Virus record (IMG/VR): IMGVR_UViG_3300022927_001391 | Location: 32,001 to 96,000 of that record | Reading direction: 5' to 3' (one strand) | DNA: 64,000 bases | Origin: a virus | Part shown: positions 1 to 64,000 of the stretch, in pieces | Layout: every line of letters begins with the position of its first letter | How positions within the stretch are numbered: position 1 is the stretch's first letter | Notes under the pieces: model-generated | Databases searched by the model: none | Told to the model about the DNA's origin: nothing | What the model saw: only the letters and a program-made list of their open reading frames with translations | Made by a program: the position numbers and the translations under genes

Positions 1-257
1 GCATGAATATTGTGGACGGTATGAAAACTATCGTATGCAAACTCAAAGACAATCCCTTGGGTTACACCAGCGTTGGCTATCCAGTGGACGAACTAAACCT
101 ACCTAACTGGTTTAAAGAACTTCCGTTTAATCATAAGGAAATGGAAGCAACTATTGTAGATCAGAAGCTAGATAACTTGTTGGGAGAGCTTGGCTGGAAC
201 TTAACACAAAAGACACAAATACATAGCACGTTTGAAAGTTTATTTACATTTGAGTAA
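1..257 (+). CDS. Family B DNA polymerase, C-terminal fragment (5' partial)
   Basis: Frame open from the window start; C-terminal sequence (KTIVCKLKDNPLG...LPNWFKELPF...IVDQKLDNLL) resembles ends of large-phage PolB; lies just upstream of a clamp-like gene. Confidence 0.6.
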   Translation, partial: MNIVDGMKTIVCKLKDNPLGYTSVGYPVDELNLPNWFKELPFNHKEMEATIVDQKLDNLLGELGWNLTQKTQIHSTFESLFTFE

Positions 258-265
258 TAATAGCA

Positions 266-273
266 TATAAATA
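266..273 (+). promoter_or_regulatory. T4-like late promoter TATAAATA
   Basis: Exact TATAAATA 17 nt before the ATG at 291, with GGAG RBS in between. Confidence 0.55.
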
Positions 274-290
274 CCCATGGAGATAGTGCC

Positions 291-1229
291 ATGGAAAGCA
301 GATTTATACAAAAGTTTCTAAGACTAGACCTAGTAAAAAGGTCAATAAGCAAGCTTGGGTTCGACTTTTCCCAGGAACTAATCCAGGATCGCGAACTAAT
401 AAATTATAACAAAGAATTTTTTGCTAATAACGAGAATTTCCACGCAGCACTTGTAGCATTAGATAACCTAGAAAAAGCTAAATCTGAATATGATAACTCT
501 ATTTCCAAAATTTGCAATGATGTAGAAGATATATTTAGAAGGCGTGAGCTCCGCATCTTACAGACCGATTATCATAACTTCGAAACTCGCACACTGACCT
601 TTGAAGAGTACATTAGCAGTAATAATGTTTTAAGTCTGGCAGCTAAAGATTTTATAATATCAGAAATACAAAGTAAAAGTGATTGGCAGTTTGCAGCAGT
701 AGACCTTAATCCAGTAGATGGTGAATTTACTAGAATGATGACTGCTAATGATCCACTATATGTAATTTATAGAGACGAAAATCATAAAGAAATTGTTAGA
801 AAAAAGTTTAATGAATTCTATGGCACACGAAGGTTAAGAGCATACACTGATATTAACGAACTTCCAGATAACCAACTCGGTTTAGCATATTGCTTCAATA
901 TGTTCGAGCTTATGCCTTTAGACCCTATTAAAGAGTTTTGTAAAACGCTGTTCCAAAAAATGCGTCCGGGTGGTACATTCATTTTCAGTTATACAGACTG
1001 TAGCCAAAGGGCAACTATAGAAATGTTACCTTATGAAGGGCGAGCTTACAACACCAAAGAAGCAATGAAAGGTACGATGTTTAGTTTAGGCTGGGACATT
1101 GTAAGTGCTGACAGCATCGAACAAATATTCAGTTATATGATTTTTAAGCGTCCGGGCGAGCTAGGATCTATTAAATTAAACACACCGAGTGTTGATATCG
1201 CAAAAGTTATTGACTCACAATCCAAATAA
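291..1229 (+). CDS. Putative class I SAM-dependent methyltransferase-fold protein with N-terminal helical region
   Basis: C-terminal FNMFELMP...FQKMRPGGTFIFSY resembles MTase motifs IV-VI; motif I is degenerate. Confidence 0.45.
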   Translation: MESRFIQKFLRLDLVKRSISKLGFDFSQELIQDRELINYNKEFFANNENFHAALVALDNLEKAKSEYDNSISKICNDVEDIFRRRELRILQTDYHNFETRTLTFEEYISSNNVLSLAAKDFIISEIQSKSDWQFAAVDLNPVDGEFTRMMTANDPLYVIYRDENHKEIVRKKFNEFYGTRRLRAYTDINELPDNQLGLAYCFNMFELMPLDPIKEFCKTLFQKMRPGGTFIFSYTDCSQRATIEMLPYEGRAYNTKEAMKGTMFSLGWDIVSADSIEQIFSYMIFKRPGELGSIKLNTPSVDIAKVIDSQSK

Positions 1230-1238
1230 TCTTACAAT
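1210..1238 (+). promoter_or_regulatory. Sigma70-like promoter TTGACT-N17-TACAAT (ATCT before -10)
   Basis: Seen directly; upstream of the clamp/dpdA run. Confidence 0.7.
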
Positions 1239-1269
1239 AAACTATCAACTTTAACAAAAGGAACAATCT

Positions 1270-2001
1270 ATGAAAGATTATCTACTTGATGTTGTGCAGC
1301 ATACGCACAGCCTAGGCTTTATTGATCTGGTTAAGATCACAGGAACTGACGACGAAACACTTGTTGAGGGTCTAGCAGAAGACCGTTCAGTTATTCTCAA
1401 AGGCAAGTTTCACAAGCCAGTACCAGAGTTCATGGGTACATTTGGTATGCCCAACTTGAGTACCCTAAACACAATCCTCCGTATTACTGAGTATGCTGAA
1501 AACGAAAAGATTTCAATTAACACACAGGAACGTAATGGTGAGACAGTACCAGTTGGCGTACACTTTGAGAACGCTACCGGCGACTTCCAGAACGATTATC
1601 GTTTTATGGCAAGTGAGATTGTAAATGACAAGCTCAAGACAGTACAGATGAAGAACGTAAACTGGGGTGTAGAGTTTGAACCCTCAGTAGCAAGCGTACA
1701 GCGTCTCAAGATGATGATCAGTGCTAATAGTACCGAGACTGTGTTCGTTGCTCGTACCGAAGGCAAGGACCTCAAGTTTACTTTTGGTGATGCTAGCACA
1801 CATGCCGGTAACTTCGTATTTCAACATGATGTTGGTGGTAAACTAAGCAAGGGCTGGGCGTGGCCAGTTGAGCAGGTTAGCAAGATCCTAAGCCTAAGTG
1901 GTGATGTAAACTACAAGATCAGTGATGACGGTGTTAGCCAGATTAGTGTTGACAGTGGACTTGGTGTTTATGACTATCTACTACCTGCACAAACAAAGTA
2001 A
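1270..2001 (+). CDS. Probable DNA polymerase sliding clamp (gp45-like)
   Basis: 243 aa, alternating beta/alpha pattern and size typical of phage clamps; near PolB; AAGGA RBS. Confidence 0.55.
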   Translation: MKDYLLDVVQHTHSLGFIDLVKITGTDDETLVEGLAEDRSVILKGKFHKPVPEFMGTFGMPNLSTLNTILRITEYAENEKISINTQERNGETVPVGVHFENATGDFQNDYRFMASEIVNDKLKTVQMKNVNWGVEFEPSVASVQRLKMMISANSTETVFVARTEGKDLKFTFGDASTHAGNFVFQHDVGGKLSKGWAWPVEQVSKILSLSGDVNYKISDDGVSQISVDSGLGVYDYLLPAQTK

Positions 2002-2627
2002 TGCACTTTTCCGTAAAACTTCTGCCCATACTGATAAGTCCACAACTAGACTGCATTTGGATTAATATTCCAAAGAACGCTAGCAGTTTTATGCAGAAGA
2101 TACTACAGGATAATGGCTGGCGTGAGCCAGATTCTAGTATACGGCTTGATCTATTAAACAGCAGTATTCGTAAACTTTGTATTTTTAGAAATCCTGTTGA
2201 AAGATGGATCAGCGGTTTTGCAGAATGTTTTATGGATATGCCGGAGATCATTGATTTATTAGACACCCCAGCATTTATAAAAGTCGTAGAGCGTTCTCCA
2301 ATATTTGATAATCATACAGAATTGCAGAGTACATTTGTAATTAATTCCACAAATCTAGAATATATTCATTTAAGATCTGTAGTCGACGCCAATAGTTTTT
2401 TTACTAACGTGGAACAGTGGATAAAAGAGAACGGTGGTCAGGCTGACTGTGGTAGATGGCAGGATCCAATAAACCCCAGTAGCAATGACGAAATAAAGCA
2501 TATGATTAACAAGAAATTGAAAAAAATAGTCGAACAGAATACACTTCTAAGAGCATCGTTAGATAATTTTTTCTCTCCTGATGTAGAATTGATTAATAAA
2601 GCAAGAAGAATATCCTATGGAAACTAA
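2001..2627 (+). CDS. Sulfotransferase family protein (Sulfotransfer_2-like)
   Basis: 5'-PSB motif INIPKNASS and 3'-PB motif FRNPVERWISG. Confidence 0.75.
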   Translation: MHFSVKLLPILISPQLDCIWINIPKNASSFMQKILQDNGWREPDSSIRLDLLNSSIRKLCIFRNPVERWISGFAECFMDMPEIIDLLDTPAFIKVVERSPIFDNHTELQSTFVINSTNLEYIHLRSVVDANSFFTNVEQWIKENGGQADCGRWQDPINPSSNDEIKHMINKKLKKIVEQNTLLRASLDNFFSPDVELINKARRISYGN

Positions 2628-4074
2628 CCTAACTGCACAACAATCAGACTATGCTGTGTTCCTCCCAGCACTCAGTAGTTTTTATTCTACGTTTGTGGGT
2701 AGACAGCGATATGAAAACTATGTTGATCCAGCACGTATTCCCAGTCACTTTACTAACGGTTTAGAGAGTGGTAACTGGTTGAGTAATGATGGTCTGTTTA
2801 ATTACAAGTGGAGTCTGTATAGTTCAGGACATGTGGACTTAGACACTACCAAGCATCTCCCTAAAGAAGCAATGATACGTGAACGTGATCGTAGCACAAG
2901 TTTTATTGTTGGTGACTCAGGTGGATATCAGATTGGTAAGGGTGTATGGGAAGCAGACTGGAAGGATCCCAACTGTCCTAAAGCTCACGCCAAACGTGAC
3001 GCTGTTCTAAAGTGGATGGATGCCTATATGGATTACGGCATGACACTTGATGTTCCAAGTTGGTTACAGCGTAGTAGTCAGGAAGCCAGAGATCGTACCG
3101 GCATTCATAGCTATGAAGATGCGTGTTCAGCAACTGAGATCAATAATGAATATTGGATACGTAATCGCAAGGGGGAATGTCGTTTCCTAAACACACTTCA
3201 GGGTGAGAATCATACAGAGGCAGATGACTGGTACAACCGTATGAAGAAATACTGTGATCCAAAACAGTATGAGAATCACTTTAATGGTTGGGCAATGGGT
3301 GGACAAAACGTAAGTGATGTGCACCTTATTCTAAAGCGTATAGTTACTCTAATGCGTGATGGCTTACTTGAAAAGGGACTACACGATTGGATGCACGTAC
3401 TAGGTACTAGTAAACTAGAATGGGCGTGTCTACTAACAGATGTTCAACGTGCGGTACGCAAACATTACAACGAGAACTTTACTGTCAGCTTTGATTGTGC
3501 CAGTCCTTTCCTTGCAGTAGCAAATGGTCAAGTATACTATCAGCTTACAATGGAAGATCGCAAGCGTTGGAGTTATCGTATGACGAAATGCTTTGACGAT
3601 AAGAACTTGAGCAAGGATACTACACCGTTTGGACAGGCATTTGTGCGCGAAGGCTGCGCAGAGTCATTCCATGAAACAGTTGTAAGCAAGGGACTTACAG
3701 CAGCAGACATTTGTGCATATAGTCCTGGTGACCTAAATAAAATAGGCAAGGAAGGACGCACAAGCTGGGATAGTTTTACATACTTCCTACTAATGGCGCA
3801 CAGTGTAGCCCTTCATATTGAAGCGTGTCAGGAAAGCAATAGACGTTACGATAAGGGCATTATTCCCAGTATGTTGGTGCAAGAAGACTTTGATCGTGTA
3901 CTAATGCGTGACATAATTAATGAAATAATTGGTTGCGCGGATTCAGATAAGGCGTTACAATTAGTAGACGAGTACAGCAAATTATGGATGGAAGCAGTGG
4001 GTACTCGAGGTTATACCGGTAAACGTGCTATAAATTCTAATACAAAATTTTATGATCTTTTCCAAGAGGTTTAG
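2617..4074 (+). CDS. dpdA: DpdA/TGT-like 7-deazaguanine transglycosylase
   Basis: TGT-fold motifs in order: DSGGYQ, LDVP, GWAMGG, HVLGT, SFDCASP (nucleophile Asp); no tRNA-TGT CxCxxC zinc motif; folE/queD/queE/yhhQ nearby. Confidence 0.8.
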   Translation: METNLTAQQSDYAVFLPALSSFYSTFVGRQRYENYVDPARIPSHFTNGLESGNWLSNDGLFNYKWSLYSSGHVDLDTTKHLPKEAMIRERDRSTSFIVGDSGGYQIGKGVWEADWKDPNCPKAHAKRDAVLKWMDAYMDYGMTLDVPSWLQRSSQEARDRTGIHSYEDACSATEINNEYWIRNRKGECRFLNTLQGENHTEADDWYNRMKKYCDPKQYENHFNGWAMGGQNVSDVHLILKRIVTLMRDGLLEKGLHDWMHVLGTSKLEWACLLTDVQRAVRKHYNENFTVSFDCASPFLAVANGQVYYQLTMEDRKRWSYRMTKCFDDKNLSKDTTPFGQAFVREGCAESFHETVVSKGLTAADICAYSPGDLNKIGKEGRTSWDSFTYFLLMAHSVALHIEACQESNRRYDKGIIPSMLVQEDFDRVLMRDIINEIIGCADSDKALQLVDEYSKLWMEAVGTRGYTGKRAINSNTKFYDLFQEV

Positions 4075-4296
4075 ATGAATAACATTGATAGGCTAACTGA
4101 ACAACACAATCGCCTACATGCCAGTGTTGAAAAGCTAGAAAAAGAACACGAGCAGTTTCCAGATGATACGGAAATCAAAAACAGGCTTATGGATCTTAAA
4201 AAGAAAAAGCTACAAGTAAAAGATAATATTAACCAGCTAATGCGTGAAGAATATAAGTCACGTGAGCAATTTAATTTCGAGGAATATGACCGATGA
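4075..4296 (+). CDS. Small coiled-coil protein (DUF465/YdcH-like)
   Basis: L..QHNRLHASVEKLE...DLKKKKLQVKDNI pattern. Confidence 0.55.
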   Translation: MNNIDRLTEQHNRLHASVEKLEKEHEQFPDDTEIKNRLMDLKKKKLQVKDNINQLMREEYKSREQFNFEEYDR

Positions 4297-4943
4297 GATA
4301 CTATCGTATTCTAATTCAAGGATATGGCGGTGAGCAGTGCTTCGGTAGCCTTACCAAGGAACAGTACGACTTCTGGAAGGACATGGAAGAAGAACATATC
4401 ATCTCTCATATGATTGATCCCCATGAAGAATGTGATGAAAATCCTGTGTTTGATGATACTGATCCACGATGGATCGGTGAGTACTATGAACAAGAAGATA
4501 TTATGTGTCTTAGTGCAGCCGCACTAGATACAGCGTACATTACTATCGAGGAGCACGATGGTGCTGAATATGATAGCAAGCACGTTAAAGATATCCTTGA
4601 TGCAACAGACTGGAGCGAGTTATTCAACAAGTATGAAGAACAGGGTATCGAAGATAACATTACTTACGAATGGGTAAACTTTCCCAAGGATTATCCTGAG
4701 GTTAAATATGTTTTCTATGGTGCTAGTATCGAGAAAGGGTGCTTTGGAGACTATACTGTAGAGCTACCCGATGACGAAGAGTTTGACTTTATGAAACTAA
4801 AGTGGTGTCAAACTGAAACACCTAATGGTGAAGACTTTATTGAGTTACTGTCTTATGGTGAGCAGGAACTGGACAACTGTGGCCACGATACAAATGGAAA
4901 AGGCATGGCCGCTGCCGTATGGGAACTAAACAAAAGTGAATAA
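4293..4943 (+). CDS. Acidic hypothetical protein
   Basis: 216-aa ORF with ATGA overlap, D/E rich. Confidence 0.6.
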   Translation: MRYYRILIQGYGGEQCFGSLTKEQYDFWKDMEEEHIISHMIDPHEECDENPVFDDTDPRWIGEYYEQEDIMCLSAAALDTAYITIEEHDGAEYDSKHVKDILDATDWSELFNKYEEQGIEDNITYEWVNFPKDYPEVKYVFYGASIEKGCFGDYTVELPDDEEFDFMKLKWCQTETPNGEDFIELLSYGEQELDNCGHDTNGKGMAAAVWELNKSE

Positions 4944-5094
4944 AAAACAGTACACAGAATGGGCGTATTCTCAAATGAAAAAGTATGGTATTCCAATGCC
5001 CGAAACATATTCAGCTGAGGAAATTAAAAAGTATTGCCCGGATATCCCGTCTAAGTTTATTAATAATCATGTAAGGGAAAGAGACAATGGCTGA
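4936..5094 (+). CDS. Small hypothetical protein (52 aa, not in ORF track)
   Basis: GTG start; MNKKQYTEWAYSQMKKYGIPMPETYS...RERDNG; fills the gap and overlaps both neighbours. Confidence 0.55.
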   Translation: MNKKQYTEWAYSQMKKYGIPMPETYSAEEIKKYCPDIPSKFINNHVRERDNG

Positions 5095-5542
5095 AACAAG
5101 AGAGAGTCATGACGAGTTTATCCTACGTAGTATGCGTGAAGAAGGTCTAAAGGATCGAGTACGCAAAGCCTCACGTATGGTATGGGTTAAGTTTGAAAAG
5201 GAAGGTATGCATCGCTATCCAGCGGCTGCTGATGATCCTAAACTAGCAACAGGCGATGAATATGATGTAAGTTTCCTTGCACATCCTCATCGTCACATCT
5301 TCAAGTTCCGTGTATGGATTGAAGTATTCCATGATGATCGTGACATTGAGTTTATTCAGTTTAAACGTTGGATGAATAAACTTTACGAAGGTGAACTTGA
5401 CGTAGACTTTAAGTCATGTGAAATGCTTTCAGATGACCTTTATTTAACCATCCAGGATCGCTATCCAGGTCGTGATATTTGGATTGACGTATCCGAAGAC
5501 GGCGAAAATGGCGCACTAACACAATATTCAAAGGACGTATAA
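5087..5542 (+). CDS. QueD-like T-fold protein, DpdL-type (putative CDG decarboxylase)
   Basis: Motif LAHPHRHIF (LxxxHRHxF) plus SCE and VSEDGEN; lacks the CxxxHGH of true QueD; near dpdA. Confidence 0.65.
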   Translation: MAETRESHDEFILRSMREEGLKDRVRKASRMVWVKFEKEGMHRYPAAADDPKLATGDEYDVSFLAHPHRHIFKFRVWIEVFHDDRDIEFIQFKRWMNKLYEGELDVDFKSCEMLSDDLYLTIQDRYPGRDIWIDVSEDGENGALTQYSKDV

Positions 5543-5754
5543 TGAAAAACGAAGTGCAAAAGGTATTTGATGACCTAGACGATTACAAGCGTTTCTGCAC
5601 AGTATTTGGTCATCCTTATAATGAGGCTGACCTTTATCGACAGAGTTCACCAGCATATGCTGAATATGCCGCATTTAAAACTGGCAAGCGTATAAGTAAT
5701 AACTGGATCAGGGACGCTAAAGTTTTTGGTCGTAACATCTTTGGATCACGATAA
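5542..5754 (+). CDS. Hypothetical protein
   Basis: 70-aa ORF, TAATG overlap with the upstream gene. Confidence 0.6.
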   Translation: MKNEVQKVFDDLDDYKRFCTVFGHPYNEADLYRQSSPAYAEYAAFKTGKRISNNWIRDAKVFGRNIFGSR

Positions 5755-5760
5755 GAAGTT

Positions 5761-6810
5761 ATGACTGTCTACTTAATAGATTTAGAAGCTGTTGAAACCC
5801 GGTATACTTCCGAGTGGAAACAGTATCTACCTAAACAAATTAAACAGAAAACTAAAGAAGATACTGTAGTTATTTCCGGTGGTGAAGTTCCTCAGGCGAC
5901 TACTCCTGGAGCCTTCCTAAACTTTGCTGGTACTAACAACTATAAATCCCAGCAAATGTTAGAAATTAGTACACTGTTTGCCAATGGAGAAGTGAAAGAT
6001 GGAGATTATTTCCTATATACGGACGCTTGGAACCCAACTGTTATCCAGCTTCGTTACATGGCTGAGCTACTGGGCGTTAATATTAGAATCGGTGGTCTTT
6101 GGCATGCTGGTAGTTATGATCCTGCTGACTTCTTAGGTAGACTGATTGGAGCAAAGGCATGGGTAAGGCATGCTGAAGCAAGTATGTTTGAATGTTACGA
6201 TGATAACTTCTTCGCCAGTGAATTCCACATTGACCTGTTCTGTAGTGCGTTTACAGCAAATAAAAGTGAGAAGTTTGTTCGAACAGGCTGGCCAATGGAA
6301 TATGAAAAGAAGCAGATGTCAGCATTTAAGGACATGGAAAAGACTAATACTATCCTGTTCCCACATCGCATTGCTTCTGAAAAGCAGCCTGAGATATTCC
6401 GTGATCTGGCAGAGAGTATGCCAGAATATGAATGGATCACATGTATGGAAAAGGGCTACACAAAGGATGATTATCACCGCGCATTAGGTACAGCAAAATT
6501 AGTGTTTAGTGCAAACCTACAAGAAACTCTAGGCATCAGTTGGTATGAAGGCCTTCTAGTTGATACTATACCAATGGTTCCAGATCGTTTGAGCTATAGT
6601 GAAATGGCAATGGATGAGTTTAAGTACCCAAGCGAGTGGACAGAAAGCTGGGATAAATACTTGGAGCATAAGAACAGCATAATCGAAAGAATAAACGATT
6701 ATATTCATAACTATGATAGTTATCTTAGTATTATGTCAAAACAATCCAAACAACTTTCTGAAAATTATTTCAGTGGCAAACTAATTTACGAACGAATTAA
6801 GAATAGATGA
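5761..6810 (+). CDS. GT-B glycosyltransferase (GT4-like)
   Basis: FPHRIASEKQPE and QETLGISWYEG (E-x7-E) donor-binding motifs. Confidence 0.75.
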   Translation: MTVYLIDLEAVETRYTSEWKQYLPKQIKQKTKEDTVVISGGEVPQATTPGAFLNFAGTNNYKSQQMLEISTLFANGEVKDGDYFLYTDAWNPTVIQLRYMAELLGVNIRIGGLWHAGSYDPADFLGRLIGAKAWVRHAEASMFECYDDNFFASEFHIDLFCSAFTANKSEKFVRTGWPMEYEKKQMSAFKDMEKTNTILFPHRIASEKQPEIFRDLAESMPEYEWITCMEKGYTKDDYHRALGTAKLVFSANLQETLGISWYEGLLVDTIPMVPDRLSYSEMAMDEFKYPSEWTESWDKYLEHKNSIIERINDYIHNYDSYLSIMSKQSKQLSENYFSGKLIYERIKNR

Positions 6811-7646
6811 ACATTCTTTTAATCGGCGGCGCCGGATTTATAGGAAAACACCTAGAGCGTGACCTTGTACAAGATCATACTATATGGAGTATCGATAAAA
6901 GTTTTGGTACCAATGTAAACAATAATCAGGACTTGGAACTAATTAGCCCTGATTATGATTGTGTTATATTTCTAGCAGCGGAACCAAACCTAGCCGCAGT
7001 AAAACGCAACCCTATTGAAGCTACACATACACTTACAACAGGACTTATAAATTGCTTAGAGCGTTTTAAAAACAGTCATTTCGTTTATTTTAGTAGCAGT
7101 ATGGTTTACGGTAATTGGGATGGGCATTCCACAAAATTGGAATATGACCATCCGGCACCAATTGACTTGTACGGCAGACTTAAACTAGTAGGTGAAGGAC
7201 TAGTTAAAGAACTACACGATAACTGGACTATTGTTAGACCCACAGCAGTTTATGGTGTGGGCGATGATCCAAAACGTGTACTACCTACTTTTATCCGCAT
7301 TGCTCGCAGTGGTGGAGAAATTGAAGTAAAAGGTGTAGATAACTGTTTGGACTTTACTCATGTAAGTGATGTGGTTCAGGCTGTTAGACTTATTATCGAA
7401 AAGCATGACAGTTTGTCCTACAACAAAAATATTTTCAATGTAAGTTATGGTCAAAGTCACGCACTGGATATTATTGCAGAATATATCTGCACACTGGTTG
7501 GATCTGGATCTTATAAGATTGTTGACCGCGATTATGACTACCCTAAACGTGGCGCACTTGACATTCAAAAGGCTAGAACAGAACTTGGTTACCATCCCAA
7601 GGTTAATGTTCAAGCAGGTATTAAAAAGTTATTGGAGGAACTATGA
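6807..7646 (+). CDS. NAD-dependent nucleotide-sugar epimerase/dehydratase
   Basis: GGAGFIG, SSSMVYG, YGRLK (YxxxK), VYG, DFTHVSD. Confidence 0.9.
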   Translation: MNILLIGGAGFIGKHLERDLVQDHTIWSIDKSFGTNVNNNQDLELISPDYDCVIFLAAEPNLAAVKRNPIEATHTLTTGLINCLERFKNSHFVYFSSSMVYGNWDGHSTKLEYDHPAPIDLYGRLKLVGEGLVKELHDNWTIVRPTAVYGVGDDPKRVLPTFIRIARSGGEIEVKGVDNCLDFTHVSDVVQAVRLIIEKHDSLSYNKNIFNVSYGQSHALDIIAEYICTLVGSGSYKIVDRDYDYPKRGALDIQKARTELGYHPKVNVQAGIKKLLEEL

Positions 7647-8860
7647 AAGTAGGATTTATTGGATTAGGAAAGCTAGGTCTGCCTTGTGCAGAAGCAATGG
7701 CTGTAAAATACTCAGTTACGGGGTTTGATATTGAAGACCGTGCTAGTGATAATATAAAAGTTGTCACAGATGTAAAAGATGCAGTACAAAACAAAGATCT
7801 AGTTTTTGTTGCTATTCAAACACCACATCATCCACAGTATGATGGTAGCATGCCTTGTATGGACTATGAGCCGCAGGACTTTAACTATGATCAAGTAAAG
7901 CAGTGTTTAACTGAAGTAAACCAGTATGCGAATGAGCATACTCTTATAGTTCTTATTAGCACAGTATTGCCCGGCACTGTACGCAGAGAACTTGCACCTT
8001 TAATTACACAAGCACGTTTTATCTATAACCCATATCTAATTGCTATGGGCAGTGTAGCATGGGATATGGTCAATCCAGAAATGGTTATCATTGGCACAGA
8101 GGATGGTAGTGAAACAGGTGATGCAAGTCTGCTTATTAACTTCTATAAAGAACTTATGCAGAATAATCCTCGCTATAGTGTAGGAACATGGGAAGAAGCA
8201 GAGAGTATAAAGATATTCTATAACACATTTATCAGTGCAAAACTCAGCCTTGTTAACATGATCCAGGACGTTGCAATGAAACTGGGCAACATGAATGTTG
8301 ATGTAGTTACAGATGCTCTCGCTAACAGCACCCAACGTATTATGGGCCCAAAGTATATGACAGCGGGGATGGGAGATGGTGGTCCTTGTCATCCACGTGA
8401 CAATATTGCACTACGTTACATGGCTAAGGAATTAAATTTAGAATATGATCTGTTCCATGCTATTATGAACAGTAGAGAAGTACAAGCACGTAATCTTGCA
8501 AACTTTCTATGTGATCTTGCCAAGGAACATGAACTGCCTGTACTCATACACGGCTATGCATACAAGCCAGATGTGCCATATACTGAAGGTAGCTACAGTA
8601 GTTTGGTTGCACATTACTGTAGCGAACGAGGGTTTCATCCTATGATTGTTGATCCTCTTACACATCCAGATCCTGGTCCTTATAGTGCAGTTGTACTTCT
8701 TGCTCACAATCCAAGTGTTACTTATAACTACATTAACAATCAACAATCTAACAACTTATATTGCAAACTTAATGAGGACAGCGTTATTGTTGATCCTTGG
8801 CGCAGTTTTTCAGACACTAGTTATAAGGTGATTCATTATGGCAACACCCGTATTACATAG
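7643..8860 (+). CDS. UDP-glucose/GDP-mannose dehydrogenase family protein
   Basis: GLGKLG, ISTVLPGT, KIFYNTF, GGPCHPRD (catalytic Cys), AYKP. Confidence 0.9.
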   Translation: MKVGFIGLGKLGLPCAEAMAVKYSVTGFDIEDRASDNIKVVTDVKDAVQNKDLVFVAIQTPHHPQYDGSMPCMDYEPQDFNYDQVKQCLTEVNQYANEHTLIVLISTVLPGTVRRELAPLITQARFIYNPYLIAMGSVAWDMVNPEMVIIGTEDGSETGDASLLINFYKELMQNNPRYSVGTWEEAESIKIFYNTFISAKLSLVNMIQDVAMKLGNMNVDVVTDALANSTQRIMGPKYMTAGMGDGGPCHPRDNIALRYMAKELNLEYDLFHAIMNSREVQARNLANFLCDLAKEHELPVLIHGYAYKPDVPYTEGSYSSLVAHYCSERGFHPMIVDPLTHPDPGPYSAVVLLAHNPSVTYNYINNQQSNNLYCKLNEDSVIVDPWRSFSDTSYKVIHYGNTRIT

Positions 8861-9359
8861 TCATATTGATCCTTTTTGGGACGACGAATATAAAAGTTTG
8901 TCGTATAAGTTAGAACCTTTTAACAATCGAGACGATCTAACTGAGTGGAAACGACAAGGATATGTACATCCTGAAAGTCATTACACAGGCTTCCTATGTG
9001 ACATGCGTAGCCCTCAACCTGGTTGGAATGACAAGGTTATGCACTGGGCAGAGGATCAATTTGGTCTTAAAGACATAGGTACAAGTTACTATAGAATGGG
9101 TACAGGTGTAATATTGCCTTGTCATAAGGATACCTATGCAAAGTATTGTGAGTTGTTTGATTTAAAAGTCAGTGATTGTGAACGTATTGTCGTATTCCTT
9201 GAGGACTGGCAGAGTGGTCATTACTTCGAGATAGATGGCTGTGGAAAAGTAAATTGGAAAAAGGGTGACTATGTTTACTGGAAAGGCGACACAGAACATA
9301 TGGCTGCAAACTTAGGTACCACAAAGAGATACACACTTCAAATAACAGGACACAAATAA
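8838..9359 (+). CDS. 2OG-Fe(II)/cupin-fold oxygenase-like protein
   Basis: HKD...H metal triad and RYTLQIT C-terminal strand; paralog at 50815. Confidence 0.6.
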
Positions 9360-10534
9360 TGAAACGTATATTATTACTAGGTAGCGGTGAACTTGGCAAG
9401 GAGTTTGTTATCAGTGCTAAAAGACTTGGCTGTTATGTTGTTGCTTGTGATAGCTATGCAGGTGCGCCGGCGATGCAAGTAGCAGATCAATATGTTGTTT
9501 TTGATATGTTAGATGGCGAAATGTTATCTAATATTATAGATGAATACAAACCAGATCTCATAGTACCAGAGATTGAAGCTATCCGTACAGAAGTCTTACT
9601 GGAAAAGGAAACACAGGGTTATACAGTTGTTCCTACAGCAAGAGCAACTAACCTAACAATGAATCGAGATCGTATTAGGGATCGTGCAGTTGAACTTGGT
9701 TTGCGTACAGCAAAGTTTGAATATGCTGAGGATTTAGAAATACTACAAAGTGCTTGTAGACGGATTGGGTTTCCCTGCGTTGTAAAGCCTGTAATGAGCT
9801 CAAGCGGTAAAGGACAGAGTGTAATTGATGAGGAGCGTGAGGTGGATGCTGCATGGAAATATGCAGTATCAGGCATGCGTGGCGACAGGCAGCGTGTTAT
9901 TGTAGAAGAGTTTATTGATTTTGATTTAGAACTTACACTGCTAACTGTAAAGCAACATGATGGACCTACGCTTTTCTGTCCACCAATTGGTCATTATCAG
10001 GAGCGTGGAGACTATCAGTACAGTTGGCAACCTGCACTAGAACAAACTTTTACAGGGCATATTATCGAAACACATGCACAAGAGATGGCAAAAATCATTA
10101 CAGATGATTTGGGTGGTGCTGGTATATTTGGTGTAGAGTTTTTTGTTAAGACCAAAGGCAATAGTCCTGAGGTTATCTTCAGCGAACTGAGTCCACGCCC
10201 ACACGATACTGGAATGGTAACCATGTTTACGCAAAACCTAAGTGAGTTTGACTTACATGCAAGAGCTATACTGGGATTACCAATTGGTGAAATTAAACTG
10301 GTACGTCCGGGCGCAAGTCACGTTGTACTAGCACATGAAACTATACATGAGTTTATTATAAGCGGTATTAACGATGCACTTAAAATACCAGACGTTGATG
10401 TAAGAGTGTTTGGTAAGCCTACGACTAGACCATATCGTAGAATGGCAGTTGTACTTGCACCTAGTTTAGAAATTGCAAAAGAAGCAGCCGGTAAAATTAG
10501 TGTGATAGATATTGCAAGTGATGCAGGTGCATAA
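9359..10534 (+). CDS. purT: Formate-dependent phosphoribosylglycinamide formyltransferase (ATP-grasp)
   Basis: [52 protein letters not shown]. Confidence 0.93.
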
Positions 10535-11136
10535 TGGAATACAAAATTTTAGATAAGTTTGAACATGCGCTTAGTGTATATACTGGTGCACCATTTGTTG
10601 TACTCACTGATAGTTGTACTCATGCTATTGAACTTTGTCTACGACTAAAGCATCCCAAAGGACCTGTAATACTTCCCAAACACACCTACATTAGTATCCC
10701 AATGACAATACACAAGTTGGGATTAGAGTTATATTGGGACAAGGATTATAACTGGGAGTATGAATATCGTATTGCTCCTACAAATATCTGGGATAGTGCT
10801 AGAGCATTTGATGAAAATATGTATGTCAGCGGTCGTATGCAATGTCTAAGTTTTGGCTGGGATAAACGTTTGGCTATTGGTCATGGCGGTGCTATTCTAC
10901 TTGATAGTAGGAGCGATTACTTCCAGTTAAAGCGTATGGCGTATGATGGCAGAACGTTAGATACTTCTCCTTGGGAGAATCAAACTTATTGGCGTTTAGG
11001 GTTTCATTACAATATGAGACTAGAAGATGCAGCAAAGGGCATAGATATGATGTTTCATCCAGAAGAAATGCCAAACAAAGAAAGTCAGTTAAAGACTTAT
11101 CCAGACTGTAGCAATATTAAAGTTGACTTATCTTAA
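10534..11136 (+). CDS. Short DegT/DnrJ-like PLP sugar aminotransferase
   Basis: DSCTHAIEL, DSA, SFGWDK, GHGGAIL, GFHYNM; only 200 aa. Confidence 0.7.
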   Translation: MEYKILDKFEHALSVYTGAPFVVLTDSCTHAIELCLRLKHPKGPVILPKHTYISIPMTIHKLGLELYWDKDYNWEYEYRIAPTNIWDSARAFDENMYVSGRMQCLSFGWDKRLAIGHGGAILLDSRSDYFQLKRMAYDGRTLDTSPWENQTYWRLGFHYNMRLEDAAKGIDMMFHPEEMPNKESQLKTYPDCSNIKVDLS

Positions 11137-11151
11137 TTTATATCTTATAAT
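11123..11151 (+). promoter_or_regulatory. Sigma70-like promoter TTGACT-N17-TATAAT (ATCT before -10)
   Basis: Seen directly upstream of folE. Confidence 0.75.
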
Positions 11152-11178
11152 TAAAAAAATTACAAAGGAACACAGTAC

Positions 11179-11859
11179 ATGAGAAAGACTTCCGATATTA
11201 TTCGTAATCGCATTCGCGAGACAAACACACGTTTTCATTCTAATGATAACATTAGTGAGTTCATTGAAGAAGGTGAACTGACACTACTTCAACAAGAAGT
11301 TGAAGATAGATTCCAAGAAGTTCTCGATGCACTAATAATTGATACAGAGAACGATCACAATACACAAGAGACAGCCAAGCGTGTTGCCAAGATGTTTATT
11401 AATGAAACATTTGGCGGCCGTTACGCACCAATGCCACGGGTTACGGCATTTCCTAATATGGGTTACAAGAGCATGTATACCAGCGGCCCTATTAGTATCC
11501 GTAGTACCTGTGCTCACCACTTCCAAAACATCGTGGGCAACTGCTGGGTCGGAATTATCCCAGAAGATGAAGTAATTGGTCTTAGTAAGTTCAATCGCAT
11601 CATTCACCATATCGCTGAACGCCCACAGATTCAGGAAGAAATGACTACACAGATTGCAGAAGCATTAAAAGAATATGCAAAGACAGAGCATATCGCTGTA
11701 GTAGTTAAAGCTGAACATCATTGTATGACACATCGTGGTGTTCGCGAACATGAGAGCGATATGACTACCGCAGTGATGTGTGGTGGATTTCTAAATGATC
11801 CAAGTGTAAAGCAGGAGTTTTACAACATCTGTTTGAGCATGAAGGGTCATAGTAACTAA
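11179..11859 (+). CDS. folE: GTP cyclohydrolase I
   Basis: TAKRVAKM, STCAHH, GLSKFNR, QIQEEMT, HHCMTHRGV. Confidence 0.95.
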   Translation: MRKTSDIIRNRIRETNTRFHSNDNISEFIEEGELTLLQQEVEDRFQEVLDALIIDTENDHNTQETAKRVAKMFINETFGGRYAPMPRVTAFPNMGYKSMYTSGPISIRSTCAHHFQNIVGNCWVGIIPEDEVIGLSKFNRIIHHIAERPQIQEEMTTQIAEALKEYAKTEHIAVVVKAEHHCMTHRGVREHESDMTTAVMCGGFLNDPSVKQEFYNICLSMKGHSN

Positions 11860-11873
11860 TCAGGGAGAAACAT

Positions 11874-12497
11874 ATGTTGAAGTTACTAGAAGGTGTAGAT
11901 CGCAAGTTGGTTAATCAGCTTGTTATCATGCACGTAATCGTAATTGCACTTTCAAATTACTTGGTGCAGTTCAAGTTTAACCTGTTCCCAGGTGCTAACT
12001 TGCCATTCTTTGGTGAGTTTCCACTTGCAGTTGCAGCATTTACATTTCCAATTGTAGTTGTTGCCACTGACTTGACCGTCCGTATGGTGGGCAAGGAAGC
12101 AGGCAGGGCAGTTGTTGCCCTAGCAGTCATCCCAGCAATCATTGTAAGTATTTTGGTTGTTTGGGGCGGCGGTGCACCAGTTGAGAAGGCACTACGTATT
12201 GGTGCAGCAAGTGGTGTTGCATATGGCGTTGGTACAATGCTAGACGTTTATGTATTCCAGCATATTCGTGAGAAGTTCACAGAGATGTGGTGGGCTGCTC
12301 CAGCATTTTCAACAGTCTGTGCAAACGTACTAGACACTTATGCGTTCTTCTATACAGCATTTTATCCAGCACCTTGGGTACATGCTGTTGCGTTCAACCA
12401 AACAATTACAAAGATCGTTGTAGGGTTGATTGTGTTCCTACCAGCATATGGTTTCCTACTAGGCCATCTGCGTAAGAAACTAGGGCGTACTCTATAA
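11874..12497 (+). CDS. yhhQ: Queuosine precursor (preQ0/preQ1) transporter, YhhQ/Vut family
   Basis: Multi-TM protein; ALSNYLVQ, FTFP..VATDLTVR..G, LDVYVF, WW.APA.ST, DT..F. Confidence 0.88.
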   Translation: MLKLLEGVDRKLVNQLVIMHVIVIALSNYLVQFKFNLFPGANLPFFGEFPLAVAAFTFPIVVVATDLTVRMVGKEAGRAVVALAVIPAIIVSILVVWGGGAPVEKALRIGAASGVAYGVGTMLDVYVFQHIREKFTEMWWAAPAFSTVCANVLDTYAFFYTAFYPAPWVHAVAFNQTITKIVVGLIVFLPAYGFLLGHLRKKLGRTL

Positions 12498-12506
12498 CAA
12501 TAACGC

Positions 12507-12546
12507 TATGAAACGGAGGGTCCGTGTTGGGCCCTCCGTTTTCATA
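12507..12546 (+). terminator. Intrinsic terminator after yhhQ
   Basis: AAACGGAGGGTCC-GTGTT-GGGCCCTCCGTTTT, 13-bp stem with one G-U, followed by a short T run. Confidence 0.75.
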
Positions 12547-12559
12547 AAGGACAACTTTA

Positions 12560-12862
12560 ATGCCAAAAATATATGAATCACCAGACGGTGGTATTACTAT
12601 ACGTGCAAGAGAAATAGGCGATCCTATTTCAAGTACTATTACAATCGGGGGCTCGACCTCAACGGTGACAAGTACTGGATTTGGAAATGCAGCTAACATT
12701 ACCATAACTCCTCCAACTGATCCTCTTGAGGAATATTTGCAACAAAGACTTGATATGATGGACAAGTATCCAGAATTAAAAGAAAAATGGGAAGAGTTTG
12801 CAGAGTTAGAACGCCATTACAAAGCCTGGGATTTACTTAATATAAAGGAAAGTAAAGTATGA
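12560..12862 (+). CDS. Hypothetical protein
   Basis: AAGGA RBS; KIYESPDGG.T N-terminus and KYPELKEKWEEF C-terminus, both of a kind common in phage small proteins. Confidence 0.6.
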   Translation: MPKIYESPDGGITIRAREIGDPISSTITIGGSTSTVTSTGFGNAANITITPPTDPLEEYLQQRLDMMDKYPELKEKWEEFAELERHYKAWDLLNIKESKV

Positions 12863-13179
12863 AATGGTTTGATAAATGGTTTTATAAACAAAGTAAAAAG
12901 GCGTGGGAATCGCAATCTTGTAATTCAACCCCTAGCGTCGACGCTAGGAGTATTCCTAACGTCCCTACTCATGGTAGGCCTACTCCCAGTAATATAGGGG
13001 TAGAAGGATTAAATATGCAAGTTGCTAGAGCTACAGGTGGATATATAATTCAATTCAATAGATATGATGGTCTTAACGACGTTAATAATAGTAATCTTTA
13101 TATTATCAATGACGAAGATGATTTTGATACAAAAATTAGTAGTATTATTAAGTTGGAAATGTTTAAACTTCCACATTAA
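12859..13179 (+). CDS. Hypothetical protein
   Basis: ATGA overlap, AAGGA RBS. Confidence 0.6.
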   Translation: MKWFDKWFYKQSKKAWESQSCNSTPSVDARSIPNVPTHGRPTPSNIGVEGLNMQVARATGGYIIQFNRYDGLNDVNNSNLYIINDEDDFDTKISSIIKLEMFKLPH

Positions 13180-13194
13180 CAAAAAATTTAAGAA

Positions 13195-13226
13195 ACGGTA
13201 GACAAGTCTAGACTCTGTGTTATTAT
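13195..13226 (+). promoter_or_regulatory. Early-type promoter ACGGTAGACA-N16-TATTAT with extended TG
   Basis: Matches the repeated early-island promoter (AAACGGTTGAC-N-GTGCTATTAT); palindrome AGTCTAGACT in the spacer. Confidence 0.6.
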
Positions 13227-13258
13227 AAGAGTATGTTCAAGGTGAACATGCTCTTTTT
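13227..13258 (+). terminator. Intrinsic terminator hairpin overlapping the predicted start site of the S8 promoter
   Basis: AAGAGTATGTTCA-AGG-TGAACATGCTCTT followed by TTT. Confidence 0.6.
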
Positions 13259-13281
13259 AGTCAAACTAACACGGGGTTAAA

Positions 13282-16200
13282 ATGACTTATAAGACACTAG
13301 CAAGCGCATTGCTCGCCACTACAATGCTGACAGCGTGTCAGGGTGGCGGAAGCGCAGTTAACACAGTAAAGCGTGAACTTAGTCCTACAGCGAATATCAA
13401 TTTTGCTGCTATCTCAGGTGAAATTTCTGCTCTAGAGGCAGCAGTAATGGAAGCACAGGGCGCATCAAGCCTTAGTGCAATCCTTAATCCTACACAAGCA
13501 GACAAACATATGGCAGGAGACATTGTCAGCAAGATTGACAATGTTATAGCTAGTTGGGATAGCCATAAGGCAGAAATGAATGCCAAACTCTTGGCAGTAA
13601 AACTAGCTGATCCTGACTTTCAGAAAGCTGAAGCTGTAGTAAACATCCTCAAAAATCAGGTGCGTCCACTTGTTGTTAACGTAACTGAAGGCAAGGCTTA
13701 CGATACTACCAAGTTTGTCTTTATGGAAAAGAAAGAATCACTGGATAAGGTTATTGAAGATACTAAAAAGGATATCTTTAATAATGTTGTACCAACTCTT
13801 ATTAGCTCAAGCACAAGCGCAGTAAAGGTATCTGAAACTACAGCTACAAGTTCGGCAGAGCGTATTAGTGAAACCGTTGTTACAGACGGTGAGCAGACAG
13901 TGCGTGGCGGCACTGGAATTAGTGACCTAACTCGTACTGCTAGCTGGACACGCACTACAACTAAGAAGATGGTATATGATCGTAGCTGGAGTGTTACATT
14001 ACAGAACGTAACAACCTCTGTATTCAGCGATGGTACAACTAAGACTGAAAATGGTGCAGAACGAGAAGTTCCTTATAAGGTAACTCTTGATGCATCACCG
14101 CAGGTAAGTACTGAATCGCTATCTAAAACTATTGCTTACAGTGTTAAAGAAAATAACGATCCTGCAATTACGGTTACACGCGGTTCAGCGTCAGTCGAGA
14201 ATGTATACGAAGATCGTGTAGAGAAGGTTACACAGAGTGATGGTAGCATTCTACACAATACGATTCGTAAGACAACTACAACGACTACCACGCCAGTTAC
14301 TACTACTAAAACTTATCCTAAGATCAGCGTCTATACATATGAGGATGGACACTCGTTCACTCATGATGCTACGGATGAAGTTATTAGTAGTGTGGAAAAC
14401 GAAGTAGTAGTAACTACTAGTGAGTCCACTATTAACTCAACTACTGAACATGTGGTTACCAAGGAAACAACAACAAACGAAATCATTACTGAAGTAGTAG
14501 AGAGCGAGCCGGTATTTGATACTGTTTATGAGGATAAAACTACAACTGAAACAGTTGATAGCAAAATCATTACAACAGTTACTCGTTACTATACCACTAC
14601 AGCCACAGTAACAACTACTACTACCACAAAAACTACTCCAGTCACCAAGCAGATTTGGACTGATGGTACTGAGAAGATTATTCGTGGTGACACTGTTACT
14701 GATGTAAAGACTGCTAGTACTGTTGCCAAGGATACCTGGACCAAGGTAATGAGCACCACAACCACAGATGCGCCGGCTGATACTACGCCTATTGCTGACG
14801 ATCACCCGGATATGGGAACTCGCACAGCAGGTTATAATACTGATCCAACAAGTTATCGTACATCAGAATTTACAGGCACTAAAGGCGTAAACTTTCTGAG
14901 TGCTGTTAAAGCAGATGTTGCTTACTCACGTGGTTGGACAGGTAAAGGCAGTCTAATTACCATTGCTGATACTGGCTGGGACAGAGATCATACAGATCTT
15001 TCTAGTGCGGTGAAGCATGAGTATAATACACTAACTGGCGGCACTAACACTTTTATGGATGACAACGTTGGTCACGGTAGTCATGTGTTGGGCATCGCGG
15101 CTGGGCGTAAGAACGGGTCAGGCATCCACGGTGTTGCATTCGATGCAGACGTAGCTGTAGTTAAGGTGACTGACAGCACTGTTTATAGCTTCCAGCGAGC
15201 TAGAGCTGGCGCAGCATGGGCCAGAGATTTGGGTAGTATTGCTTTCAGTGCCAGTGCAAACTGGAATGAAGACAGTGCGTTCAGAAGCAGTATCGTAAAT
15301 ATCGGTTCTGGAATGAATTACAGTAATCACTGGTACTACGGTGAGAATGGATACAATGGTGCTGTAGACGAAGCCAAGTTGTGGGCGACTGCACTAGGTA
15401 GCGAACAGATCCTTGTGAACAGTGCTGGTAACTTTGCTAAAGACTATGTATCAGGCAGTGCACAGATGGCCCATGCTACTGATGCAAATGGAAACCTTAT
15501 TATGGGCGGACGCATGCTGATTGTTGGTAGCTATGATGTTACTAACAATAAAATCTCTAGTTTCAGCAACAAGGCTGGTACTGTTTGTGCCACCTGGGAC
15601 TTTACAAATAATCTCTGTAAAGATGCTGCAAGGGCTAGCGACTTCTATATCCTTGCTCCAGGCGAACGTATTGAAAGTGCTTACAAGGATGGCACAACTG
15701 TAACAATGAGTGGTACAAGTATGGCTGCTCCTGTGGTTACAGGATCACTTGCTATCCTACACCAGATGTGGCCACATATGAAAGGTGAAAACCTCGTTAA
15801 ACTTGTTCTGCAGACTACTAACAAGGACCTGCCAGGTTACACTGTGGAAACACATGGACAAGGCATGTTGGACTTGGACAAGGCTACACAGCCTGTAGGT
15901 GCAACAGGTATTCCAACAAGCGGGCGTACGAGTGGTGCTATTGCTAACCTTGAAACACTAAGTGGTGGCGCTGCTGTCGGAAGTATTAGTAGCGATGCAT
16001 TTGCGGCACTAAGTAATGTTACGGTGCTTGATAGCTTTGAGCGTGATTTTACAATCAATCTAAACAACACTCAAGCTATTGATACTCGTCCTGGATCGTC
16101 AACAGAAGCACTAAGTTTTGGTGCAAACTATGACGGTTATTGGAATCTTGCTAATGCCGGCGAAGGCACTAGTGACTTGTTTGGTATTAGGACATCATTC

Positions 16201-16830
16201 AAGTTTGACCCAGATGCTAAAGCCAATGGCGACTGGGGCATGCGTACAGAGTATGATGTGCATAGTAGCGAAGAAACTACTATTACTGCCGCACTTGGAA
16301 TGATTAAGGAGACAGGTAAGTTCCTTAACAACGTTCAGGAAGGCTTTATGGGAGTTGGTGAGTCACACACCACAAACTATGCAGGCTTGCGTCTCAATCA
16401 CAAGTTTGATGAGAACTGGTTTGGGTTTGGTAACTTCCAGTTGGGCATGACAGACGTTGAGTCATCCAAGGAGTTTAGTCTAGTAACTGGGTACAGCACC
16501 CTAGTAAGTAACAGTTGGGGTGTCGGTGCAGGTTACAAGTTTACTAACGGGTGGACTGTTGGCGCTAACTTTAGTCAGCCAATGACAGTTACAAGCGGTA
16601 AGATGAACTACAAGGTTCCAGTAGGACGTACACTTGACGGACAGGTATTATTTAATGAAGGAAGTGCTGATGCAAGTACGAAAAATATTGAATATGATAC
16701 CGGTTTGTTTGTAAAATATAATGTAAACAATGTTGCACTTGCTGGCTATGCAGAGCATCGTAGCAATGTTGCAGGTGTCTCAGGTAACAATGAAGTTAAC
16801 CTAGGCATGAAAGTGAACTTGAAGTTCTAA
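13282..16830 (+). CDS. Lipoprotein S8 (subtilisin) serine protease with Thr-rich stalk and C-terminal beta-barrel-like domain
   Basis: Lipobox LTAC at Cys19; catalytic IADTG, GHGSHVLG, SGTSMAAP; oxyanion NSAGN; amphipathic strands ending in terminal Phe (MKVNLKF). Confidence 0.85.
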   Translation: MTYKTLASALLATTMLTACQGGGSAVNTVKRELSPTANINFAAISGEISALEAAVMEAQGASSLSAILNPTQADKHMAGDIVSKIDNVIASWDSHKAEMNAKLLAVKLADPDFQKAEAVVNILKNQVRPLVVNVTEGKAYDTTKFVFMEKKESLDKVIEDTKKDIFNNVVPTLISSSTSAVKVSETTATSSAERISETVVTDGEQTVRGGTGISDLTRTASWTRTTTKKMVYDRSWSVTLQNVTTSVFSDGTTKTENGAEREVPYKVTLDASPQVSTESLSKTIAYSVKENNDPAITVTRGSASVENVYEDRVEKVTQSDGSILHNTIRKTTTTTTTPVTTTKTYPKISVYTYEDGHSFTHDATDEVISSVENEVVVTTSESTINSTTEHVVTKETTTNEIITEVVESEPVFDTVYEDKTTTETVDSKIITTVTRYYTTTATVTTTTTTKTTPVTKQIWTDGTEKIIRGDTVTDVKTASTVAKDTWTKVMSTTTTDAPADTTPIADDHPDMGTRTAGYNTDPTSYRTSEFTGTKGVNFLSAVKADVAYSRGWTGKGSLITIADTGWDRDHTDLSSAVKHEYNTLTGGTNTFMDDNVGHGSHVLGIAAGRKNGSGIHGVAFDADVAVVKVTDSTVYSFQRARAGAAWARDLGSIAFSASANWNEDSAFRSSIVNIGSGMNYSNHWYYGENGYNGAVDEAKLWATALGSEQILVNSAGNFAKDYVSGSAQMAHATDANGNLIMGGRMLIVGSYDVTNNKISSFSNKAGTVCATWDFTNNLCKDAARASDFYILAPGERIESAYKDGTTVTMSGTSMAAPVVTGSLAILHQMWPHMKGENLVKLVLQTTNKDLPGYTVETHGQGMLDLDKATQPVGATGIPTSGRTSGAIANLETLSGGAAVGSISSDAFAALSNVTVLDSFERDFTINLNNTQAIDTRPGSSTEALSFGANYDGYWNLANAGEGTSDLFGIRTSFKFDPDAKANGDWGMRTEYDVHSSEETTITAALGMIKETGKFLNNVQEGFMGVGESHTTNYAGLRLNHKFDENWFGFGNFQLGMTDVESSKEFSLVTGYSTLVSNSWGVGAGYKFTNGWTVGANFSQPMTVTSGKMNYKVPVGRTLDGQVLFNEGSADASTKNIEYDTGLFVKYNVNNVALAGYAEHRSNVAGVSGNNEVNLGMKVNLKF

Positions 16831-16842
16831 GGAGAAAAGGTA

Positions 16843-17301
16843 TTGAACCTAACTACGCTGACATATGAAAATGTAGAAGCACTACAGTTTGATACCAACC
16901 ACGACCCCGTGAGACCCGAGCTTGACCTTAATTTTAGGTTGGGCCCGGGTCGTCGGGTTTATGTGTTGGAAACGGACGGTAAGTATCAGGCAGCAATTTG
17001 CGTTGCCTATACTAATGAAGTACCAACTACTGTAAAGGAACTTGACCTTATGAGTCAGGCTGCTTGTCAGGAAGATCAACACGGTTCTATTTGCGTAGCA
17101 TATACAGTTTGGAGTCGTGCGCCACGTGCTGGCAGAGACGTTGTTTTTCGTTTGCTAGATGAATGTCGTGCAAATGATAAAGTCAAACGTCTTATTACAC
17201 TAAGTCCAAAAACGGATATGGCACGGAGGTTTCACTTAAACAATGGAGCAGTTACTTTGCAGAACAATACTGCAACTGATAACTACGAATACAGTTTATG
17301 A
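16843..17301 (+). CDS. Hypothetical protein, possible GNAT-like fold
   Basis: TTG start with AAGGAG RBS; YTVWS...RAGR..V, TLSP...ARRFHL.NGA. Confidence 0.5.
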   Translation: MNLTTLTYENVEALQFDTNHDPVRPELDLNFRLGPGRRVYVLETDGKYQAAICVAYTNEVPTTVKELDLMSQAACQEDQHGSICVAYTVWSRAPRAGRDVVFRLLDECRANDKVKRLITLSPKTDMARRFHLNNGAVTLQNNTATDNYEYSL

Positions 17302-17735
17302 ATATGTTCAAAGATAGGAAACGTGTAATCCTAGATCGCATTGGGCAGAAGCCCTACTTGGTTAGGTATTACTTGTTTCTAAAAGATCGTAAATGGTTTC
17401 CATTTAATGTATTTTTACATAAGTTTTTACAAAGCGATCCGGATGAACTACACGATCATCCCTGGCCCTACTTCACGCTAATCTTACGTGGGGGTTATTG
17501 GGAGACTACTCCTAAAGGACGCTTCTGGCGTGGTCCAGGACACATGCGTTTTAGCGGTCCTAAGAGTCTACATCGTGTAGAACTAGAACCAGGAGTATGT
17601 GCTTGGTCACTATTCATTCCTGGTCCTAAACTACGTGAGTGGGGTTTCATTGTCAACGGCAAATGGATGCACAATGAAAAGTATTTTGAATGGCGTAAGC
17701 AAAAGGTGAGAGATGAAAAAATTATATCTGTCTAA
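17298..17735 (+). CDS. Cupin-like phage protein
   Basis: LH...D...LHDHPW...ILRGGYWE...HRVEL. Confidence 0.7.
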   Translation: MNMFKDRKRVILDRIGQKPYLVRYYLFLKDRKWFPFNVFLHKFLQSDPDELHDHPWPYFTLILRGGYWETTPKGRFWRGPGHMRFSGPKSLHRVELEPGVCAWSLFIPGPKLREWGFIVNGKWMHNEKYFEWRKQKVRDEKIISV

Positions 17736-18225
17736 TCGAGATATTGAAAAGGGTGTACATAACGTTATAAAGCAAATGTATGCTGACAACTGGCGGCCCG
17801 ATTATATTGTAGGTATTACCAGAGGTGGATTAATTCCTGCTGTTCTAATGAGTCATCTTACAGGTATTAAAATGCACACACTGGATGTTCGTTTGCGTGA
17901 TGGCGATGAACAAGAATCCAACTGTTGGATGGCAGAAGATGCATTTGGTATTTTCCAAATGGGTGGCATATATGAAGATAAGAAAATTCTTATCCTAGAC
18001 GATATTAACGATAGTGGTGCTACATTCCAATGGATTAAAGAAGATTGGCCGGCAGGCTGTCATCCAAATGAACACCGATGGGATAAAGTTTGGAATCAGA
18101 ATGTTCGCTTTGCAACTATTGTAAACAATCTTGCAAGTCCATTTAACATCGATTATACAAGCATTGAAATTAACAAAGCTGAAGAAGATACATGGGTCGT
18201 ATTCCCCTATGAGGAGTGGTGGTGA
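17713..18225 (+). CDS. Type I phosphoribosyltransferase (xanthine-guanine PRT-like)
   Basis: GITRGGLIPA, ILDDINDSGAT (PRPP loop), WVVFPYE. Confidence 0.88.
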   Translation: MKKLYLSNRDIEKGVHNVIKQMYADNWRPDYIVGITRGGLIPAVLMSHLTGIKMHTLDVRLRDGDEQESNCWMAEDAFGIFQMGGIYEDKKILILDDINDSGATFQWIKEDWPAGCHPNEHRWDKVWNQNVRFATIVNNLASPFNIDYTSIEINKAEEDTWVVFPYEEWW

Positions 18226-18587
18226 TGATTGAACTCTTAATAGCACTGCTAGTTAAGCACTGGCTCAGCGACTTCTGTTTACAAACTCCGTGGATGATCC
18301 AGGCAAAAAGTAAACCATTTGGTCTAGGTGGACTGATCCATGCAGCTATACACGGTGTCTTTACATTTGTTATTTGTTATTATTTTATTGGTTGGCCTTT
18401 TGCTCTATTTGTTGGATTAGCTGATTTCGCCGTACACTACACTATTGATTATTGTAAAGAACTAGTATCGCGTGTTATGAAACTGACACCAGCACATCAG
18501 CAGTATTGGATATTGTTTGGTTTTGATCAACTATTACATATGTTAACATATGTTGCTATTTGGAGTTATGCACGTGGCATTATTTGA
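18225..18587 (+). CDS. DUF3307-like membrane protein
   Basis: KHWLSDFCLQ, HAAIH, HYTIDYCK, GFDQLLH. Confidence 0.75.
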   Translation: MIELLIALLVKHWLSDFCLQTPWMIQAKSKPFGLGGLIHAAIHGVFTFVICYYFIGWPFALFVGLADFAVHYTIDYCKELVSRVMKLTPAHQQYWILFGFDQLLHMLTYVAIWSYARGII

Positions 18588-19149
18588 AACACACAAAGAC
18601 TGGATCTCAGAGGATGAACATGGCATGTTACAAGCATTGGTGTTGTATGCTCCACGCTGGCGTTTTGGTCAGGTAAGCGACAATACAATCCAACCAAACT
18701 ATCCCATGTGGTTCCAAAACTTTTGGGATATTAGAACATTTGAGTTCAAACCAGATCAAGAGATAGTGACCAATCTGTTACGTTCACTAAAAGATAGATT
18801 TTTAGAGTTATGCCCGGGCAATTATAAACTTGTTAGGTTTATGGCCAGTAGTAATACGTTTGGCATTGATGGTGATATCCATACAGACTGGCCACATCCT
18901 GATGTAAGTATTACAGGTGTACTTTATACAGACAAGGTATGGGAACAGAACTGGGGCGGGGAAACGGCCTTTTATAAGGATGGTGTCGTAGAAGCTAGCG
19001 AATATGAACCCAGAAAGCTTATTACATTTGATAGTAGTATTGCCCATGTAGGCAAAGGGCCGCAGCGACGTTGTAAGGAAATGAGAACAATTATAGCGTT
19101 TCAAGCAGTTAGCGAAGATGCTCTAAATGCTAAAATGAGAAAGAATTAA
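18574..19149 (+). CDS. 2OG-Fe(II) oxygenase (prolyl-hydroxylase-like)
   Basis: HTD, WGGET.F, FDS...H, R..IAF; GTG start with GGAG RBS. Confidence 0.8.
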   Translation: MALFETHKDWISEDEHGMLQALVLYAPRWRFGQVSDNTIQPNYPMWFQNFWDIRTFEFKPDQEIVTNLLRSLKDRFLELCPGNYKLVRFMASSNTFGIDGDIHTDWPHPDVSITGVLYTDKVWEQNWGGETAFYKDGVVEASEYEPRKLITFDSSIAHVGKGPQRRCKEMRTIIAFQAVSEDALNAKMRKN

Positions 19150-19970
19150 TGATCATAACTGGCGATGGTGGATTAGATAACTGGTATAATGTCACTGTAA
19201 ATACGTCATTGAACACATTTGAGGTTAATTTTAATCACAAGTCTCCGGCTCGACAACTGAATTTTTTTGAAGCTGCTGATTACACTGCAAGAACAATAGC
19301 TGAAAAATACAAAGATATCTTCCTAGGACTTAGTGGAGGCATGGATAGTCAATTTGTTGCTGAAACTTTGTATAAAAATAATATTAACTTTACACCATTA
19401 ATAGGAATAAACCCTACTAATAATGATCATGAATTTGCTATAGATTGGTGTAATGCGCGGAATATAAAATCTATCATTCTTGACTTAGAATTTTATTCAC
19501 AAGATATTTTAAAAATTTATACGACCTTTTTAAAAAAAGTTCCGTTTGTTAATATAGGAAATTGCATAGATCTTTTTTTAAGTAGTATTGCAAAAAAACA
19601 TTCTGGTCATTTAATAGTCGGTGGTCCTACACTTCCTTTAACACCTTATCACCCAAAGCAAGCTAGTAAAGAACCCATTTATTCTGTAGAGATAAGTGAA
19701 TTTGCTCTTGAGTTGACCAATCAACTAATTGGTGGATTCTTCTTCTTTACTCCCGAAATTCTACTATCACAGGCAATCAATCTAGATATTACAAAGACGG
19801 ATGATTACTCTCGAGCTGCTTTATATAATTTTCCTGTCAGACATAAGACACTAGAATATAGATTATTTCCAGATTCTATTCATCTTAAACTAGTACATAT
19901 AACTAAAAATAGAAAAATCAATAACCAAGATTGGTCAAAAACTAATCTCATTAACTTACTTCAGAATTAA
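19149..19970 (+). CDS. PP-loop (HUP/N-type ATP pyrophosphatase) domain protein
   Basis: LGLSGGMDS motif; lacks QueC zinc cysteines; AT-rich. Confidence 0.6.
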   Translation: MIITGDGGLDNWYNVTVNTSLNTFEVNFNHKSPARQLNFFEAADYTARTIAEKYKDIFLGLSGGMDSQFVAETLYKNNINFTPLIGINPTNNDHEFAIDWCNARNIKSIILDLEFYSQDILKIYTTFLKKVPFVNIGNCIDLFLSSIAKKHSGHLIVGGPTLPLTPYHPKQASKEPIYSVEISEFALELTNQLIGGFFFFTPEILLSQAINLDITKTDDYSRAALYNFPVRHKTLEYRLFPDSIHLKLVHITKNRKINNQDWSKTNLINLLQN

Positions 19971-19971
19971 A

Positions 19972-20000
19972 TTGACTCTCAATCATAAATATCTTACAAT
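19972..20000 (+). promoter_or_regulatory. Sigma70-like promoter TTGACT-N17-TACAAT (ATCT before -10), with CATAAATA late-like box in the spacer
   Basis: Seen directly upstream of the queD leader. Confidence 0.7.
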
Positions 20001-20011
20001 GTAATTACATT

Positions 20012-20069
20012 AGAGGACTAAGGTGTTCGACCCTCTTTAAATATTCCGCACACTCCATAACCAAGGAGT
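20012..20069 (+). ncRNA. Candidate cis-regulatory pseudoknot (preQ1-I-like riboswitch variant) in the queD leader
   Basis: P1 AGAGG/CCTCT; P2 GGTGT/ACACT; A/U-rich linker; alternative hairpin ACTCC/GGAGT covering the SD. Confidence 0.5.
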
Positions 20070-20075
20070 ATAAAC

Positions 20076-20549
20076 ATGGCAAAATATATTAGTACAAAAA
20101 CATACAGGCATTTAGGTCCAGTAGCATACAGACAGTGGAGAGCAGATTCACACTGCAATCTTATCCACGGATACGCATTAAGTTTCCATTTTGAATTTGA
20201 AACTGATGACCTAGATGCTCGTAACTGGGTAGTAGACTTTGGTGGATTACGTCCACTAAAGGATAGCTTAGAAGATTGGTTTGATCACACTCTGCTAGTA
20301 GCACAGGATGATCCAGACCGCGACACGCTACTAGAACTAGGCAAGAAAGGCCTAGCAAAGATTACAGAAGTTGAAAAGACTGGATGTGAAGGTCTGTCAG
20401 ACTTTTTGTATGAATACGTAAACACAATATTTTTACCTAGTTGGGAACCTGGCACTAGGGTATGGTGCTGTAAGGTTGAGGTAAGAGAAACTGACTCAAA
20501 TATGGCTATGCGAGTTGGTCACAGAGAAGATGGAGAATTCGATGTTTAA
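20076..20549 (+). CDS. queD: 6-carboxytetrahydropterin synthase
   Basis: HCNLIHGY, WVVDFG, FDH, CE, VEVRETDSN. Confidence 0.9.
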   Translation: MAKYISTKTYRHLGPVAYRQWRADSHCNLIHGYALSFHFEFETDDLDARNWVVDFGGLRPLKDSLEDWFDHTLLVAQDDPDRDTLLELGKKGLAKITEVEKTGCEGLSDFLYEYVNTIFLPSWEPGTRVWCCKVEVRETDSNMAMRVGHREDGEFDV

Positions 20550-20730
20550 ATGCATTATGAAATGGCTAGGAGTTGGAGACACACCTGCTGTTATTACAGA
20601 AGCTGAGCTTAACAAGATGACAAAGAAGCAAGTTGATGACTGGGCAGCAGATCATGGTATCAACCTCGATCGTCGTCTTACAAAGGCTAAGATGATTGAT
20701 GAACTAAAAAAACACGTAACTGTAGACTAA
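20542..20730 (+). CDS. Small Rho-N/HeH-like nucleic-acid-binding protein
   Basis: LNKMTKKQV...A..HGI......TKAKMIDEL; GGAG RBS. Confidence 0.5.
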   Translation: MFKCIMKWLGVGDTPAVITEAELNKMTKKQVDDWAADHGINLDRRLTKAKMIDELKKHVTVD

Positions 20731-20739
20731 GAGGCGTCA

Positions 20740-21603
20740 ATGAAAGTAAGATATACTGAAGCGTTTTATTCAGTTCAAGGAGAAGGTCGCTGGACAGGTG
20801 TGCCCAGTGTATTCCTTCGTATGTATGGTTGTAACTTTACTTGTCCTAAGTTTGGTATTGCTAGGAACAGTAACGAAACAGCAGAGCCTCAGATCCAAAA
20901 GATTGTAGATGAGATTGATAACTATGATACACTTGAGGATCTCCCACTTGTGACTGTAGGGTGCGATAGCTATGCTGCTTGGCACCCTGCATTCAAACGT
21001 TTTCAACATGATGTAGACATTGATCAGCTGGTTGATGATCTACTTGCACTTACACCAACAGGTGCATGGTCATTGGATAATGGTCAGGATATCCATTTGG
21101 TAATCACAGGCGGTGAGCCTCTATTAGGTTGGCAACGAGCATATATACAGTTGCTAGAACATCCACGCATGAAGGACTTGAAGAATGTCACGTTCGAAAC
21201 TAATACTACACAATCTCTGTCAGAGGATTTCAAAACGTACCTCACAGATAATCAACAGGTACACATTACATTCTCTTGCTCCCCTAAACTATCGGTTAGT
21301 GGACATACTTGGGTTGATGCTATCAAGCCTGATGTTGCTGTTAAGTACGCTAGTGTTCCTAACAGCCACTTGTATCTTAAGTTCGTTGTTTCTGATGATG
21401 TTGACGTGGCAGAAGTTGATAGAGCTGTTGCAGAATATAGATCTGCGGGACTTGAAGCGCCGGTTTACCTCATGCCTGTTGGCGGTACGACAGACAGTTA
21501 CTTCAAAAACGGTCGTCAAGTCGCAGAGCTCGCCCTCGAAAAAGGCTACAGATATAGCCCACGCCTCCACGTCGACGTCTTCGGTAACGCCTGGGGAACC
21601 TAA
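20740..21603 (+). CDS. queE: 7-carboxy-7-deazaguanine synthase (radical SAM)
   Basis: EAFYSVQGEG, FLR..GCNFTC...GCDS, ITGGEP, ETN, SPK, RLHV..FGN. Confidence 0.9.
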   Translation: MKVRYTEAFYSVQGEGRWTGVPSVFLRMYGCNFTCPKFGIARNSNETAEPQIQKIVDEIDNYDTLEDLPLVTVGCDSYAAWHPAFKRFQHDVDIDQLVDDLLALTPTGAWSLDNGQDIHLVITGGEPLLGWQRAYIQLLEHPRMKDLKNVTFETNTTQSLSEDFKTYLTDNQQVHITFSCSPKLSVSGHTWVDAIKPDVAVKYASVPNSHLYLKFVVSDDVDVAEVDRAVAEYRSAGLEAPVYLMPVGGTTDSYFKNGRQVAELALEKGYRYSPRLHVDVFGNAWGT

Positions 21604-21636
21604 CTTAGAAAATAAGTTACGTAAAGCTGGTGCAAT

Positions 21637-22194
21637 ATGAGAACAGTTTGGGTAAGACACGGACAAAGCGAATATAATGCTAAAAATTTAGCAACGGGTT
21701 GGCACGATCCTGATCTTACCCAACTTGGGGTAGAACAGGCATTTGAAACAGCTAGAATTTTAGCTCAAAGATACACAATGATCGCTAGTATACATACTAG
21801 CGATCTTCGTAGAGCAGTACAGACAGCTAGTATAATTTTACAAAGCTCGCCATGGTTTGTTGAGACAGAAATAGATAGTAGATTGCGTGAACGTGACTAT
21901 GGTGATTGGAGCGGTAAAAACAAGGATGAAAACCGTTTAAGTGTAGGAGATGAAAGATTTTTATCTATACGCCGAGGCTGGGACATTGCTCCCCCTAACG
22001 GTGAGAGTTTGAAAGATACTGCTAGTAGAGTAGCAAATTATTTGGACAATATAGAACAAAGTAATCTTCCGATTATTTTTGTTTGTCACGGAAATACTAT
22101 AAGAGCAGCAAGTGTGATTTTTGGAAAAAATACACCGGAATCTGTTGTAGATTGGGAAATAGAGACTGGAGGTTTCATAGAATGGGAATACTAG
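21637..22194 (+). CDS. Histidine phosphatase / phosphoglycerate mutase family protein
   Basis: RHGQS, SDLRRA, ERDYG, GESL, CHGN. Confidence 0.88.
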   Translation: MRTVWVRHGQSEYNAKNLATGWHDPDLTQLGVEQAFETARILAQRYTMIASIHTSDLRRAVQTASIILQSSPWFVETEIDSRLRERDYGDWSGKNKDENRLSVGDERFLSIRRGWDIAPPNGESLKDTASRVANYLDNIEQSNLPIIFVCHGNTIRAASVIFGKNTPESVVDWEIETGGFIEWEY

Positions 22195-22550
22195 ACGACG
22201 CAAAAAGTGCTATGGGTTTGGGTAAAGCCAAACGTGTTGAGGAACCTAAGCCACGCGCACCTAAAAAATCAGAAAAGGAAATTGCTACAGAAAAGGGTGA
22301 GCCCTGGGTTAGTGTCCTTAGTGTAGAAGTTGATCAGGAAAATCCTGGCAATGGTGCTTTTGAATTAGACTGGAACCAACCTTTTATTAAATTGCTTTGG
22401 AAAAAAGGTTACCGTGACGAAAATGAAAACGATATGGTAGATCGCTGGTTTCAGGATGTCTGCAGGCACGTGGTTATGGAAAGCTATGAAAAAGATGAAG
22501 CTATGGTAACTCGTAACGACTTAGGTGATGGCAGAGTAGAGTATAAATGA
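22182..22550 (+). CDS. Hypothetical phage protein
   Basis: ATG 22182 with GGAGG RBS; KGEPWV...FELDWN. Confidence 0.65.
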   Translation: MGILDDAKSAMGLGKAKRVEEPKPRAPKKSEKEIATEKGEPWVSVLSVEVDQENPGNGAFELDWNQPFIKLLWKKGYRDENENDMVDRWFQDVCRHVVMESYEKDEAMVTRNDLGDGRVEYK

Positions 22551-22663
22551 TACGAGCAGTTCCTGCTGAATATGCAAACCACTATTTAAATGGTAGCTGG
22601 GTTTTTAATTCTCTTATCACATTTTTAATACATAATGCCCTGCTATAAAAGAAGTAAATTATA

Positions 22664-23437
22664 ATGCTTGTCTATGTTAATGGAGATAGTCATAGTGCAG
22701 GAGCAGAGCTAGTAGAAGATTTCTGCTTTGCCATGGACGACAGAAGATACATTCATCTAGGTCGCACACCACACCCTGAAGCTATACCCTATACCTTTGG
22801 ATATTTTCTCAGCCAGAGTTTAAATGCTGGTTACTTCTTAGATGCAGAAAGTGCAGGTAGTAACCAGAGAATACTAAGAACTACAACTACATTCTTAGAA
22901 GAAAAATATAGTTCTCATACCACCATAATTATTGGCTGGAGTACATGGGAAAGAGAAGAATGGCTACACGAAGATTTATACTATCAGGTTACAGCAAGCG
23001 GTACTGATAGTGTTCCAGCAGAACTTGTAGACAAATATAAACAATGGGTAACAGAGCAAACCCAACAAGAGTTGGCTAAAAAACAAAGGTACTGGCACAA
23101 TAAAATCTATGAATTCCATTTAGATTTACAAAGTAAAAATATCTCACATTTGTTTTTTAATAGTTACAATCACTTTAATATGTCTGATGCAGAAAAGTTT
23201 GATTGGCAAAACTGTTATATAAATCCCTATGAAGACGCAGGCACTTATTTTAACTGGTGTAAGGAACACGGCTTTAAAACAGTCAACAATGGTTTACATT
23301 ATGGAAGAGATGCCCAAATAGCCTGGGGAAAGTATCTGTTGCCCTGGTTGACAAACACCAATCAAAGTAGTATAATACAAGCAGTAAAGGTTAATCCCAA
23401 CCAACAAGTAAAATTTGGACCTACGAGGACTGGATGA
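22664..23437 (+). CDS. SGNH/GDSL-like hydrolase or acyltransferase
   Basis: NGDSHS, GSN, C-terminal His (LHYG). Confidence 0.65.
   Translation: MLVYVNGDSHSAGAELVEDFCFAMDDRRYIHLGRTPHPEAIPYTFGYFLSQSLNAGYFLDAESAGSNQRILRTTTTFLEEKYSSHTTIIIGWSTWEREEWLHEDLYYQVTASGTDSVPAELVDKYKQWVTEQTQQELAKKQRYWHNKIYEFHLDLQSKNISHLFFNSYNHFNMSDAEKFDWQNCYINPYEDAGTYFNWCKEHGFKTVNNGLHYGRDAQIAWGKYLLPWLTNTNQSSIIQAVKVNPNQQVKFGPTRTG
23348..23376 (+). promoter_or_regulatory. Consensus sigma70 promoter TTGACA-N17-TATAAT
   Basis: Perfect consensus inside the 3' end of the SGNH gene, upstream of RNase H. Confidence 0.75.
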
Positions 23438-24438
23438 CGACTTATCTACTAGTTGATACCGCTAACACATTCTTTCGTGCAAGACACGTTGCCCATCGTG
23501 GCATGGATTCATGGACTAAACTGGGCTTTGCAATTCATGTAACACTTAATGCTGTAAACAAAGCACACAGAATCGCCGGGGCTGATCATGTAATATTTGC
23601 GCTGGAAGGCAGAAGCTGGCGTAAGGACTATTACACACCTTATAAGCGCAACAGGTCAGATGCAAGAGCAGCACTAACAGAAGCAGAGCAGGAAGAAGAT
23701 AAACTGTTCTGGGAGGCATATGATGAACTTACGACATTCCTAAAAGATAGTTCAAATTGCAGCGTCCTTAGATGCGAAATTGCGGAGGCTGACGATATTA
23801 TCGCACGGTTTATTAATATGCACCCTAACGACAACCACGTTATTGTTAGCAGTGATACTGATTTTGTTCAGCTAGTTAGTGATAACGTTCGTCAATACAA
23901 CGGTATTCAAAATCATATGATTACCCTAGAGGGTATCTTTGACGATTATGGCAAGCCTGTTAAGGATAAAAAAACTGGGGAAGCAAAGATTGCTCCAGAT
24001 CCAGAGTGGCTGCTATTTGAAAAATGCATGCGTGGTGATCCTACTGACAATGTATTCAGTGCTTATCCAGGTGTCCGAACCAAAGGCAGTAAAAATAAGG
24101 TAGGACTATTAGAAGCATATGAGGATCGTGCCAATCGCGGTTATAACTGGAATAACATGATGCTACAGCGTTGGGTAGATCATAACGGTGAAGAGCATCG
24201 TGTTCTCGACGACTACGAGCGCAATCGCACACTGGTGGATCTCACAGCACAGCCTGCAGAGATCAAAGAGTATGTTGACGAAACAATCCGTTCGCAGGTT
24301 ACGGACAAGCACATGGGTATGGTTGGTGCTAAGTTCCTAAAGTTCTGCGGTAAGTATGAACTCAATAGGCTAGCTGAAGACGCTACAAAGTTTGCAGAAT
24401 GGTTGAACAAAGGCTATGAATATGAAGTTACAAGCTAA
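23434..24438 (+). CDS. RNase H / 5'-3' flap exonuclease (T4 Rnh-like)
   Basis: LLVD, SWRK.Y..YK.NR, EADDII, SSDTDFVQL, GDPTDNV. Confidence 0.9.
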   Translation: MTTYLLVDTANTFFRARHVAHRGMDSWTKLGFAIHVTLNAVNKAHRIAGADHVIFALEGRSWRKDYYTPYKRNRSDARAALTEAEQEEDKLFWEAYDELTTFLKDSSNCSVLRCEIAEADDIIARFINMHPNDNHVIVSSDTDFVQLVSDNVRQYNGIQNHMITLEGIFDDYGKPVKDKKTGEAKIAPDPEWLLFEKCMRGDPTDNVFSAYPGVRTKGSKNKVGLLEAYEDRANRGYNWNNMMLQRWVDHNGEEHRVLDDYERNRTLVDLTAQPAEIKEYVDETIRSQVTDKHMGMVGAKFLKFCGKYELNRLAEDATKFAEWLNKGYEYEVTS

Positions 24439-24892
24439 AGCTATTGTAGATAATACCTTCTGGATTATCGAACGCAATGGCGAAAAGGTAGGTACCCTTC
24501 GCCACAGTAATGACTATGTGCTAACAGTAAATAGTAAAAACTTCCGTTATCCGGATTTGAAATCGCTGAGTACTAAGTTGGATATAGACTTTCAAAATAA
24601 TTTAGTGAGGATTGAACCTGCCGGCAAAAAGCAGTTTGATGTACATGGGTATCCATGCAAGACATTACCATTTAATGGTATTTTTGACCTAAAGCGTAAA
24701 CTACCATTGTATACCAAGACTGAAAAAAGCCAATGCTTCTACTGCGCTGGATATTATGCAATCAATTTTGAGAACGGCTGGGTTCCTGCATATTGCCCTA
24801 AACTTATTACTTTGGGTAGAAACGAACATAAGGGACCATACAAAACAAAGTTAGAGATGCAGGAAGTTATTAGAAACCTATCAAATGGCTAA
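24416..24892 (+). CDS. Hypothetical protein
   Basis: 158-aa ORF in the operon. Confidence 0.65.
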   Translation: MNMKLQAKAIVDNTFWIIERNGEKVGTLRHSNDYVLTVNSKNFRYPDLKSLSTKLDIDFQNNLVRIEPAGKKQFDVHGYPCKTLPFNGIFDLKRKLPLYTKTEKSQCFYCAGYYAINFENGWVPAYCPKLITLGRNEHKGPYKTKLEMQEVIRNLSNG

Positions 24893-25100
24893 AATCCCAC
24901 ACTTCGGCAATCTTGAAAAACTAGCAAGCAAATGTGCTTTAATTAAATCAGAAAATCTGATAATTAATAAAACTGAAGCACAACACATTGCAATGGAATA
25001 CCAGAAGCTTATTGGATACATAACTCAGATACAGGATGAGTTATTAGCTGAGCGAGAACGTCAGGCTACTGAGATAGAGATCTTAGGTCCAAATTTTTAA
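24885..25100 (+). CDS. Hypothetical protein
   Basis: 71-aa ORF overlapping the upstream stop. Confidence 0.55.
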   Translation: MAKIPHFGNLEKLASKCALIKSENLIINKTEAQHIAMEYQKLIGYITQIQDELLAERERQATEIEILGPNF

Positions 25101-25152
25101 TAAACTACTCATATTTCCAGATAAATAATATTGTATTATAATTGGAAAATCC

Positions 25153-25449
25153 ATGAGTAGACCCAAGCCCACAGTTTTATTAGAAAAGGTTGATAAGCAG
25201 ACTTACAAGTCTGATCAGGTCCTTGCTAGCGAAGGAATCTGGAGTGTATTCTATAAAAACCAACCTATTAATCTAAAGAGTAGTAATATGCTTATTAGCT
25301 ATCCTGGTCCTAAATATAAGAAGGTCTCATTCAGCAATCCAGGCCATGCTATAAATCTTGCCAAAAAGCTTAATAAGAATTTCAACTGCTCTGACTTCAC
25401 GGTAGTATTACTGAGCAGTGGTGAGATCATCTACCCAGATGCCCAATAA
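25153..25449 (+). CDS. Hypothetical phage protein
   Basis: MSRPKP..., SFSNPGHAINLA; preceded by GATAAATA at 25120-25127. Confidence 0.65.
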   Translation: MSRPKPTVLLEKVDKQTYKSDQVLASEGIWSVFYKNQPINLKSSNMLISYPGPKYKKVSFSNPGHAINLAKKLNKNFNCSDFTVVLLSSGEIIYPDAQ

Positions 25450-25807
25450 ACAAGAATACACACAAGCATTTCTAAAAAACATTGAAACTACTACTGTGCC
25501 CGCCGGTGACGAGCTTGCATTCTTTTGGCTTAATATTAGAGATACTGGAGGGTTAAGGCTAACTGAAAATGGGTATTTTTGTCTAGTAGAAGATATTAAG
25601 TTAGAAAGCTGGGAAATAGACATCCGTGAACAAAAGATAACCCAAAGGTTCCTTTTAGACTTGGATCGTTTTATGAACTGCCCCTACTATGTGCAGCGCG
25701 GCCGGTGGCCCAAAGTTATCCTGTTTAGTGAACAAACCTATTTCTGGCTGGTACTACATAACCAGGATTTTGAAAGGTTCTTAAATGCCAACAAAATATC
25801 GTCTTAG
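25439..25807 (+). CDS. Hypothetical protein
   Basis: GGLRLTENG motif; coupled start. Confidence 0.6.
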   Translation: MPNKQEYTQAFLKNIETTTVPAGDELAFFWLNIRDTGGLRLTENGYFCLVEDIKLESWEIDIREQKITQRFLLDLDRFMNCPYYVQRGRWPKVILFSEQTYFWLVLHNQDFERFLNANKISS

Positions 25808-26099
25808 ACACAATAAGCACCTAGAAAACTGTCAGTGGTTACATCTAATAAGTGTAGATTTCCCTGAAACTCGTCATAGGCCTTATGATTATGATTACTG
25901 GGGATATCGTAACGTAGAAATAATTGACAGTGTAGAAGAACAAAAGGAAACCATCCTGGGCCTACTACACGAAAGTTATGGGCCGCAGGATGGTTTATGG
26001 AATATAAGATGGAGTGACGCAGGTGCAGACATCAGATTTAAAACTGAATCTGATGCTGCTAGTTTCCTGATGCTGTATACCCTTCAGCCTATTAGTTAA
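25785..26099 (+). CDS. Hypothetical protein
   Basis: IRFKTESDAASFLM C-terminus typical of small phage proteins. Confidence 0.55.
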   Translation: MPTKYRLRHNKHLENCQWLHLISVDFPETRHRPYDYDYWGYRNVEIIDSVEEQKETILGLLHESYGPQDGLWNIRWSDAGADIRFKTESDAASFLMLYTLQPIS

Positions 26100-27384
26100 C
26101 CTTTTTGTCGTAATAAGCCCAGTTACCAAATGCTGGCTTGATGTTATCCGGACCATGGATAATAAACACAGTATCGCAGTAGAATTCGTCACCCCAGGTA
26201 CCACAGGGATAACCATCAGTAAACATCACAAACCGGTTAGGCTGGATGTCGTTGTCCTTCATAAATTTCCAGTTACATTCAAACATCGTACCGCCACCGC
26301 CCTGGGGCTCATATGTCATGATGTCGTCGATGTTGGTAGCGTCAAACTCAGCGTAGTTATAGACTTCGGTATCGAAGCACCAGAGCTTGATCTTGAAGTC
26401 TGTGTACATATCCATGATGGCCTTAATCTCGCTAAAGAAATCACGGGCCTGTTCGTTGCTGATGCTGCCGCTCATATCCACAGCAACCGCAATATCAATG
26501 GTAGTCTCAGGAACCATGCCGGGCAGCAGGAAGTCACTGCCCCAGCTCTTACGGCTACGGCGCATAAAACTGTAGTCGCTTTTGATTGAGCTTTCAATGC
26601 TCATCGCAAGCATGCTGCGCCAGTCCATCTTGGGCTCAGTAAGATCCTTAACAATGCGAGCAACACCTGCAGGAAGGTTACCAGCGCCACCAGCCTGCTT
26701 GGCACTGTTGATTAATGCTTCCTTAATCTCATCACGGATCTTCTTGCGCTCTTCGTCAGAATAAGTGGGCTTACCCGAGCTCTTGAGGTTACCGTTCTCG
26801 TCCTCACTAATGCCGCCAGAACCGCCCTCGCCATCATCGCCTTCAAGATGCTCGTCCAGCAGCATATCAATATACTGCTCTAGATCAATCTTTTCAGCGT
26901 TGTCATAGAGATCGTCGTAAATCTCCTCCATGCTCATATTGTAGTACTTACGGTCATGTAGAGCAGGCACTGTAGTAATAAGCTCACCAATGCGGCTCTG
27001 CACCAGATCTCCGTTTACAGCAAAGTCAGCAGCAATGTTCGCAATCTGAGCGTCATGTTTGTTGAGCTTGCTACGGCCCAGATGCTCGTAGACATTGTGA
27101 AGTACCTCATGCCCAAACAGGAACTCTACTTCCTTGCTCTTGAGCATGTTGATGAACTTGCTATTATAATAGAAGTGGCGACCGTCAGTAGCTGCTGTGG
27201 GCAACCACTGATCTGCATTCACAAGCGGCAACCGAGTTGCCATATTACCAAACCATGCTGCCTTGAGAAGCAGGCTAACGCGAGCAGTAGTGAGCTTCTC
27301 GCGAGCATCTAGATCTTCCTGACGAACTGTCTCGAACCCCACAGGGAGGTTTACGTGCTTCTTGTTTGCTGTAGTCGTGGTCAT
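26092..27384 (-). CDS. DUF2201-type metallopeptidase plus vWA domain protein
   Basis: TAATDG, HEVLH (HExxH), acidic/Gly linker, MIDAS DMSGS, GGGGT, FTDG. Confidence 0.88.
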   Translation of the reverse strand: MTTTTANKKHVNLPVGFETVRQEDLDAREKLTTARVSLLLKAAWFGNMATRLPLVNADQWLPTAATDGRHFYYNSKFINMLKSKEVEFLFGHEVLHNVYEHLGRSKLNKHDAQIANIAADFAVNGDLVQSRIGELITTVPALHDRKYYNMSMEEIYDDLYDNAEKIDLEQYIDMLLDEHLEGDDGEGGSGGISEDENGNLKSSGKPTYSDEERKKIRDEIKEALINSAKQAGGAGNLPAGVARIVKDLTEPKMDWRSMLAMSIESSIKSDYSFMRRSRKSWGSDFLLPGMVPETTIDIAVAVDMSGSISNEQARDFFSEIKAIMDMYTDFKIKLWCFDTEVYNYAEFDATNIDDIMTYEPQGGGGTMFECNWKFMKDNDIQPNRFVMFTDGYPCGTWGDEFYCDTVFIIHGPDNIKPAFGNWAYYDKKVN

Positions 27385-27403
27385 ATGTATCTCCTATATG
27401 TAT

Positions 27404-27433
27404 ATATTAACATAAGGACAGCGGCTGTCAACC
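27404..27433 (-). promoter_or_regulatory. Early promoter GGTTGACA-N16-TAATAT with extended TG
   Basis: Upstream of the vWA gene; AGGAG RBS. Confidence 0.65.
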
Positions 27434-27435
27434 GC

Positions 27436-27726
27436 TTACCCCCCAATTTGCAGAGGGGTAAGCATGTTAGCAGGAACCTTCCAAACAGTGTTGGTATTGC
27501 CTTCGAACACATTCACCCACTTGCGACCAACCTTGCGGACCTTGCCCGTTACAGTTGAGCCAGTGCGGGTGGACTCAAAGCTGACAATATCACCAACCAT
27601 CAGCTTGCGAATGTTCTGCTTAGTGAGCTGCTGACGACGCATCTTAATAGCATGGACGACATCGTCCAGCTGGCGGTCTGTCATCTGCTGAATATCTGCT
27701 ACGACACTGTCTACTACGTGGATCAT
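27436..27726 (-). CDS. Small early protein (SH3/KOW-like C-terminus)
   Basis: GAGGAG RBS; VGDIVSF...GKVRKVGRK...WKVP. Confidence 0.65.
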   Translation of the reverse strand: MIHVVDSVVADIQQMTDRQLDDVVHAIKMRRQQLTKQNIRKLMVGDIVSFESTRTGSTVTGKVRKVGRKWVNVFEGNTNTVWKVPANMLTPLQIGG

Positions 27727-27756
27727 CTCTTGCTCCTCAATTTCAACTTATAATGT

Positions 27757-27786
27757 ATAATAGCACGGATGCTATTATCGTCAACC
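27757..27786 (-). promoter_or_regulatory. Early promoter GGTTGACG-N16-TATTAT containing inverted repeat ATAATAGCA-CGGA-TGCTATTAT
   Basis: Seen directly. Confidence 0.7.
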
Positions 27787-27794
27787 AAAAAAAC

Positions 27795-27846
27795 CCGCAG
27801 AAAACTACGATTCTATTATTTTTTTAAACCGCAGAAAACTGCGATT
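27795..27846. repeat. Tandem 18-bp direct repeat CCGCAGAAAACT(A/G)CGATT between divergent promoters
   Basis: Copies at 27795-27812 and 27829-27846; copy 2 is itself an inverted repeat CGCAG-AAAA-CTGCG. Confidence 0.85.
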
Positions 27847-27857
27847 TTTTTAGGTTA

Positions 27858-27892
27858 GAAACGGTTGACTATCTGGTTACCCGTGCTATTAT
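27858..27892 (+). promoter_or_regulatory. Early promoter AAACGGTTGACT-N16-TATTAT (GTGC before -10)
   Basis: Seen directly; repeated at 28151 and 28556. Confidence 0.75.
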
Positions 27893-27923
27893 GAAGCATA
27901 AGTTGGAAATGAGGAGCAAGCAT

Positions 27924-28151
27924 ATGTTTATAAGCGAATGGAAGAAATCGGATTGGCGTACCACAGAAACGTGGGAGTCGATCAACTGTTCGAGCGGTGA
28001 TGTAACAATCACCAAGATTGGCGATGGATTCATGGGTCGCGACCCTAACGGCATGCTGGTTTCACAGTTTCCTGATACCTGGGAAAACACTGTTCGGATG
28101 ATGGAATCTTGCTTTGATTGGCGTATAGATTTAGGTGAAAAAATAGCCTAA
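27924..28151 (+). CDS. Small early hypothetical protein
   Basis: GAGGAG RBS in the repeated leader; ATG 27924. Confidence 0.6.
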   Translation: MFISEWKKSDWRTTETWESINCSSGDVTITKIGDGFMGRDPNGMLVSQFPDTWENTVRMMESCFDWRIDLGEKIA

Positions 28152-28184
28152 AACGGTTGACGAAACCCTTATACGTGCTAATAT
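28151..28184 (+). promoter_or_regulatory. Early promoter AAACGGTTGACG-N16-TAATAT (GTGC before -10)
   Basis: Seen directly. Confidence 0.75.
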
Positions 28185-28212
28185 GTATATATAGGAAATG
28201 AGGAGCAAGCAC

Positions 28213-28554
28213 ATGGACAAGATGTACAAAGTTATCGAAGATTTGGACAACAAGCGCAACGAGCAGGGTTTTGAGACTCGTTGGAGCATGTTTGGCGAAG
28301 AGATTGTTGATCTCAACGACCGTGTTGTTAACGAAGAGCGTGATATGTATCGTGTAACTTATCGTGCTTTTGACGAGAACCTGCAGGAATATGAGTTTAG
28401 CTCGTTCACTGCTACGAACACTGTAGAGGGTTTTTGGGCAGCGGCTGAGTCCGTTTTCCAGCAGGCCAGACGTGAAGTTGGTGATTGGCATGTGTTTGTC
28501 GAAGGCTTTAATCTCGTTGAGGATGGTAGCTTCCGGCTTACCACTGGCTCGTAA
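28213..28554 (+). CDS. Early hypothetical protein
   Basis: Repeated leader GGAAATGAGGAGCAAGCACATG; C-terminal DWHVFVEGF...TGS. Confidence 0.7.
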   Translation: MDKMYKVIEDLDNKRNEQGFETRWSMFGEEIVDLNDRVVNEERDMYRVTYRAFDENLQEYEFSSFTATNTVEGFWAAAESVFQQARREVGDWHVFVEGFNLVEDGSFRLTTGS

Positions 28555-28555
28555 A

Positions 28556-28585
28556 GGTTGACACATAGCACAGATGTGCTATGTT
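28556..28585 (+). promoter_or_regulatory. Early promoter GGTTGACA-N16-TATGTT with perfect 10-bp inverted repeat ACATAGCACA-GA-TGTGCTATGT
   Basis: Seen directly; upstream of the AAA ATPase. Confidence 0.65.
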
Positions 28586-28613
28586 TAGATATTAGTTAAA
28601 CAAGGAGAAAGAA

Positions 28614-29723
28614 ATGGCAGACATTGATGCCCGTACTGTTACTCTTGCAGAAGCCGAGAATCGTATCGTTCGTGCTTTCCGCAATAAGCTTCCGGTTTTC
28701 CTCTGGGGGCCTCCGGGTGTAGGCAAGAGCGAGCTTATGGCTGGCATTGCTGACAAGGGCACCTTGGGTAATACTGCCCTGGTAGATATCCGTGTTGCTC
28801 TTATGGAGCCTACGGACCTGCGTGGCATGCCGTTCCTTAGCAAGAGTCAGGATAACATGCTCTGGGCTCCCCCTGTGGATCTGCCCAGCGAGGAGATGGC
28901 TGCTGAGTATGATACTGTCATCCTGTTCCTGGATGAAATGAACTCAGCCGCGCCGGCTGTGCAGGCCGCTGCCTACCAGCTGATTCTCAACCGTCGCATC
29001 GGCACCTACAAGCTTCCCGATAACGTGGTTATCGTTGCTGCTGGTAACCGTGAGAGCGACAAGGGTGTTACCTACCGTATGCCCACTCCGCTGGCCAACC
29101 GTTTCGTCCACCTTGAGGTCCGTCCGGACTATGAGAGCTGGCTGAACTGGGCTGTTAACAACCAGATCAATGAAGATGTGGTGGGTTATATCAGCTTCGC
29201 CAAGCAGGATCTCATGGACTTTGATCCTCGCTCTAGCGGCCGCTCGTTTGCTACGCCGCGTAGCTGGACCTATGTTAGCCGCTTCCTGGAGGACGACGCA
29301 ATCTCTGACAGCGAGCTCACTGACCTAGTCAGCGGTTGCGTGGGTGAGGGTGTTGCGATTAAGTTTATGGCGCACCGTAAGGTTGCCAAGGACATGCCGC
29401 ATCCTGCGGATATCCTTGCTGGCAAGGTTAAGGAGCTCAAGATTAAGGAGATCAGCGCCCAGTATGCCCTGACTATTGGCATGTGTTACGAGCTCAAGAA
29501 TGCCTACGACGACTTTGGTAAGAAGGACGCCAAGCGGTGGCACGAGATGGCTGACAACTTCTTCCGGTTCATGATGGACTTCTTCCCCACGGAGATGACT
29601 GTTATGGGTGCTCGTACGGCTATCACCAACTACAACCTGCCCTTCCAGCCGGACAAGCTGGCGAACTTTAAGGAGTTTTTTGACCGGTTTGGCAAGTATG
29701 TTGTTAAGGCTATGGAGAACTAA
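28614..29723 (+). CDS. MoxR-like AAA+ ATPase
   Basis: Walker A GPPGVGKS, Walker B LFLDE, AAGN sensor, LANRF arginine finger, TPRSW. Confidence 0.9.
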   Translation: MADIDARTVTLAEAENRIVRAFRNKLPVFLWGPPGVGKSELMAGIADKGTLGNTALVDIRVALMEPTDLRGMPFLSKSQDNMLWAPPVDLPSEEMAAEYDTVILFLDEMNSAAPAVQAAAYQLILNRRIGTYKLPDNVVIVAAGNRESDKGVTYRMPTPLANRFVHLEVRPDYESWLNWAVNNQINEDVVGYISFAKQDLMDFDPRSSGRSFATPRSWTYVSRFLEDDAISDSELTDLVSGCVGEGVAIKFMAHRKVAKDMPHPADILAGKVKELKIKEISAQYALTIGMCYELKNAYDDFGKKDAKRWHEMADNFFRFMMDFFPTEMTVMGARTAITNYNLPFQPDKLANFKEFFDRFGKYVVKAMEN

Positions 29724-29724
29724 G

Positions 29725-29994
29725 ATGACTGACCTTACACTCGCGGAAGACTTTGCGCCCTGGTGGGAGTTGTACAAGTACAAAGATCGTGAAATTCCAG
29801 CCAGGGAGTTTGGTGACCAAAAGGTTGTTTATAAGCATGGTAGCAACCGCGGATGGCCTGGCGATGAAGAGGATGTACAGTATTGGGTGGAACTTGAGAA
29901 CGGATTTGCTGTAGGTATGCGTCATGGACGTGGACCCAGCGGCGCTCGTAGAGCACAGTATGCTGAATTTCCTGTGGTTAGAATGAAAGCTTAA
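29725..29994 (+). CDS. Hypothetical protein
   Basis: ATG after GGAG; WVELENGFAVG. Confidence 0.55.
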   Translation: MTDLTLAEDFAPWWELYKYKDREIPAREFGDQKVVYKHGSNRGWPGDEEDVQYWVELENGFAVGMRHGRGPSGARRAQYAEFPVVRMKA

Positions 29995-30000
29995 CCAAGT

Positions 30001-30459
30001 CTAATTTTTAAGAAGTTTGGTTAGTTCCTCTATAACTTTGGAACACTGAGCGCTTTTGTGGAATAACATCTGTATCTGCTCCTTAGCAGGTACAGATTCC
30101 ACAATTTTTTGTAATAACGTAGTTTGCTCTAAGGTGTACAGCGCCATAATTTGATCGTTAGTAATGCTATTAGATTGAATAAGTATGTTGCCTATCTCTA
30201 CGGATATCTTTTCGCCGGCATCCCAGTCAGCTTTAAGATTTTCCTTTATAGCATTGGCACTAGCGGCAGGTTCAGTTTTTTCTAGGTCCTCCTTAAACGC
30301 CTGGTAAATATCAACATAAACTGCTGCTATTTTATATGAGGCCTGGCAGGATATTATAGAACTTAGTCCGTTACGTAACGTGTCTATTTTAGATTGAGCA
30401 TACGCCATATTACTAAAGAGAAAAAAAGACAATAAAGTTAAGATTAATTTTGACTTCAT
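30001..30459 (-). CDS. Secreted/periplasmic hypothetical protein
   Basis: Sec signal peptide MKSKLILTLLSFFLFSNMAYA-Q; two Cys; lone gene on the - strand. Confidence 0.6.
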   Translation of the reverse strand: MKSKLILTLLSFFLFSNMAYAQSKIDTLRNGLSSIISCQASYKIAAVYVDIYQAFKEDLEKTEPAASANAIKENLKADWDAGEKISVEIGNILIQSNSITNDQIMALYTLEQTTLLQKIVESVPAKEQIQMLFHKSAQCSKVIEELTKLLKN

Positions 30460-30478
30460 GATAAACAACCTTTATCAT
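30450..30478 (+). promoter_or_regulatory. Sigma70-like promoter TTGACT-N17-TATCAT with inverted repeat ATGATAAA-N5-TTTATCAT
   Basis: Seen directly upstream of 30508. Confidence 0.55.
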
Positions 30479-30507
30479 ATACTTATACATATATCTAGGA
30501 GATAACA

Positions 30508-30780
30508 ATGACAGATGAAACACAAGTAGAAACAAGCGAGACAGAAGCAGAAGCAGAACAGGCCGAAGCGCCTGCTGCACCCAACTTAGAAATTAATGAC
30601 CTAGTTTTGGTCGCTAATGTAATCCAGGCAGTAGCACAGAGGGGCGCCATTCGTGCCAACGAGATGGCTACTGTAGGCAATCTATACAACAAACTAATGG
30701 CATTTCTAACAGCTAACGGTGCGATTGCTGCGCCACAGGCTGATGAGGCTGAAGAACAAACAGGAGATACTGATGCTTAA
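30508..30780 (+). CDS. Hypothetical protein
   Basis: AGGAG RBS; L.INDL...QRGAIRANEM..VG.LYNKL. Confidence 0.7.
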   Translation: MTDETQVETSETEAEAEQAEAPAAPNLEINDLVLVANVIQAVAQRGAIRANEMATVGNLYNKLMAFLTANGAIAAPQADEAEEQTGDTDA

Positions 30781-31405
30781 ACATGTTGGGAGACAAGGTG
30801 GGGAGAACGTCGTAGTAGTTTTCCGTGAAGTTCCCGGTGAGGAACATATGTGCCTGGTAGTTTACCCAGGTCAACTACCCACATCATTTCATGATGACCT
30901 TATGCGGTGTATTGAGAGTAACGCAGGACAATCATCAAGTCATCTAGGCGAAGCAATGAGTCGTGTAGTAGGTACTGATGGTCGTAATCTGCTACAAGCA
31001 GTACATGCAGAACGATGGATGAAGAAGATTCGTTGTCAGGATGTTATCATGACTCCAGTACCAAATAAACCAGGCGCTCGGTTAGATGAAATTAACAAGA
31101 TCATTGCTGAAATGGAATCAGGTGCAGATGCTGCCAAGCGTATGGCAGAGATTGATGCACAAGCTGGTCTAGCAGATCCGGCTAAGACTATTGACAATAC
31201 AGCATATGCTGCAAGTGCTCAGGGTGTACTAACTGATGCAGATATTGCTGCAGACCTGCTGAAGCAGGCAACACAAATGGAATCACAGATTGCAGGACTA
31301 CAGGCAGAAGTTGCACGTCTTACTGAAGAAGCAACTGCACTTGATCCGAGTGTTGCTCCAGCACCTGCTCCTAAGAAGCGTGGCCGTAAGAAGGCTGCTG
31401 CCTAA
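30773..31405 (+). CDS. Hypothetical protein with coiled coil and basic tail
   Basis: AGGAG RBS; MLKHVG start; KKRGRKKAAA tail. Confidence 0.7.
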   Translation: MLKHVGRQGGENVVVVFREVPGEEHMCLVVYPGQLPTSFHDDLMRCIESNAGQSSSHLGEAMSRVVGTDGRNLLQAVHAERWMKKIRCQDVIMTPVPNKPGARLDEINKIIAEMESGADAAKRMAEIDAQAGLADPAKTIDNTAYAASAQGVLTDADIAADLLKQATQMESQIAGLQAEVARLTEEATALDPSVAPAPAPKKRGRKKAAA

Positions 31406-32085
31406 TGAAGGTAAGCCTGGTTAGTTTTAGTCAAGCCAGTCCAGAGTTTTTAACTGAACACGGTCTTACTGACGCAGATGTGCAGGACCTTATTGCGTTC
31501 TGTGCTAGAGTCAGCAACCCTAGTGGACAGTTAAACATGGAAACTAGCGCCAAGCTCATCAAATATCTCATCAAACACAAGCACTGGTCTCCCCTAGAAA
31601 TGGTTAGTGCTTGTATGGAGATTGAAACTACTCGTGACATAGCAAGGCAGATCCTACGTCACAGGAGTTTTAGTTTCCAGGAATTTAGTCAACGCTATGC
31701 TGATCCCACAAAGGATTTAGAGTTCGTTACCCGTGAAGCACGTTTGCAGGATACTACAAACAGGCAGAACAGCATTGATACAGAAGATGCTAGTCTACAA
31801 GCAACATGGGAAAATAAACAGCTCAATGTTATCGAAGCTGCTCAAAAGGCATATGCGTGGGCTATTGAGAATGGTATTGCTAAAGAACAAGCCAGAGCTG
31901 TATTGCCTGAGGGCAATACAGTAAGCCGCATGTATATGAACGGTACGCTACGTAGTTGGGTACACTACATTGAACTACGTGGTGCTAATGGTACTCAAAA
32001 AGAACACATGGATATTGCCCATGCGTGTGCACGAGTAATTGCAGATGTGTTCCCACTTGCGGACGAAATGTTTGAATGGACGTAA
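31405..32085 (+). CDS. thyX: FAD-dependent thymidylate synthase
   Basis: HWSPLE, RHRSFSFQEFSQRY (RHRx7S), KEQARAVLP, QKEH. Confidence 0.95.
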   Translation: MKVSLVSFSQASPEFLTEHGLTDADVQDLIAFCARVSNPSGQLNMETSAKLIKYLIKHKHWSPLEMVSACMEIETTRDIARQILRHRSFSFQEFSQRYADPTKDLEFVTREARLQDTTNRQNSIDTEDASLQATWENKQLNVIEAAQKAYAWAIENGIAKEQARAVLPEGNTVSRMYMNGTLRSWVHYIELRGANGTQKEHMDIAHACARVIADVFPLADEMFEWT

Positions 32086-32348
32086 CTCACAACTGGGTAC
32101 CTAAACATTCATACCCACAAGGTTGCGGTTACTGGAAAGTATACGAACATCAAATACCCCTCGAGCGTGATGGTGTAATTGGCGAGAGCATATGGTGGGC
32201 GGCAAATAAATGTAAAAGTCGCTGGGGTTGGTATTTTACAGAACATGACAGTCATGCTGTTACAGGCAATGCTGTTATGACATTTGAAGATCCTAAAGAA
32301 ATGGTTTTTTGGGCAATACGTTGGCTAGCAGAACATAGGAAAAAATAA
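32076..32348 (+). CDS. Hypothetical protein
   Basis: 90-aa ORF, Trp-rich. Confidence 0.55.
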   Translation: MDVTHNWVPKHSYPQGCGYWKVYEHQIPLERDGVIGESIWWAANKCKSRWGWYFTEHDSHAVTGNAVMTFEDPKEMVFWAIRWLAEHRKK

Positions 32349-32617
32349 TGGCAAAAGTTATTAAGAAAATTATTACTACTCCACCTGATATAGATAGTAT
32401 TACTCAAAAGCTTGGTATTGGTAGATTAGAACTGGTCAGCATTGCAGCTAATATAGCCAGAACTAAAAGGGTAAAAGCTACCGAGGCATTGTGGATGCTG
32501 GATCGGGGCGAAGTGGCCTTGGAGCAAGTTCGAGAAAATATTGTTCTACAGTTACAAAAACACGTTCCAGAACTGGAACAAAAGCAAGAAGATGATACGC
32601 CTACACAATCTGAATAG
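32348..32617 (+). CDS. Hypothetical protein
   Basis: TAATG coupling, AGGA RBS. Confidence 0.5.
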   Translation: MAKVIKKIITTPPDIDSITQKLGIGRLELVSIAANIARTKRVKATEALWMLDRGEVALEQVRENIVLQLQKHVPELEQKQEDDTPTQSE

Positions 32618-33584
32618 ACTATACGAGGAACTATCTCCAAGTTTAGAACGCATGAACGACCTGGTTTTAAAATCAGGTCGTGTCATGTTGGGCGAATTTA
32701 CTGAAAAATTTGAAAACAGAATAGCAACTGTTGCTGGTGTTGAACATGCCGCAGTAGTAGGCAGTGGCAGTGATGCCTTGTATTATGCTCTAATAGCAGA
32801 AAAGGTAGATGGACCAGTAGCAATGCCTGCGCAAACATTTATTGCTACTAGCAATAGCATCGCAAGAGCAGGATGTCAGCCTGTGTGTATTGACATTAAA
32901 CCTAATGGATTGCTTGATTGGAATTTAGTTCCGCAAGAGATTGAAACAGCGGTATGGGTAGGATTGTTTGGAAACACTGAACATATTCCTGATGACTGTT
33001 TTGTAATAGAAGATGGTGCTCAACATTTTGGAGCGCCCTTACAAGCAGACACTGCTGCTTACAGTTTTGATCCCACAAAAGCATTACCCAACTTTGGCAA
33101 TGGTGGTGCTGTAGTAAGCTGGGATAAAAAGGTTATTGATAGAGTAAAAGAATTACGTAGACATCATACAGTAGACGGGCATGTTGGTGGCAATAGTATT
33201 ATGAGCGAGCGTGATTGTGCTGAGATGCTAGTTAAATTAGATCATTTCCCGTTCTGGCAAGAGCGTAGACAGGAGATTGCTAGAGATTATCATCAGCAGT
33301 TAGGCAGATACGTAAAGTGTGTAACTGATGCAGATGGACAAGTTAGTAAGTTTGTTATTGAAACATCACGTAGAGCTGACTTACAAGCACATCTAACACA
33401 TCGTAAAATAGAAACAAAACGTGCCTATAGTGAGCCTATTGCTACACTAGACAGAGCAGTGGCAAACTGTCATAAGTTTTTACAGTTGCCTTGCGATCCA
33501 TATATGACTGATGAAGAACTGTTAGCTGTTGTAGTGGCTATCAAAGAATTCTTTGAGGAAAGCCCACTCGAAGGTTTGCTGTAG
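32592..33584 (+). CDS. DegT/DnrJ/EryC1 PLP sugar aminotransferase
   Basis: GSGSDAL, TFIATSN, IEDGAQ, SFDPTKAL...GNGGAV, LQLP. Confidence 0.88.
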   Translation: MIRLHNLNRLYEELSPSLERMNDLVLKSGRVMLGEFTEKFENRIATVAGVEHAAVVGSGSDALYYALIAEKVDGPVAMPAQTFIATSNSIARAGCQPVCIDIKPNGLLDWNLVPQEIETAVWVGLFGNTEHIPDDCFVIEDGAQHFGAPLQADTAAYSFDPTKALPNFGNGGAVVSWDKKVIDRVKELRRHHTVDGHVGGNSIMSERDCAEMLVKLDHFPFWQERRQEIARDYHQQLGRYVKCVTDADGQVSKFVIETSRRADLQAHLTHRKIETKRAYSEPIATLDRAVANCHKFLQLPCDPYMTDEELLAVVVAIKEFFEESPLEGLL

Positions 33585-34763
33585 ATCATTTCCATCTTGA
33601 ACATACTTGACTGCATCTTCAGCACCTCGCACACTCCACTCACCGTTCTCACCATTACCAACTGTACTCCATTGCTCTAGTCTATAACGACTCTCAATGT
33701 CCGACTGTTGAGTAAGTTTAACACACTCACGAAACGCTGTACGCCAAGTTTCATATGGTGTGGTGTTAAAGTCAGCAGTGCTTCCTACGACAGGTACTAC
33801 ACCATGTCTAGCACTTAGCGTAAAATCCAATCCCCATTCTGTAGCATCTAACACCATCTGTTTGTGGTATGCAATAATACCCATGTGCCCATATTCTAGT
33901 CCGTTAACAGGATTACGACTATGAAATATCCAGTGTTTGGGCCCTTGTAGCCAGTCCGGTTGCCACTTAAAATTAAAGTCGGGCTCGACGATACACTTAG
34001 CAAACACGTTAAAGAACCAGGGTGTTTCGCTTATCTCAGCACAGGCTTTGTATGCTTGTGCTCTGCCTGTGACGCCGTCTATGCGCTTGGCTCTAGGGCA
34101 CTGTGCCTTTAACAGAAACCAGTTTTTATCGGCGTTTTTTTCACCATTACTAAGATATACAACATCTAGTGGCTTTTCTTCTATATTATAGTCCGTATGA
34201 CGCAATATGTATGGGTAGTCATAGAATTGGTCCTTAAAATGCTGTTTACAGTCCCTAGGCACTAGTAGTACACTGCCGCTCTGTGTAAAGGCGTGTAGAT
34301 CACGTTTTTTCCATAGACTGGGATCATAGTTAATGTCTGCGGGAGTTTGCTTGTGCCATGCATATAGGCTTGTTTGTTCATTCAAACTATCAACTGTAGG
34401 CCACTCATAACGCTGTATATAGGGCTCTGTATGCCAGTTGATATGCTTGTACCACTCTAGTAGTTTAAGGCCCTCTTGTTGACGCTTAAAAGCAGCTACA
34501 GGCACTAGGAAAGTATCCCCAAACTGCTGGTTACCGCTAGCCCAACAGTGTATCTGATCTGCTTCCCAGGGTGCAGGTTGCCATGTAAAATCAAATGTTG
34601 CATAATTGCAACAGTCTGCTACAATCCACACATACTCTGTACGAGCACGGTTAACACACCTACGTATTGTATCTAGGTGTGTACCGTTCCAACGAGTGTA
34701 TTGTGTGTGGGCTGGTAGGTCAACAGTATTACCTGTAATCTGCATGCAAAAGATATCAAACAT
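33522..34763 (-). CDS. Glycosyltransferase-like protein (two GT-A-like repeats)
   Basis: DVVYLSNGE, GVTGRAQAYKA, NPVNGLEYG, TWRTAFRECVKL; paralog of 51355. Confidence 0.55.
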   Translation of the reverse strand: MFDIFCMQITGNTVDLPAHTQYTRWNGTHLDTIRRCVNRARTEYVWIVADCCNYATFDFTWQPAPWEADQIHCWASGNQQFGDTFLVPVAAFKRQQEGLKLLEWYKHINWHTEPYIQRYEWPTVDSLNEQTSLYAWHKQTPADINYDPSLWKKRDLHAFTQSGSVLLVPRDCKQHFKDQFYDYPYILRHTDYNIEEKPLDVVYLSNGEKNADKNWFLLKAQCPRAKRIDGVTGRAQAYKACAEISETPWFFNVFAKCIVEPDFNFKWQPDWLQGPKHWIFHSRNPVNGLEYGHMGIIAYHKQMVLDATEWGLDFTLSARHGVVPVVGSTADFNTTPYETWRTAFRECVKLTQQSDIESRYRLEQWSTVGNGENGEWSVRGAEDAVKYVQDGNDLQQTFEWAFLKEFFDSHYNS

Positions 34764-34764
34764 T

Positions 34765-35415
34765 CTATAAAAACTTATTCATAATGAAATCAGCTATAGC
34801 CCTATGTCCTATTCTGTTAGGATGCATTTCACATGGCCTTATAAAATTTTGAACATCACTATTATTATCTTGTAGCCAACATGAAAAATCTCCACAATGT
34901 GGATATTCTGCAAAGTAATTTTGTGTGTCAAAAACTTCTTTGACTAAACAAGAACGTTTACTAATTAACCATGCGTTATCTGGAATCAGATCGTACAAGA
35001 AACTTTCTGCTAACTGCCCTGCAAATAAATTTACAAAGTAGCACTGTATACCCAAATCCTGGCACCATTTATATAAAATATAAAGAGTTTGGCTTGCAAC
35101 TATGTCATCATTGTAGTCGTTGCCAGTCATTTGTAGTATGCGAAGTTCACTAATTTCTTGGGCAGTGCCTTCTGAATAATCTATGTAGTTATTGTAATCT
35201 TTGTAAAACATCTGTCTACTTGGATCTGTCAAACAAAAAATTGCTATACTAAAATCTTTTCGTACCTCATTAAAACGTCTAAGTAATCCAGGAATACTTG
35301 TTCCGTTAACACCATAGTTGTTTGATCCTAACAAACAAGGAAAAGACCACTTACTATCTAACTCAGCTCCATATACCCAACTATCTCCAAAAAAAACTAC
35401 ACGATTAAAATCCAA
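34765..35415 (-). CDS. SGNH/GDSL-like protein
   Basis: FGDSWV, NYGVNGTS, HPNRIGH. Confidence 0.7.
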   Translation of the reverse strand: MDFNRVVFFGDSWVYGAELDSKWSFPCLLGSNNYGVNGTSIPGLLRRFNEVRKDFSIAIFCLTDPSRQMFYKDYNNYIDYSEGTAQEISELRILQMTGNDYNDDIVASQTLYILYKWCQDLGIQCYFVNLFAGQLAESFLYDLIPDNAWLISKRSCLVKEVFDTQNYFAEYPHCGDFSCWLQDNNSDVQNFIRPCEMHPNRIGHRAIADFIMNKFL

Positions 35416-36370
35416 GATACTGCTCCCTATTATTAATTAAAAAATTAGTTTCCTGTTCAATCCAATTGAGTGTGTTTAGACTGCGTTGGACATTCTTTCG
35501 ATACACATTTCTATTATGATTAAATCTAGATTCGAGTTGAACGATATCATATTCTGTTAACGGTATTTTACTTAACCTCAATACTTCTTGCTGGAATCTC
35601 CACATACGGACATCATGATTAGACTCATTGTCAAAACTTGTATCAACAATGTTATCAAAAACATCAAATCCTAAATTTTTAAGATACTGGTAAGTGCCCC
35701 TGGGTCCATAGATAAGAGGTATGTAGCCCCATAAAAAAGGTTTAATACTTTTTTCTGTTAATCCTATATAATTTTCTGTACAGTAGGTTTCTGCACATAC
35801 GTCAAACAAAAAGTTATGCACAGGATAGAAGTTTCCTACATTGGGACCTATATCCCTATGTACTTTGTCCTCCAAAAAGTTTTTATACGGTTGTTCTATT
35901 TCATCTTCTATATAGCCGCGCTGGCTATTATTATTATAACTTGCATATGATAAATCTAATAACTGGTTGTCTTTAAAAAAATAAAATAGTTCTTTTCTTG
36001 GCTTAGTAGGTCGGTTGTTAAGGAAACAAAAAGTTTTCTCAAGGGAGACTTTCCTAAGTTTAGGCAACTCATCAAAAGTATGATCAAAATTTACAGCATT
36101 CTGAAATTTTAAAAATAATAATTCGGGTCTATAAACATAGTTAAAGTTTGAAAAATGATTGATAAACAGAGAGGGATAATAACAAAAACTGTACAGTCTG
36201 TAATATTTTGTGTAAAGGTTGTTTATTTTTTTGTCAGTAACCTGTTTTACCCATTCAACAATATCTTTATCAAAATTGTCGTCCCAATGGATTAATGTTA
36301 CTATACTCGACCGTTCGTTTTTCCAGTAAATATCATGGTAAATTTCAAAATTTGATAATTTAGGAATCAC
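35405..36370 (-). CDS. TEK-motif GT10-like glycosyltransferase (paralog 1)
   Basis: LNNR...R, AET...LTEKSIKP...G...LKNLGFDVF. Confidence 0.55.
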   Translation of the reverse strand: MIPKLSNFEIYHDIYWKNERSSIVTLIHWDDNFDKDIVEWVKQVTDKKINNLYTKYYRLYSFCYYPSLFINHFSNFNYVYRPELLFLKFQNAVNFDHTFDELPKLRKVSLEKTFCFLNNRPTKPRKELFYFFKDNQLLDLSYASYNNNSQRGYIEDEIEQPYKNFLEDKVHRDIGPNVGNFYPVHNFLFDVCAETYCTENYIGLTEKSIKPFLWGYIPLIYGPRGTYQYLKNLGFDVFDNIVDTSFDNESNHDVRMWRFQQEVLRLSKIPLTEYDIVQLESRFNHNRNVYRKNVQRSLNTLNWIEQETNFLINNREQYLGF

Positions 36371-36830
36371 TTAATTGCTCCACTGGTATGTTACATTCCT
36401 GCAGAAACTTTAGTCCAGCATCCAGTCTATATGGATGCACATAATACACTTCACTAATGCCGCTTTGATATAAAAGTTTAGCACATTCCATACAAGGTTG
36501 ATGTGTTATAAAAGCACTGGCACCTTCGCCGCTCTCACTACAGCGAGCAAGTTTCGCGATAGCATTAGACTCTGCATGAAGCACTTCTGGTTTAGTAACT
36601 AACTCCTTTGTTACCTCAATCTTAGATACTTTAGAAAAGACCTCATCTTCACATTCATTAGTCCAGCCGCTGGGCATCCCATTGTAGCCAATGCTAATAA
36701 CACGATTGTCTTTAACAATCACACAACCAACCTTTAATCTGACAGCAGTACTACATTCAGCATATGCAAACGCTGCTTTCATGTGTGCTACTTTGTGCTT
36801 TTCTTTCACAGTCCTAAATCCATTCTCCAT
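36360..36830 (-). CDS. dCMP deaminase
   Basis: VGCVIV, GYNG, HAESNAI, PCMEC. Confidence 0.92.
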   Translation of the reverse strand: MENGFRTVKEKHKVAHMKAAFAYAECSTAVRLKVGCVIVKDNRVISIGYNGMPSGWTNECEDEVFSKVSKIEVTKELVTKPEVLHAESNAIAKLARCSESGEGASAFITHQPCMECAKLLYQSGISEVYYVHPYRLDAGLKFLQECNIPVEQLSDS

Positions 36831-37138
36831 GGATACATCGTATAGCCAAGAGGACGTAAGACGAACTCTTCAAATAGTATAATGACAACAATACCAAATA
36901 CCCATTGCACCCAACGTGGCCATGTTGCTTGCCAGCGTGTAAATGGACGTAATATCCATGCCAATATATTGGTTACCTTGCCCCAGAACCAATCACCTAC
37001 ACTAAAGGGAGGAACTTTCCACAGTACTACAGGAACTATTAACCACCATACCCACTGTGGATAATCATCATTAGGATCATCTATTACAATCATTAGAACT
37101 AGTAGTGCTAGTAGGTATGCACCGATCCATTTTTTCAT
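36806..37138 (-). CDS. Small Trp-rich membrane protein
   Basis: Three hydrophobic segments. Confidence 0.55.
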   Translation of the reverse strand: MKKWIGAYLLALLVLMIVIDDPNDDYPQWVWWLIVPVVLWKVPPFSVGDWFWGKVTNILAWILRPFTRWQATWPRWVQWVFGIVVIILFEEFVLRPLGYTMYPWRMDLGL

Positions 37139-37143
37139 ATGTG

Positions 37144-38670
37144 CTAGGAACATACTCTTACTCCATATTTCTTTTCAAAACGATTTGCGTCTGTGCGATC
37201 ATTTACCATTGGCTCTCCACGAATATTAAGACTAGTGTTTAGTAGCATAGGACAGTCCGTTAACACATACCATTTCTCTAATAAATCTCTAGCACCCGTC
37301 TTATCATCCTTGCCCACGGTTTGCACACGGCTCGTACCGTCATGATGTACAATGGCAGGAAAACGTTCAGGGTGCTTGCACTTATAGGTATGTTGCATAT
37401 ATGGACTTTTATCCCCGTCCATTTTAAAATAATCTTGTGCATGTTCCTCGAGTATCATAGGCGCAAAAGGTCTAAACTTTTGTCTACGTTTGATTTCGTT
37501 TACGCGGTCCTTGATATCTGCACCACGTGGATCAGCAAGTAGACTACGATTACCTAGGGCACGTGGACCAAACTCTGCACGACCACTTGCAACTCCTACA
37601 ATACCTTCACGCTGTAGCTCACCAATAATCTCTTCACTTGGATATTCTCCAGGAATGTTTGTGCCTAAATACGGCCCTTGCCAGTTTAACTGTTTACCAT
37701 ATGCTAGCGCGGCTGCGCCTAGACTTGAACCACAGTCTCCTGGATTAGGCATAATCCACATATCATTCCATATATCTCTGATGTGACTGTTTGCCACACA
37801 ATTAAGAGCAACTCCACCCATGAACACACAATTTTGTAAGTGTAAACCCCAACGTGTGCCTGCAAGTTGTCGCATAAAAGTTCCTAAAAAACGTTCTGTG
37901 GTTAACTGAGTTGCACGAGCAAGAGTCTCTTTGCCGTATTCAGCACCAAACTCGTATTCTATGCCTGTATGAAAGTTTCGTTTAAATTTTTGTTTGTGAT
38001 CCTGATCAATAGCCATTTCCCATACGTCACGATATGCATCTTTTTTACCGTATGCAGCCATACCCATTAGAATGTATTCTTCTTCCATAGGCTTCAAGCC
38101 TACACGATGTGTCATAGCACTATAAAATAAACCTAGACTATGAGGATAAAGCTGACGATATAATCTTTGATATTGTGCATGACCATCGTCGTCATACCAA
38201 GCTCGCCATGCTGTAATAGTATCCCATTCTCCTATGGCATCGATGACGACAACCATTGCTTCTTCAAATGGGCTAGTTTGAAATCCTGCTGCTGCATGAC
38301 TCAAGTGATGGCTGTATGTACGAATTCTTCTAGTAGGTCGACTGTCCATGCTAACAGATGTTGGCATAACATCATTGAGGTAAGGACTTAGATGTGCCCT
38401 AGGACTTTTATCGTTCAAAGCCTTTCGCCATTCACCGCTATAAATTTGACGTGTCTTTTTTAGCCAAGGACGTTCATACCATGCAATTACATCAGGCATC
38501 CCGTATCCTAGTGCCTCTTGCATAATGCCATCATTAAGTTCAGCATCATTTTTAATTTTGCTATAGCGTTCGCTATGACCAGCAAATAATATATTGCCGT
38601 TACCGTCTACAACACTCACACCAGCATCATGAAAGCCGGCGCTCACACCCATGTATGTTTTAATTTTCAT
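37144..38670 (-). CDS. Carbamoyltransferase (CmcH/NodU/TobZ family)
   Basis: HDAG, ERYS..KND, HHLSHAA, DAIGE, GGVALNC, EFGPRALGNRS, RPFAP, HHDGTSRVQ, LNTSLN. Confidence 0.93.
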   Translation of the reverse strand: MKIKTYMGVSAGFHDAGVSVVDGNGNILFAGHSERYSKIKNDAELNDGIMQEALGYGMPDVIAWYERPWLKKTRQIYSGEWRKALNDKSPRAHLSPYLNDVMPTSVSMDSRPTRRIRTYSHHLSHAAAGFQTSPFEEAMVVVIDAIGEWDTITAWRAWYDDDGHAQYQRLYRQLYPHSLGLFYSAMTHRVGLKPMEEEYILMGMAAYGKKDAYRDVWEMAIDQDHKQKFKRNFHTGIEYEFGAEYGKETLARATQLTTERFLGTFMRQLAGTRWGLHLQNCVFMGGVALNCVANSHIRDIWNDMWIMPNPGDCGSSLGAAALAYGKQLNWQGPYLGTNIPGEYPSEEIIGELQREGIVGVASGRAEFGPRALGNRSLLADPRGADIKDRVNEIKRRQKFRPFAPMILEEHAQDYFKMDGDKSPYMQHTYKCKHPERFPAIVHHDGTSRVQTVGKDDKTGARDLLEKWYVLTDCPMLLNTSLNIRGEPMVNDRTDANRFEKKYGVRVCS

Positions 38671-38768
38671 TTGTAAATAAAAGGATCTCTTTTACGTAGT
38701 TCTTTTAGTCGCTTGCGATACTGTATCTCAAGTTTAATTCTATTAATAAGGTTGCGAATCCATTTCAT
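38667..38768 (-). CDS. 33-aa basic peptide coupled to the carbamoyltransferase (not in ORF track)
   Basis: MKWIRNLINRIKLEIQYRKRLKELRKRDPFIYK; TAATG and ATGA overlaps at the two ends. Confidence 0.7.
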   Translation of the reverse strand: MKWIRNLINRIKLEIQYRKRLKELRKRDPFIYK

Positions 38769-39838
38769 TATAATAATCCTAGTGCTTGCATCTGCACATT
38801 TTCATAGTCTTCATCGTCTACAGTATAATTAAAGTAGTAGGGAACACCATCTACTTCAATAATATGTATGTTTAAGAGAGGGCTCATCATATCCCAAATC
38901 TGTTCAGGATCGGTTGTTCCAAAACTACTTAGTACATCTACTTGCCCTAGTGGCAAATAACCTAAACTAAGCATGGGATCATTTATGTCTTTACTGTTTT
39001 CTGTAAGCCAAGAGTAATACTTGTCCATAGTACTATCATGCCAGGGTTGATCACCACCACGTACTACATCACGACCCCATTCAATATCAAACTCTCCGCT
39101 ATAATATTTTAAATCTGTAATTGCTTCGCATACAGCATTGGTAAGTTTAGGCGCACCTTCATCACGGAAAACTTCGAAGTATGTTTTACCGATCTGACAC
39201 CAGTGCATATAAACACCACCAAATACACGATCATATCCGTTAGTTATAAATCCATCGCGATATTCGTCTTGTAAATGTAAGCGTGGAGCATTTAAAAATG
39301 TAGTGATCTGGCTAGGACGAGTCCAGTAGGGATTACGCTCATGCTTTACACGACTAAGAATATACGATTCCATTTCGTGGCACAGATTATTCAATTGTCT
39401 GATACTATACTTTACATATGGGTTAGCTTCATGATAGTACTGGCTCATGTTGCCAACCGTGCCTTGTAATATTTCAAAATGATTGTGTAGCATATTAAAC
39501 GTGTCGTGTTTAATATACTCAGGATCTTTATCAAACTTATATTTGTCTGGATGGTACCAAACAGTATCCAGAGTATACTCTTCATCAATATTATATTTTA
39601 GAGGGCTCCTATTAATACGAGTAATATGCCGATTAAGGTCAGATAGCATTGCTTCCAGACCACGTGTCTGTTTTGGAAACCCCATAAAGCAAAAGTTCTT
39701 TTCCAAGTGTAGCCCACGCTCGAGAATATCTACTAGAGCAGACTTCCATGCACGAGCCAAGGGAATATCGTGGGGAGTTATTGTGTAGTCTAACTCACCG
39801 CCACCTTTGTAAGGGCTTTTAAGAACTACTCGTATCAA
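38768..39838 (-). CDS. Hypothetical protein
   Basis: 356 aa; LHNHFE, LNNLCHEME, QIGKT. Confidence 0.7.
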   Translation of the reverse strand: MIRVVLKSPYKGGGELDYTITPHDIPLARAWKSALVDILERGLHLEKNFCFMGFPKQTRGLEAMLSDLNRHITRINRSPLKYNIDEEYTLDTVWYHPDKYKFDKDPEYIKHDTFNMLHNHFEILQGTVGNMSQYYHEANPYVKYSIRQLNNLCHEMESYILSRVKHERNPYWTRPSQITTFLNAPRLHLQDEYRDGFITNGYDRVFGGVYMHWCQIGKTYFEVFRDEGAPKLTNAVCEAITDLKYYSGEFDIEWGRDVVRGGDQPWHDSTMDKYYSWLTENSKDINDPMLSLGYLPLGQVDVLSSFGTTDPEQIWDMMSPLLNIHIIEVDGVPYYFNYTVDDEDYENVQMQALGLL

Positions 39839-41117
39839 TGCTTGCCCACCATTGCTTTAGTTTACCATACACCCAAGGATCATTACCAATTCTTAAGGTA
39901 TCTATAAACTTTAAACCACTCCTACGACTGTCGTATAGGTCCATTCGTTTTTTGGCTTTTCGTCTAGCCTCTTGATATGTGTCGGGATACTCTTCAGCAA
40001 ACGTAGGCCGATTGAGTAAGTTTACCAACACATCATGCATTGCCCCATTGGTTAGAGGAAGTACACGATTTATTATAGCATGAAGCTCTTGCTTGGGCAA
40101 GAATAAAGGAGACATTGCAATATCTGGCGTAAACGCAAAACACACCTTTACTAATAGATCCACATTTAACTCATTGGCTAGCTCTTGTATTTTTAGAATT
40201 TGGCCTAGTCCAGGCGTAGTTAGTGTAAAGTCCAGTCGCATTTGTCTACGATGCTTGCTATGTTCTAAACCTTGCTTGAAGTTTTCTATAAACTTGTTAT
40301 AGTTTAATCCAGTACGTATGTACTCTCCAACCTCACCAACACCGTCAAGGCTAGCACAGATTTGCCAGTCTCTTACCTTCGCAAGTATGTCAGTATAAAG
40401 GTTGCAACCACCTAACTCAATACGGCTAAGGTTGGTATTGTACCTAGCGTATATACGTGGACCATCTCCAAGTTCTATAATGCGTTGCATATACCGCCAG
40501 TGCTGTTCATACATAAGTGGCTCTCCGCCCACCCAGTATATTTCCTCAACGCGATGTTCCTCGACTGCACTAGCAAACTCCTGTTCTACAGTATCTTTTT
40601 GAAACTGGTCAATGGCTTGCTTTACAGATGTTTCCATCCAAGGTTCTATTTTACCATCCATACGTGCTTCTGCTTCCCAACTGCTACTCAGCATTGGACC
40701 GCACATACGACACTTAAAGTTGCATAGGTTAGTAAAACGATAGTCCCAACTAACAGGCTGCATACTAGTATAGCCTGTGTCATCCGTTGTTCGTGCTATG
40801 TCATCATACTTGTGTTTGAATAAATGCCAAAAGTAATCACGGTAAACATCTGTGTTAAGTAACTTCTTGTCACATACTTCACACTCAGGTGGTAGTTCGT
40901 TTGCTAGCATTTGACGTCGTACTCTGCGAATATGTTCGCCATTCCACCATTCTTCTAGTGTTTGTGGCACATATTCATTTGTGCCATCAGCAGTGTCTAT
41001 ATACTGACGGAAGTTTTGTGCAGGTTCTCTGCTAGCACAACATAACCTACGCTCTGTCTGTGGACTTAGATAGGTATGCGTCCAGGGAGCCATACATAGG
41101 TTATCTGGTTTATCCAT
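39819..41117 (-). CDS. Radical SAM enzyme with N-terminal twitch/SPASM domain (1)
   Basis: CMAPW...CC...CEVC; CNFKCRMC; GGEP; NTN; SLDG; YIR. Confidence 0.88.
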   Translation of the reverse strand: MDKPDNLCMAPWTHTYLSPQTERRLCCASREPAQNFRQYIDTADGTNEYVPQTLEEWWNGEHIRRVRRQMLANELPPECEVCDKKLLNTDVYRDYFWHLFKHKYDDIARTTDDTGYTSMQPVSWDYRFTNLCNFKCRMCGPMLSSSWEAEARMDGKIEPWMETSVKQAIDQFQKDTVEQEFASAVEEHRVEEIYWVGGEPLMYEQHWRYMQRIIELGDGPRIYARYNTNLSRIELGGCNLYTDILAKVRDWQICASLDGVGEVGEYIRTGLNYNKFIENFKQGLEHSKHRRQMRLDFTLTTPGLGQILKIQELANELNVDLLVKVCFAFTPDIAMSPLFLPKQELHAIINRVLPLTNGAMHDVLVNLLNRPTFAEEYPDTYQEARRKAKKRMDLYDSRRSGLKFIDTLRIGNDPWVYGKLKQWWASIDTSSS

Positions 41118-42093
41118 TTATAAACTCTAGTATTTTTTCTTTAGTTTGCATGTTGCGTTTGTTAATCACATCAAAAAACTTATTGTAAAAATAGTCATAA
41201 TTATAATCAACTTGATCCTGTTGGTCGAGATCAAAACTAAAGTTGCTTATTAAGTTTTTGACATAATCAACTCTTTCGAAATCCCATTCTTCGTCCCAAT
41301 TAATACCAAAATAATCTTCAAACGTTTCAAATCCTAATCCACGTAACCGTGCGTAGCCTAATCTTTGTCCAGTCATTACAAACATACTCTTTGATACTAT
41401 TGGTTTAATAATTTTTTCTGTCAAATAACCATGCAATCTGTTATCATGACTATTGCATAAACTTTCATTTGTCCAAATTAATTTGCAATCATTACAAATT
41501 ACATTGTCAGTTGACCATTGATCTCCGGCGATACTGCGTTTTGGTATATTATATTTTGACTGATACGTCGGGTTAACCGGGTTTTCCAACCACGTATACT
41601 GTGTATCAGGATAATTATCCAACAGATGTTTGAGTATTTCCTCTTTATGCCAATCAGCTCTACGATTTAGACAACCAAATGTATATTGCCTTTGGTTTAA
41701 ATTCTTTCTTGGTATTTTTGCAAACCATTTAAAATTAGGATGTGTATACCAGTGTAAATGTTCCATATGAAAATATGTTACATCTAAGGTGTTCACAGTG
41801 TCACCTAAATGTTGACTTGTTATTATAATTTTTCTGCCGGTATACTTCTTTATGGTGTCTACCAAGTCAATATTCTCACATTCGCCTAAATTTGTTATAA
41901 TATAGGTATCGTAACCTTTGGGGGGCGGCTTTTGACTCCAATCTCCTGTCATTACAAGATACGTATTGGTTTTATCTGTGACGTGTTTTAAAAATTCTAG
42001 ATCTGTGCCACACTCTTGATAATATTTTCCAAATTCATAATTGTCTAGTGTACCATTATACAAGGTAAAGCCTAATATTTCCCATTCATTCAT
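41110..42093 (-). CDS. TEK-motif GT10-like glycosyltransferase (paralog 2)
   Basis: LNRR, NES...LTEKIIKP...G...LRGLGFETF. Confidence 0.55.
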   Translation of the reverse strand: MNEWEILGFTLYNGTLDNYEFGKYYQECGTDLEFLKHVTDKTNTYLVMTGDWSQKPPPKGYDTYIITNLGECENIDLVDTIKKYTGRKIIITSQHLGDTVNTLDVTYFHMEHLHWYTHPNFKWFAKIPRKNLNQRQYTFGCLNRRADWHKEEILKHLLDNYPDTQYTWLENPVNPTYQSKYNIPKRSIAGDQWSTDNVICNDCKLIWTNESLCNSHDNRLHGYLTEKIIKPIVSKSMFVMTGQRLGYARLRGLGFETFEDYFGINWDEEWDFERVDYVKNLISNFSFDLDQQDQVDYNYDYFYNKFFDVINKRNMQTKEKILEFING

Positions 42094-43228
42094 AACCTAT
42101 TAATCTCGCAACTTCTGGATGTGTATCTGCAAAACTTACGCCTCTAAACTTATCTGTCTCACGTATTTTTGCAAATATCTTCTCTGGATCAATTACAGGC
42201 TGAGAAAGTGTAATTGCTTTAATACTACGGATCTGATCTGCATAGTCACTGTGCATAACTATTGCCTTGTCTAGTCTATGCATAAACTCTGCATGTGCAT
42301 CGCGAGGTAGATTGAGTAAACTATACTCCTCAGGATCATGCATTAGATTAAAGTGTATGTCATCTATTCCACTCTGCTTTGCCCAGTTAAGTATCTCAGT
42401 CATGTAATAAGTGTTCTGTAGATTCCAAGTAATACACAACTGCAAACTAAATGGATAGCCTTGTTCCTTCATTTCAATGAAACGTTTGATATTACGATTT
42501 ACTGTACGCCACTTTGCGCCATCACGTTCATACTCAAAACGTTTGCCGGTATTGTCTATGCTAAATGCAATCTGTACATGTTTAAAGTGCCGCCATACTT
42601 CATGCTGTTTGGGGAACTGTGTGCCATTTGTGTTATAGTGGATGTCAATCTCGCCTGCATGCCCCTGATCCACTGCACGTTGTAGTAAATCAAAATGCTG
42701 TTTAATAAGGAAAGGTTCACCTCCAGTAAATTCAAAGTACTTTAGATTTGGTAGTAGGCTATCCAAATTGTCCCAAAAACCTTGACTGCGTCTTGGCCAT
42801 TGGCCCTCTCGTAACCACTGCTTGGCAATATGCTTGTCCCCAAACTGTGCAATTTGTTCTTGTGCCCATTTACTGCTACTCCAACTGCCGCATATGCGAC
42901 ATTTAAGATTACAGATGTTGCCTAGTTTAAGATCAAGGAATATTAGGTCAGGTTCAAAAGGTACGTGCTTAAACTTTTCCAACATGTATTCACGCTTGGA
43001 CTTTTTTCCAGCCGTTTCTTCAATCCAACAGCGTTCACACTGTTCAGGCTGTTTACCTTGTTCAAAAGTTTCTCGCAACTCTTGCATTGCACTGCTGTTA
43101 AATGCTTCTTCTAAAGTATGTGTACGCAAGTTTAATCCAGGTAGTTCACCTTTGTACAAACAACAGGGACGAACACCGCCTAGTGGTGTTGTTTCCAAAC
43201 TAATCCATGGCAGTATACATTTATGCAT
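42086..43228 (-). CDS. Radical SAM enzyme with N-terminal twitch/SPASM domain (2)
   Basis: CILPW...PCC...CERC; CNLKCRIC; GGEP; NTNG; SID; start taken as ATG 43228. Confidence 0.88.
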   Translation of the reverse strand: MHKCILPWISLETTPLGGVRPCCLYKGELPGLNLRTHTLEEAFNSSAMQELRETFEQGKQPEQCERCWIEETAGKKSKREYMLEKFKHVPFEPDLIFLDLKLGNICNLKCRICGSWSSSKWAQEQIAQFGDKHIAKQWLREGQWPRRSQGFWDNLDSLLPNLKYFEFTGGEPFLIKQHFDLLQRAVDQGHAGEIDIHYNTNGTQFPKQHEVWRHFKHVQIAFSIDNTGKRFEYERDGAKWRTVNRNIKRFIEMKEQGYPFSLQLCITWNLQNTYYMTEILNWAKQSGIDDIHFNLMHDPEEYSLLNLPRDAHAEFMHRLDKAIVMHSDYADQIRSIKAITLSQPVIDPEKIFAKIRETDKFRGVSFADTHPEVARLIGYE

Positions 43229-44534
43229 AGTCTTGTAATCTTTCGAGTTCAGGGAATACGCTGAAGAAACTTTCATTGCGCCAACGATCAAGTTCCTTAG
43301 CCCGCATAACAAACTCATGAATGAGCTTGCTGTTATCAGTTGTTTGCATATACTTTACTGCACTCTTAAACCCATTTGTAGCTCTTGTTAAATGATCCTG
43401 CGGTTCAAGCCATGCAATATGTTCATTGTATATATCTACTAGTTCAGTCTTCATGTCATTGGGTAGTACATCCAAACGGAAACGCACAGGATCTTGTAAT
43501 ATATTAACATTCCAATCACTGGGTTTGACTAGTCCTAGCTCTACCCATTCTCTATGAAAGTTAACAATATTATAACTGTTCATCAGGCTTAGTGTTGAAC
43601 TTACATAAAAATCTACAGTAGGACACTTCTCTAGCATACGTTCTCTGTTTGCTACAATCTTACTCCACTCTGTACCTTTACGCATGAGCTCACCACGTGC
43701 ATAGTTTGCATCCAAACTTGCCCCAATGCTTACAATGTCAAACTCATTCCACATGTCCAGCACATCCTGCTGTTTGAATACTAGCTCTGTAAAGTTTGTA
43801 TTGTAGTTTAGTCTAACATCTGTGCGGCCTCTGCGTAATAGTTCACGAAGCAATTTGTAATGCTCTGCCATCATTAGTGGTTCACCACCTGCAAAGTAAA
43901 TGTTTTCTATGCTGTCTATGTGTGGTTCTAACTGTTCCCACATGTCCATTTCGTAGCGTCCTGCGTACTGCACGTTGGGATGATCCTGTGGTAACCAACT
44001 CATCTTCTTTGCTTCTTTTACCCAGTTGCTGCTAAAAATATCACCGCATGTACGACAAGCTAGGTTACATAAATTACTAAAGCGTATGTCATAGTACTTG
44101 AGTTCAAAACGATCTAGTGTTCCGTCATCTAGTGTTTCATCTACAACCGCAATGTGATGACCTTCATTTTTGTTTTGACTGTAGCGCATGCTAACAAAGC
44201 CTGCTGCTTCCTGTTCATAACATTTGGTACACTGTTTGCAAGGTTTATCTGCTAACATGTTACGACGCATTTCACGTAATGGTTCGTCGTTCCATACTTC
44301 AGCCATAGTCTGTTCACGCAGGTTACCAACTGGATGTTCCATTAGTCCCAAGCAACAAGGATAGGCACGGCCATCTGGAAACGCATGCAAGTGAATCCAT
44401 GGCAGTATACAAAATGATTCACTGGTTAACAGTCTGTCACGCTGCACGTCTGTAAGATCTTCTACATCAATGTACACAGGTTTACGTGTATGATAATCGT
44501 AGTTTTTATAATAATTTTCTAATTTGTCTGTCAT
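43221..44534 (-). CDS. Radical SAM enzyme with N-terminal twitch/SPASM domain (3)
   Basis: CILPW...PCC...CTKC; CNLACRTC; GGEP; NTN; SLD. Confidence 0.88.
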   Translation of the reverse strand: MTDKLENYYKNYDYHTRKPVYIDVEDLTDVQRDRLLTSESFCILPWIHLHAFPDGRAYPCCLGLMEHPVGNLREQTMAEVWNDEPLREMRRNMLADKPCKQCTKCYEQEAAGFVSMRYSQNKNEGHHIAVVDETLDDGTLDRFELKYYDIRFSNLCNLACRTCGDIFSSNWVKEAKKMSWLPQDHPNVQYAGRYEMDMWEQLEPHIDSIENIYFAGGEPLMMAEHYKLLRELLRRGRTDVRLNYNTNFTELVFKQQDVLDMWNEFDIVSIGASLDANYARGELMRKGTEWSKIVANRERMLEKCPTVDFYVSSTLSLMNSYNIVNFHREWVELGLVKPSDWNVNILQDPVRFRLDVLPNDMKTELVDIYNEHIAWLEPQDHLTRATNGFKSAVKYMQTTDNSKLIHEFVMRAKELDRWRNESFFSVFPELERLQDYA

Positions 44535-45877
44535 AGACTGTTATACCATTCAGCTAATTCTGGGAAAGTCTCAGTAAAGTTTTTATTCCTGCGCACATCA
44601 TACTGCCTATAAAACTTTTTAAAGTCGTTGTGTAGTTTAGGCATTTCAAACGCTTCACTATGCGGCGTTTCTACTGTACGCAAATATGTTACCAGTCGTT
44701 CCAACTGTCCTTGTTCAAACTGATGCATTGGCGTGCTGCGGTTAAGGTACTTGGGTGCCCAACGTTTGTATAAGTCTTCTAGTCTATCAGCGTGACGATT
44801 ACGAATATCATTAGGAAGTACTAAGGGCGACTGAAAACTTGGAAAGCGTAATATATTTAAACTGAATACTGCAAAGTTATTTCCTAACAGTTTTCTTGCT
44901 TGTAATATTTGATCGATTAGATCCGGTAGTGTTTCTAAACACAATGCGTTAATGGTCATCATACAATGTGTACCGATGCCTGCCTCACTTAATTTACAAA
45001 TATTTTCCCACCAGTATTCAAAGTCCAAACCATCACGAATATATTCTGCTCTTGCACTAGTGCTTTCACAACTTGTATAAACATCCAAACTAGGCAAATA
45101 ACTACGTGCGCTTATTAGTCTATCAATGAATTCCTGCTTACCGCCTAAGTTACTATTAATAGCAAGTTTGGTTTGACTTTTGTCTACGTTAGCTTTGAAC
45201 CAATCTATCAAACGCCACAAGTCTGCACTCATTGTTGGCTCACCGCCGGTTACTCGTAGTTCACGTAGTGTACTGTGGAGATCAGTTTCCCACCATTTAA
45301 AAAATGCTTCTACGTAAGGATTTCTATCCTCCACCCCATAAAGCTGGCTACTACTATGAACGTGAGTAAAGTGGTTGCGGCCATCACTAACAAGGCCTTG
45401 ATAACTACCATTTGTTTTTAAGTCCTTTACCCATGTGCTACTAAAAGCAGGATTACAATAACTGCAAGCAAAATTGCAGGTACGATCAAAGGCAATTTCG
45501 AGTGTTCGGAGATTGACGTCACTATCATGCGGGCTATTTCGCGCATCTTGTAATTCCTCATCAGTATATATCTTACTTTTGTATACACGGTCACTTATAA
45601 AGTTAGAACCCATGTCCTCTATTTTCCAACAGTATTCACAACCCTGTGGTCGTTCCCCACACTGCATTTGTCGTCTTTGTTCTTTTTTCTCCGGTGTATT
45701 ATGTAACAGTTTTGGGTTTGCTTCTACCTCAACAGGATCTACTTTATGTGGCAATGGATGATGGCAACTGGTGGTCATGCCACTACCTAACCATATGGTG
45801 GCATTGTACCACTTAGCACCGCAGAAGGTCGGACTAAGTTTATCGAGGACCTGCTGCTTGTAGGTTAGATCATCCAT
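44531..45877 (-). CDS. Radical SAM enzyme with N-terminal twitch domain (4, AKW subtype)
   Basis: CGAKW...SCHHP...CEYCW; CNFACSYC; GGEP; EYIR. Confidence 0.88.
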   Translation of the reverse strand: MDDLTYKQQVLDKLSPTFCGAKWYNATIWLGSGMTTSCHHPLPHKVDPVEVEANPKLLHNTPEKKEQRRQMQCGERPQGCEYCWKIEDMGSNFISDRVYKSKIYTDEELQDARNSPHDSDVNLRTLEIAFDRTCNFACSYCNPAFSSTWVKDLKTNGSYQGLVSDGRNHFTHVHSSSQLYGVEDRNPYVEAFFKWWETDLHSTLRELRVTGGEPTMSADLWRLIDWFKANVDKSQTKLAINSNLGGKQEFIDRLISARSYLPSLDVYTSCESTSARAEYIRDGLDFEYWWENICKLSEAGIGTHCMMTINALCLETLPDLIDQILQARKLLGNNFAVFSLNILRFPSFQSPLVLPNDIRNRHADRLEDLYKRWAPKYLNRSTPMHQFEQGQLERLVTYLRTVETPHSEAFEMPKLHNDFKKFYRQYDVRRNKNFTETFPELAEWYNSL

Positions 45878-46899
45878 TCAAAGATATGTTCCATTTTGTA
45901 TTCTTGTTCACTACTGAACTCATAAAAACGTTCTTTATTATAACGTAGATCGTCTAGCATGTCACTATACATACTAGTCAAATCCTGTGTTTGTAAATGC
46001 TCTAACACTTGCCACACAGTATCGTGAGGGCCTTGTGTTTCAGCTGGTATATGATCCCAGTAATGATTGAATGTTTTAAACCCATGATTACGCATCCATG
46101 CATAGGTTTTAGGATTTCCGTGTACAATGTATGGACGTAATCCTATTGTAGCTTTCCACATTTTCTCCGTAACTAACAACGGTTGCCATTCGTCAAAAAC
46201 AGTTTCACTGATAATGTTCAAGAAATGATTCTGCCATAAATCTAGTCTGCCTAATGTTACTAGATCATTCGGAATACCTGCAAAATCATCATGACTGCCG
46301 TTGTGCAGATAGTTTTCTGGATAGTCTTCGATAGTTATTGGTTCCCAGTGTTGTATGCCACCTTGCCAGTCAATTCCCTCTTGTGGTCCACCTAGTGTCA
46401 CTATACCATGTTTGAGTAAATCTCTTAGTCTAAGTATTTCAGTTATCTCAACTCTATGTAATCTAGGTTTGCGTTGATATAGCATGTACATGTATATAGG
46501 TTGTTGCATAACTACTTGATCTTCAGTGTACTTTGGCATTAAGTCTTTGCCAATTAGTCCATGGAAGTTCCATTCATAGGGACTGTTTTCAAACATGCCT
46601 ATACGGTAAATGTTTTTGATATTATATTTCTTTACAATACTATCTAGATCTTCGCTGGTAAGATATACCGGATCAATTACACTTAGTAAAAACAAGTTAT
46701 CAAAATCGTGCGTAAAGCTCATTGCACGTTTATATTCGTTGTTTTCAAACTGACTACCAAACCAAGTTGTATTAATAACGAGATTACGATCGTTAGGAAA
46801 AGCACTAGCTACTTGTTGTACTGTGCTGTCAAAAATGTGTTTTTCTTCAGGGCCATATTGCCAACTAATTGGAAAATGAGTGCCTACACGTTCTAGCAT
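45865..46899 (-). CDS. TEK-motif GT10-like glycosyltransferase (paralog 3)
   Basis: QRKPRLHR, ISET...VTEKMWK...G...MRNHGFKTF. Confidence 0.55.
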   Translation of the reverse strand: MLERVGTHFPISWQYGPEEKHIFDSTVQQVASAFPNDRNLVINTTWFGSQFENNEYKRAMSFTHDFDNLFLLSVIDPVYLTSEDLDSIVKKYNIKNIYRIGMFENSPYEWNFHGLIGKDLMPKYTEDQVVMQQPIYMYMLYQRKPRLHRVEITEILRLRDLLKHGIVTLGGPQEGIDWQGGIQHWEPITIEDYPENYLHNGSHDDFAGIPNDLVTLGRLDLWQNHFLNIISETVFDEWQPLLVTEKMWKATIGLRPYIVHGNPKTYAWMRNHGFKTFNHYWDHIPAETQGPHDTVWQVLEHLQTQDLTSMYSDMLDDLRYNKERFYEFSSEQEYKMEHIFEWMI

Positions 46900-47723
46900 T
46901 AGATCATATTCCTAACACCGTCTCTGAAACTGGTTGGGCATTCTAGACCCAAGCTCTTCATACGAGTAGTATCTGCATATCTATGACCTGCACCTTCTGG
47001 CTCATCAGTGTCTCGCTCTACAGGCACACGCTCTCCCCATATAAGTTCATAGATAGTTTCCGCGACTTCAATAAAGTCAATTGGAATACCTGTTCCAATA
47101 TTGACTGTTATACTATCATCTCTTTGGATTAGCGTGTTCCAAATAGCCAGTGCATCGTCAATATAAACCCAGTCACGTGTTTGTGTCCCGCTACCCCATA
47201 CACTACACTGCTTACGTTTGGCACGTTCGATAATAGCAGGTAGCGGATAGTCCATGCTCTGTCCAGGTCCATATATACTAAAAGGTCTAACAACCATACT
47301 AGGTATTTTGCAAAACTCTAGCATACGTTCTGCCATAAGTTTTTCCATACCGTATAAGTCAAACGTATCACTACTGCCAAATGTATCCTCTTGCATAGGA
47401 GTACCAGTTTTATGCTGTAGGTCCACGGGATATGCTGCACAACTACTTGGGTAAAGTATTTTACCACAATGCTGTTCTGCCCAACTAAAGGCAATCCTAT
47501 CTAGTTCAGCGTTCTCTGCAATACGCCAATAGTTATTATCGATACCTTTGCGTCCTCCTACGTAGGCTGCAAAATGTATGAGCACATCAAAGTTTTCATT
47601 GGGCATACCCTTGCGTATGTCTTCTTGAATGTCCATGCCTGTAACAGCATGACCTTGATCTGCAAAATATTTTTGTGCGTGGCTACCTAAAAAGCCTCTG
47701 TTACCTGTAATTAATATTTTCAT
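46899..47723 (-). CDS. NAD-dependent epimerase/dehydratase
   Basis: TGNRGFLG, HFAA, YGMEK, YGPG, TRDWVYIDD. Confidence 0.88.
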   Translation of the reverse strand: MKILITGNRGFLGSHAQKYFADQGHAVTGMDIQEDIRKGMPNENFDVLIHFAAYVGGRKGIDNNYWRIAENAELDRIAFSWAEQHCGKILYPSSCAAYPVDLQHKTGTPMQEDTFGSSDTFDLYGMEKLMAERMLEFCKIPSMVVRPFSIYGPGQSMDYPLPAIIERAKRKQCSVWGSGTQTRDWVYIDDALAIWNTLIQRDDSITVNIGTGIPIDFIEVAETIYELIWGERVPVERDTDEPEGAGHRYADTTRMKSLGLECPTSFRDGVRNMI

Positions 47724-48561
47724 ATACGTACTCTGCCCATTGTTTGTGATAGTCTGCTAACGGATGTTGATTACGGAATATATTAGTATCTGAGTAATGC
47801 TGTTCTCTGTATTCAACACTGTCTATTAGCTGTAACATCCATTGCTTAAAGTCTACTAGTTGTTTACCGCTAACAAACTCTTCGATAGTCAGCAGTCTTT
47901 CAACTGCTGTCATATCTGTATAGACACATTTGTCGTCAGTAATTCCTATTGTTTTGTACCAAGCGTCAAAACTTGAAGTGAAACCTAAACTATCTATCAT
48001 ATTAGTAGTAAGGTATAGATTAACGTGAGGAAACTGTAAACTGTTGCGTATTTGTTTTATAGCCGTTGTATTTAACAATTCCAAAAGACTGTAATAATCA
48101 TTAGGTGTGTTTATATTTTGTTTGAACCACTCTACGTAGTCAAAGTCATGATCAATATCTGTGTTAAACATTCTACCAGCACCTGTAAACACACAGACTA
48201 CTAGGATCTTTTCATAGTTTAACAATGGCACAATATTGGCAAACTCAGTTATCCTGTTAGCCATCCATTGATTTCCTTGAGCACACAATGCGAGATTTAA
48301 CCAGTCCGAGCCCATCATACCTGAGAGTTGGTTTCCCCAAACGGATTTTAATCTATAGTCATCGTCAGAGTTGTTCTCGCTTATATCGCTACCCCAAGTC
48401 CAACTATCTCCGACAGTAACTAGTAGAATGTTGCTTGATCTGCTTACAAAGTCAAAAGTGTTTGTAGGAGTTAGATACCAGCTATTAGTGCTATCAGCGA
48501 TAGTAAAATACCTAGGAAGTACTTCTTTAGCTAAAACTATTGGCAATGTATTTGCACTCAT
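47701..48561 (-). CDS. SGNH/GDSL-like protein
   Basis: VGDSWTWG, QGN, HPLADYH. Confidence 0.65.
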   Translation of the reverse strand: MSANTLPIVLAKEVLPRYFTIADSTNSWYLTPTNTFDFVSRSSNILLVTVGDSWTWGSDISENNSDDDYRLKSVWGNQLSGMMGSDWLNLALCAQGNQWMANRITEFANIVPLLNYEKILVVCVFTGAGRMFNTDIDHDFDYVEWFKQNINTPNDYYSLLELLNTTAIKQIRNSLQFPHVNLYLTTNMIDSLGFTSSFDAWYKTIGITDDKCVYTDMTAVERLLTIEEFVSGKQLVDFKQWMLQLIDSVEYREQHYSDTNIFRNQHPLADYHKQWAEYVYENINYR

Positions 48562-49897
48562 TCCAAAACTCTGACATTTCAGGAAATGTTTCTAAAAAGT
48601 TCGTACCGCGTCTGCGATCATGTTCACTAAAAAATCTATAAAAGTCTGCTCTGCGTGTATCAATGTCACTTACATTATCCACACCTTGCATCCATGCTAG
48701 ATCACGTCTCATCTTTAGTACTTCGTAGTCCTTAAATCCGTGCATCTCATCTAAATTGGATTCCATAAATTTTATACAGTCTTTAAGATATAACTGATAT
48801 GCCGGAGTTAATATCTGCATACTTTGCCATTCAGGAGTATACAGTAATGGAGTATCAAACCAAATACGCTGATAACTTTTGGTATAAGTCTTGCGAAGGT
48901 ATAAAATATACTCTAGCAGTTTCTGCAGACTAATAATACTTAAATTATTCATTGTAATTATCAAGGTAAGACTGGAACGCTCAGGAACCTCTTTTATAAA
49001 CTGTTCAATGCGTGACTTACAAAGTTCAAAGTCAAGTCCATGCCTAATGTATTCTGCTTGTGCACCCCAAGTATCCAAGCTGACAAACTGCATGAAGTGT
49101 TCTATTTGTTCGCCAGTGCATAGTCGTTTAACATAGTCCATGTAGCGAGTAAAGATACGTTCGTCCACACTAAAGTTACTTGTTACGTTTAAGTGAAGAT
49201 CAGGCTTTGGGTTCTCAAGTACATAATCAAACACACGATAGGTGTTTGGATCCATGGTAGGTTCGCCGCCGGTCATACGAAAGTGTTTAAGGTCTTTGTA
49301 TAGGTCTGGCCACCAACGCCAGAATGCTTCACGATATGGATTAGTGTCCCTATTAGGAATAGGCTTACGTTCGCCTTTAAAATGTGCAGGATCATTATGA
49401 GGAGTGCTTGTAGGATAAGCACCAAACTCATCTGCTTCACGTTCCCATGTACTGCTAAACTGTGGACTACAATAACTACACTTTAGATTACAACTGTTAT
49501 TAAAGTTAACTTCTACGTAACTGGGATTAACATCTGCTTGTGGGTTTGCTACAATGTCTTCGAATGCCTCCATAGCCCAAGGCTCACCGCTGCGATAATG
49601 CCTATCACTGAGGTCACCGTTTTTCTCAATATTCCAACAGTAGTTACATTCGGCACACTTTACACCTGCCATCATTTCGGCACGTCGTTCTTTCTTGTGT
49701 GCTGTATTGTGTAGTGCGCTTGGATTACTTGCTAGTGGCTCTACGGGTATGCGGTGCAATGGGGGATGGTAGCAACTGTTAGTATGCCCTGTTGTTAGAT
49801 GTAAACTAACTTGTTTCCATTTTGCCAAGCAGAAACTGCCGCTAACACCTGCCATACGTGCTTTTGCTATGTTTGCGTCTGTCAGATAGTCACTCAT
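48527..49897 (-). CDS. Radical SAM enzyme with N-terminal twitch domain (5, AKW subtype)
   Basis: CLAKW...SCYHP...CNYCW; CNLKCSYC; GGEP; SLD; EYIR. Confidence 0.88.
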   Translation of the reverse strand: MSDYLTDANIAKARMAGVSGSFCLAKWKQVSLHLTTGHTNSCYHPPLHRIPVEPLASNPSALHNTAHKKERRAEMMAGVKCAECNYCWNIEKNGDLSDRHYRSGEPWAMEAFEDIVANPQADVNPSYVEVNFNNSCNLKCSYCSPQFSSTWEREADEFGAYPTSTPHNDPAHFKGERKPIPNRDTNPYREAFWRWWPDLYKDLKHFRMTGGEPTMDPNTYRVFDYVLENPKPDLHLNVTSNFSVDERIFTRYMDYVKRLCTGEQIEHFMQFVSLDTWGAQAEYIRHGLDFELCKSRIEQFIKEVPERSSLTLIITMNNLSIISLQKLLEYILYLRKTYTKSYQRIWFDTPLLYTPEWQSMQILTPAYQLYLKDCIKFMESNLDEMHGFKDYEVLKMRRDLAWMQGVDNVSDIDTRRADFYRFFSEHDRRRGTNFLETFPEMSEFWNECKYIANSFS

Positions 49898-50825
49898 TGG
49901 CTAACTCTATCAAACGTTGTTGATTATTTTTAAGCCTGTCAGTTATAGTGTTGTAGTCTACAGGGTTTCGCATAAACTTTTGTAAACTATTAAAAACTTT
50001 ATCCACTCTTATATAGCTGCTTTCGGTATCATAGGTTTTATCTAGTATATCATCGAACGTATCAAAACCTAATTCTCTGAGATTACGCTCATAGTTAGGA
50101 CTTCCTATTACTAGAAAAAGTCTACCGTAATATATTGGCCTAAATATTTTTTCTGTCATAAAAAAAGTTCCAGAAGCTATATTTGTTTCGCACACAATTT
50201 CAATAGCTATATTATTATACGTTTCATGCCAAATTGGATCCAAGTCAAATCTACAAATCTGTGTAAATGTATCTTGTGTACCGAAATGAAAATTTTTATC
50301 TATAATATCACTATAGGGCAGGATTGGTTTTATTTCCTGCCATTTTTCGTTGTTTTCACAAATAAAGGGAGTGAAATCACAGTTGGATTCTAAAGTATTA
50401 TTAATGTTTACATGGCAAGTAGCGATACAGTTTTGCATCTTTCTTGATTTCCAAAATGCATATAAACGTTCATTAGTACCTCTACCTGTAAACAAACCAA
50501 AATTATTTTTATATGGATTGTTGAAGTCAATAGGTTTTAAATTTTTTGGCAGTAGACGGTTTTTAACTGTATTTACAACAAATGTTTCACTTTTGCCTAG
50601 CCTATCTGTAGATTCAAAAGTTATATTACTATACGGAATATGAAGTTTATTGGCAATGTCTTTTACTATATTTTCTATACCATTGGCAACAATATCCCAG
50701 CCATCAGTACCTAAACTTAAAACAATAGGTTTACCTGTTTTATGTATTGCTGCTATTTCTAGTGCTAGAAGATGAGTGTCTCTAATGTGACTAGCACCGC
50801 AGTATTTTGTTAAATCAATCTTCAC
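49890..50825 (-). CDS. TEK-motif GT10-like glycosyltransferase (paralog 4)
   Basis: VCET...MTEKIFRP...G...LRELGFDTF; GTG start assumed. Confidence 0.55.
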   Translation of the reverse strand: MKIDLTKYCGASHIRDTHLLALEIAAIHKTGKPIVLSLGTDGWDIVANGIENIVKDIANKLHIPYSNITFESTDRLGKSETFVVNTVKNRLLPKNLKPIDFNNPYKNNFGLFTGRGTNERLYAFWKSRKMQNCIATCHVNINNTLESNCDFTPFICENNEKWQEIKPILPYSDIIDKNFHFGTQDTFTQICRFDLDPIWHETYNNIAIEIVCETNIASGTFFMTEKIFRPIYYGRLFLVIGSPNYERNLRELGFDTFDDILDKTYDTESSYIRVDKVFNSLQKFMRNPVDYNTITDRLKNNQQRLIELANE

Positions 50826-51354
50826 GCAAAAACCCACTAATTTGCATGGTGTATTTGTCTTGCATGCCTGCATTAGCACCAAGATGTATTACACTGCTAT
50901 CCCATAGTAATGCATCACCTTGTTTCCAATGTGTAAAGTTTTTAAATTCCTTACCGTCTTCGCTATACTGTATAAAATGTCCCAGACAGTAATCTTCCAT
51001 ATGTATATTGGCACGTACTTTAAGTTCTGTTCTTTCAGGAAATTTTTTATTGATCTGATAAAATGTATCTCTATGTAGTGGTATAACACAACCTGGGGGT
51101 TGTTTAATGGCGCTGACAGTAACAACTTCGATACCTATCTGATTGCCAATTTCATCGAAATCAATATCATCCTTAGTATACCATAACTGATGTATGCGAG
51201 TATTAAGGTATTCGTAAGCAGTAGGTGCACCATATTTTTTATGAAGATCTGTTAGTTCATGTACCTGATGACTAATACAACTACCTTCATGTAATGTAAA
51301 GTCTGCTTGTAAAAACTTGTCGTAATCTATATTTAATTTAAGTTTCTTAAACAT
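50815..51354 (-). CDS. 2OG-Fe(II)/cupin-fold oxygenase-like protein
   Basis: PLHRD...H.GAN...KYTMQISG; paralog of 8838. Confidence 0.6.
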   Translation of the reverse strand: MFKKLKLNIDYDKFLQADFTLHEGSCISHQVHELTDLHKKYGAPTAYEYLNTRIHQLWYTKDDIDFDEIGNQIGIEVVTVSAIKQPPGCVIPLHRDTFYQINKKFPERTELKVRANIHMEDYCLGHFIQYSEDGKEFKNFTHWKQGDALLWDSSVIHLGANAGMQDKYTMQISGFLRED

Positions 51355-52281
51355 TTACCATCCTTCAACTTTCCTAATAACTTCTAGTTCTGTAGTCATA
51401 GGATCATATGCGTGATAAGTCTGACTGTAGTAGTGTTTAAAGAACCGGCTCTCTTCTGCTGTATAATCCACAATAGGAAGTTCTAGTTTACGTCTAAGTT
51501 GCACACCATATTCTGTAAAGTTAGTATCCAACCAAGATTGTTCTTCTTCCCAAATCTGATCAAGGGCTGCAAAGTCTCTTACTTCATGCCAGTCCCAGTC
51601 TGTCAGCATGAGCTTGTATGTGCCATAACGTGCACCATACATTGCTTCATAACCATACTCAGTGTCCTGTCCTACACTTTGCCAGATGCAGAGCTTGTCA
51701 AAGTTTTTTGCGTGTACCTGCTGTTTGAATTCTTCCAGTGTAGGCTTGCGTCCTTTCATCAAACACATCTTTACACCTTCTCTGAATCCTGCACGCCACG
51801 CATGTTTAGCATCGCCATTAGGATAGGTAGTACTATATACATTGTTCATTGGAATGTACTTGCTGTCGTAGCAAAACTCTACTACGGTTTCGTCACTACC
51901 ATCTGTTGCTTCGTGTGTTTGCATATTATTTACAAACTCACGTGTCCAACAACTAAGTCCACCATTGCCGTACATAAGTCCGTTAACAGCGTTACGTGCT
52001 TTCCAACGAAACACACAATCCTCATGCTCGGGCTTAATATCTAACTGTAGGTCAAAGAATGATTCGTCAGGTATATTGTCTCCGTCTATGAGAACAAAGC
52101 GTTCTGTTTCACTTGCTGCGGCGGCTGCTTTGTGTGCTGCGTCACTGCCTTCAACGCCATCCACACGTTTAGCCCAAGGCACAATGTTTTGTATCCTTAC
52201 CCAAAACTCTTCTTTCTGTGGTTCGTCGTAGCTTAGATAGATGCAGTCTAAGTCAGCTATGTCTACTAGTTGTCCAGCCAC
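51355..52281 (-). CDS. Glycosyltransferase-like protein (GT-A, DxD)
   Basis: LSYDEP, GVEGSDAAHKA, IDGD, NAVNGLMYGNGG, AWRAGFREGVKM. Confidence 0.6.
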   Translation of the reverse strand: MAGQLVDIADLDCIYLSYDEPQKEEFWVRIQNIVPWAKRVDGVEGSDAAHKAAAAASETERFVLIDGDNIPDESFFDLQLDIKPEHEDCVFRWKARNAVNGLMYGNGGLSCWTREFVNNMQTHEATDGSDETVVEFCYDSKYIPMNNVYSTTYPNGDAKHAWRAGFREGVKMCLMKGRKPTLEEFKQQVHAKNFDKLCIWQSVGQDTEYGYEAMYGARYGTYKLMLTDWDWHEVRDFAALDQIWEEEQSWLDTNFTEYGVQLRRKLELPIVDYTAEESRFFKHYYSQTYHAYDPMTTELEVIRKVEGW

Positions 52282-52496
52282 TCATGCAACCTTGCTACAT
52301 CTTCGTGACTGTCTGTTATAACACGAATACCACGTGCATATACTGTGCGGTCTAGTTCGTAAGTAGAACTAAATGACTGTTCACAAAACTGTTTTAGCTC
52401 TGTAAATAGTTCTTGATTGTCCTTAAACTGACTTTCTAGAATTTGCTCGCCCTTTTCTACACTATGGGGCAGAGGAACAAATACTTCATTTTGCAT
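52266..52496 (-). CDS. Hypothetical protein
   Basis: 76-aa ORF, AGGAG RBS. Confidence 0.5.
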   Translation of the reverse strand: MQNEVFVPLPHSVEKGEQILESQFKDNQELFTELKQFCEQSFSSTYELDRTVYARGIRVITDSHEDVARLHEWLDN

Positions 52497-52803
52497 TTTG
52501 AATCTCCTTTATACAAAAATATGGATTATTTTTTAAAGTAATTGCTGGTGTTACTTGCCAATATACATGGATAGCTGTATCTATATCTACGATTTTGCCA
52601 TCTTGAACACGCTGTCTCAGAGGATATACTAGTGTATCTTCTGATATAACAATATAATCTTCAGTCCAGTGTTCTGCTTTATTTACGTGACACCAGTTAA
52701 TAATTTCACCAGTTTCTTTATTATAACGCAAACGAACTTCCAGTTCAATTTTAGTGCGCTTTTGTAGCTTTTTAGCTATTAATTGTTCTAACTCTGTACT
52801 CAT
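52486..52803 (-). CDS. Hypothetical protein
   Basis: RLRYNKETGEI motif. Confidence 0.55.
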   Translation of the reverse strand: MSTELEQLIAKKLQKRTKIELEVRLRYNKETGEIINWCHVNKAEHWTEDYIVISEDTLVYPLRQRVQDGKIVDIDTAIHVYWQVTPAITLKNNPYFCIKEIQNAK

Positions 52804-53617
52804 ATCTATCTATCAATTCTGGAGTGCAAAATGTTTTATCGAAATAATGGAACGGATACTGTTGCGCATACCCGCCTACAATTAGATCAAAGTCGTCTGT
52901 TAGTGTCCATGGTACAGCATCCTGCCAGCGCATGCTATTCTTCCAGTTATTAATAGCTGGCTTCATGTGTGTAAATGTAGGATAACTTAATTTGTTTGAA
53001 CAAGGTATTCCAAGATTTGACTGGGCCAATCCATATAGAACATCAGTGTCAGGTTTGTCATAGATGCTATACTCAAGAACACTGTCACGCAACTCAGCCC
53101 AATGGTGTATCGCCTGCTCAATAGCTCTACAGAAGCCCACACTAGTCCTACTATACCTAAAATATGAAAACCCATTATAAGCATCATCAAGGGAATTGGC
53201 ATCAAAAAACTTCCTGTAGTAACGTGTTTGGGCAATATTACCCTGATAGTCTCTTACACTATTAGTATAGCACACATCTTGTAATCTACAACCATTCCAC
53301 CAGTGGTCCAAACTGCGAGGAATCAGCATGTCGCTTTCTACTTTAAATGTTTCCTTAAAAGGTGTAACATTCATTACCCACGCTTCGTTATAGAAAGGCT
53401 CTGTGTGTGGTACTGTAATAATGTGATCAAAGGTTTTACGTTGCTGTTCTGTAATGGTCGCCTCAGATTCAGCATCAACTACTACAGCAAATCTATTATG
53501 CTTACAGGTTGCTTTTACACTAAGAGCAAGCAAATAGGCGAGGTCAACATAGTTTGTTGTCTCACTATTCTGTGCAAATGTTAGCCAACCCTGTGGTTCT
53601 ACTTTTTCTCGATACAT
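52772..53617 (-). CDS. GT8-like glycosyltransferase
   Basis: LALSVK, TPFKETFKVESDM (degenerate DxD), THMK, FHY. Confidence 0.6.
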   Translation of the reverse strand: MYREKVEPQGWLTFAQNSETTNYVDLAYLLALSVKATCKHNRFAVVVDAESEATITEQQRKTFDHIITVPHTEPFYNEAWVMNVTPFKETFKVESDMLIPRSLDHWWNGCRLQDVCYTNSVRDYQGNIAQTRYYRKFFDANSLDDAYNGFSYFRYSRTSVGFCRAIEQAIHHWAELRDSVLEYSIYDKPDTDVLYGLAQSNLGIPCSNKLSYPTFTHMKPAINNWKNSMRWQDAVPWTLTDDFDLIVGGYAQQYPFHYFDKTFCTPELIDRYEYRVRTINS

Positions 53618-53769
53618 AAACCGACTTCTGTTTGTTCTACTATTAATATATCGCCTTCTTTCCAGCCTGTCATTTCTAATAGCTCTGCAGGTAGATTCAT
53701 TATAACATTGTTGGGATCATCCTGAATGTCTTCAAAAATATCTTTGACTTTAAATGTTAGCGTAGTCAT
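53599..53769 (-). CDS. AbrB/MazE-like swapped-hairpin protein (56 aa, not in ORF track)
   Basis: MTTLTFKVKDIFEDIQDDPNNVIMNLPAELLEMTGWKEGDILIVEQ...; GGAG RBS. Confidence 0.65.
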   Translation of the reverse strand: MTTLTFKVKDIFEDIQDDPNNVIMNLPAELLEMTGWKEGDILIVEQTEVGLCIEKK

Positions 53770-54532
53770 ACAATGCTCCGTATATTTCTGGATCCTGTAA
53801 GCAGGCTTTGTTCATACAGTGTAGGTTTACACCTTTAAGTTTAACAGCATTATACTTGTCACCGTCTTGATAGCGTATGCGTAGTTCATCTCCGTTAGCA
53901 GAATAGATAGTGTCCATTGTACTCAAACTACCCAGTGGATGATTAAAGTAGGTACCACTAGCATAGCCATTCATAAGCTGATGTGCAATTGTTAGACTAA
54001 AGTCATTGCGATATTTGCCTGCTACAAATCCCCAAAACTTTGCATAGTAACGCCAGTTGGCTTGTACGTTCTTCATCATTTCAAATATATTATGGGCTAG
54101 GTCGCACTTGCGAAAGTAAACGACCGTAGCCCATAACATTGGATGGCCGGCCCTGGTCATCCTTTGATCGTTACGGAAACTATTTGTGGAGGTAACATCC
54201 CATACACGATCATAACATAAAAACTCATTTGTACTACCAAAGTACTGCTTAAGATTATCATTAAAAGTAAGGTAGTCTACGTCTATTAAGAGTGTTTCAT
54301 CATAAGGGCTTAAATCATATGCCAGTGTTCTATCACTGTTGTACCAGGGCACTGTGACAACTTCGCCTTCATGCCAGCGGAATGCTCTAGTATTGCCAGG
54401 CCGCGCTTCACCTACATATATATGTGTTTCAATGTCTAAATGTTTTTCTACAAGTTTGGCAGCTAGTTTAGCAAACCCTATGTAGTCTATTGTTTCATGT
54501 GGTGTAGCAAGTAGTAGTGCACCCTTACTCAT
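53750..54532 (-). CDS. GT8-like glycosyltransferase
   Basis: SPYDETLLIDVDY (DxD), WATVVYF, RNDF, HCMNK. Confidence 0.65.
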   Translation of the reverse strand: MSKGALLLATPHETIDYIGFAKLAAKLVEKHLDIETHIYVGEARPGNTRAFRWHEGEVVTVPWYNSDRTLAYDLSPYDETLLIDVDYLTFNDNLKQYFGSTNEFLCYDRVWDVTSTNSFRNDQRMTRAGHPMLWATVVYFRKCDLAHNIFEMMKNVQANWRYYAKFWGFVAGKYRNDFSLTIAHQLMNGYASGTYFNHPLGSLSTMDTIYSANGDELRIRYQDGDKYNAVKLKGVNLHCMNKACLQDPEIYGALYDYANI

Positions 54533-55202
54533 CTAAGATACTATCCAATAAAAAATCAGCATAAGCAGCATGCCCTTTTTCATCAGGATGACCTGCCCAT
54601 CCATATTGATCATGATCCCAGGGTGTTAGATTATTATCTTGCATTATTTGGTGCAAACTATTTTCAAACATGTTTATAAATCTAGGTCTGGACTGTATTT
54701 GTTCGTATATTTTATTAGCAAATACAAAATCATTGTCAATGTCAAAGTTGAAACCTAAATTATGTATTATAAAATTTTTATTATTGTGGCTAAGATAATC
54801 ATGTAGTTGAAGTAGATTAAACAGAACATTTACTTCCATATACTGCCAGTCAAATAATTGTTGTGTTTCTCTAGTAGCATCAGTAATTTGAAAACTTTTA
54901 ATACTGTCCTCTTCTCTCCATCTTTTATATTCGTTGTCTCTAATACTATAGCTAGGAACATCATCTGTGAAGTGTTCTAAACGTTGTACAACTCCTATGC
55001 CAATAAGCATAAGACTGTCTTGTTCACTTAGACTGTACCTAATAGCTGATCTTATAATTTGGGCAGGGCTTTTCCGGGTAAATCCATAGTGCTCTAAATC
55101 TAAACCTAGTCTTTGTGCTAATATATGACCAGTTGTTGTTTTTTGTCCGGCAGGCAATGCCATACTATGACTATCCCCATCGTAATATAATTTTTTAGTC
55201 AT
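54525..55202 (-). CDS. SGNH/GDSL-like protein
   Basis: DGDSHS, GHPDEKGH. Confidence 0.65.
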   Translation of the reverse strand: MTKKLYYDGDSHSMALPAGQKTTTGHILAQRLGLDLEHYGFTRKSPAQIIRSAIRYSLSEQDSLMLIGIGVVQRLEHFTDDVPSYSIRDNEYKRWREEDSIKSFQITDATRETQQLFDWQYMEVNVLFNLLQLHDYLSHNNKNFIIHNLGFNFDIDNDFVFANKIYEQIQSRPRFINMFENSLHQIMQDNNLTPWDHDQYGWAGHPDEKGHAAYADFLLDSILDE

Positions 55203-55525
55203 AGTTGTTCTACACGTCTAACCTTTTTTAATTCAGCATGTTGATTGTGCCAATCATTCATTACTTCGTACCAGCGTTGTCTACAGTGTACTAACATGTC
55301 ACAAGCATCTGTAATCTTTACTGGATTATCGTAGTCGTCTACGAGATATAGCAGTTCATCTGCTGGCCATGTTGCTAGTAGGGCTATTAGTTCTACTGTA
55401 ACTTTAAACTGTCCACCATCATATGTGATAGTGAGACGCTGTTCCTGTTGTTCTTTAAGAGCCAAGCGTTGACGATTGTGGTCAAGACGCTGGCGTGCGA
55501 ATTGTTCAAATGTTTCTAAGGTCAT
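55199..55525 (-). CDS. Hypothetical protein, probably leaderless
   Basis: ATG at 55525 sits 7 nt downstream of the -10 box, with no SD. Confidence 0.6.
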   Translation of the reverse strand: MTLETFEQFARQRLDHNRQRLALKEQQEQRLTITYDGGQFKVTVELIALLATWPADELLYLVDDYDNPVKITDACDMLVHCRQRWYEVMNDWHNQHAELKKVRRVEQL

Positions 55526-55532
55526 GTAAGAT

Positions 55533-55561
55533 AGTATAACAGGGCTCGAAAGCCCTGTCAA
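55533..55561 (-). promoter_or_regulatory. Sigma70 promoter TTGACA-N17-TATACT whose spacer is a UUCG-capped hairpin
   Basis: Minus strand reads TTGACAGGGCT-TTCG-AGCCCTGTTATACT. Confidence 0.7.
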
Positions 55562-55567
55562 TTACTA

Positions 55568-56509
55568 TTAAGATTCTGTGTTAACTGTTGTTGCCCAGCT
55601 GGGTGTGCCCCAGGTTGCACTAATGTATGTAGTAGCGGGTGCTTGATAACTGAATGTTGTTGTCTTGCTACCATCTACTTGGTCAAGAACGTTATAAATG
55701 TTCTTGTTGTATGATGTTTCGTCTGCTGCGTCGTCAACCCACTCACTCTTGAGTGTCATTACAGTTGAACTTCCTGCTGCTGCATTAAGATTTGTTGTAA
55801 GTTGAATGTAATTTGCTGTGTATGGAGCACTATCTTCTAATTGTTTAAACACTATTGTTGGTGTTGCGTTCATATCCCAAAAACCTTCGTTTGTTAGGTT
55901 AGTATCAGGTGTACCTGATCCGCCACTCTTGCCACTTGTTGTATTGTAAATGTAGTATGTACCACATGCTGTGGCAAGTGCTGCCCACTCGTTGTACTTG
56001 TCATCAGCAGTACCACCTGATATACTCCAATCTACGTATACACGGCCGCCTGCGTTAAAGAAGTAACGCATTGCATTAGTACTAGTAAATGTAAGTGTAT
56101 CGGTTTGTGTAATTGTATTTGTAAATGTTCCGCTTACTACTGCTGTATCTGTAACTGCTGTTGCGTATCCTGCTGCTACACTCGCTACAGCAATCTGTGC
56201 ACCATCGATGACTCCAATGTCTGCTGCTAGTGTGCTAAACGCACTAATTGTATTACCAGCACTTGGGTTTGCAACTTCATCAATTGTAATACCACCGTCT
56301 TGACCGTAGTGATCACTGAGTGAACGAACTCTATCTAGTAGTGTACTCCACTGTGTTGCAGTAACAGTATTTCCTGCACTAACTGCGGATACAGTTGTGC
56401 CCTGGCCAATGCCACGATTTCCTGTACCTGTTCCCCACAAAGCATTAACGCTTGTAACAAATCCATTGTAGTGTGTGGCTGCGATTGTATCACCAGATGT
56501 ATATGCCAT
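55568..56509 (-). CDS. Virion structural protein (tail/baseplate associated)
   Basis: MAYTSGDTI start, T/G/S rich, RYFFNAGG; within the structural module. Confidence 0.6.
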   Translation of the reverse strand: MAYTSGDTIAATHYNGFVTSVNALWGTGTGNRGIGQGTTVSAVSAGNTVTATQWSTLLDRVRSLSDHYGQDGGITIDEVANPSAGNTISAFSTLAADIGVIDGAQIAVASVAAGYATAVTDTAVVSGTFTNTITQTDTLTFTSTNAMRYFFNAGGRVYVDWSISGGTADDKYNEWAALATACGTYYIYNTTSGKSGGSGTPDTNLTNEGFWDMNATPTIVFKQLEDSAPYTANYIQLTTNLNAAAGSSTVMTLKSEWVDDAADETSYNKNIYNVLDQVDGSKTTTFSYQAPATTYISATWGTPSWATTVNTES

Positions 56510-56524
56510 GTTTTGTTCTTCCTA

Positions 56525-57964
56525 TTAGTTAATTGTTACGAAGGCTTCTACTGTTCCGGTACCTTCGGTTGTTTTGGATTCGATAGCACGGCCAATTACG
56601 TTAAATGATGTTGCTTCACCGGGGTGTGCTGCTCTTGCCAGTCCGTTACCTGCACTAACTAGTCTATCACCTTTATTTATTAGGCCAGTCACATTTACTG
56701 GTGTTCTGCCCGCAACAGCGACCGGAGAACCATCTCTTAGTTTAGCGTTCATTAGGTATGCTGGTTGATTGCTAATTACACCAAATACAGTATCACTTAG
56801 TTCTTCGTTAACACGAGTAATTTCTGCTGCACCTCCTAGTGCAACAACTGTACCAGGAGCATACTGTGCGTCTGCAGCAAAGTTTTCTGCAACGTCAGCG
56901 TATTGTGCGCTTGTTGCTACACCATAGAATGTATCTGCATACACTGCATTAAACGGTGTACCACTTGAACCAATGTCCTGTGTTCCATCTAAGCTTAGTA
57001 GGTCACCACTGAGTGTTGCTGTAAGTAATGTGCTTGTTGCGTTATCAACATAATTCTTTGTTGCTACACCATTGCTAGTTGTTGGATCACCAGCAACTAC
57101 TAGTCTTGATGTTGCACCATCAATTGTTAGTGCAGTTGTAGTAACACCACCATCATTTACTTTAAAAATAAGGTCGCCGTCGCTGGTCACGTTTGAAACT
57201 GTAACATCGCTACCGCTTACGCCCACTGTAAAGTCACTGTCAACACCAACAACAATACCAGTATCGTTTAGGATACTTAGTACGCCGCTTGTGCTATCAC
57301 TAGCATCAGCACGTAAGAAGTTTGCTGCTGCTACGCCGCCTAGTGCGTCTGCGTCTGTTGCTGTACCCTGGAACTTAGCACCACTAACTGTTGAACTTAG
57401 CTGTACACCTGGCTTAATTGTGGAGAAGCCGCCAAGTGCGCTCTGTGGTGTAAATTCTGTGTCTTTGCTAACAGTACCAACTACAGTGTTTGCTACATAT
57501 AGTTTAACAACTACGTGGTCTGTAGCACCGCTATCTGTAACTGTTTCAACAATAGCACCAGAAGTACCAGATCCGCTAGTAAATGCTGGACCAATAGTTA
57601 CGAAACTAGAACCGTTATAAACCTTTAACTGTCCGTTGGTTGTATCCCACCAAAGATCGCCAGTTACACTACCAGTTGGTGTGCTAGCACTAGCTGTACT
57701 CGAGCTAACAGTTTTAAATGCAGTGCCAGTATAAACCTTAAGTAGGCTATTTGTACTGTCCCACCACATCTGTCCAGCCACTGGGCTGCTTGGTGCGCTA
57801 GTATTACTAAAATTTTCTAATAATTTAACGAAGTTTTCGTTAAGGAACTCGCCGTATCCAGCGTAGTTCTTACCAACAAGTGTTATGTCAGTAGTGGTAT
57901 CGATCGTACCGTCTGAAACAGTTGTTAGCACTGTACCACTGGTTTTATTAATTGTATAAGCCAT
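56525..57964 (-). CDS. Tail fibre/baseplate protein with C-terminal intramolecular chaperone-like (peptidase G2-type) domain
   Basis: GKNYAGYGE..NENFVKLLENF, G.LWWD repeats, VATKNYVD, ATSAQYADVAE. Confidence 0.7.
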   Translation of the reverse strand: MAYTINKTSGTVLTTVSDGTIDTTTDITLVGKNYAGYGEFLNENFVKLLENFSNTSAPSSPVAGQMWWDSTNSLLKVYTGTAFKTVSSSTASASTPTGSVTGDLWWDTTNGQLKVYNGSSFVTIGPAFTSGSGTSGAIVETVTDSGATDHVVVKLYVANTVVGTVSKDTEFTPQSALGGFSTIKPGVQLSSTVSGAKFQGTATDADALGGVAAANFLRADASDSTSGVLSILNDTGIVVGVDSDFTVGVSGSDVTVSNVTSDGDLIFKVNDGGVTTTALTIDGATSRLVVAGDPTTSNGVATKNYVDNATSTLLTATLSGDLLSLDGTQDIGSSGTPFNAVYADTFYGVATSAQYADVAENFAADAQYAPGTVVALGGAAEITRVNEELSDTVFGVISNQPAYLMNAKLRDGSPVAVAGRTPVNVTGLINKGDRLVSAGNGLARAAHPGEATSFNVIGRAIESKTTEGTGTVEAFVTIN

Positions 57965-57994
57965 ATCGTTTAGTTCTCCACAAACTTTATAAAT

Positions 57995-58002
57995 TATTTA
58001 TC
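57995..58002 (-). promoter_or_regulatory. Late promoter-like GATAAATA
   Basis: Intergenic, about 30 nt upstream of the structural gene at 57964. Confidence 0.5.
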
Positions 58003-58022
58003 ATTAAAATAATATTGTAGTT

Positions 58023-58682
58023 TTATAAACTCGTTAAATTGGTAAGAGTCTGAATACGAATTGTATAATCTATCTGTATTAATCTGTTCAAACTCTTTTG
58101 TACAGGATGGAAAATAACATGAGTAAGTAGCTTTCCAGTATTAACTGTACCTGCCCAGCTCTTTAACCCTAACTCGTCAAATGTAAAGTTTTCGTTGAAG
58201 TTGCTGGTATTGTCAAATGCCTGCTGTCCGCTAGGCTCGCCATAGTCAAGCAAACAACTTACTACAACATCAGTATAAATGTTACCGCTAACGTGGCTTA
58301 CAGTAAGTTTGTTTCTGCCCTGATCTGTATTTAGGCTAGAATTATCATCTACTACTTTATAGTATGTTTGGTTATATAATGCTGCGTTAGCGCCAGTACT
58401 GTTGGCTGGCAGATATGTAATAACGCCAGTAGGGTCTACACTAGTCCCGCCGTTGCCAAACGCCATTTCATGTATAAAGCCGGTTGTTTTGTTAGCAATG
58501 CTAAGAGCAAGTGCTTCGCTCATATTTTCGTAATGGATCGCGTTACGTTTGTTTACAAAGTCCTCACCAGTCTCAGGGTCAAAAATTCGAATATGTCCTT
58601 CCATGAGAACACCGCCGTTTTCCCGTAATCCTGGCTTGGTTTTGTCTCGCTGCTCATCAGTCATGTTGTTCTCTTCTGTCAT
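58023..58682 (-). CDS. Baseplate/tail structural protein
   Basis: GHIRIFD, NAIH, FGNGG, FDELGL, HVIFHPVQKS..R.IQIDYTIR. Confidence 0.6.
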   Translation of the reverse strand: MTEENNMTDEQRDKTKPGLRENGGVLMEGHIRIFDPETGEDFVNKRNAIHYENMSEALALSIANKTTGFIHEMAFGNGGTSVDPTGVITYLPANSTGANAALYNQTYYKVVDDNSSLNTDQGRNKLTVSHVSGNIYTDVVVSCLLDYGEPSGQQAFDNTSNFNENFTFDELGLKSWAGTVNTGKLLTHVIFHPVQKSLNRLIQIDYTIRIQTLTNLTSL

Positions 58683-58687
58683 TATAG

Positions 58688-61570
58688 TTATACCTTTAGG
58701 ACACATTCAATAAGTTTTTCACCTGTATCAGCATTTGTTTCAAGAGCTATGCCAACACGAGCGCCATCTGCTGTCGCACTAGCAACACCGTCGTGATCCG
58801 CATAAACCGCTTGACCCTTTACTACTGAACCTACTACTCTCACAGGAACACGACCTACTAGTGCGACAGCAACGCCGTTTTCTAAATCGCTATTCATTAG
58901 ATAGGCTGGTGCAGTACTTATCACACCTACAGGTATGCTGTCTTGTTTACAATATGTTACTTCTGCACCGCCACCAACTGTCATTACTGTACCAAATGGA
59001 TATTCTGCATCTGGTAGATAACGTTCTGCTAAGTCAGCGTATTGCGCTGCTGTGGTTGTAGCAGTGATAGTGCCTGCACTAAAGTTACCGCTACCATCAC
59101 GGAATACAATAGTACTTGCAGTATTTGAGCTTGTAGCATTGGATGTAACAGTAAATGTCGCACCTTCTGCGCTTGCGCTGCCAGTTAGTCCATTACCGCT
59201 TACTGCGCCTGCTGCAACGTAGTTACCAGTTGTGTCTGTACCTAGTGCAACTGAGTTGGCAGCGATCGTTGTAGTAATGCTAATATTGCCAGATCCATTA
59301 AATGATGCGCTCGTTCCGGTCACATCACCTGTCAAACTTAGAGTACGAGCAGTTTGCCAAGCTGTTGCCGTGGTAGCGTTGCCACTTAGTGAAGCAGTAA
59401 TTGTGCCTGCTGTTAGATTTCCATATGCAAAATTAGCATCGCCAGTATCAATTGTGGTTCCGGTGGGCTCTGCTCCGTAATCACCAAACAGCTTCCACAT
59501 ACCACCATCACTAGCGTCACGGAATAAACCAGCATGAGCTGCTCTACTACCATTGTAATAATGTCCAGCAAATCCAATATCTACTAAGTCACTAGACTCG
59601 TTCCCAACTGCCAAACGGATTAAAGGATCAGCAACATCCAAGTCAGTAGCACTGACTGTTGTCGTCGTACCCAATACGCTCAAGTTGCCTGTGACTTCCA
59701 AAGCGCCACCAACACTTAAATCATTTGTAATTGTTACATCACTTGGCAATCCTATTGTTACAGTATTATCTGTAACTGCTGTTTCGATCTCATTTGCTGT
59801 ACCACTAAATGTAAGTGTATCAGTACCAAGAGTAATTGTATCTGTACCACTGTCACCAGCAATATCTGTAGTTGTCACTATGCTAGATGTTTGTGTGTCA
59901 ACATATTCTTTTGTAGCAGCATCAGAGTTTACAGTTGGAGTTGCTAGATTAGTAATTTTGTTGGCGCCAACATCAATTGTCTGACTGCCTGCTACCGTAA
60001 ATCCAGCGTCAAAATCAGCACTTGTGGAAAAAGTTATAGCATTGCTAAATGTAATAGCGCCTGTTACTGTACTACCAATACTTGTAATGTCACTTAAATT
60101 ACCTGTTGTAATAACTGTACCACTAACATCAGGCAGTGTAACTGTGCGATCTGCGGTTGGATCTGTAACAGTTAGTGTAGTTTCAAAAGCGTTGTCAGTA
60201 GCACCTTCAAAAACGATGTTGGCAGCAGTAGTAATATCACCGGAAATATCCAATCCTGTTAGTGTGCCTACACTTGTAATATTTGTTTGTGCTACGGTGG
60301 TAAGTGTTCCTGCTAGATTTGTTGCTGTTACTGTATCAATGTAAGCTTGTGCCCATTCTGTACCTACTGCACCTAAGTCATAAGTGCTATCTACGCCTGG
60401 CAGTAAATCACCTGTAATGTTTACTGTTCCTGTACCATTGGTAACGATGTTGATATCGTTATTAGTGACAAGATTGCTGATTGTGTTACCACCAATTTCA
60501 ATATTACCGAAGTCTGGTGCAGCAGTAAGAGCAATGCTAATATCGTCTGTATTTTCAGTTACACTAAAATTGCTGTCAAAAATTAGCGTTTTCAGTTTGA
60601 AATCTACACCAACTTTAGTTTTAAAAATCTCAGCACCTGTACCCACATTTGAAATTGTGTTTGCTTCACCGCCAGATGCTCCAGGTGCAACTGCTGGTTC
60701 CCATTCTCCGTCCATAGCGTTCCATGTTAAAACATCGTTTGCATTAGGCGTAGCACTTGTAACATCCACGTCACTTAGGTCGCCAATACTTGCTGCTGCG
60801 ATGCGAGCGTCTGATCTAGCATTTGTATAGTATAAGTTCGATGCACCTTCTGGCAATACATCTGTATTAACCTGATTTGCGCCAGTACCAAAATCAATAT
60901 GTGTATCATTAATACCATCTGCTGCTAGTACAACATTACCGCTAGTTACTATAAAGTTTGTAGTATCAAAACTTGCTATGCCCTTGTTAGATATACTTGC
61001 ATCTTCAGCACTAATAGTTAATGTGTCACCACTCTGTGCAGTGTCAATACCTTCACCACCTGTTACTGTAAGGGTGTCGCCTAGATCAATAGCTGTGCTA
61101 CCACTATCGCCTGCCAGTGTAATAGTACTGTTTGTAATACTACTATTAGGAATACTTGCTAGAGCAATTACACCAGTGCCAGCAGTGTAGGTAATACCAG
61201 TAGCCGTTGTAGCACTGAAATGGGCTCGTACTTCACTTGCGCTAGGTCCAGTGTAGGTTATAACACCTGTTGTACTATTGTAACTTAGACTGCCATCACC
61301 ACCACTATCTGTAACACTAATAGCAGCTCTAGCTCTGGTATTTGTGAAGTACATAGTTCCGCTAGTTACGCTAGCACTAGGGTCTTCCGTTAAGTCTGAT
61401 GTATCAATAACTAAATTATTTGTGGATGCGCTAGTAATTGCAACTCCATTAATAGTTTTTACATAGTTATTTTCCAAATCGTTAGTTCTAGTATTCAGAT
61501 CAGAAAAGTTTCCATCTACTTCTGTAAATGTAAGTGGTGTACTTTTACTACTACGGAGAACTATTGCCAT
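58688..61570 (-). CDS. Long tail fibre protein with C-terminal chaperone-like domain
   Basis: PLTFTEVDGNF head, NLY(Y/F)TN.R repeats, AGDSG repeats, DAATKEYVD, AQYADLAE. Confidence 0.75.
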   Translation of the reverse strand: MAIVLRSSKSTPLTFTEVDGNFSDLNTRTNDLENNYVKTINGVAITSASTNNLVIDTSDLTEDPSASVTSGTMYFTNTRARAAISVTDSGGDGSLSYNSTTGVITYTGPSASEVRAHFSATTATGITYTAGTGVIALASIPNSSITNSTITLAGDSGSTAIDLGDTLTVTGGEGIDTAQSGDTLTISAEDASISNKGIASFDTTNFIVTSGNVVLAADGINDTHIDFGTGANQVNTDVLPEGASNLYYTNARSDARIAAASIGDLSDVDVTSATPNANDVLTWNAMDGEWEPAVAPGASGGEANTISNVGTGAEIFKTKVGVDFKLKTLIFDSNFSVTENTDDISIALTAAPDFGNIEIGGNTISNLVTNNDINIVTNGTGTVNITGDLLPGVDSTYDLGAVGTEWAQAYIDTVTATNLAGTLTTVAQTNITSVGTLTGLDISGDITTAANIVFEGATDNAFETTLTVTDPTADRTVTLPDVSGTVITTGNLSDITSIGSTVTGAITFSNAITFSTSADFDAGFTVAGSQTIDVGANKITNLATPTVNSDAATKEYVDTQTSSIVTTTDIAGDSGTDTITLGTDTLTFSGTANEIETAVTDNTVTIGLPSDVTITNDLSVGGALEVTGNLSVLGTTTTVSATDLDVADPLIRLAVGNESSDLVDIGFAGHYYNGSRAAHAGLFRDASDGGMWKLFGDYGAEPTGTTIDTGDANFAYGNLTAGTITASLSGNATTATAWQTARTLSLTGDVTGTSASFNGSGNISITTTIAANSVALGTDTTGNYVAAGAVSGNGLTGSASAEGATFTVTSNATSSNTASTIVFRDGSGNFSAGTITATTTAAQYADLAERYLPDAEYPFGTVMTVGGGAEVTYCKQDSIPVGVISTAPAYLMNSDLENGVAVALVGRVPVRVVGSVVKGQAVYADHDGVASATADGARVGIALETNADTGEKLIECVLKV

Positions 61571-61596
61571 CTTTATTATATTCCTGCTTTATTCTA

Positions 61597-61604
61597 TATT
61601 TATA
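61597..61604 (-). promoter_or_regulatory. T4-like late promoter TATAAATA
   Basis: Exact match, intergenic, upstream of the tail fibre gene. Confidence 0.65.
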
Positions 61605-61614
61605 TAAACTTTCG

Positions 61615-64000
61615 TTAGGGTCTTACCTCAACATAACCGTCCTCTACATATCCATCTTCTAGATAATATGGAGAGTTACTCTCTGCTATGAAGTTGGGTA
61701 CAAATGCTTCTCGTGCTCTTAAGAATCTAGCATTCACACTATTACTTGCCTGTAAGCCAGCACCATTAGCTGCTGATCCTACTCCAGCATCATACCATAT
61801 ATGTGTATGCGTATTAGTTTCTGGTAAATTTTGATCAGAACTTGCATCAATCACTCTTGTACCTACACGGTGTATTGTAGCAAATCTGGTGCCAGCAGTA
61901 CTTCTTCTAATATTGGTAATATAATTGTCTTCTGTGTTAATTTCCCAATAAGTTACACGCTCATTGCCAACAAAAATTACACCTGGATTATCACTGTCTA
62001 CACTTGCCTGTGGTAGCTTACTGACATCATCCACATAGATTTTTGTATCAGTTGGGTATAAGTTTTGTGTTAATTCTGTTGTATTATCAGCGGCAATTCT
62101 CAAATATTCATAATCACCCAGCATGTTTTTAAAGATTCTAAAACCAATAGTTGGTTGGACGACATTTTCTGTAAAATGAGATATAACTATTATACTAGTA
62201 GAATCAATAGTTTGACCAGATAAGTCAATAACGTTTCCATTTTCAATTATAAACTGTCCGGGATGTAGTTTTACACCGTTTAACGTTATCCACAAATTAT
62301 TGCTATTGGTTACTGTACGATCCAGGGCATATTTGCTAGGAGAGCTACCAGCTAGTGATATTCCGTCAAAGTCGCCAGAGTCAAAGCTATCATCGTCAAA
62401 TCCTATTACTGTTTCTAAAATCTCCGAACCTAATCCTACGAATACCTTGGTTTGTATACGTAATGGATCATGGTTAGCAAATGTTGTAACATACAATTTA
62501 TCACCTGTACTGAAACTTACGCTGCTAGTAAGTGTAATAGTGTTTCCATCTACTAGATATTCTGCTCCTGTTCTCACACTTACAATAACTGTATCACCTG
62601 AGCTTGGTGCAGTATAGAATGTTATAGTTCTTAAACTACTGCCATCTGTTGGATCAACAACATAATCAATACTTGCTACTTTGTTGGTTGGTGGATTTAG
62701 TGTACTACTGTCATCTTTGCTTATGACAGTTACTCGGATATCACCATCGTTAACAAGAGCGCTTTCTTCTGCTGTGCCTGGGATACTATAAGTTACTGTA
62801 CTACCATCGCCCACATAGTGCTTTGCGTTTGTTGGTCGTAGTCTTAAATTGTTAAGTTCAACAATAACATTGCCCTCAAAAGGTTGAGCATATCGTACAG
62901 TTTTATTCAACTCGTATGTATTAGTACCAGAAGTTAAGGTTATTTCCTGAGTATCGATCTCAGTATACGCTTGTCTGCTAGGATCTTTGTTGAAAGCAAA
63001 CACGTGAACATGATCATTTTCTGCAGGAACGTCATTTAATATAAGGATGCTAAGTCCATTGTCTTGCACTGTATATTCTGCTGTTGACAAGGTTTCACCA
63101 TTTATCAATACAAGATATTGTTGTGCTAAGTCGTAATTGATACCTAAAGTAAATGTAAATGTTTCACCATCTGTAAAGAACGATTCCTCATGCACGGGCT
63201 TTTCACCAGTGTTACCAAAACTGTAAATGTACACTGTTTGACCTACAGTAGGTGCAGTAGCTAATGTTACTGTTCTATTCAAATAATTTTTAGTGAATGA
63301 TCTAACAGGTGTAGCGTTTAAGTACACAAACACGTTTTCTACATCTTGTGCTTTTGTAGTATTACTAAAAATAAACGTATTAGTTGTGCCATCCCCTTCA
63401 TAAGATCTAAACACTGTTTCAACGCCATTACCATCCCATTCAAAATCATCACTAGGATCTGTAAAGACTTCCATATCCAATGTGTCAAATACTATACCTG
63501 GTATTACTTCTTCTGGCGCATGACTATTGTATTCATCTACAAACTGTCCACCATTTACATCAATATCTTCTGGACGAGTTCCTAATGCTAGGTCCTGGAA
63601 CGTACTCTTAATAATGCTATCAAGTGCGCTAGCACCACTTAATACTGTAAGTCCGTCAGTATCAATATCAAAATCGTCAAAACCAACATTATCAAATGCC
63701 GCTGTGTCCCAGCCTGGTTCTCTTTCAAAGCCAGCGCCAGATACTCTTACACCTTTATAATCAGTTCCGCGCTGTAATAGGTCTAGATCGTCACCAAGCA
63801 TGCCGGCTGTAGGAGTATAAAATGCAGCAATCCTATCAGCATTACTTGCTAGATTTTCATCTGCATAAACTTCTAATACTGTAGTTCCGCTTGAGTTCTC
63901 TACACTGAAAGTACTGCCGCTGGTAAACCCACCTGAAACGATGCATTTATACACTTCTTGAGAACCTGTAACTGAGTTATAGTAGGAAATTAAATCATTT
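61615..64000 (-). CDS. Large baseplate wedge-like structural protein (5' partial)
   Basis: Frame stays open to the window edge; repeated (G/T)DG.T.T(F/Y) beta modules, FD-rich acidic repeats, HAPEE..PG, GNERVTY. Confidence 0.6.
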   Translation of the reverse strand, partial: NDLISYYNSVTGSQEVYKCIVSGGFTSGSTFSVENSSGTTVLEVYADENLASNADRIAAFYTPTAGMLGDDLDLLQRGTDYKGVRVSGAGFEREPGWDTAAFDNVGFDDFDIDTDGLTVLSGASALDSIIKSTFQDLALGTRPEDIDVNGGQFVDEYNSHAPEEVIPGIVFDTLDMEVFTDPSDDFEWDGNGVETVFRSYEGDGTTNTFIFSNTTKAQDVENVFVYLNATPVRSFTKNYLNRTVTLATAPTVGQTVYIYSFGNTGEKPVHEESFFTDGETFTFTLGINYDLAQQYLVLINGETLSTAEYTVQDNGLSILILNDVPAENDHVHVFAFNKDPSRQAYTEIDTQEITLTSGTNTYELNKTVRYAQPFEGNVIVELNNLRLRPTNAKHYVGDGSTVTYSIPGTAEESALVNDGDIRVTVISKDDSSTLNPPTNKVASIDYVVDPTDGSSLRTITFYTAPSSGDTVIVSVRTGAEYLVDGNTITLTSSVSFSTGDKLYVTTFANHDPLRIQTKVFVGLGSEILETVIGFDDDSFDSGDFDGISLAGSSPSKYALDRTVTNSNNLWITLNGVKLHPGQFIIENGNVIDLSGQTIDSTSIIVISHFTENVVQPTIGFRIFKNMLGDYEYLRIAADNTTELTQNLYPTDTKIYVDDVSKLPQASVDSDNPGVIFVGNERVTYWEINTEDNYITNIRRSTAGTRFATIHRVGTRVIDASSDQNLPETNTHTHIWYDAGVGSAANGAGLQASNSVNARFLRAREAFVPNFIAESNSPYYLEDGYVEDGYVEVRP

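Follow-up and report, generated by a model that had tools for sequence, protein, structure and literature searches.

The leader of a queD-like gene in a viral contig encodes an RNA pseudoknot that is under selection: both of its helices, P1 and P2, covary, whilst its loop nucleotides, the cytidine of loop L2 and a U·C mismatch within P2 are invariant. The motif is, moreover, tied almost exclusively to queD. The contig was studied as a 64,000-nt stretch of DNA, referred to throughout as the window, taken from a 105-kb viral record whose completeness is put at 29% by CheckV. That the motif is a real, widespread and phage-specific structured leader is almost certain, and it has a trait that is general among riboswitches, a covarying and conserved 5'-leader structure consistently associated with one gene. 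We consider it likely that the queD leader is a metabolite-sensing riboswitch and, with slightly less assurance, that nucleotides 20012-20054 are the aptamer of a phage-specific, queD-associated riboswitch candidate situated near the predicted mRNA 5' end, in which binding of the ligand would turn expression on.

A covarying pseudoknot in the queD leader

The elements of the leader, and the genes to which reference is made below, have the following window coordinates.

11179-11859, + strand: folE
11874-12497, + strand: yhhQ-like gene
19972-20000, + strand: sigma-70-type promoter, TTGACT (19972-77), 17-nt spacer, TACAAT (19995-20000); 10/12 match to consensus
20012-20016, + strand: P1 5' strand, AGAGG, pairs with 20032-36; 98% of cells paired, with double compensatory changes at two positions
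20017-20021, + strand: L1, first nucleotide variable (A/U/C), then C-U, then 0-8 variable nucleotides
20022-20029, + strand: P2 5' strand, distal GGUGU (20022-26), unpaired U20027, proximal C20028 and G20029
20030-20031, + strand: L2, A followed by invariant C20031, which abuts the P1 3' strand
20032-20036, + strand: P1 3' strand, CCUCU (covariation counts in the text)
20037-20046, + strand: L3, 10 nt, A-rich, consensus n-U-A-n-A-n-A-n-U-C
20047-20054, + strand: P2 3' strand, proximal C20047 and G20048, unpaired C20049, distal ACACU (20050-54)
20052-20056, + strand: anti-SD, ACUCC, overlaps the last three P2 nucleotides and forms the MFE hairpin with 20065-69
20065-20069, + strand: Shine-Dalgarno (SD) core, GGAGU, 6 nt 5' of the ATG
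20076-20549, + strand: queD-like gene, PTPS fold, 157 aa, ATG at 20076; candidate regulated gene

The 20012-20054 segment is an H-type pseudoknot of ~43 nt, in which P1 and P2 cross and the P1 strands are separated by a 15-nt loop. An initial annotation made from the window sequence had recognized P2 as a pairing of 20022-26 with 20050-54; this helix is present and covaries, but at 5 bp it was drawn too short: P2 occupies eight positions, 20022-29 with 20047-54, arranged as 2 bp, a U·C mismatch and 5 bp. The mismatch, U20027 opposite C20049, is invariant, and beyond it lie the C20028-G20048 and G20029-C20047 pairs. In the set of leaders retrieved through their QueD proteins (below), the C and U of L1 are invariant, as are C20031 and, in L3, the A residues at positions 3, 5 and 7 and the U-C at 9-10. 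The first L1 nucleotide varies across copies (A 48%, U 30%, C 22%; A20017 in the window). L2 reads N0-2 then C in all copies; since this C was fixed by the pattern used for the larger scan, the evidence for its invariance is the QueD-retrieved set, not the larger one. Folding of the single sequence recovers P1 together with the anti-SD hairpin, with a nested MFE z-score of -0.15, no better than shuffled sequences: the window alone therefore cannot decide whether the pairing is due to chance, and it is the comparative data that settle the question.

With QueD as query, a protein search identified 80 viral loci that are 80-100% identical, 44 of which have the motif in the leader; the helix sequences of these 44 differ and their complementarity is kept. 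Viral contigs were scanned with a pattern composed only of the letters that never vary, all helix positions being left free except for two P1 G-C pairs; two versions of the pattern, each matching at least ~120 contigs, produced at least 200 distinct copies. Pairs were counted on the 198 distinct viral copies listed, at fixed offsets from the invariant anchors and with no fitting. P1, found where the initial annotation had placed it, covaries: among these listed copies its position 2, free in the pattern, is 98.5% paired (G-C 179, C-G 11, U-A 5), and position 3, also free, 99.5% (C-G 89, A-U 76, U-A 32). The distal P2 positions d1-d3, beside the mismatch, are 84-92% paired in the same copies, as against 39-41% with shuffled partners, and include all Watson-Crick types; on the other side of the mismatch the C20028-G20048 pair is invariant, and 20029 pairs with 20047 as A-U (115 copies) or as G-C (83 copies), without exception.

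MAFFT, applied to copies of mixed length, put P2 out of register, and was replaced by the anchors, by a gapless length class and by CM alignment. The gapless alignment of 55 sequences is 91.8% paired, against 71.1% when shuffled, and its covariation value, 0.558 against 0.181, was equalled in 0 of 500 shuffles; sliding the register of this alignment leaves 36-53% paired. For the 93 distinct CM-aligned sequences the values are much the same: 93.6% of cells paired against 71.6%, covariation 0.571 against 0.167, again with 0 of 500 shuffles as high, and changes on both sides in 8 of the 12 pairs. The CM was built on P2 only, so that P1 is unfitted in this alignment. Covariation in related phage leaders, proposed with the initial annotation as a check, is thus found in both helices.

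The proposed link between pseudoknot and queD is borne out by the same census: among the matches listed, a QueD homologue lies 15-45 nt 3' of the motif in 192 of the 198 distinct copies that have a downstream ORF, and in the listed copies these homologues are 31-100% identical to the window protein, with a median of 58%. The CM finds a single copy in the window, at 55.7 bits (next best 9.9), and a single copy in the whole 105-kb record, with none before folE (11179-11859) or the yhhQ-like gene (11874-12497); 94 of 100 sources have one copy per locus. It also recovers three variants missed by the pattern (L065, L078 and L079), with an 11-nt L3 and a small ORF between motif and queD, so the family is broader than the fixed-length census pattern. 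In these variant loci (L078:2750-3003, L079, L065:2664-3003) the intervening ORF is of 58 aa in L078 and longer in L065.

Both patterns were also run on 596 Gb of prokaryote genomes, where they gave 173 parsable matches. P1 is fully paired in 12% of these, against 88% of the viral matches listed, and P2 pairing in the prokaryote matches looks random. Eight true copies are present among them, all before queD, and the well-paired matches fall among these eight. From this control it follows that the motif is essentially viral and that the pattern alone does not create pairing. The eight copies (L336, L351, L368, L397, L404, L418, L427 and L555) are on MAG contigs, several of ~5-6 kb and some assigned to Bacteroidota (Haliscomenobacter, Crocinitomicaceae) or to Rickettsiales. 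Mis-binning of phage DNA, or prophages, may account for these copies, which may also hint at hosts.

Not every queD has the element. About 45% of close QueD homologues in viral contigs are without any leader, no copy turned up when three leader variants were compared by blastn with 50,697 phage records, and at the four cultured-phage queD loci inspected (Acidovorax ACP17, Xanthomonas X1 and BUDD, Dinoroseobacter R26L) queD directly adjoins the gene before it, which leaves the motif no space. The leaderless homologues and these four loci show the element to be dispensable.

Promoter placement and expression platforms

The promoter which the initial annotation had located at 19972-20000 is present there, and places the predicted transcript start at 20006-20008, ~5 nt before P1. 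Promoters matching at least 10/12 of the consensus and ending 5-19 nt before P1 are found in 34% of the 194 listed motif copies, against 0.5% at control positions, and in 21 of the 27 copies of the window's platform class (class 1, below). With its promoter so conserved in placement, the predicted aptamer would start at, or a few nucleotides after, the mRNA 5' end.

Four platform classes were distinguished among 186 leaders.

Class 1 (the window): ACUCC at the P2 end pairs with the SD
Class 2: the last two C residues of P2 plus UAUG pair with CAUAGG of the SD region
Class 3: CUCC, formed by the L3 end and the first P2 base, pairs with an SD 3-5 nt after P2
Class 4: UG(C/U)C of P2 plus AUC pair with GAUGGCA, i.e. 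with the start codon

The initial annotation had proposed that the anti-SD (20052-56), in pairing with the SD (20065-69), overlaps the P2 3' strand. The overlap is there, 20052-54 being shared by P2 and the anti-SD helix, and the three other classes have the same exclusivity in different sequences; that one overlap is achieved by four different sequences speaks for selection on mutual exclusivity, and hence for an ON switch. In the window, the duplex energies of P2 (-5.2 kcal/mol) and of the anti-SD helix (-5.4 kcal/mol) are nearly equal, as those of a bistable element would be, and the anti-SD hairpin folds at -6.3 kcal/mol (z = -1.72). The anti-SD is kept throughout the window's class, where it changes only from C to U, compatibly with G·U pairing.

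The SD starts 3-28 nt past the P2 end across the leaders, and 10 nt past it in the window. When P2 is modelled as open, at least 2 nt of the aptamer 3' side pair with the RBS in 94% of the 186 leaders. This pairing averages 4.4 nt, against 3.1 nt in shuffled controls, or 3.1 against 2.2 bp in a version based on base-pair probabilities; the excess of complementarity over shuffled controls, 1.2-2x, comes partly from composition, and since the leaders are related, p-values overstate their independence. Locking the aptamer raises modelled SD accessibility from 0.41 to 0.68, a rise that is in part trivial since locking any upstream segment removes pairing partners; in the identical leaders L084 and L221 the modelled probability that the SD is unpaired goes from ~0.2 to ~0.8. 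The complementarity of the aptamer 3' side to the SD or start codon in all four classes suggests an ON switch and, supposing that the leader is a metabolite-sensing riboswitch, ON is the logic that we favour, with moderate confidence.

Leaders of classes 1 and 3 almost always have the upstream promoter; only 2 of the 59 class-2 leaders do. Classes 2 and 4 are mostly without it, and their motif lies ~10-16 nt after the upstream ORF. A near-consensus sigma-70 promoter is embedded in the element itself in 42 of the 59 class-2 leaders (e.g. L163:1140-1224, - strand): its -35, TTTACA or TATACA, consists of the last P1 base and part of L3 and is followed, after 17 nt, by an extended -10, TGcTATAAT, that lies in the loop of the anti-SD hairpin and ends 16-19 nt before the start codon. 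A transcript from this promoter-like site would lack the aptamer.

Gene context, candidate ligands and rival explanations

The product of the ORF starting at 20076 matches Pfam PTPS at 2.6e-14 and PHROG 2389 (QueD-like) at 8.7e-41, and scores below the NCBIfam QueD equivalog cut-off. Directly 5' of the promoter is a 273-aa gene (19149-19970, +) with weak NAD-synthase/PP-loop similarity (Pfam 0.008; NCBIfam nadE 5.6e-4); its product is no canonical QueC, and could conceivably be an amidotransferase-type enzyme acting in the queD pathway. On the other side, a 71-aa ORF (20515-20730, +) overlaps the end of queD and sits 5' of a QueE-like gene; its C-terminus is weakly similar to two PHROGs (prohead protease inhibitor, 3e-7; endonuclease VII, 3e-5). 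Other loci likewise have small ORFs after queD, in clusters of 58-66 aa. Among the neighbours at 9359-12497 and 13282-16830 (+) are a PurT-like ATP-grasp enzyme, a short fragment of a DegT-family aminotransferase, FolE, a Vut_1/YhhQ-like transporter and a 1182-aa subtilase-domain protein.

Genes 3' of queD vary among the motif loci, so that there is no shared operon partner to hint at the ligand: the QueE-like radical-SAM gene is one of several partners, and the two commonest downstream-gene clusters, neither of them related to QueE, match nothing in Pfam or NCBIfam. The pathway at large was surveyed in 51 records, namely that of the window and 50 other motif-bearing records of at least 40 kb, which are mostly fragments of ~280-380 kb phages.

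FolE: 31 of 51 motif-bearing records
QueE-like radical-SAM: 30 of 51
QueC: 5 of 51, weak N-terminal PP-loop matches only
Pfam TGT: 0 of 51, a set that includes four records 98-100% complete

Pfam TGT/DpdA had no match in the window's record or the 50 others, though a divergent DpdA could escape this model. The label dpdA-like, tried for a 485-aa ORF (2617-4074, +), is not borne out by sequence searches: Pfam, NCBIfam, PHROGs and PDB sequences gave no match at the thresholds applied. On the evidence of this gene survey the pathway looks like FolE-QueD-QueE without QueC, which points to a QueC-less 7-deazapurine or pterin route in the motif-bearing phages. With canonical QueC essentially absent, preQ0 and preQ1 may not be made by these phages; a ligand other than preQ1 is plausible, given such a pathway. 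Its product may serve in DNA, in tRNA or elsewhere, and the phage DNA-modification pathway suggested in the initial annotation is one possibility among these.

We envisage that a small molecule with a guanine-like face, either a 7-deazapurine (CDG, preQ0) or a pterin intermediate (H2NTP, CPH4), would bind at the P1/P2 junction and stabilise P2. P2 so stabilised would withdraw 20052-54 from the anti-SD hairpin (20052-56 with 20065-69), and opening of the hairpin would free the RBS and turn queD translation on, putative co-transcribed downstream genes following suit; without ligand, the hairpin would hold the SD. The most specific form of this proposal, a new class in large uncultured phages in which a preQ1-I-like knot binds a non-preQ1 ligand and activates queD translation as feed-forward control, is put forward tentatively, as possible rather than probable. 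The most plausible candidates for such a ligand are H2NTP, CPH4 or CDG from the QueC-less FolE-QueD-QueE route, or another guanine-faced compound. Against a ligand-induced ON switch it can be said that, should the ligand be the end product, a biosynthetic gene would seldom be controlled in this direction, that the first L1 nucleotide, a ligand contact in preQ1-I, is not conserved in the queD-leader motif, and that transcripts from the promoter-like site embedded in 42 of the 59 class-2 leaders would lack the aptamer.

The leader could instead be a divergent OFF switch of preQ1-I type, in which a pseudoknot stabilised by the bound end product, preQ0 or preQ1, represses queD, whether by hindering 30S access just 5' of the SD or by stacking on, or stabilising, the RBS hairpin. 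End-product repression is the rule for que genes, the SD of class 3 begins just 3-5 nt after P2, and P1 is often AGAGG/CCUCU, which we take to be that of the B. subtilis preQ1-I element; the topology, the 5-bp P1, the L2 cytidine before the P1 3' strand and the A-rich L3 are likewise those of preQ1-I (PMC10622847). Yet the RF00522 model, at E ≤ 10, matches neither the window leader nor any of 15 other copies, nor this locus when run on the 105-kb record; the SD lies outside P2, 3-28 nt from its end (10 nt in the window); the aptamer 3' side competes with the RBS instead of pairing to it in the folded state; and canonical QueC is essentially absent from the motif-bearing phages, so that preQ0 and preQ1 may not be made by them. 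Repression by either route appears to us distinctly unlikely.

A role that involves no metabolite, as an operator bound by QueD or another phage protein, or as constitutive 5'-end protection or translation tuning, would fit with the position of the element at the extreme 5' end of the predicted transcript in classes 1 and 3, with its unremarkable single-sequence thermodynamics, and with the internal promoter-like site of class 2, which suggests a second, DNA-level role; small pseudoknots act as protein operators elsewhere, e.g. rpsO/S15 (PMC3985624). However, ~15 invariant unpaired nucleotides within ~43 nt, and an invariant U·C mismatch with covarying pairs on either side, are what a tight ligand pocket typically shows, and the motif goes with one enzyme gene only, even where the QueD proteins are as little as 31% identical. 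Protection of the 5' end would in any case not apply to classes 2 and 4, since their layout, mostly promoterless and ~10-16 nt after the upstream ORF, probably makes the motif internal to longer transcripts. We rate a non-metabolite role as rather unlikely. As to chance complementarity in an A/T-rich leader, which the nested MFE z-score of -0.15 would allow, covariation in 8 of the 12 pairs across the ~200 distinct copies listed and the sharp contrast with the chance matches in prokaryotes have already refuted it, and we give it negligible weight.

Confirmation of binding would make the queD leader a new riboswitch class, almost all of whose carriers are viruses. Its logic would probably be ON, whereas the switches known from this pathway are, to our knowledge, all OFF. 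With ~43 nt it is small enough for immediate structural work, and its natural variants, at least ~200 with four expression platforms, are a ready-made mutational series. If true, our reading of the leader as a metabolite sensor also points to a small molecule important in infection by widespread ~280-380 kb aquatic phages; these phages have FolE, QueD and a QueE-like enzyme, but neither a QueC nor a transglycosylase that can be recognised, so that through the riboswitch an uncharacterised branch of 7-deazapurine/pterin metabolism would become accessible.

Comparison with known RNA families

Rfam 15 at gathering thresholds detects no family in the whole window, and at E ≤ 10 nothing relevant on the leader (19900-20200) or on 15 other copies; this covers preQ1-I, -II and -III, which are among the families for which the initial annotation had advised a search. 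Run over the 105-kb record, RF00522 (preQ1-I) has no match at the locus, and its best elsewhere, 13.6 bits, is to be set against a gathering score of 39 bits. In the literature we found no description of a queD-leader RNA, the sole match to 'phage-encoded riboswitch' concerning a marine methylophage.

A parallel in switch logic is the add adenine riboswitch of Vibrio vulnificus, a translational ON switch in which the 3' strand of an aptamer helix doubles as anti-SD and ligand frees the RBS; its three-way-junction purine fold is unlike the queD-leader pseudoknot. SAM-II and SAM-V (RF00521, RF01826), common in marine bacteria and metagenomes, are also classical H-type pseudoknots of similar size, but their models have no match here, other nucleotides are conserved in them and their context is of methionine/SAM genes. 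PreQ1-II and preQ1-III (RF01054, RF02680) are likewise pseudoknotted 7-deazaguanine sensors that control translation, but have larger folds of HLout type with extra helices, and no match at E ≤ 10.

It is preQ1-I that the queD leader most resembles. PreQ1-I is defined by its H-type knot, 5-bp P1, A-rich L3 and conserved first L1 uridine; its specificity cytidine is the last L2 nucleotide and adjoins the P1 3' strand, and its short P2 contains the SD, giving OFF logic (PMC10622847). The queD leader too is an H-type pseudoknot of the ~35-45 nt size range, with a 5-bp P1 and, after the P1 3' strand, an A-rich L3 so placed that it could follow the minor groove of P1 and contact it; C20031 occupies the position of the specificity cytidine, with a putative role in ligand binding, and the gene that follows belongs to the queuosine/7-deazaguanine pathway. 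The differences are as clear. P2 has eight positions (2 bp, the invariant U·C, 3-5 bp), where that of preQ1-I has 3-4 bp. L1, of about 5 nt or more, opens with a variable base followed by C-U, in place of the conserved U that contacts ligand in preQ1-I; L2 is of about 2-3 nt; and L3, of 10-11 nt, ends in U-C whereas that of preQ1-I ends in A. P2 is without the SD; from the competition of its 3' strand with the RBS, ON is predicted where preQ1-I is OFF. The motif occurs almost exclusively in viral contigs. The initial annotation, in likening the leader to preQ1-I while remarking that loop and tail differ, had read it correctly: the layout is shared, and RF00522 does not detect it. Judged by sequence and layout, the queD-leader RNA is a new family with preQ1-I-like architecture, outside preQ1-I as defined.

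Follow-up and report, generated by a model that had tools for sequence, protein, structure and literature searches.

A large, uncultured salt-marsh phage of the jumbo type carries directly after its fibre-like genes a tightly packed gene cluster which, as judged from gene content across relatives, is composed of a conserved core and of exchangeable cassettes, a division newly recognized here. The encoded enzyme families make a carbohydrate pathway the probable function of this cluster. Our tentative reading of the whole, which we rate slightly short of an even chance, is a cytoplasmic pathway of glycan assembly and tailoring, most likely serving the fibres of the virion.

Gene run, promoter and conserved position

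The window, the entire analysed stretch of 64,000 nucleotides, covers positions 32,001-96,000 of the 105 kb IMG/VR record IMGVR_UViG_3300022927_001391 with an estimated completeness of 29% (CheckV); genomes of relatives reach up to 320-337 kb. On the minus strand (33522-55561), 24 open reading frames are packed into 22 kb with overlaps at 18 of 23 junctions and a total of 434 non-coding nt. At the head of the cluster, in the gap between g25 and g24, a sigma70-like promoter (55533-55561, minus strand) consists of TTGACA, a 17 nt spacer containing the hairpin GGGCTTTCGAGCCC and TATACT, with the ATG of g24 located 7 nt further downstream. With 11 of 12 consensus matches, this site scores highest within 44-64 kb; overall, promoter-like sites are no more numerous than in shuffled sequence. 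The -35/-10 pair is kept at the equivalent position in 42 of 73 distinct relatives as compared with 0.2% of control windows, and a terminator-like hairpin occurs within the g25/g24 gap equally in 42 of 73. The packed run with its own sigma70 promoter, as given in a preliminary description of this DNA, has thus been substantiated. As hairpin and promoter separate g25 from g24 in most relatives, the cluster is, on this sequence evidence, probably transcribed separately from the late fibre genes, and with co-transcription one argument for a virion target is lost. Contigs from four salt-marsh RNA libraries map onto the cluster, with a DNA origin of these contigs being possible.

The genes immediately upstream, g25-g29 (55568-63954, minus strand), code for fibre-like virion structural proteins. 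Serine and threonine make up 24-26% of g25, g26 and g28, the C-terminal domain of g26 matches a virion structural protein of phage PA5oct, and the region shows a weak Peptidase_G2 match. A T4-type late-promoter-like motif, TATAAATA (61597-61604, minus strand), is located upstream of g28 as one of just 2 copies in the window, where 6.4 are expected.

Linkage of the cluster was assessed in 80 viral loci from mutually related phages, the best-matching 80 of at least 596 contigs with a g19 relative. Among those, the GT8-like pair is present in 80, g24 in 79, the fibre genes in 78 and the radical SAM genes in 77 loci, with each missing g24, fibre or radical SAM gene attributable to a truncated locus. 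In all untruncated loci, and also in the cultured Ralstonia phage RsoM2USA, the core is placed after fibre-like genes. In RsoM2USA, ORF354-348 correspond to the head of the module and are adjoined by ORF356, which is described as detected in virions by mass spectrometry (PMC8504454). The linkage across relatives that had been proposed as a check is therefore conserved; since the loci are best matches from related phages, the gene order may in part reflect shared descent rather than selection.

Core genes and accessory cassettes

The core comprises g24, two GT8-like genes, g19, five radical SAM orthogroups, g07, the carbamoyltransferase gene g06 and g01, while the cassettes consist of TEK-motif, SGNH, SDR and cupin genes. 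In locus L008, core proteins are 92-99% identical, yet not any TEK, SGNH, SDR or cupin gene is present. About half of the genes listed at the outset (TEK, SGNH, SDR and cupin) are consequently regarded as swappable accessories outside the conserved pathway, and the preliminary observation as a whole is confirmed in part. In one relative, the variable slots are occupied by a formyltransferase, a B12 radical SAM and a 2OG oxygenase.

The two GT8-like assignments were borne out: the profile of g21 (52772-53617, minus strand, as all genes of the run) matches glycogenin-1 (3v90; E 8.8e-6), and for g22 (53750-54532), with invariant D84 and D86, homology to g21 was established by hhalign with the profile of the latter (99.3%, E 9e-21). 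Two further proteins had been called GT-A-like. The g19 product (51355-52281) is probably a GT-A-type glycosyltransferase, as suggested by a DGDN motif invariant across 13 sequences of its very large family, for which Pfam has no entry, and by 10 long forms, 5 of which are fused to a GT-B domain and 2 of which have sub-threshold GT2 matches. The final gene of the run, g01 (33522-34763), retained in L004, L005, L006, L008 and L009, contains in residues 199-410 a g19-family domain devoid of the DGD motif (hmmsearch E 2.4e-31). For both proteins, Pfam and PDB searches gave no match, and their earlier assignment is supported indirectly, by the DGDN motif and the GT-B fusions of the g19 family. The conserved g07 protein (38768-39838) of unassigned fold is rich in His, Glu and Asp positions that are invariant in the alignment, and has no relative in PDB, Pfam or Atlas. 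The first gene of the unit, g24 (55199-55561, likely start ATG 55525), encodes a small conserved protein with no Pfam family beyond cut-off, possibly a fibre chaperone.

The five radical SAM enzymes g08 (39819-41117), g10 (42086-43318), g11 (43221-44534), g12 (44531-45877) and g16 (48527-49897) belong over their full length to NCBIfam NF033640 (N_Twi_rSAM, 'twitch domain-containing radical SAM protein') with 292, 325, 383, 302 and 318 bits, respectively, against a cut-off of 170, a model defined at subfamily level without an assigned reaction. CxxxCxxC, GGEP and four N-terminal cysteines are invariant among these paralogs. Their number and the twitch domain were predicted correctly; the suggested kinship with BtrN was rejected because the twitch domain of NF033640 is N-terminal, and the five PDB matches at E<=1 do not include BtrN. 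Phrase searches of the literature yielded no publication dealing with N-terminal twitch or SPASM enzymes. The RsoM2USA ortholog of g12 is 53% identical, and g11 has 7223 metagenome homologs out of 8000 scored. In a quick tree, each of the five orthogroups, including g16 with its bacterial members, clusters with Bdellovibrionota proteins (SH-aLRT 95-100), which by phylogeny makes them an old set. The same five subfamilies are arrayed in Bdellovibrionota with glycosyltransferases as the most frequent neighbours: 150 neighbouring ORFs from 32 loci include 14 Glycos_transf_1, 3 carbamoyltransferase, 2 DegT and 2 GT2 proteins. GT8-like genes and g07 occur in none of 70 such bacterial loci, and g19 relatives in just 5 of 70.

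Equally well founded are the carbamoyltransferase and the convergent DegT gene. The g06 product (37144-38670) is of the TobZ/NovN/GdmN O-carbamoyltransferase type by both Pfam domains (C-domain 3.9e-52, N-domain 2.4e-33), with NovN, GdmN and TobZ (E 1.5e-31) as solved relatives. The DegT/DnrJ/EryC1 sugar aminotransferase gene (32541-33584, plus strand; Pfam 7.7e-42) adjoins g01 also in L004, L005, L006 and L008. Several small or unassigned proteins were absent from the initial gene list, namely the dCMP deaminase g04, the membrane protein g05 and the unknowns g07, g20 and g24. The nucleotide-metabolism neighbour g04 (36360-36830; Pfam 3.3e-20) matches both PF00383 and PF14437; its position shifts between relatives, and it does not belong to the constant part of the module. 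The g05 protein (36806-37153, 115 aa) is the sole product of the run with transmembrane-like segments and is found elsewhere just in L008 and L090 among the fetched loci. The small unknown g20 (52486-52803) is variably present (3 of 80 loci).

Among the cassettes, the epimerase g14 (46899-47723; Pfam Epimerase 2.3e-30) was assigned as expected to the SDR epimerases/reductases, with GDP-L-fucose synthase as top NCBIfam match, below the cut-off of that model. Four TEK-motif, fucosyltransferase-like proteins, g03 (35405-36370), g09 (41110-42093), g13 (45865-46899) and g17 (49890-50882), are indeed paralogs (mutual blastp E 1e-9 to 9e-3); their proposed GT10 likeness is sub-threshold, as the two PDB matches of the family, both GT10 fucosyltransferases, have E values of 0.069 and 1.7, and a Pfam search gave no match. 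Similarly, the three SGNH-like proteins g02 (34765-35415), g15 (47701-48561) and g23 (54525-55202) display the GDS and HPxxxGH motifs of that assignment, with weak Pfam matches for g02 (Lipase_GDSL_2, E 0.063) and g15 (Lipase_GDSL, E 0.13) and none for g23. The designation of g18 (50815-51354; 4 of 80 loci) as a 2OG/cupin enzyme is reduced to a sub-threshold likeness (Pfam PhyH and Asp_Arg_Hydrox, E about 0.05).

Proposed pathway and alternative explanations

A carbohydrate pathway, as initially suggested, is favoured by independent lines of evidence, namely the GT8-like pair, the fusions of g19 relatives to GT-B domains, the type of g06, the DegT gene next to g01, the formyltransferase of one relative and the glycosyltransferase neighbours in bacteria; the earlier interpretation as a whole is partly supported. 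We infer chemistry, step order and acceptor as follows. A sugar chain would be assembled and tailored in the cytoplasm of the infected cell by g22, g21, g19, g01, the five radical SAM enzymes, g07, g06 and the bordering DegT aminotransferase. The radical SAM enzymes would abstract hydrogen from sugar carbons leading to oxidative ketone formation, epimerisation or deoxygenation, DegT would aminate the keto-sugar, the glycosyltransferases would build the chain, and g06, as a presumed ATP- and carbamoyl-phosphate-dependent O-carbamoyltransferase, would carbamoylate a free hydroxyl. The slots between core genes are occupied here by fucosyltransferase-like TEK proteins, the GDP-fucose-synthase-like SDR, SGNH-like acyl-esterases and the cupin as swappable cassettes, which would make the decoration differ among strains. 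Among possible acceptors, the phage's own fibre-like proteins encoded immediately upstream are considered most likely, although a virion protein as acceptor is proposed with clear reservation.

Alternatively, though unlikely, the cluster could remodel the host envelope by extending or decorating an LPS core or capsule precursor on the cytoplasmic face and thereby block superinfection or change the receptor. GT8 is the family of the LPS-core transferases, and its enzymes need no membrane anchor to act on the LPS core; the sigma70-type promoter suggests expression preceding virion assembly, and the turnover of cassettes is similar to O-antigen diversification. The authors of the pelagimyophage study read glycosyltransferases of the tail-fibre hypervariable region, where radical SAM cassettes are also described, in this way (PMC7029224). 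However, the run lacks a flippase, a polymerase, an initiating phosphoglycosyl transferase and a Gtr-type membrane enzyme, membrane segments being confined to g05 with its restricted occurrence. Moreover, the module is retained in phages binned with very different bacterial phyla, across which a target specific to the LPS of one host could hardly be kept up, provided that these bins, which may be wrong, are right. Even less probable is a free aminoglycoside-like small molecule that manipulates, for example, the host or competing microbes. The enzyme set resembles that of aminoglycoside pathways, where a twitch radical SAM dehydrogenase is paired with a DegT-type aminotransferase (BtrN/BtrS) and TobZ serves as carbamoyltransferase, and ABC transporters make up 4 of the 150 bacterial neighbour ORFs; on the other hand, Pfam recognizes no cyclitol synthase or exporter in the phage run, the PDB matches do not include BtrN, and the fixed position after fibre genes is left with no obvious reason.

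Modification of DNA, with g06 carbamoylating 5-hydroxymethylcytosine and the transferases placing sugars on bases, is rated as very unlikely. A phage carbamoyltransferase of the same superfamily produces 5-carbamoyloxymethylcytosine, and in modified contigs the gene is accompanied by the dCMP deaminase domains PF00383 and PF14437, the pairing with ThyA being specific to such contigs as described (Yang et al. 2021, PMC8670742). Consistent with this, g04 lies 314 nt from g06, follows it closely also in L005, L008 and L009, and the sigma70-type promoter is compatible with early expression. Nevertheless, ThyA-like (PF00303) and PRA-PH genes were not found in the 105 kb record, and a ThyA-like gene is equally lacking in two near-complete relatives (92% and 100% complete), both of which have the carbamoyltransferase beside the module; this makes the established route via carbamoylation of 5hmC unlikely. 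The inconstancy of g04 as a neighbour, the location of the bacterial radical SAM homologs among polysaccharide-type genes and, as a weak point, the acidic nature of the GT-like proteins (pI 4.7-6.7) also speak against DNA. Just as improbable is a RiPP-maturase-like modification of protein or peptide, for instance of the fibre or of g24 as a small product, by the radical SAM enzymes, with glycosylation being separate or secondary. Characterised SPASM/twitch enzymes are mostly peptide maturases, NCBIfam matches to such maturases are present, if weak, and Peptidase_S74, a fibre chaperone domain, occurs in two bacterial neighbours. However, neither a precursor peptide nor an RRE domain could be recognised, thioether chemistry on fibres is ruled out as the fibre proteins possess 0-2 cysteines, glycosyltransferases dominate the bacterial neighbourhoods, and 0 of 70 bacterial loci contain a fibre homolog.

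Comparison with known systems

Glycosyltransferases after tail-fibre genes, with GT8 as the commonest, have been described in the host-recognition hypervariable cluster of pelagimyophages and cyanomyophages, the gene content of which was interpreted as host O-chain modification (Zaragoza-Solas et al. 2020, PMC7029224). As a further resemblance, those are marine T4-like phages. The phage here is a jumbo phage, and the description of their cluster does not define a conserved core, five radical SAM orthogroups, the g19 family or a link to Bdellovibrionota. The 5hmC carbamoyltransferase system shares the Pfam domain pair, the phage context and the adjoining dCMP deaminase; its defining partner as described, a ThyA-like dCMP hydroxymethylase, is absent here and, unlike in that system, g06 is surrounded by glycosyltransferase and radical SAM genes (PMC8670742). 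Aminoglycoside tailoring by BtrN, BtrS-type DegT and TobZ equally unites a radical SAM enzyme with auxiliary cluster, a DegT protein and a carbamoyltransferase, but BtrN has its twitch domain at the C-terminus and the phage run is without a cyclitol synthase. Mycobacteriophage capsids and tail tubes and chlorovirus capsids are glycosylated by soluble enzymes which the virus itself encodes, independently of any machinery for membrane export, as would also apply to virion glycosylation by the cluster here; to our knowledge, these systems involve neither radical SAM enzymes nor a carbamoyltransferase. The conserved enzyme set after the fibre genes of the phage would probably serve to make a sugar chain with heavy decoration.

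Conservation of the gene run and its fibre-like neighbours

The minus-strand run between 33522 and 55561 is as tightly packed as had been described, with 24 ORFs (g01 to g24, numbered from 33522 upwards), 18 of 23 junctions overlapping and 434 nt of non-coding DNA. With a CheckV completeness of 29%, the 105,168-bp source record, of which the window covers bases 32001-96000, represents only part of a jumbo phage genome. Salt-marsh metagenomes contain near-identical DNA, and a megablast search with 12 kb against cultured phages gave no match. Besides the enzymes of the preliminary description, the run encodes a dCMP deaminase (g04), a small membrane protein (g05) and the uncharacterised g07, g20 and g24. 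Located between the carbamoyltransferase gene g06 and the dCMP deaminase gene, g05 (36806-37153, minus strand) encodes a Trp-rich protein of 115 aa with at least two hydrophobic segments that has been found elsewhere only in the related loci L008 (98% identical) and L090. A PHROGs search of 10 uncharacterised proteins gave no match, and Pfam searches at E up to 10 found none for g01, g07, g09, g13, g19, g21, g22 and g23; for g07, a PDB profile search equally retrieved nothing relevant and Atlas only unnamed viral clusters or near-chance scores.

The genes adjoining the run upstream on the same strand, g25 to g29 (55568-63954), had been called tail-fibre genes and can be accepted as fibre-like virion genes, although no strong family match provides a name for them; a tblastn search of g29 against phages gave no match. 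The label fibre-like is used because g25, g26 and g28 are acidic with a Ser plus Thr content of 24-26%, because the C-terminal domain common to g26 and g28 matches, in g26, a PA5oct-type jumbo-phage protein annotated as virion structural protein or baseplate tail pin and, weakly (E 0.0013), the Peptidase_G2 intramolecular chaperone, and because a copy of TATAAATA is located 27 nt before g28. This element has only two copies in the 64 kb, at 266-273 (+) and 61597-61604 (-), versus 6.4 expected, both just upstream of ORFs as in T4-type late promoters.

Linkage of these genes is conserved in related phages. A pattern scan based on an alignment of the core protein g19 gave at least 599 stretches, at least 596 of them encoding a relative, and in the best 80 loci the GT8-like pair g21/g22 occurs in all 80, g24 in 79, the fibre genes in 78 and radical SAM genes, up to seven per locus, in 77, with all misses being loci cut short on the respective side (the 5' part is missing in L092 and L130, and L095, L107 and L122 stop directly behind g19). 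The genes of the TEK family, in varying slots, are found in 47 of the 80 loci, g07 in at least 23 and g06 in at least 11, as counted by phmmer with the window proteins in loci that end 10 kb downstream. The genes of these loci are all encoded on one strand with the same order, except for one inverted distal block in L166. As the loci come from related phages, shared descent accounts for part of this order; g21, g22, g24 and g25 are, at the same time, down to 25-45% identical while cassettes turn over between the core genes. Eight contigs filed under bacterial metagenome-assembled genomes (L010-L014, L016, L051 and L052) share both the fibre genes and the module and thus look like mis-binned phage DNA.

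Six IMG/VR loci retrieved via g11 delineate, by comparison, the colinear core as the fibre genes, g24, g22, g21, (g20), g19, g16, a slot, g12, g11, g10, a further slot, g08, (g07), g06, (g05, g04) and g01. The core proteins of L008 are 92-99% identical to those of the window, yet this locus lacks every TEK, SGNH, SDR and cupin gene, while in other relatives the slots are occupied by a B12-binding radical SAM enzyme, a 2OG oxygenase, a formyltransferase, further radical SAM enzymes or an amidoligase-like protein. About half of the genes initially assigned to the cluster are therefore swappable cassettes. The dCMP deaminase gene g04 had been considered as a core member and was dismissed, its position differing between relatives. 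The convergent DegT gene at the border of the run is, as proposed, a plus-strand member of the DegT/DnrJ/EryC1 family (144 bits, cut-off 19.8), and it is convergent to g01 also in L004, L005, L006 and L008.

The only cultured phage with homologs of g19 and g21 is the Ralstonia phage RsoM2USA (343.8 kb), in which ORF354-348 correspond to g24, g22, g21, one uncharacterised protein, g19, a g16-like radical SAM enzyme and a g19/g01-like protein. These genes adjoin ORF355 and ORF356, and the protein encoded by ORF356 has been detected in virions by mass spectrometry, according to the text available of that study (PMC8504454). A g12-like radical SAM gene and a carbamoyltransferase gene are located approximately 90 kb away from ORF354-348. 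RsoM2USA also possesses two ThyA-like genes (334307-335206 and 7739-8398), one of them divergent (E 6e-25).

By its sequence, the module is probably its own transcription unit, with a host-type promoter in most relatives, as a conserved promoter and a terminator-like hairpin are located in the gap between g25 and g24. The sigma70 promoter that had been placed at 55533-55561 holds up: the site (55561-55533, minus strand) is the best in the 44-64 kb region, and a -35/-10 pair occurs in 42 of 73 distinct g25-g24 gaps compared with 0.2% of control windows. A terminator-like hairpin is equally found in 42 of the 73 gaps (control windows 1.4%), and a T4-late-like [TC]TAAATA element in 11 (control windows 2.3%). 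Taken as a whole, promoter-like and terminator-like sites were no more numerous than in shuffled sequences, and of the promoter-like sites only the conserved one before g24 has been used. A GC hairpin lies within its spacer, and 7 nt separate the -10 hexamer from the first ATG of g24; in the window (55523-55561, minus strand) and in the gaps of L099, L110 and L117, the distance from the -10 hexamer to the g24 start codon is 5-7 nt and includes no Shine-Dalgarno sequence, which suggests that the first gene of the unit has a leaderless mRNA. Contigs of four salt-marsh RNA libraries cover many parts of the cluster, which is no proof of transcription, of its starts or of its level, and bins without cover carry no meaning; the greater depth and longer contigs over g25/g26 in three of four runs are at most a hint.

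Enzyme families of the module

The five radical SAM enzymes g08, g10, g11, g12 and g16 match the NCBIfam model NF033640 over their full length (292, 325, 383, 302 and 318 bits, respectively; curated cut-off 170). They are mutual paralogs at 22-32% identity and share the invariant residues C156, C160 and C163 of the CxxxCxxC motif, the G216-G217-E218-P219 stretch and the N-terminal cysteines C42, C61, C102 and C105. The assignment as twitch-domain radical SAM enzymes thus stood, but the enzymes are not of the BtrN type, as the Pfam SPASM match in g08, g10 and g11 (residues 8-105) is N-terminal to the Radical_SAM domain and none of the five PDB sequences retrieved with a threshold of E 1 was BtrN. 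Matches to RiPP maturase NCBIfam models were weak and far below cut-off. In RNA-library contigs from two studies (X14 and X20), positions 49472 and 44073 are joined via 23 unrelated letters, both ends being located near the CxxxCxxC motifs of the paralogs g16 and g11; the junction could represent a recombinant without g12-g15 or an assembly chimera.

Among the glycosyltransferase-like genes, the GT8-like pair has been confirmed. An ortholog profile of g21 matches glycogenin-1 (E 8.8e-6, profile positions 4-101), and hhalign (99.3%) shows homology between g21 and g22, the latter with an invariant D84 and D86; a Pfam GT8 match is absent for both even at E up to 10, and a PDB profile search of g22 gave nothing relevant. 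The four TEK-motif proteins g03, g09, g13 and g17 are a genuine paralog family, as found by blastp among the proteins of the run, but their GT10 character is tentative: the only two PDB matches of a 15-sequence profile are the GT10 fucosyltransferases FUT9, with E 0.069, and FucTA of plants, with E 1.7, which align on the E-x(7-9)-TEK motif. No Pfam match was obtained for this family, and tblastn of g13 against phages gave no match.

The g19 family is large, with all 8000 scored metagenome candidates matching (at least 8000 members) and 1541 representative clusters at 50% identity. For g19 itself, no Pfam, PHROG or PDB relative was found, and none of the 120 family matches listed carries a Pfam domain; in Atlas, the nearest named cluster is GT2 at 0.87, to be taken as a lead only, next to unnamed viral clusters or near-chance scores. 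An alignment of 13 members, including three from bacteria, shows an invariant DGDN motif. Of 10 longer members, five possess an N-terminal GT-B domain (Glyco_tran_28_C, EryCIII-like_C, UDPGT), two, distantly related, sub-threshold Glycos_transf_2 matches (E 0.001-0.004), two Sel1 repeats and one no domain. The GT-B fusions and the sub-threshold GT2 matches indirectly support g19 as a putative GT-A-type transferase, the fusions being, by their domain composition, a Rosetta-stone link for a family that lacks a Pfam model. In the metagenome proteins P0314, P0321, P0347 and P0385 (738-809 aa), a g19-family domain is fused to the C-terminal side of a GT-B glycosyltransferase. The distal protein g01 contains one g19-family domain at residues 199-410 (E 2.4e-31) with the DGD motif lost; a tandem duplication of the domain has been rejected, as only residues 199-410 match and the N-terminal half reaches only iE 5.6.

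The carbamoyltransferase g06 has both domains above cut-off (Carbam_trans_N 116 bits, Carbam_trans_C 177 bits) and NovN, GdmN and TobZ as solved relatives, whereas the NodU designation fails with 149 bits against a model cut-off of 1000. Enzymes of the NovN/GdmN/TobZ type act on hydroxyls of sugars and natural products. The proposed epimerase g14 is an SDR epimerase/reductase by Pfam, with GDP-L-fucose synthase as best NCBIfam match, below cut-off. The three proteins announced as SGNH enzymes (g02, g15 and g23) all display the GDS and HPxxxGH motifs, but Pfam scores are sub-threshold for g02 and g15 (14.2 and 12.8 bits versus cut-offs of 32.9 and 23.6) and g23 has no Pfam match; a PDB profile search of the trio found nothing relevant. 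Equally, the 2OG/cupin assignment of g18 is based on a motif and sub-threshold Pfam matches.

Radical SAM arrays in Bdellovibrionota

A scan of one genome per species identified 95 relatives of g12/g16, and of the 78 loci kept, 70 are without phage fibre genes, mostly from Bdellovibrionota and several on megabase contigs. According to profile searches, the 70 loci together encode 147 radical SAM ORFs belonging to this family, often in tandem. On a Bacteriovoracaceae UBA6144 contig (L017, 9974-21229), a tandem array of seven full-length ORFs of the N-terminal-twitch type, plus a fragment, spans all five phage subfamilies with housekeeping genes including Obg and RsfS as neighbours. A quick maximum-likelihood tree with 64 sequences places the five phage orthogroups each with bacterial members, at SH-aLRT values of 95-100; the five-enzyme set is thus either older than the split between phage and bacterial members or has been exchanged as a set. 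Four distant N-twitch-like radical SAM enzymes of the 255 kb Vibrio phage K566 (L002, 11971-18707; also in K567), interleaved with hypothetical proteins of 311-361 aa, are a long-branched outgroup in this tree.

Among the 150 ORFs nearest to or between the radical SAM genes of 32 loci, Glycos_transf_1 (14) and Glyco_trans_1_4 (13) are the most common Pfam families, followed by other radical SAM enzymes (7), ABC transporters (4), carbamoyltransferases (3), and DegT, GT2 and Peptidase_S74 (2 each). On the Bacteriovoracaceae chromosome OZ223251.1 (L033, 3943-20646), a TPR protein and a protein of 619 aa that bears the N-methylation motif of type IV pilins are followed by two N-twitch radical SAM enzymes, a GDSL hydrolase, a carbamoyltransferase, three more radical SAM enzymes and a B12 radical SAM enzyme. 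The 70 bacterial loci contain g19 relatives in five cases and no GT8-like genes or g07, and phmmer searches with g24-g29 gave no match in them.

Product, acceptor and comparison with known systems

A carbohydrate product is indicated by the three or four transferase-like core genes, by a carbamoyltransferase whose solved relatives use hydroxyls of sugars or natural products, by the sugar aminotransferase kept at the border and the formyltransferase in the slot of a relative, and by the glycosyltransferase-rich surroundings of the bacterial radical SAM arrays. Virion, envelope and DNA had all been named as potential acceptors. The run contains no Pfam family for a flippase, polymerase, initiating transferase or exporter, with membrane segments restricted to g05, which favours an acceptor in the cytoplasm. 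Virion fibres are favoured from gene content as the first choice, as the position of the module behind the fibre genes is constant, both in marine relatives and in a phage from soil. On the other hand, the separate promoter and terminator weaken the argument from co-expression, and GT8 enzymes can also modify lipopolysaccharide cores without membrane anchors. A free aminoglycoside-like product and RiPP-like protein modification are minor alternatives.

For DNA as the acceptor, the sections available of a study on a phage carbamoyltransferase describe the conversion of 5hmC to 5-carbamoyloxymethylcytosine, co-occurrence of the enzyme with dCMP deaminase and ThyA-like genes, and clade-specific positions corresponding to W408, G421 and R423 of TobZ (Yang et al. 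2021, PMC8670742). The dCMP deaminase gene g04, 314 nt from g06, would fit this known route, but a PF00303 ThyA-like gene is absent from the 105-kb record, which is 29% complete and equally lacks a PRA-PH gene, and no ThyA-like gene is present in two relatives of 92% and 100% completeness either, with a single carbamoyltransferase beside the module in both. The lack of a ThyA-like gene in all three makes the known 5hmC route unlikely; action on another hydroxylated base is possible. A Tet_JBP search was uninformative, as control genomes also gave no match.

Returning to the fibres, it is conceivable, though rather improbable in this complete form, that in a large clade of jumbo T4-related phages (at least 596 viral contigs) the five-enzyme set in common with predatory Bdellovibrionota acts together with the GT8 pair, the g19 family and the O-carbamoyltransferase to build a radical-tailored and carbamoylated amino-glycan on the phage's own fibres, which would be the first radical-SAM virion glycosylation. 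The swappable cassettes would then vary the coat between strains. If the product were located on fibres, host recognition and the known diversity of marine tail-fibre regions would gain a new layer; a modified envelope, free metabolite or base would be new chemistry as well. As the cultured RsoM2USA carries the head of the module, the module can be tested experimentally. Equally, the g19 family, among the larger unannotated phage families, now has a testable assignment as putative glycosyltransferase.

A literature search retrieved nothing on the conserved core, the g19 family, the Bdellovibrionota link or any chemistry, nor on the five orthogroups or N-terminal-twitch radical SAM enzymes. The portions available of two reports describe, as gene content, glycosyltransferases and radical SAM cassettes in the tail-fibre regions of T4-like phages from marine sources (PMC7029224) and mention 12 radical SAM genes in an environmental T4-like genome (PMC5332604). 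The N-terminal-twitch enzymes carry no assigned reaction; hundreds of phage contigs, and arrays in bacteria as well, keep five orthogroups of them together, which suggests a radical pathway of several steps acting on a single substrate. In BtrN, the twitch domain is C-terminal, whereas in all five enzymes of the window it is N-terminal.
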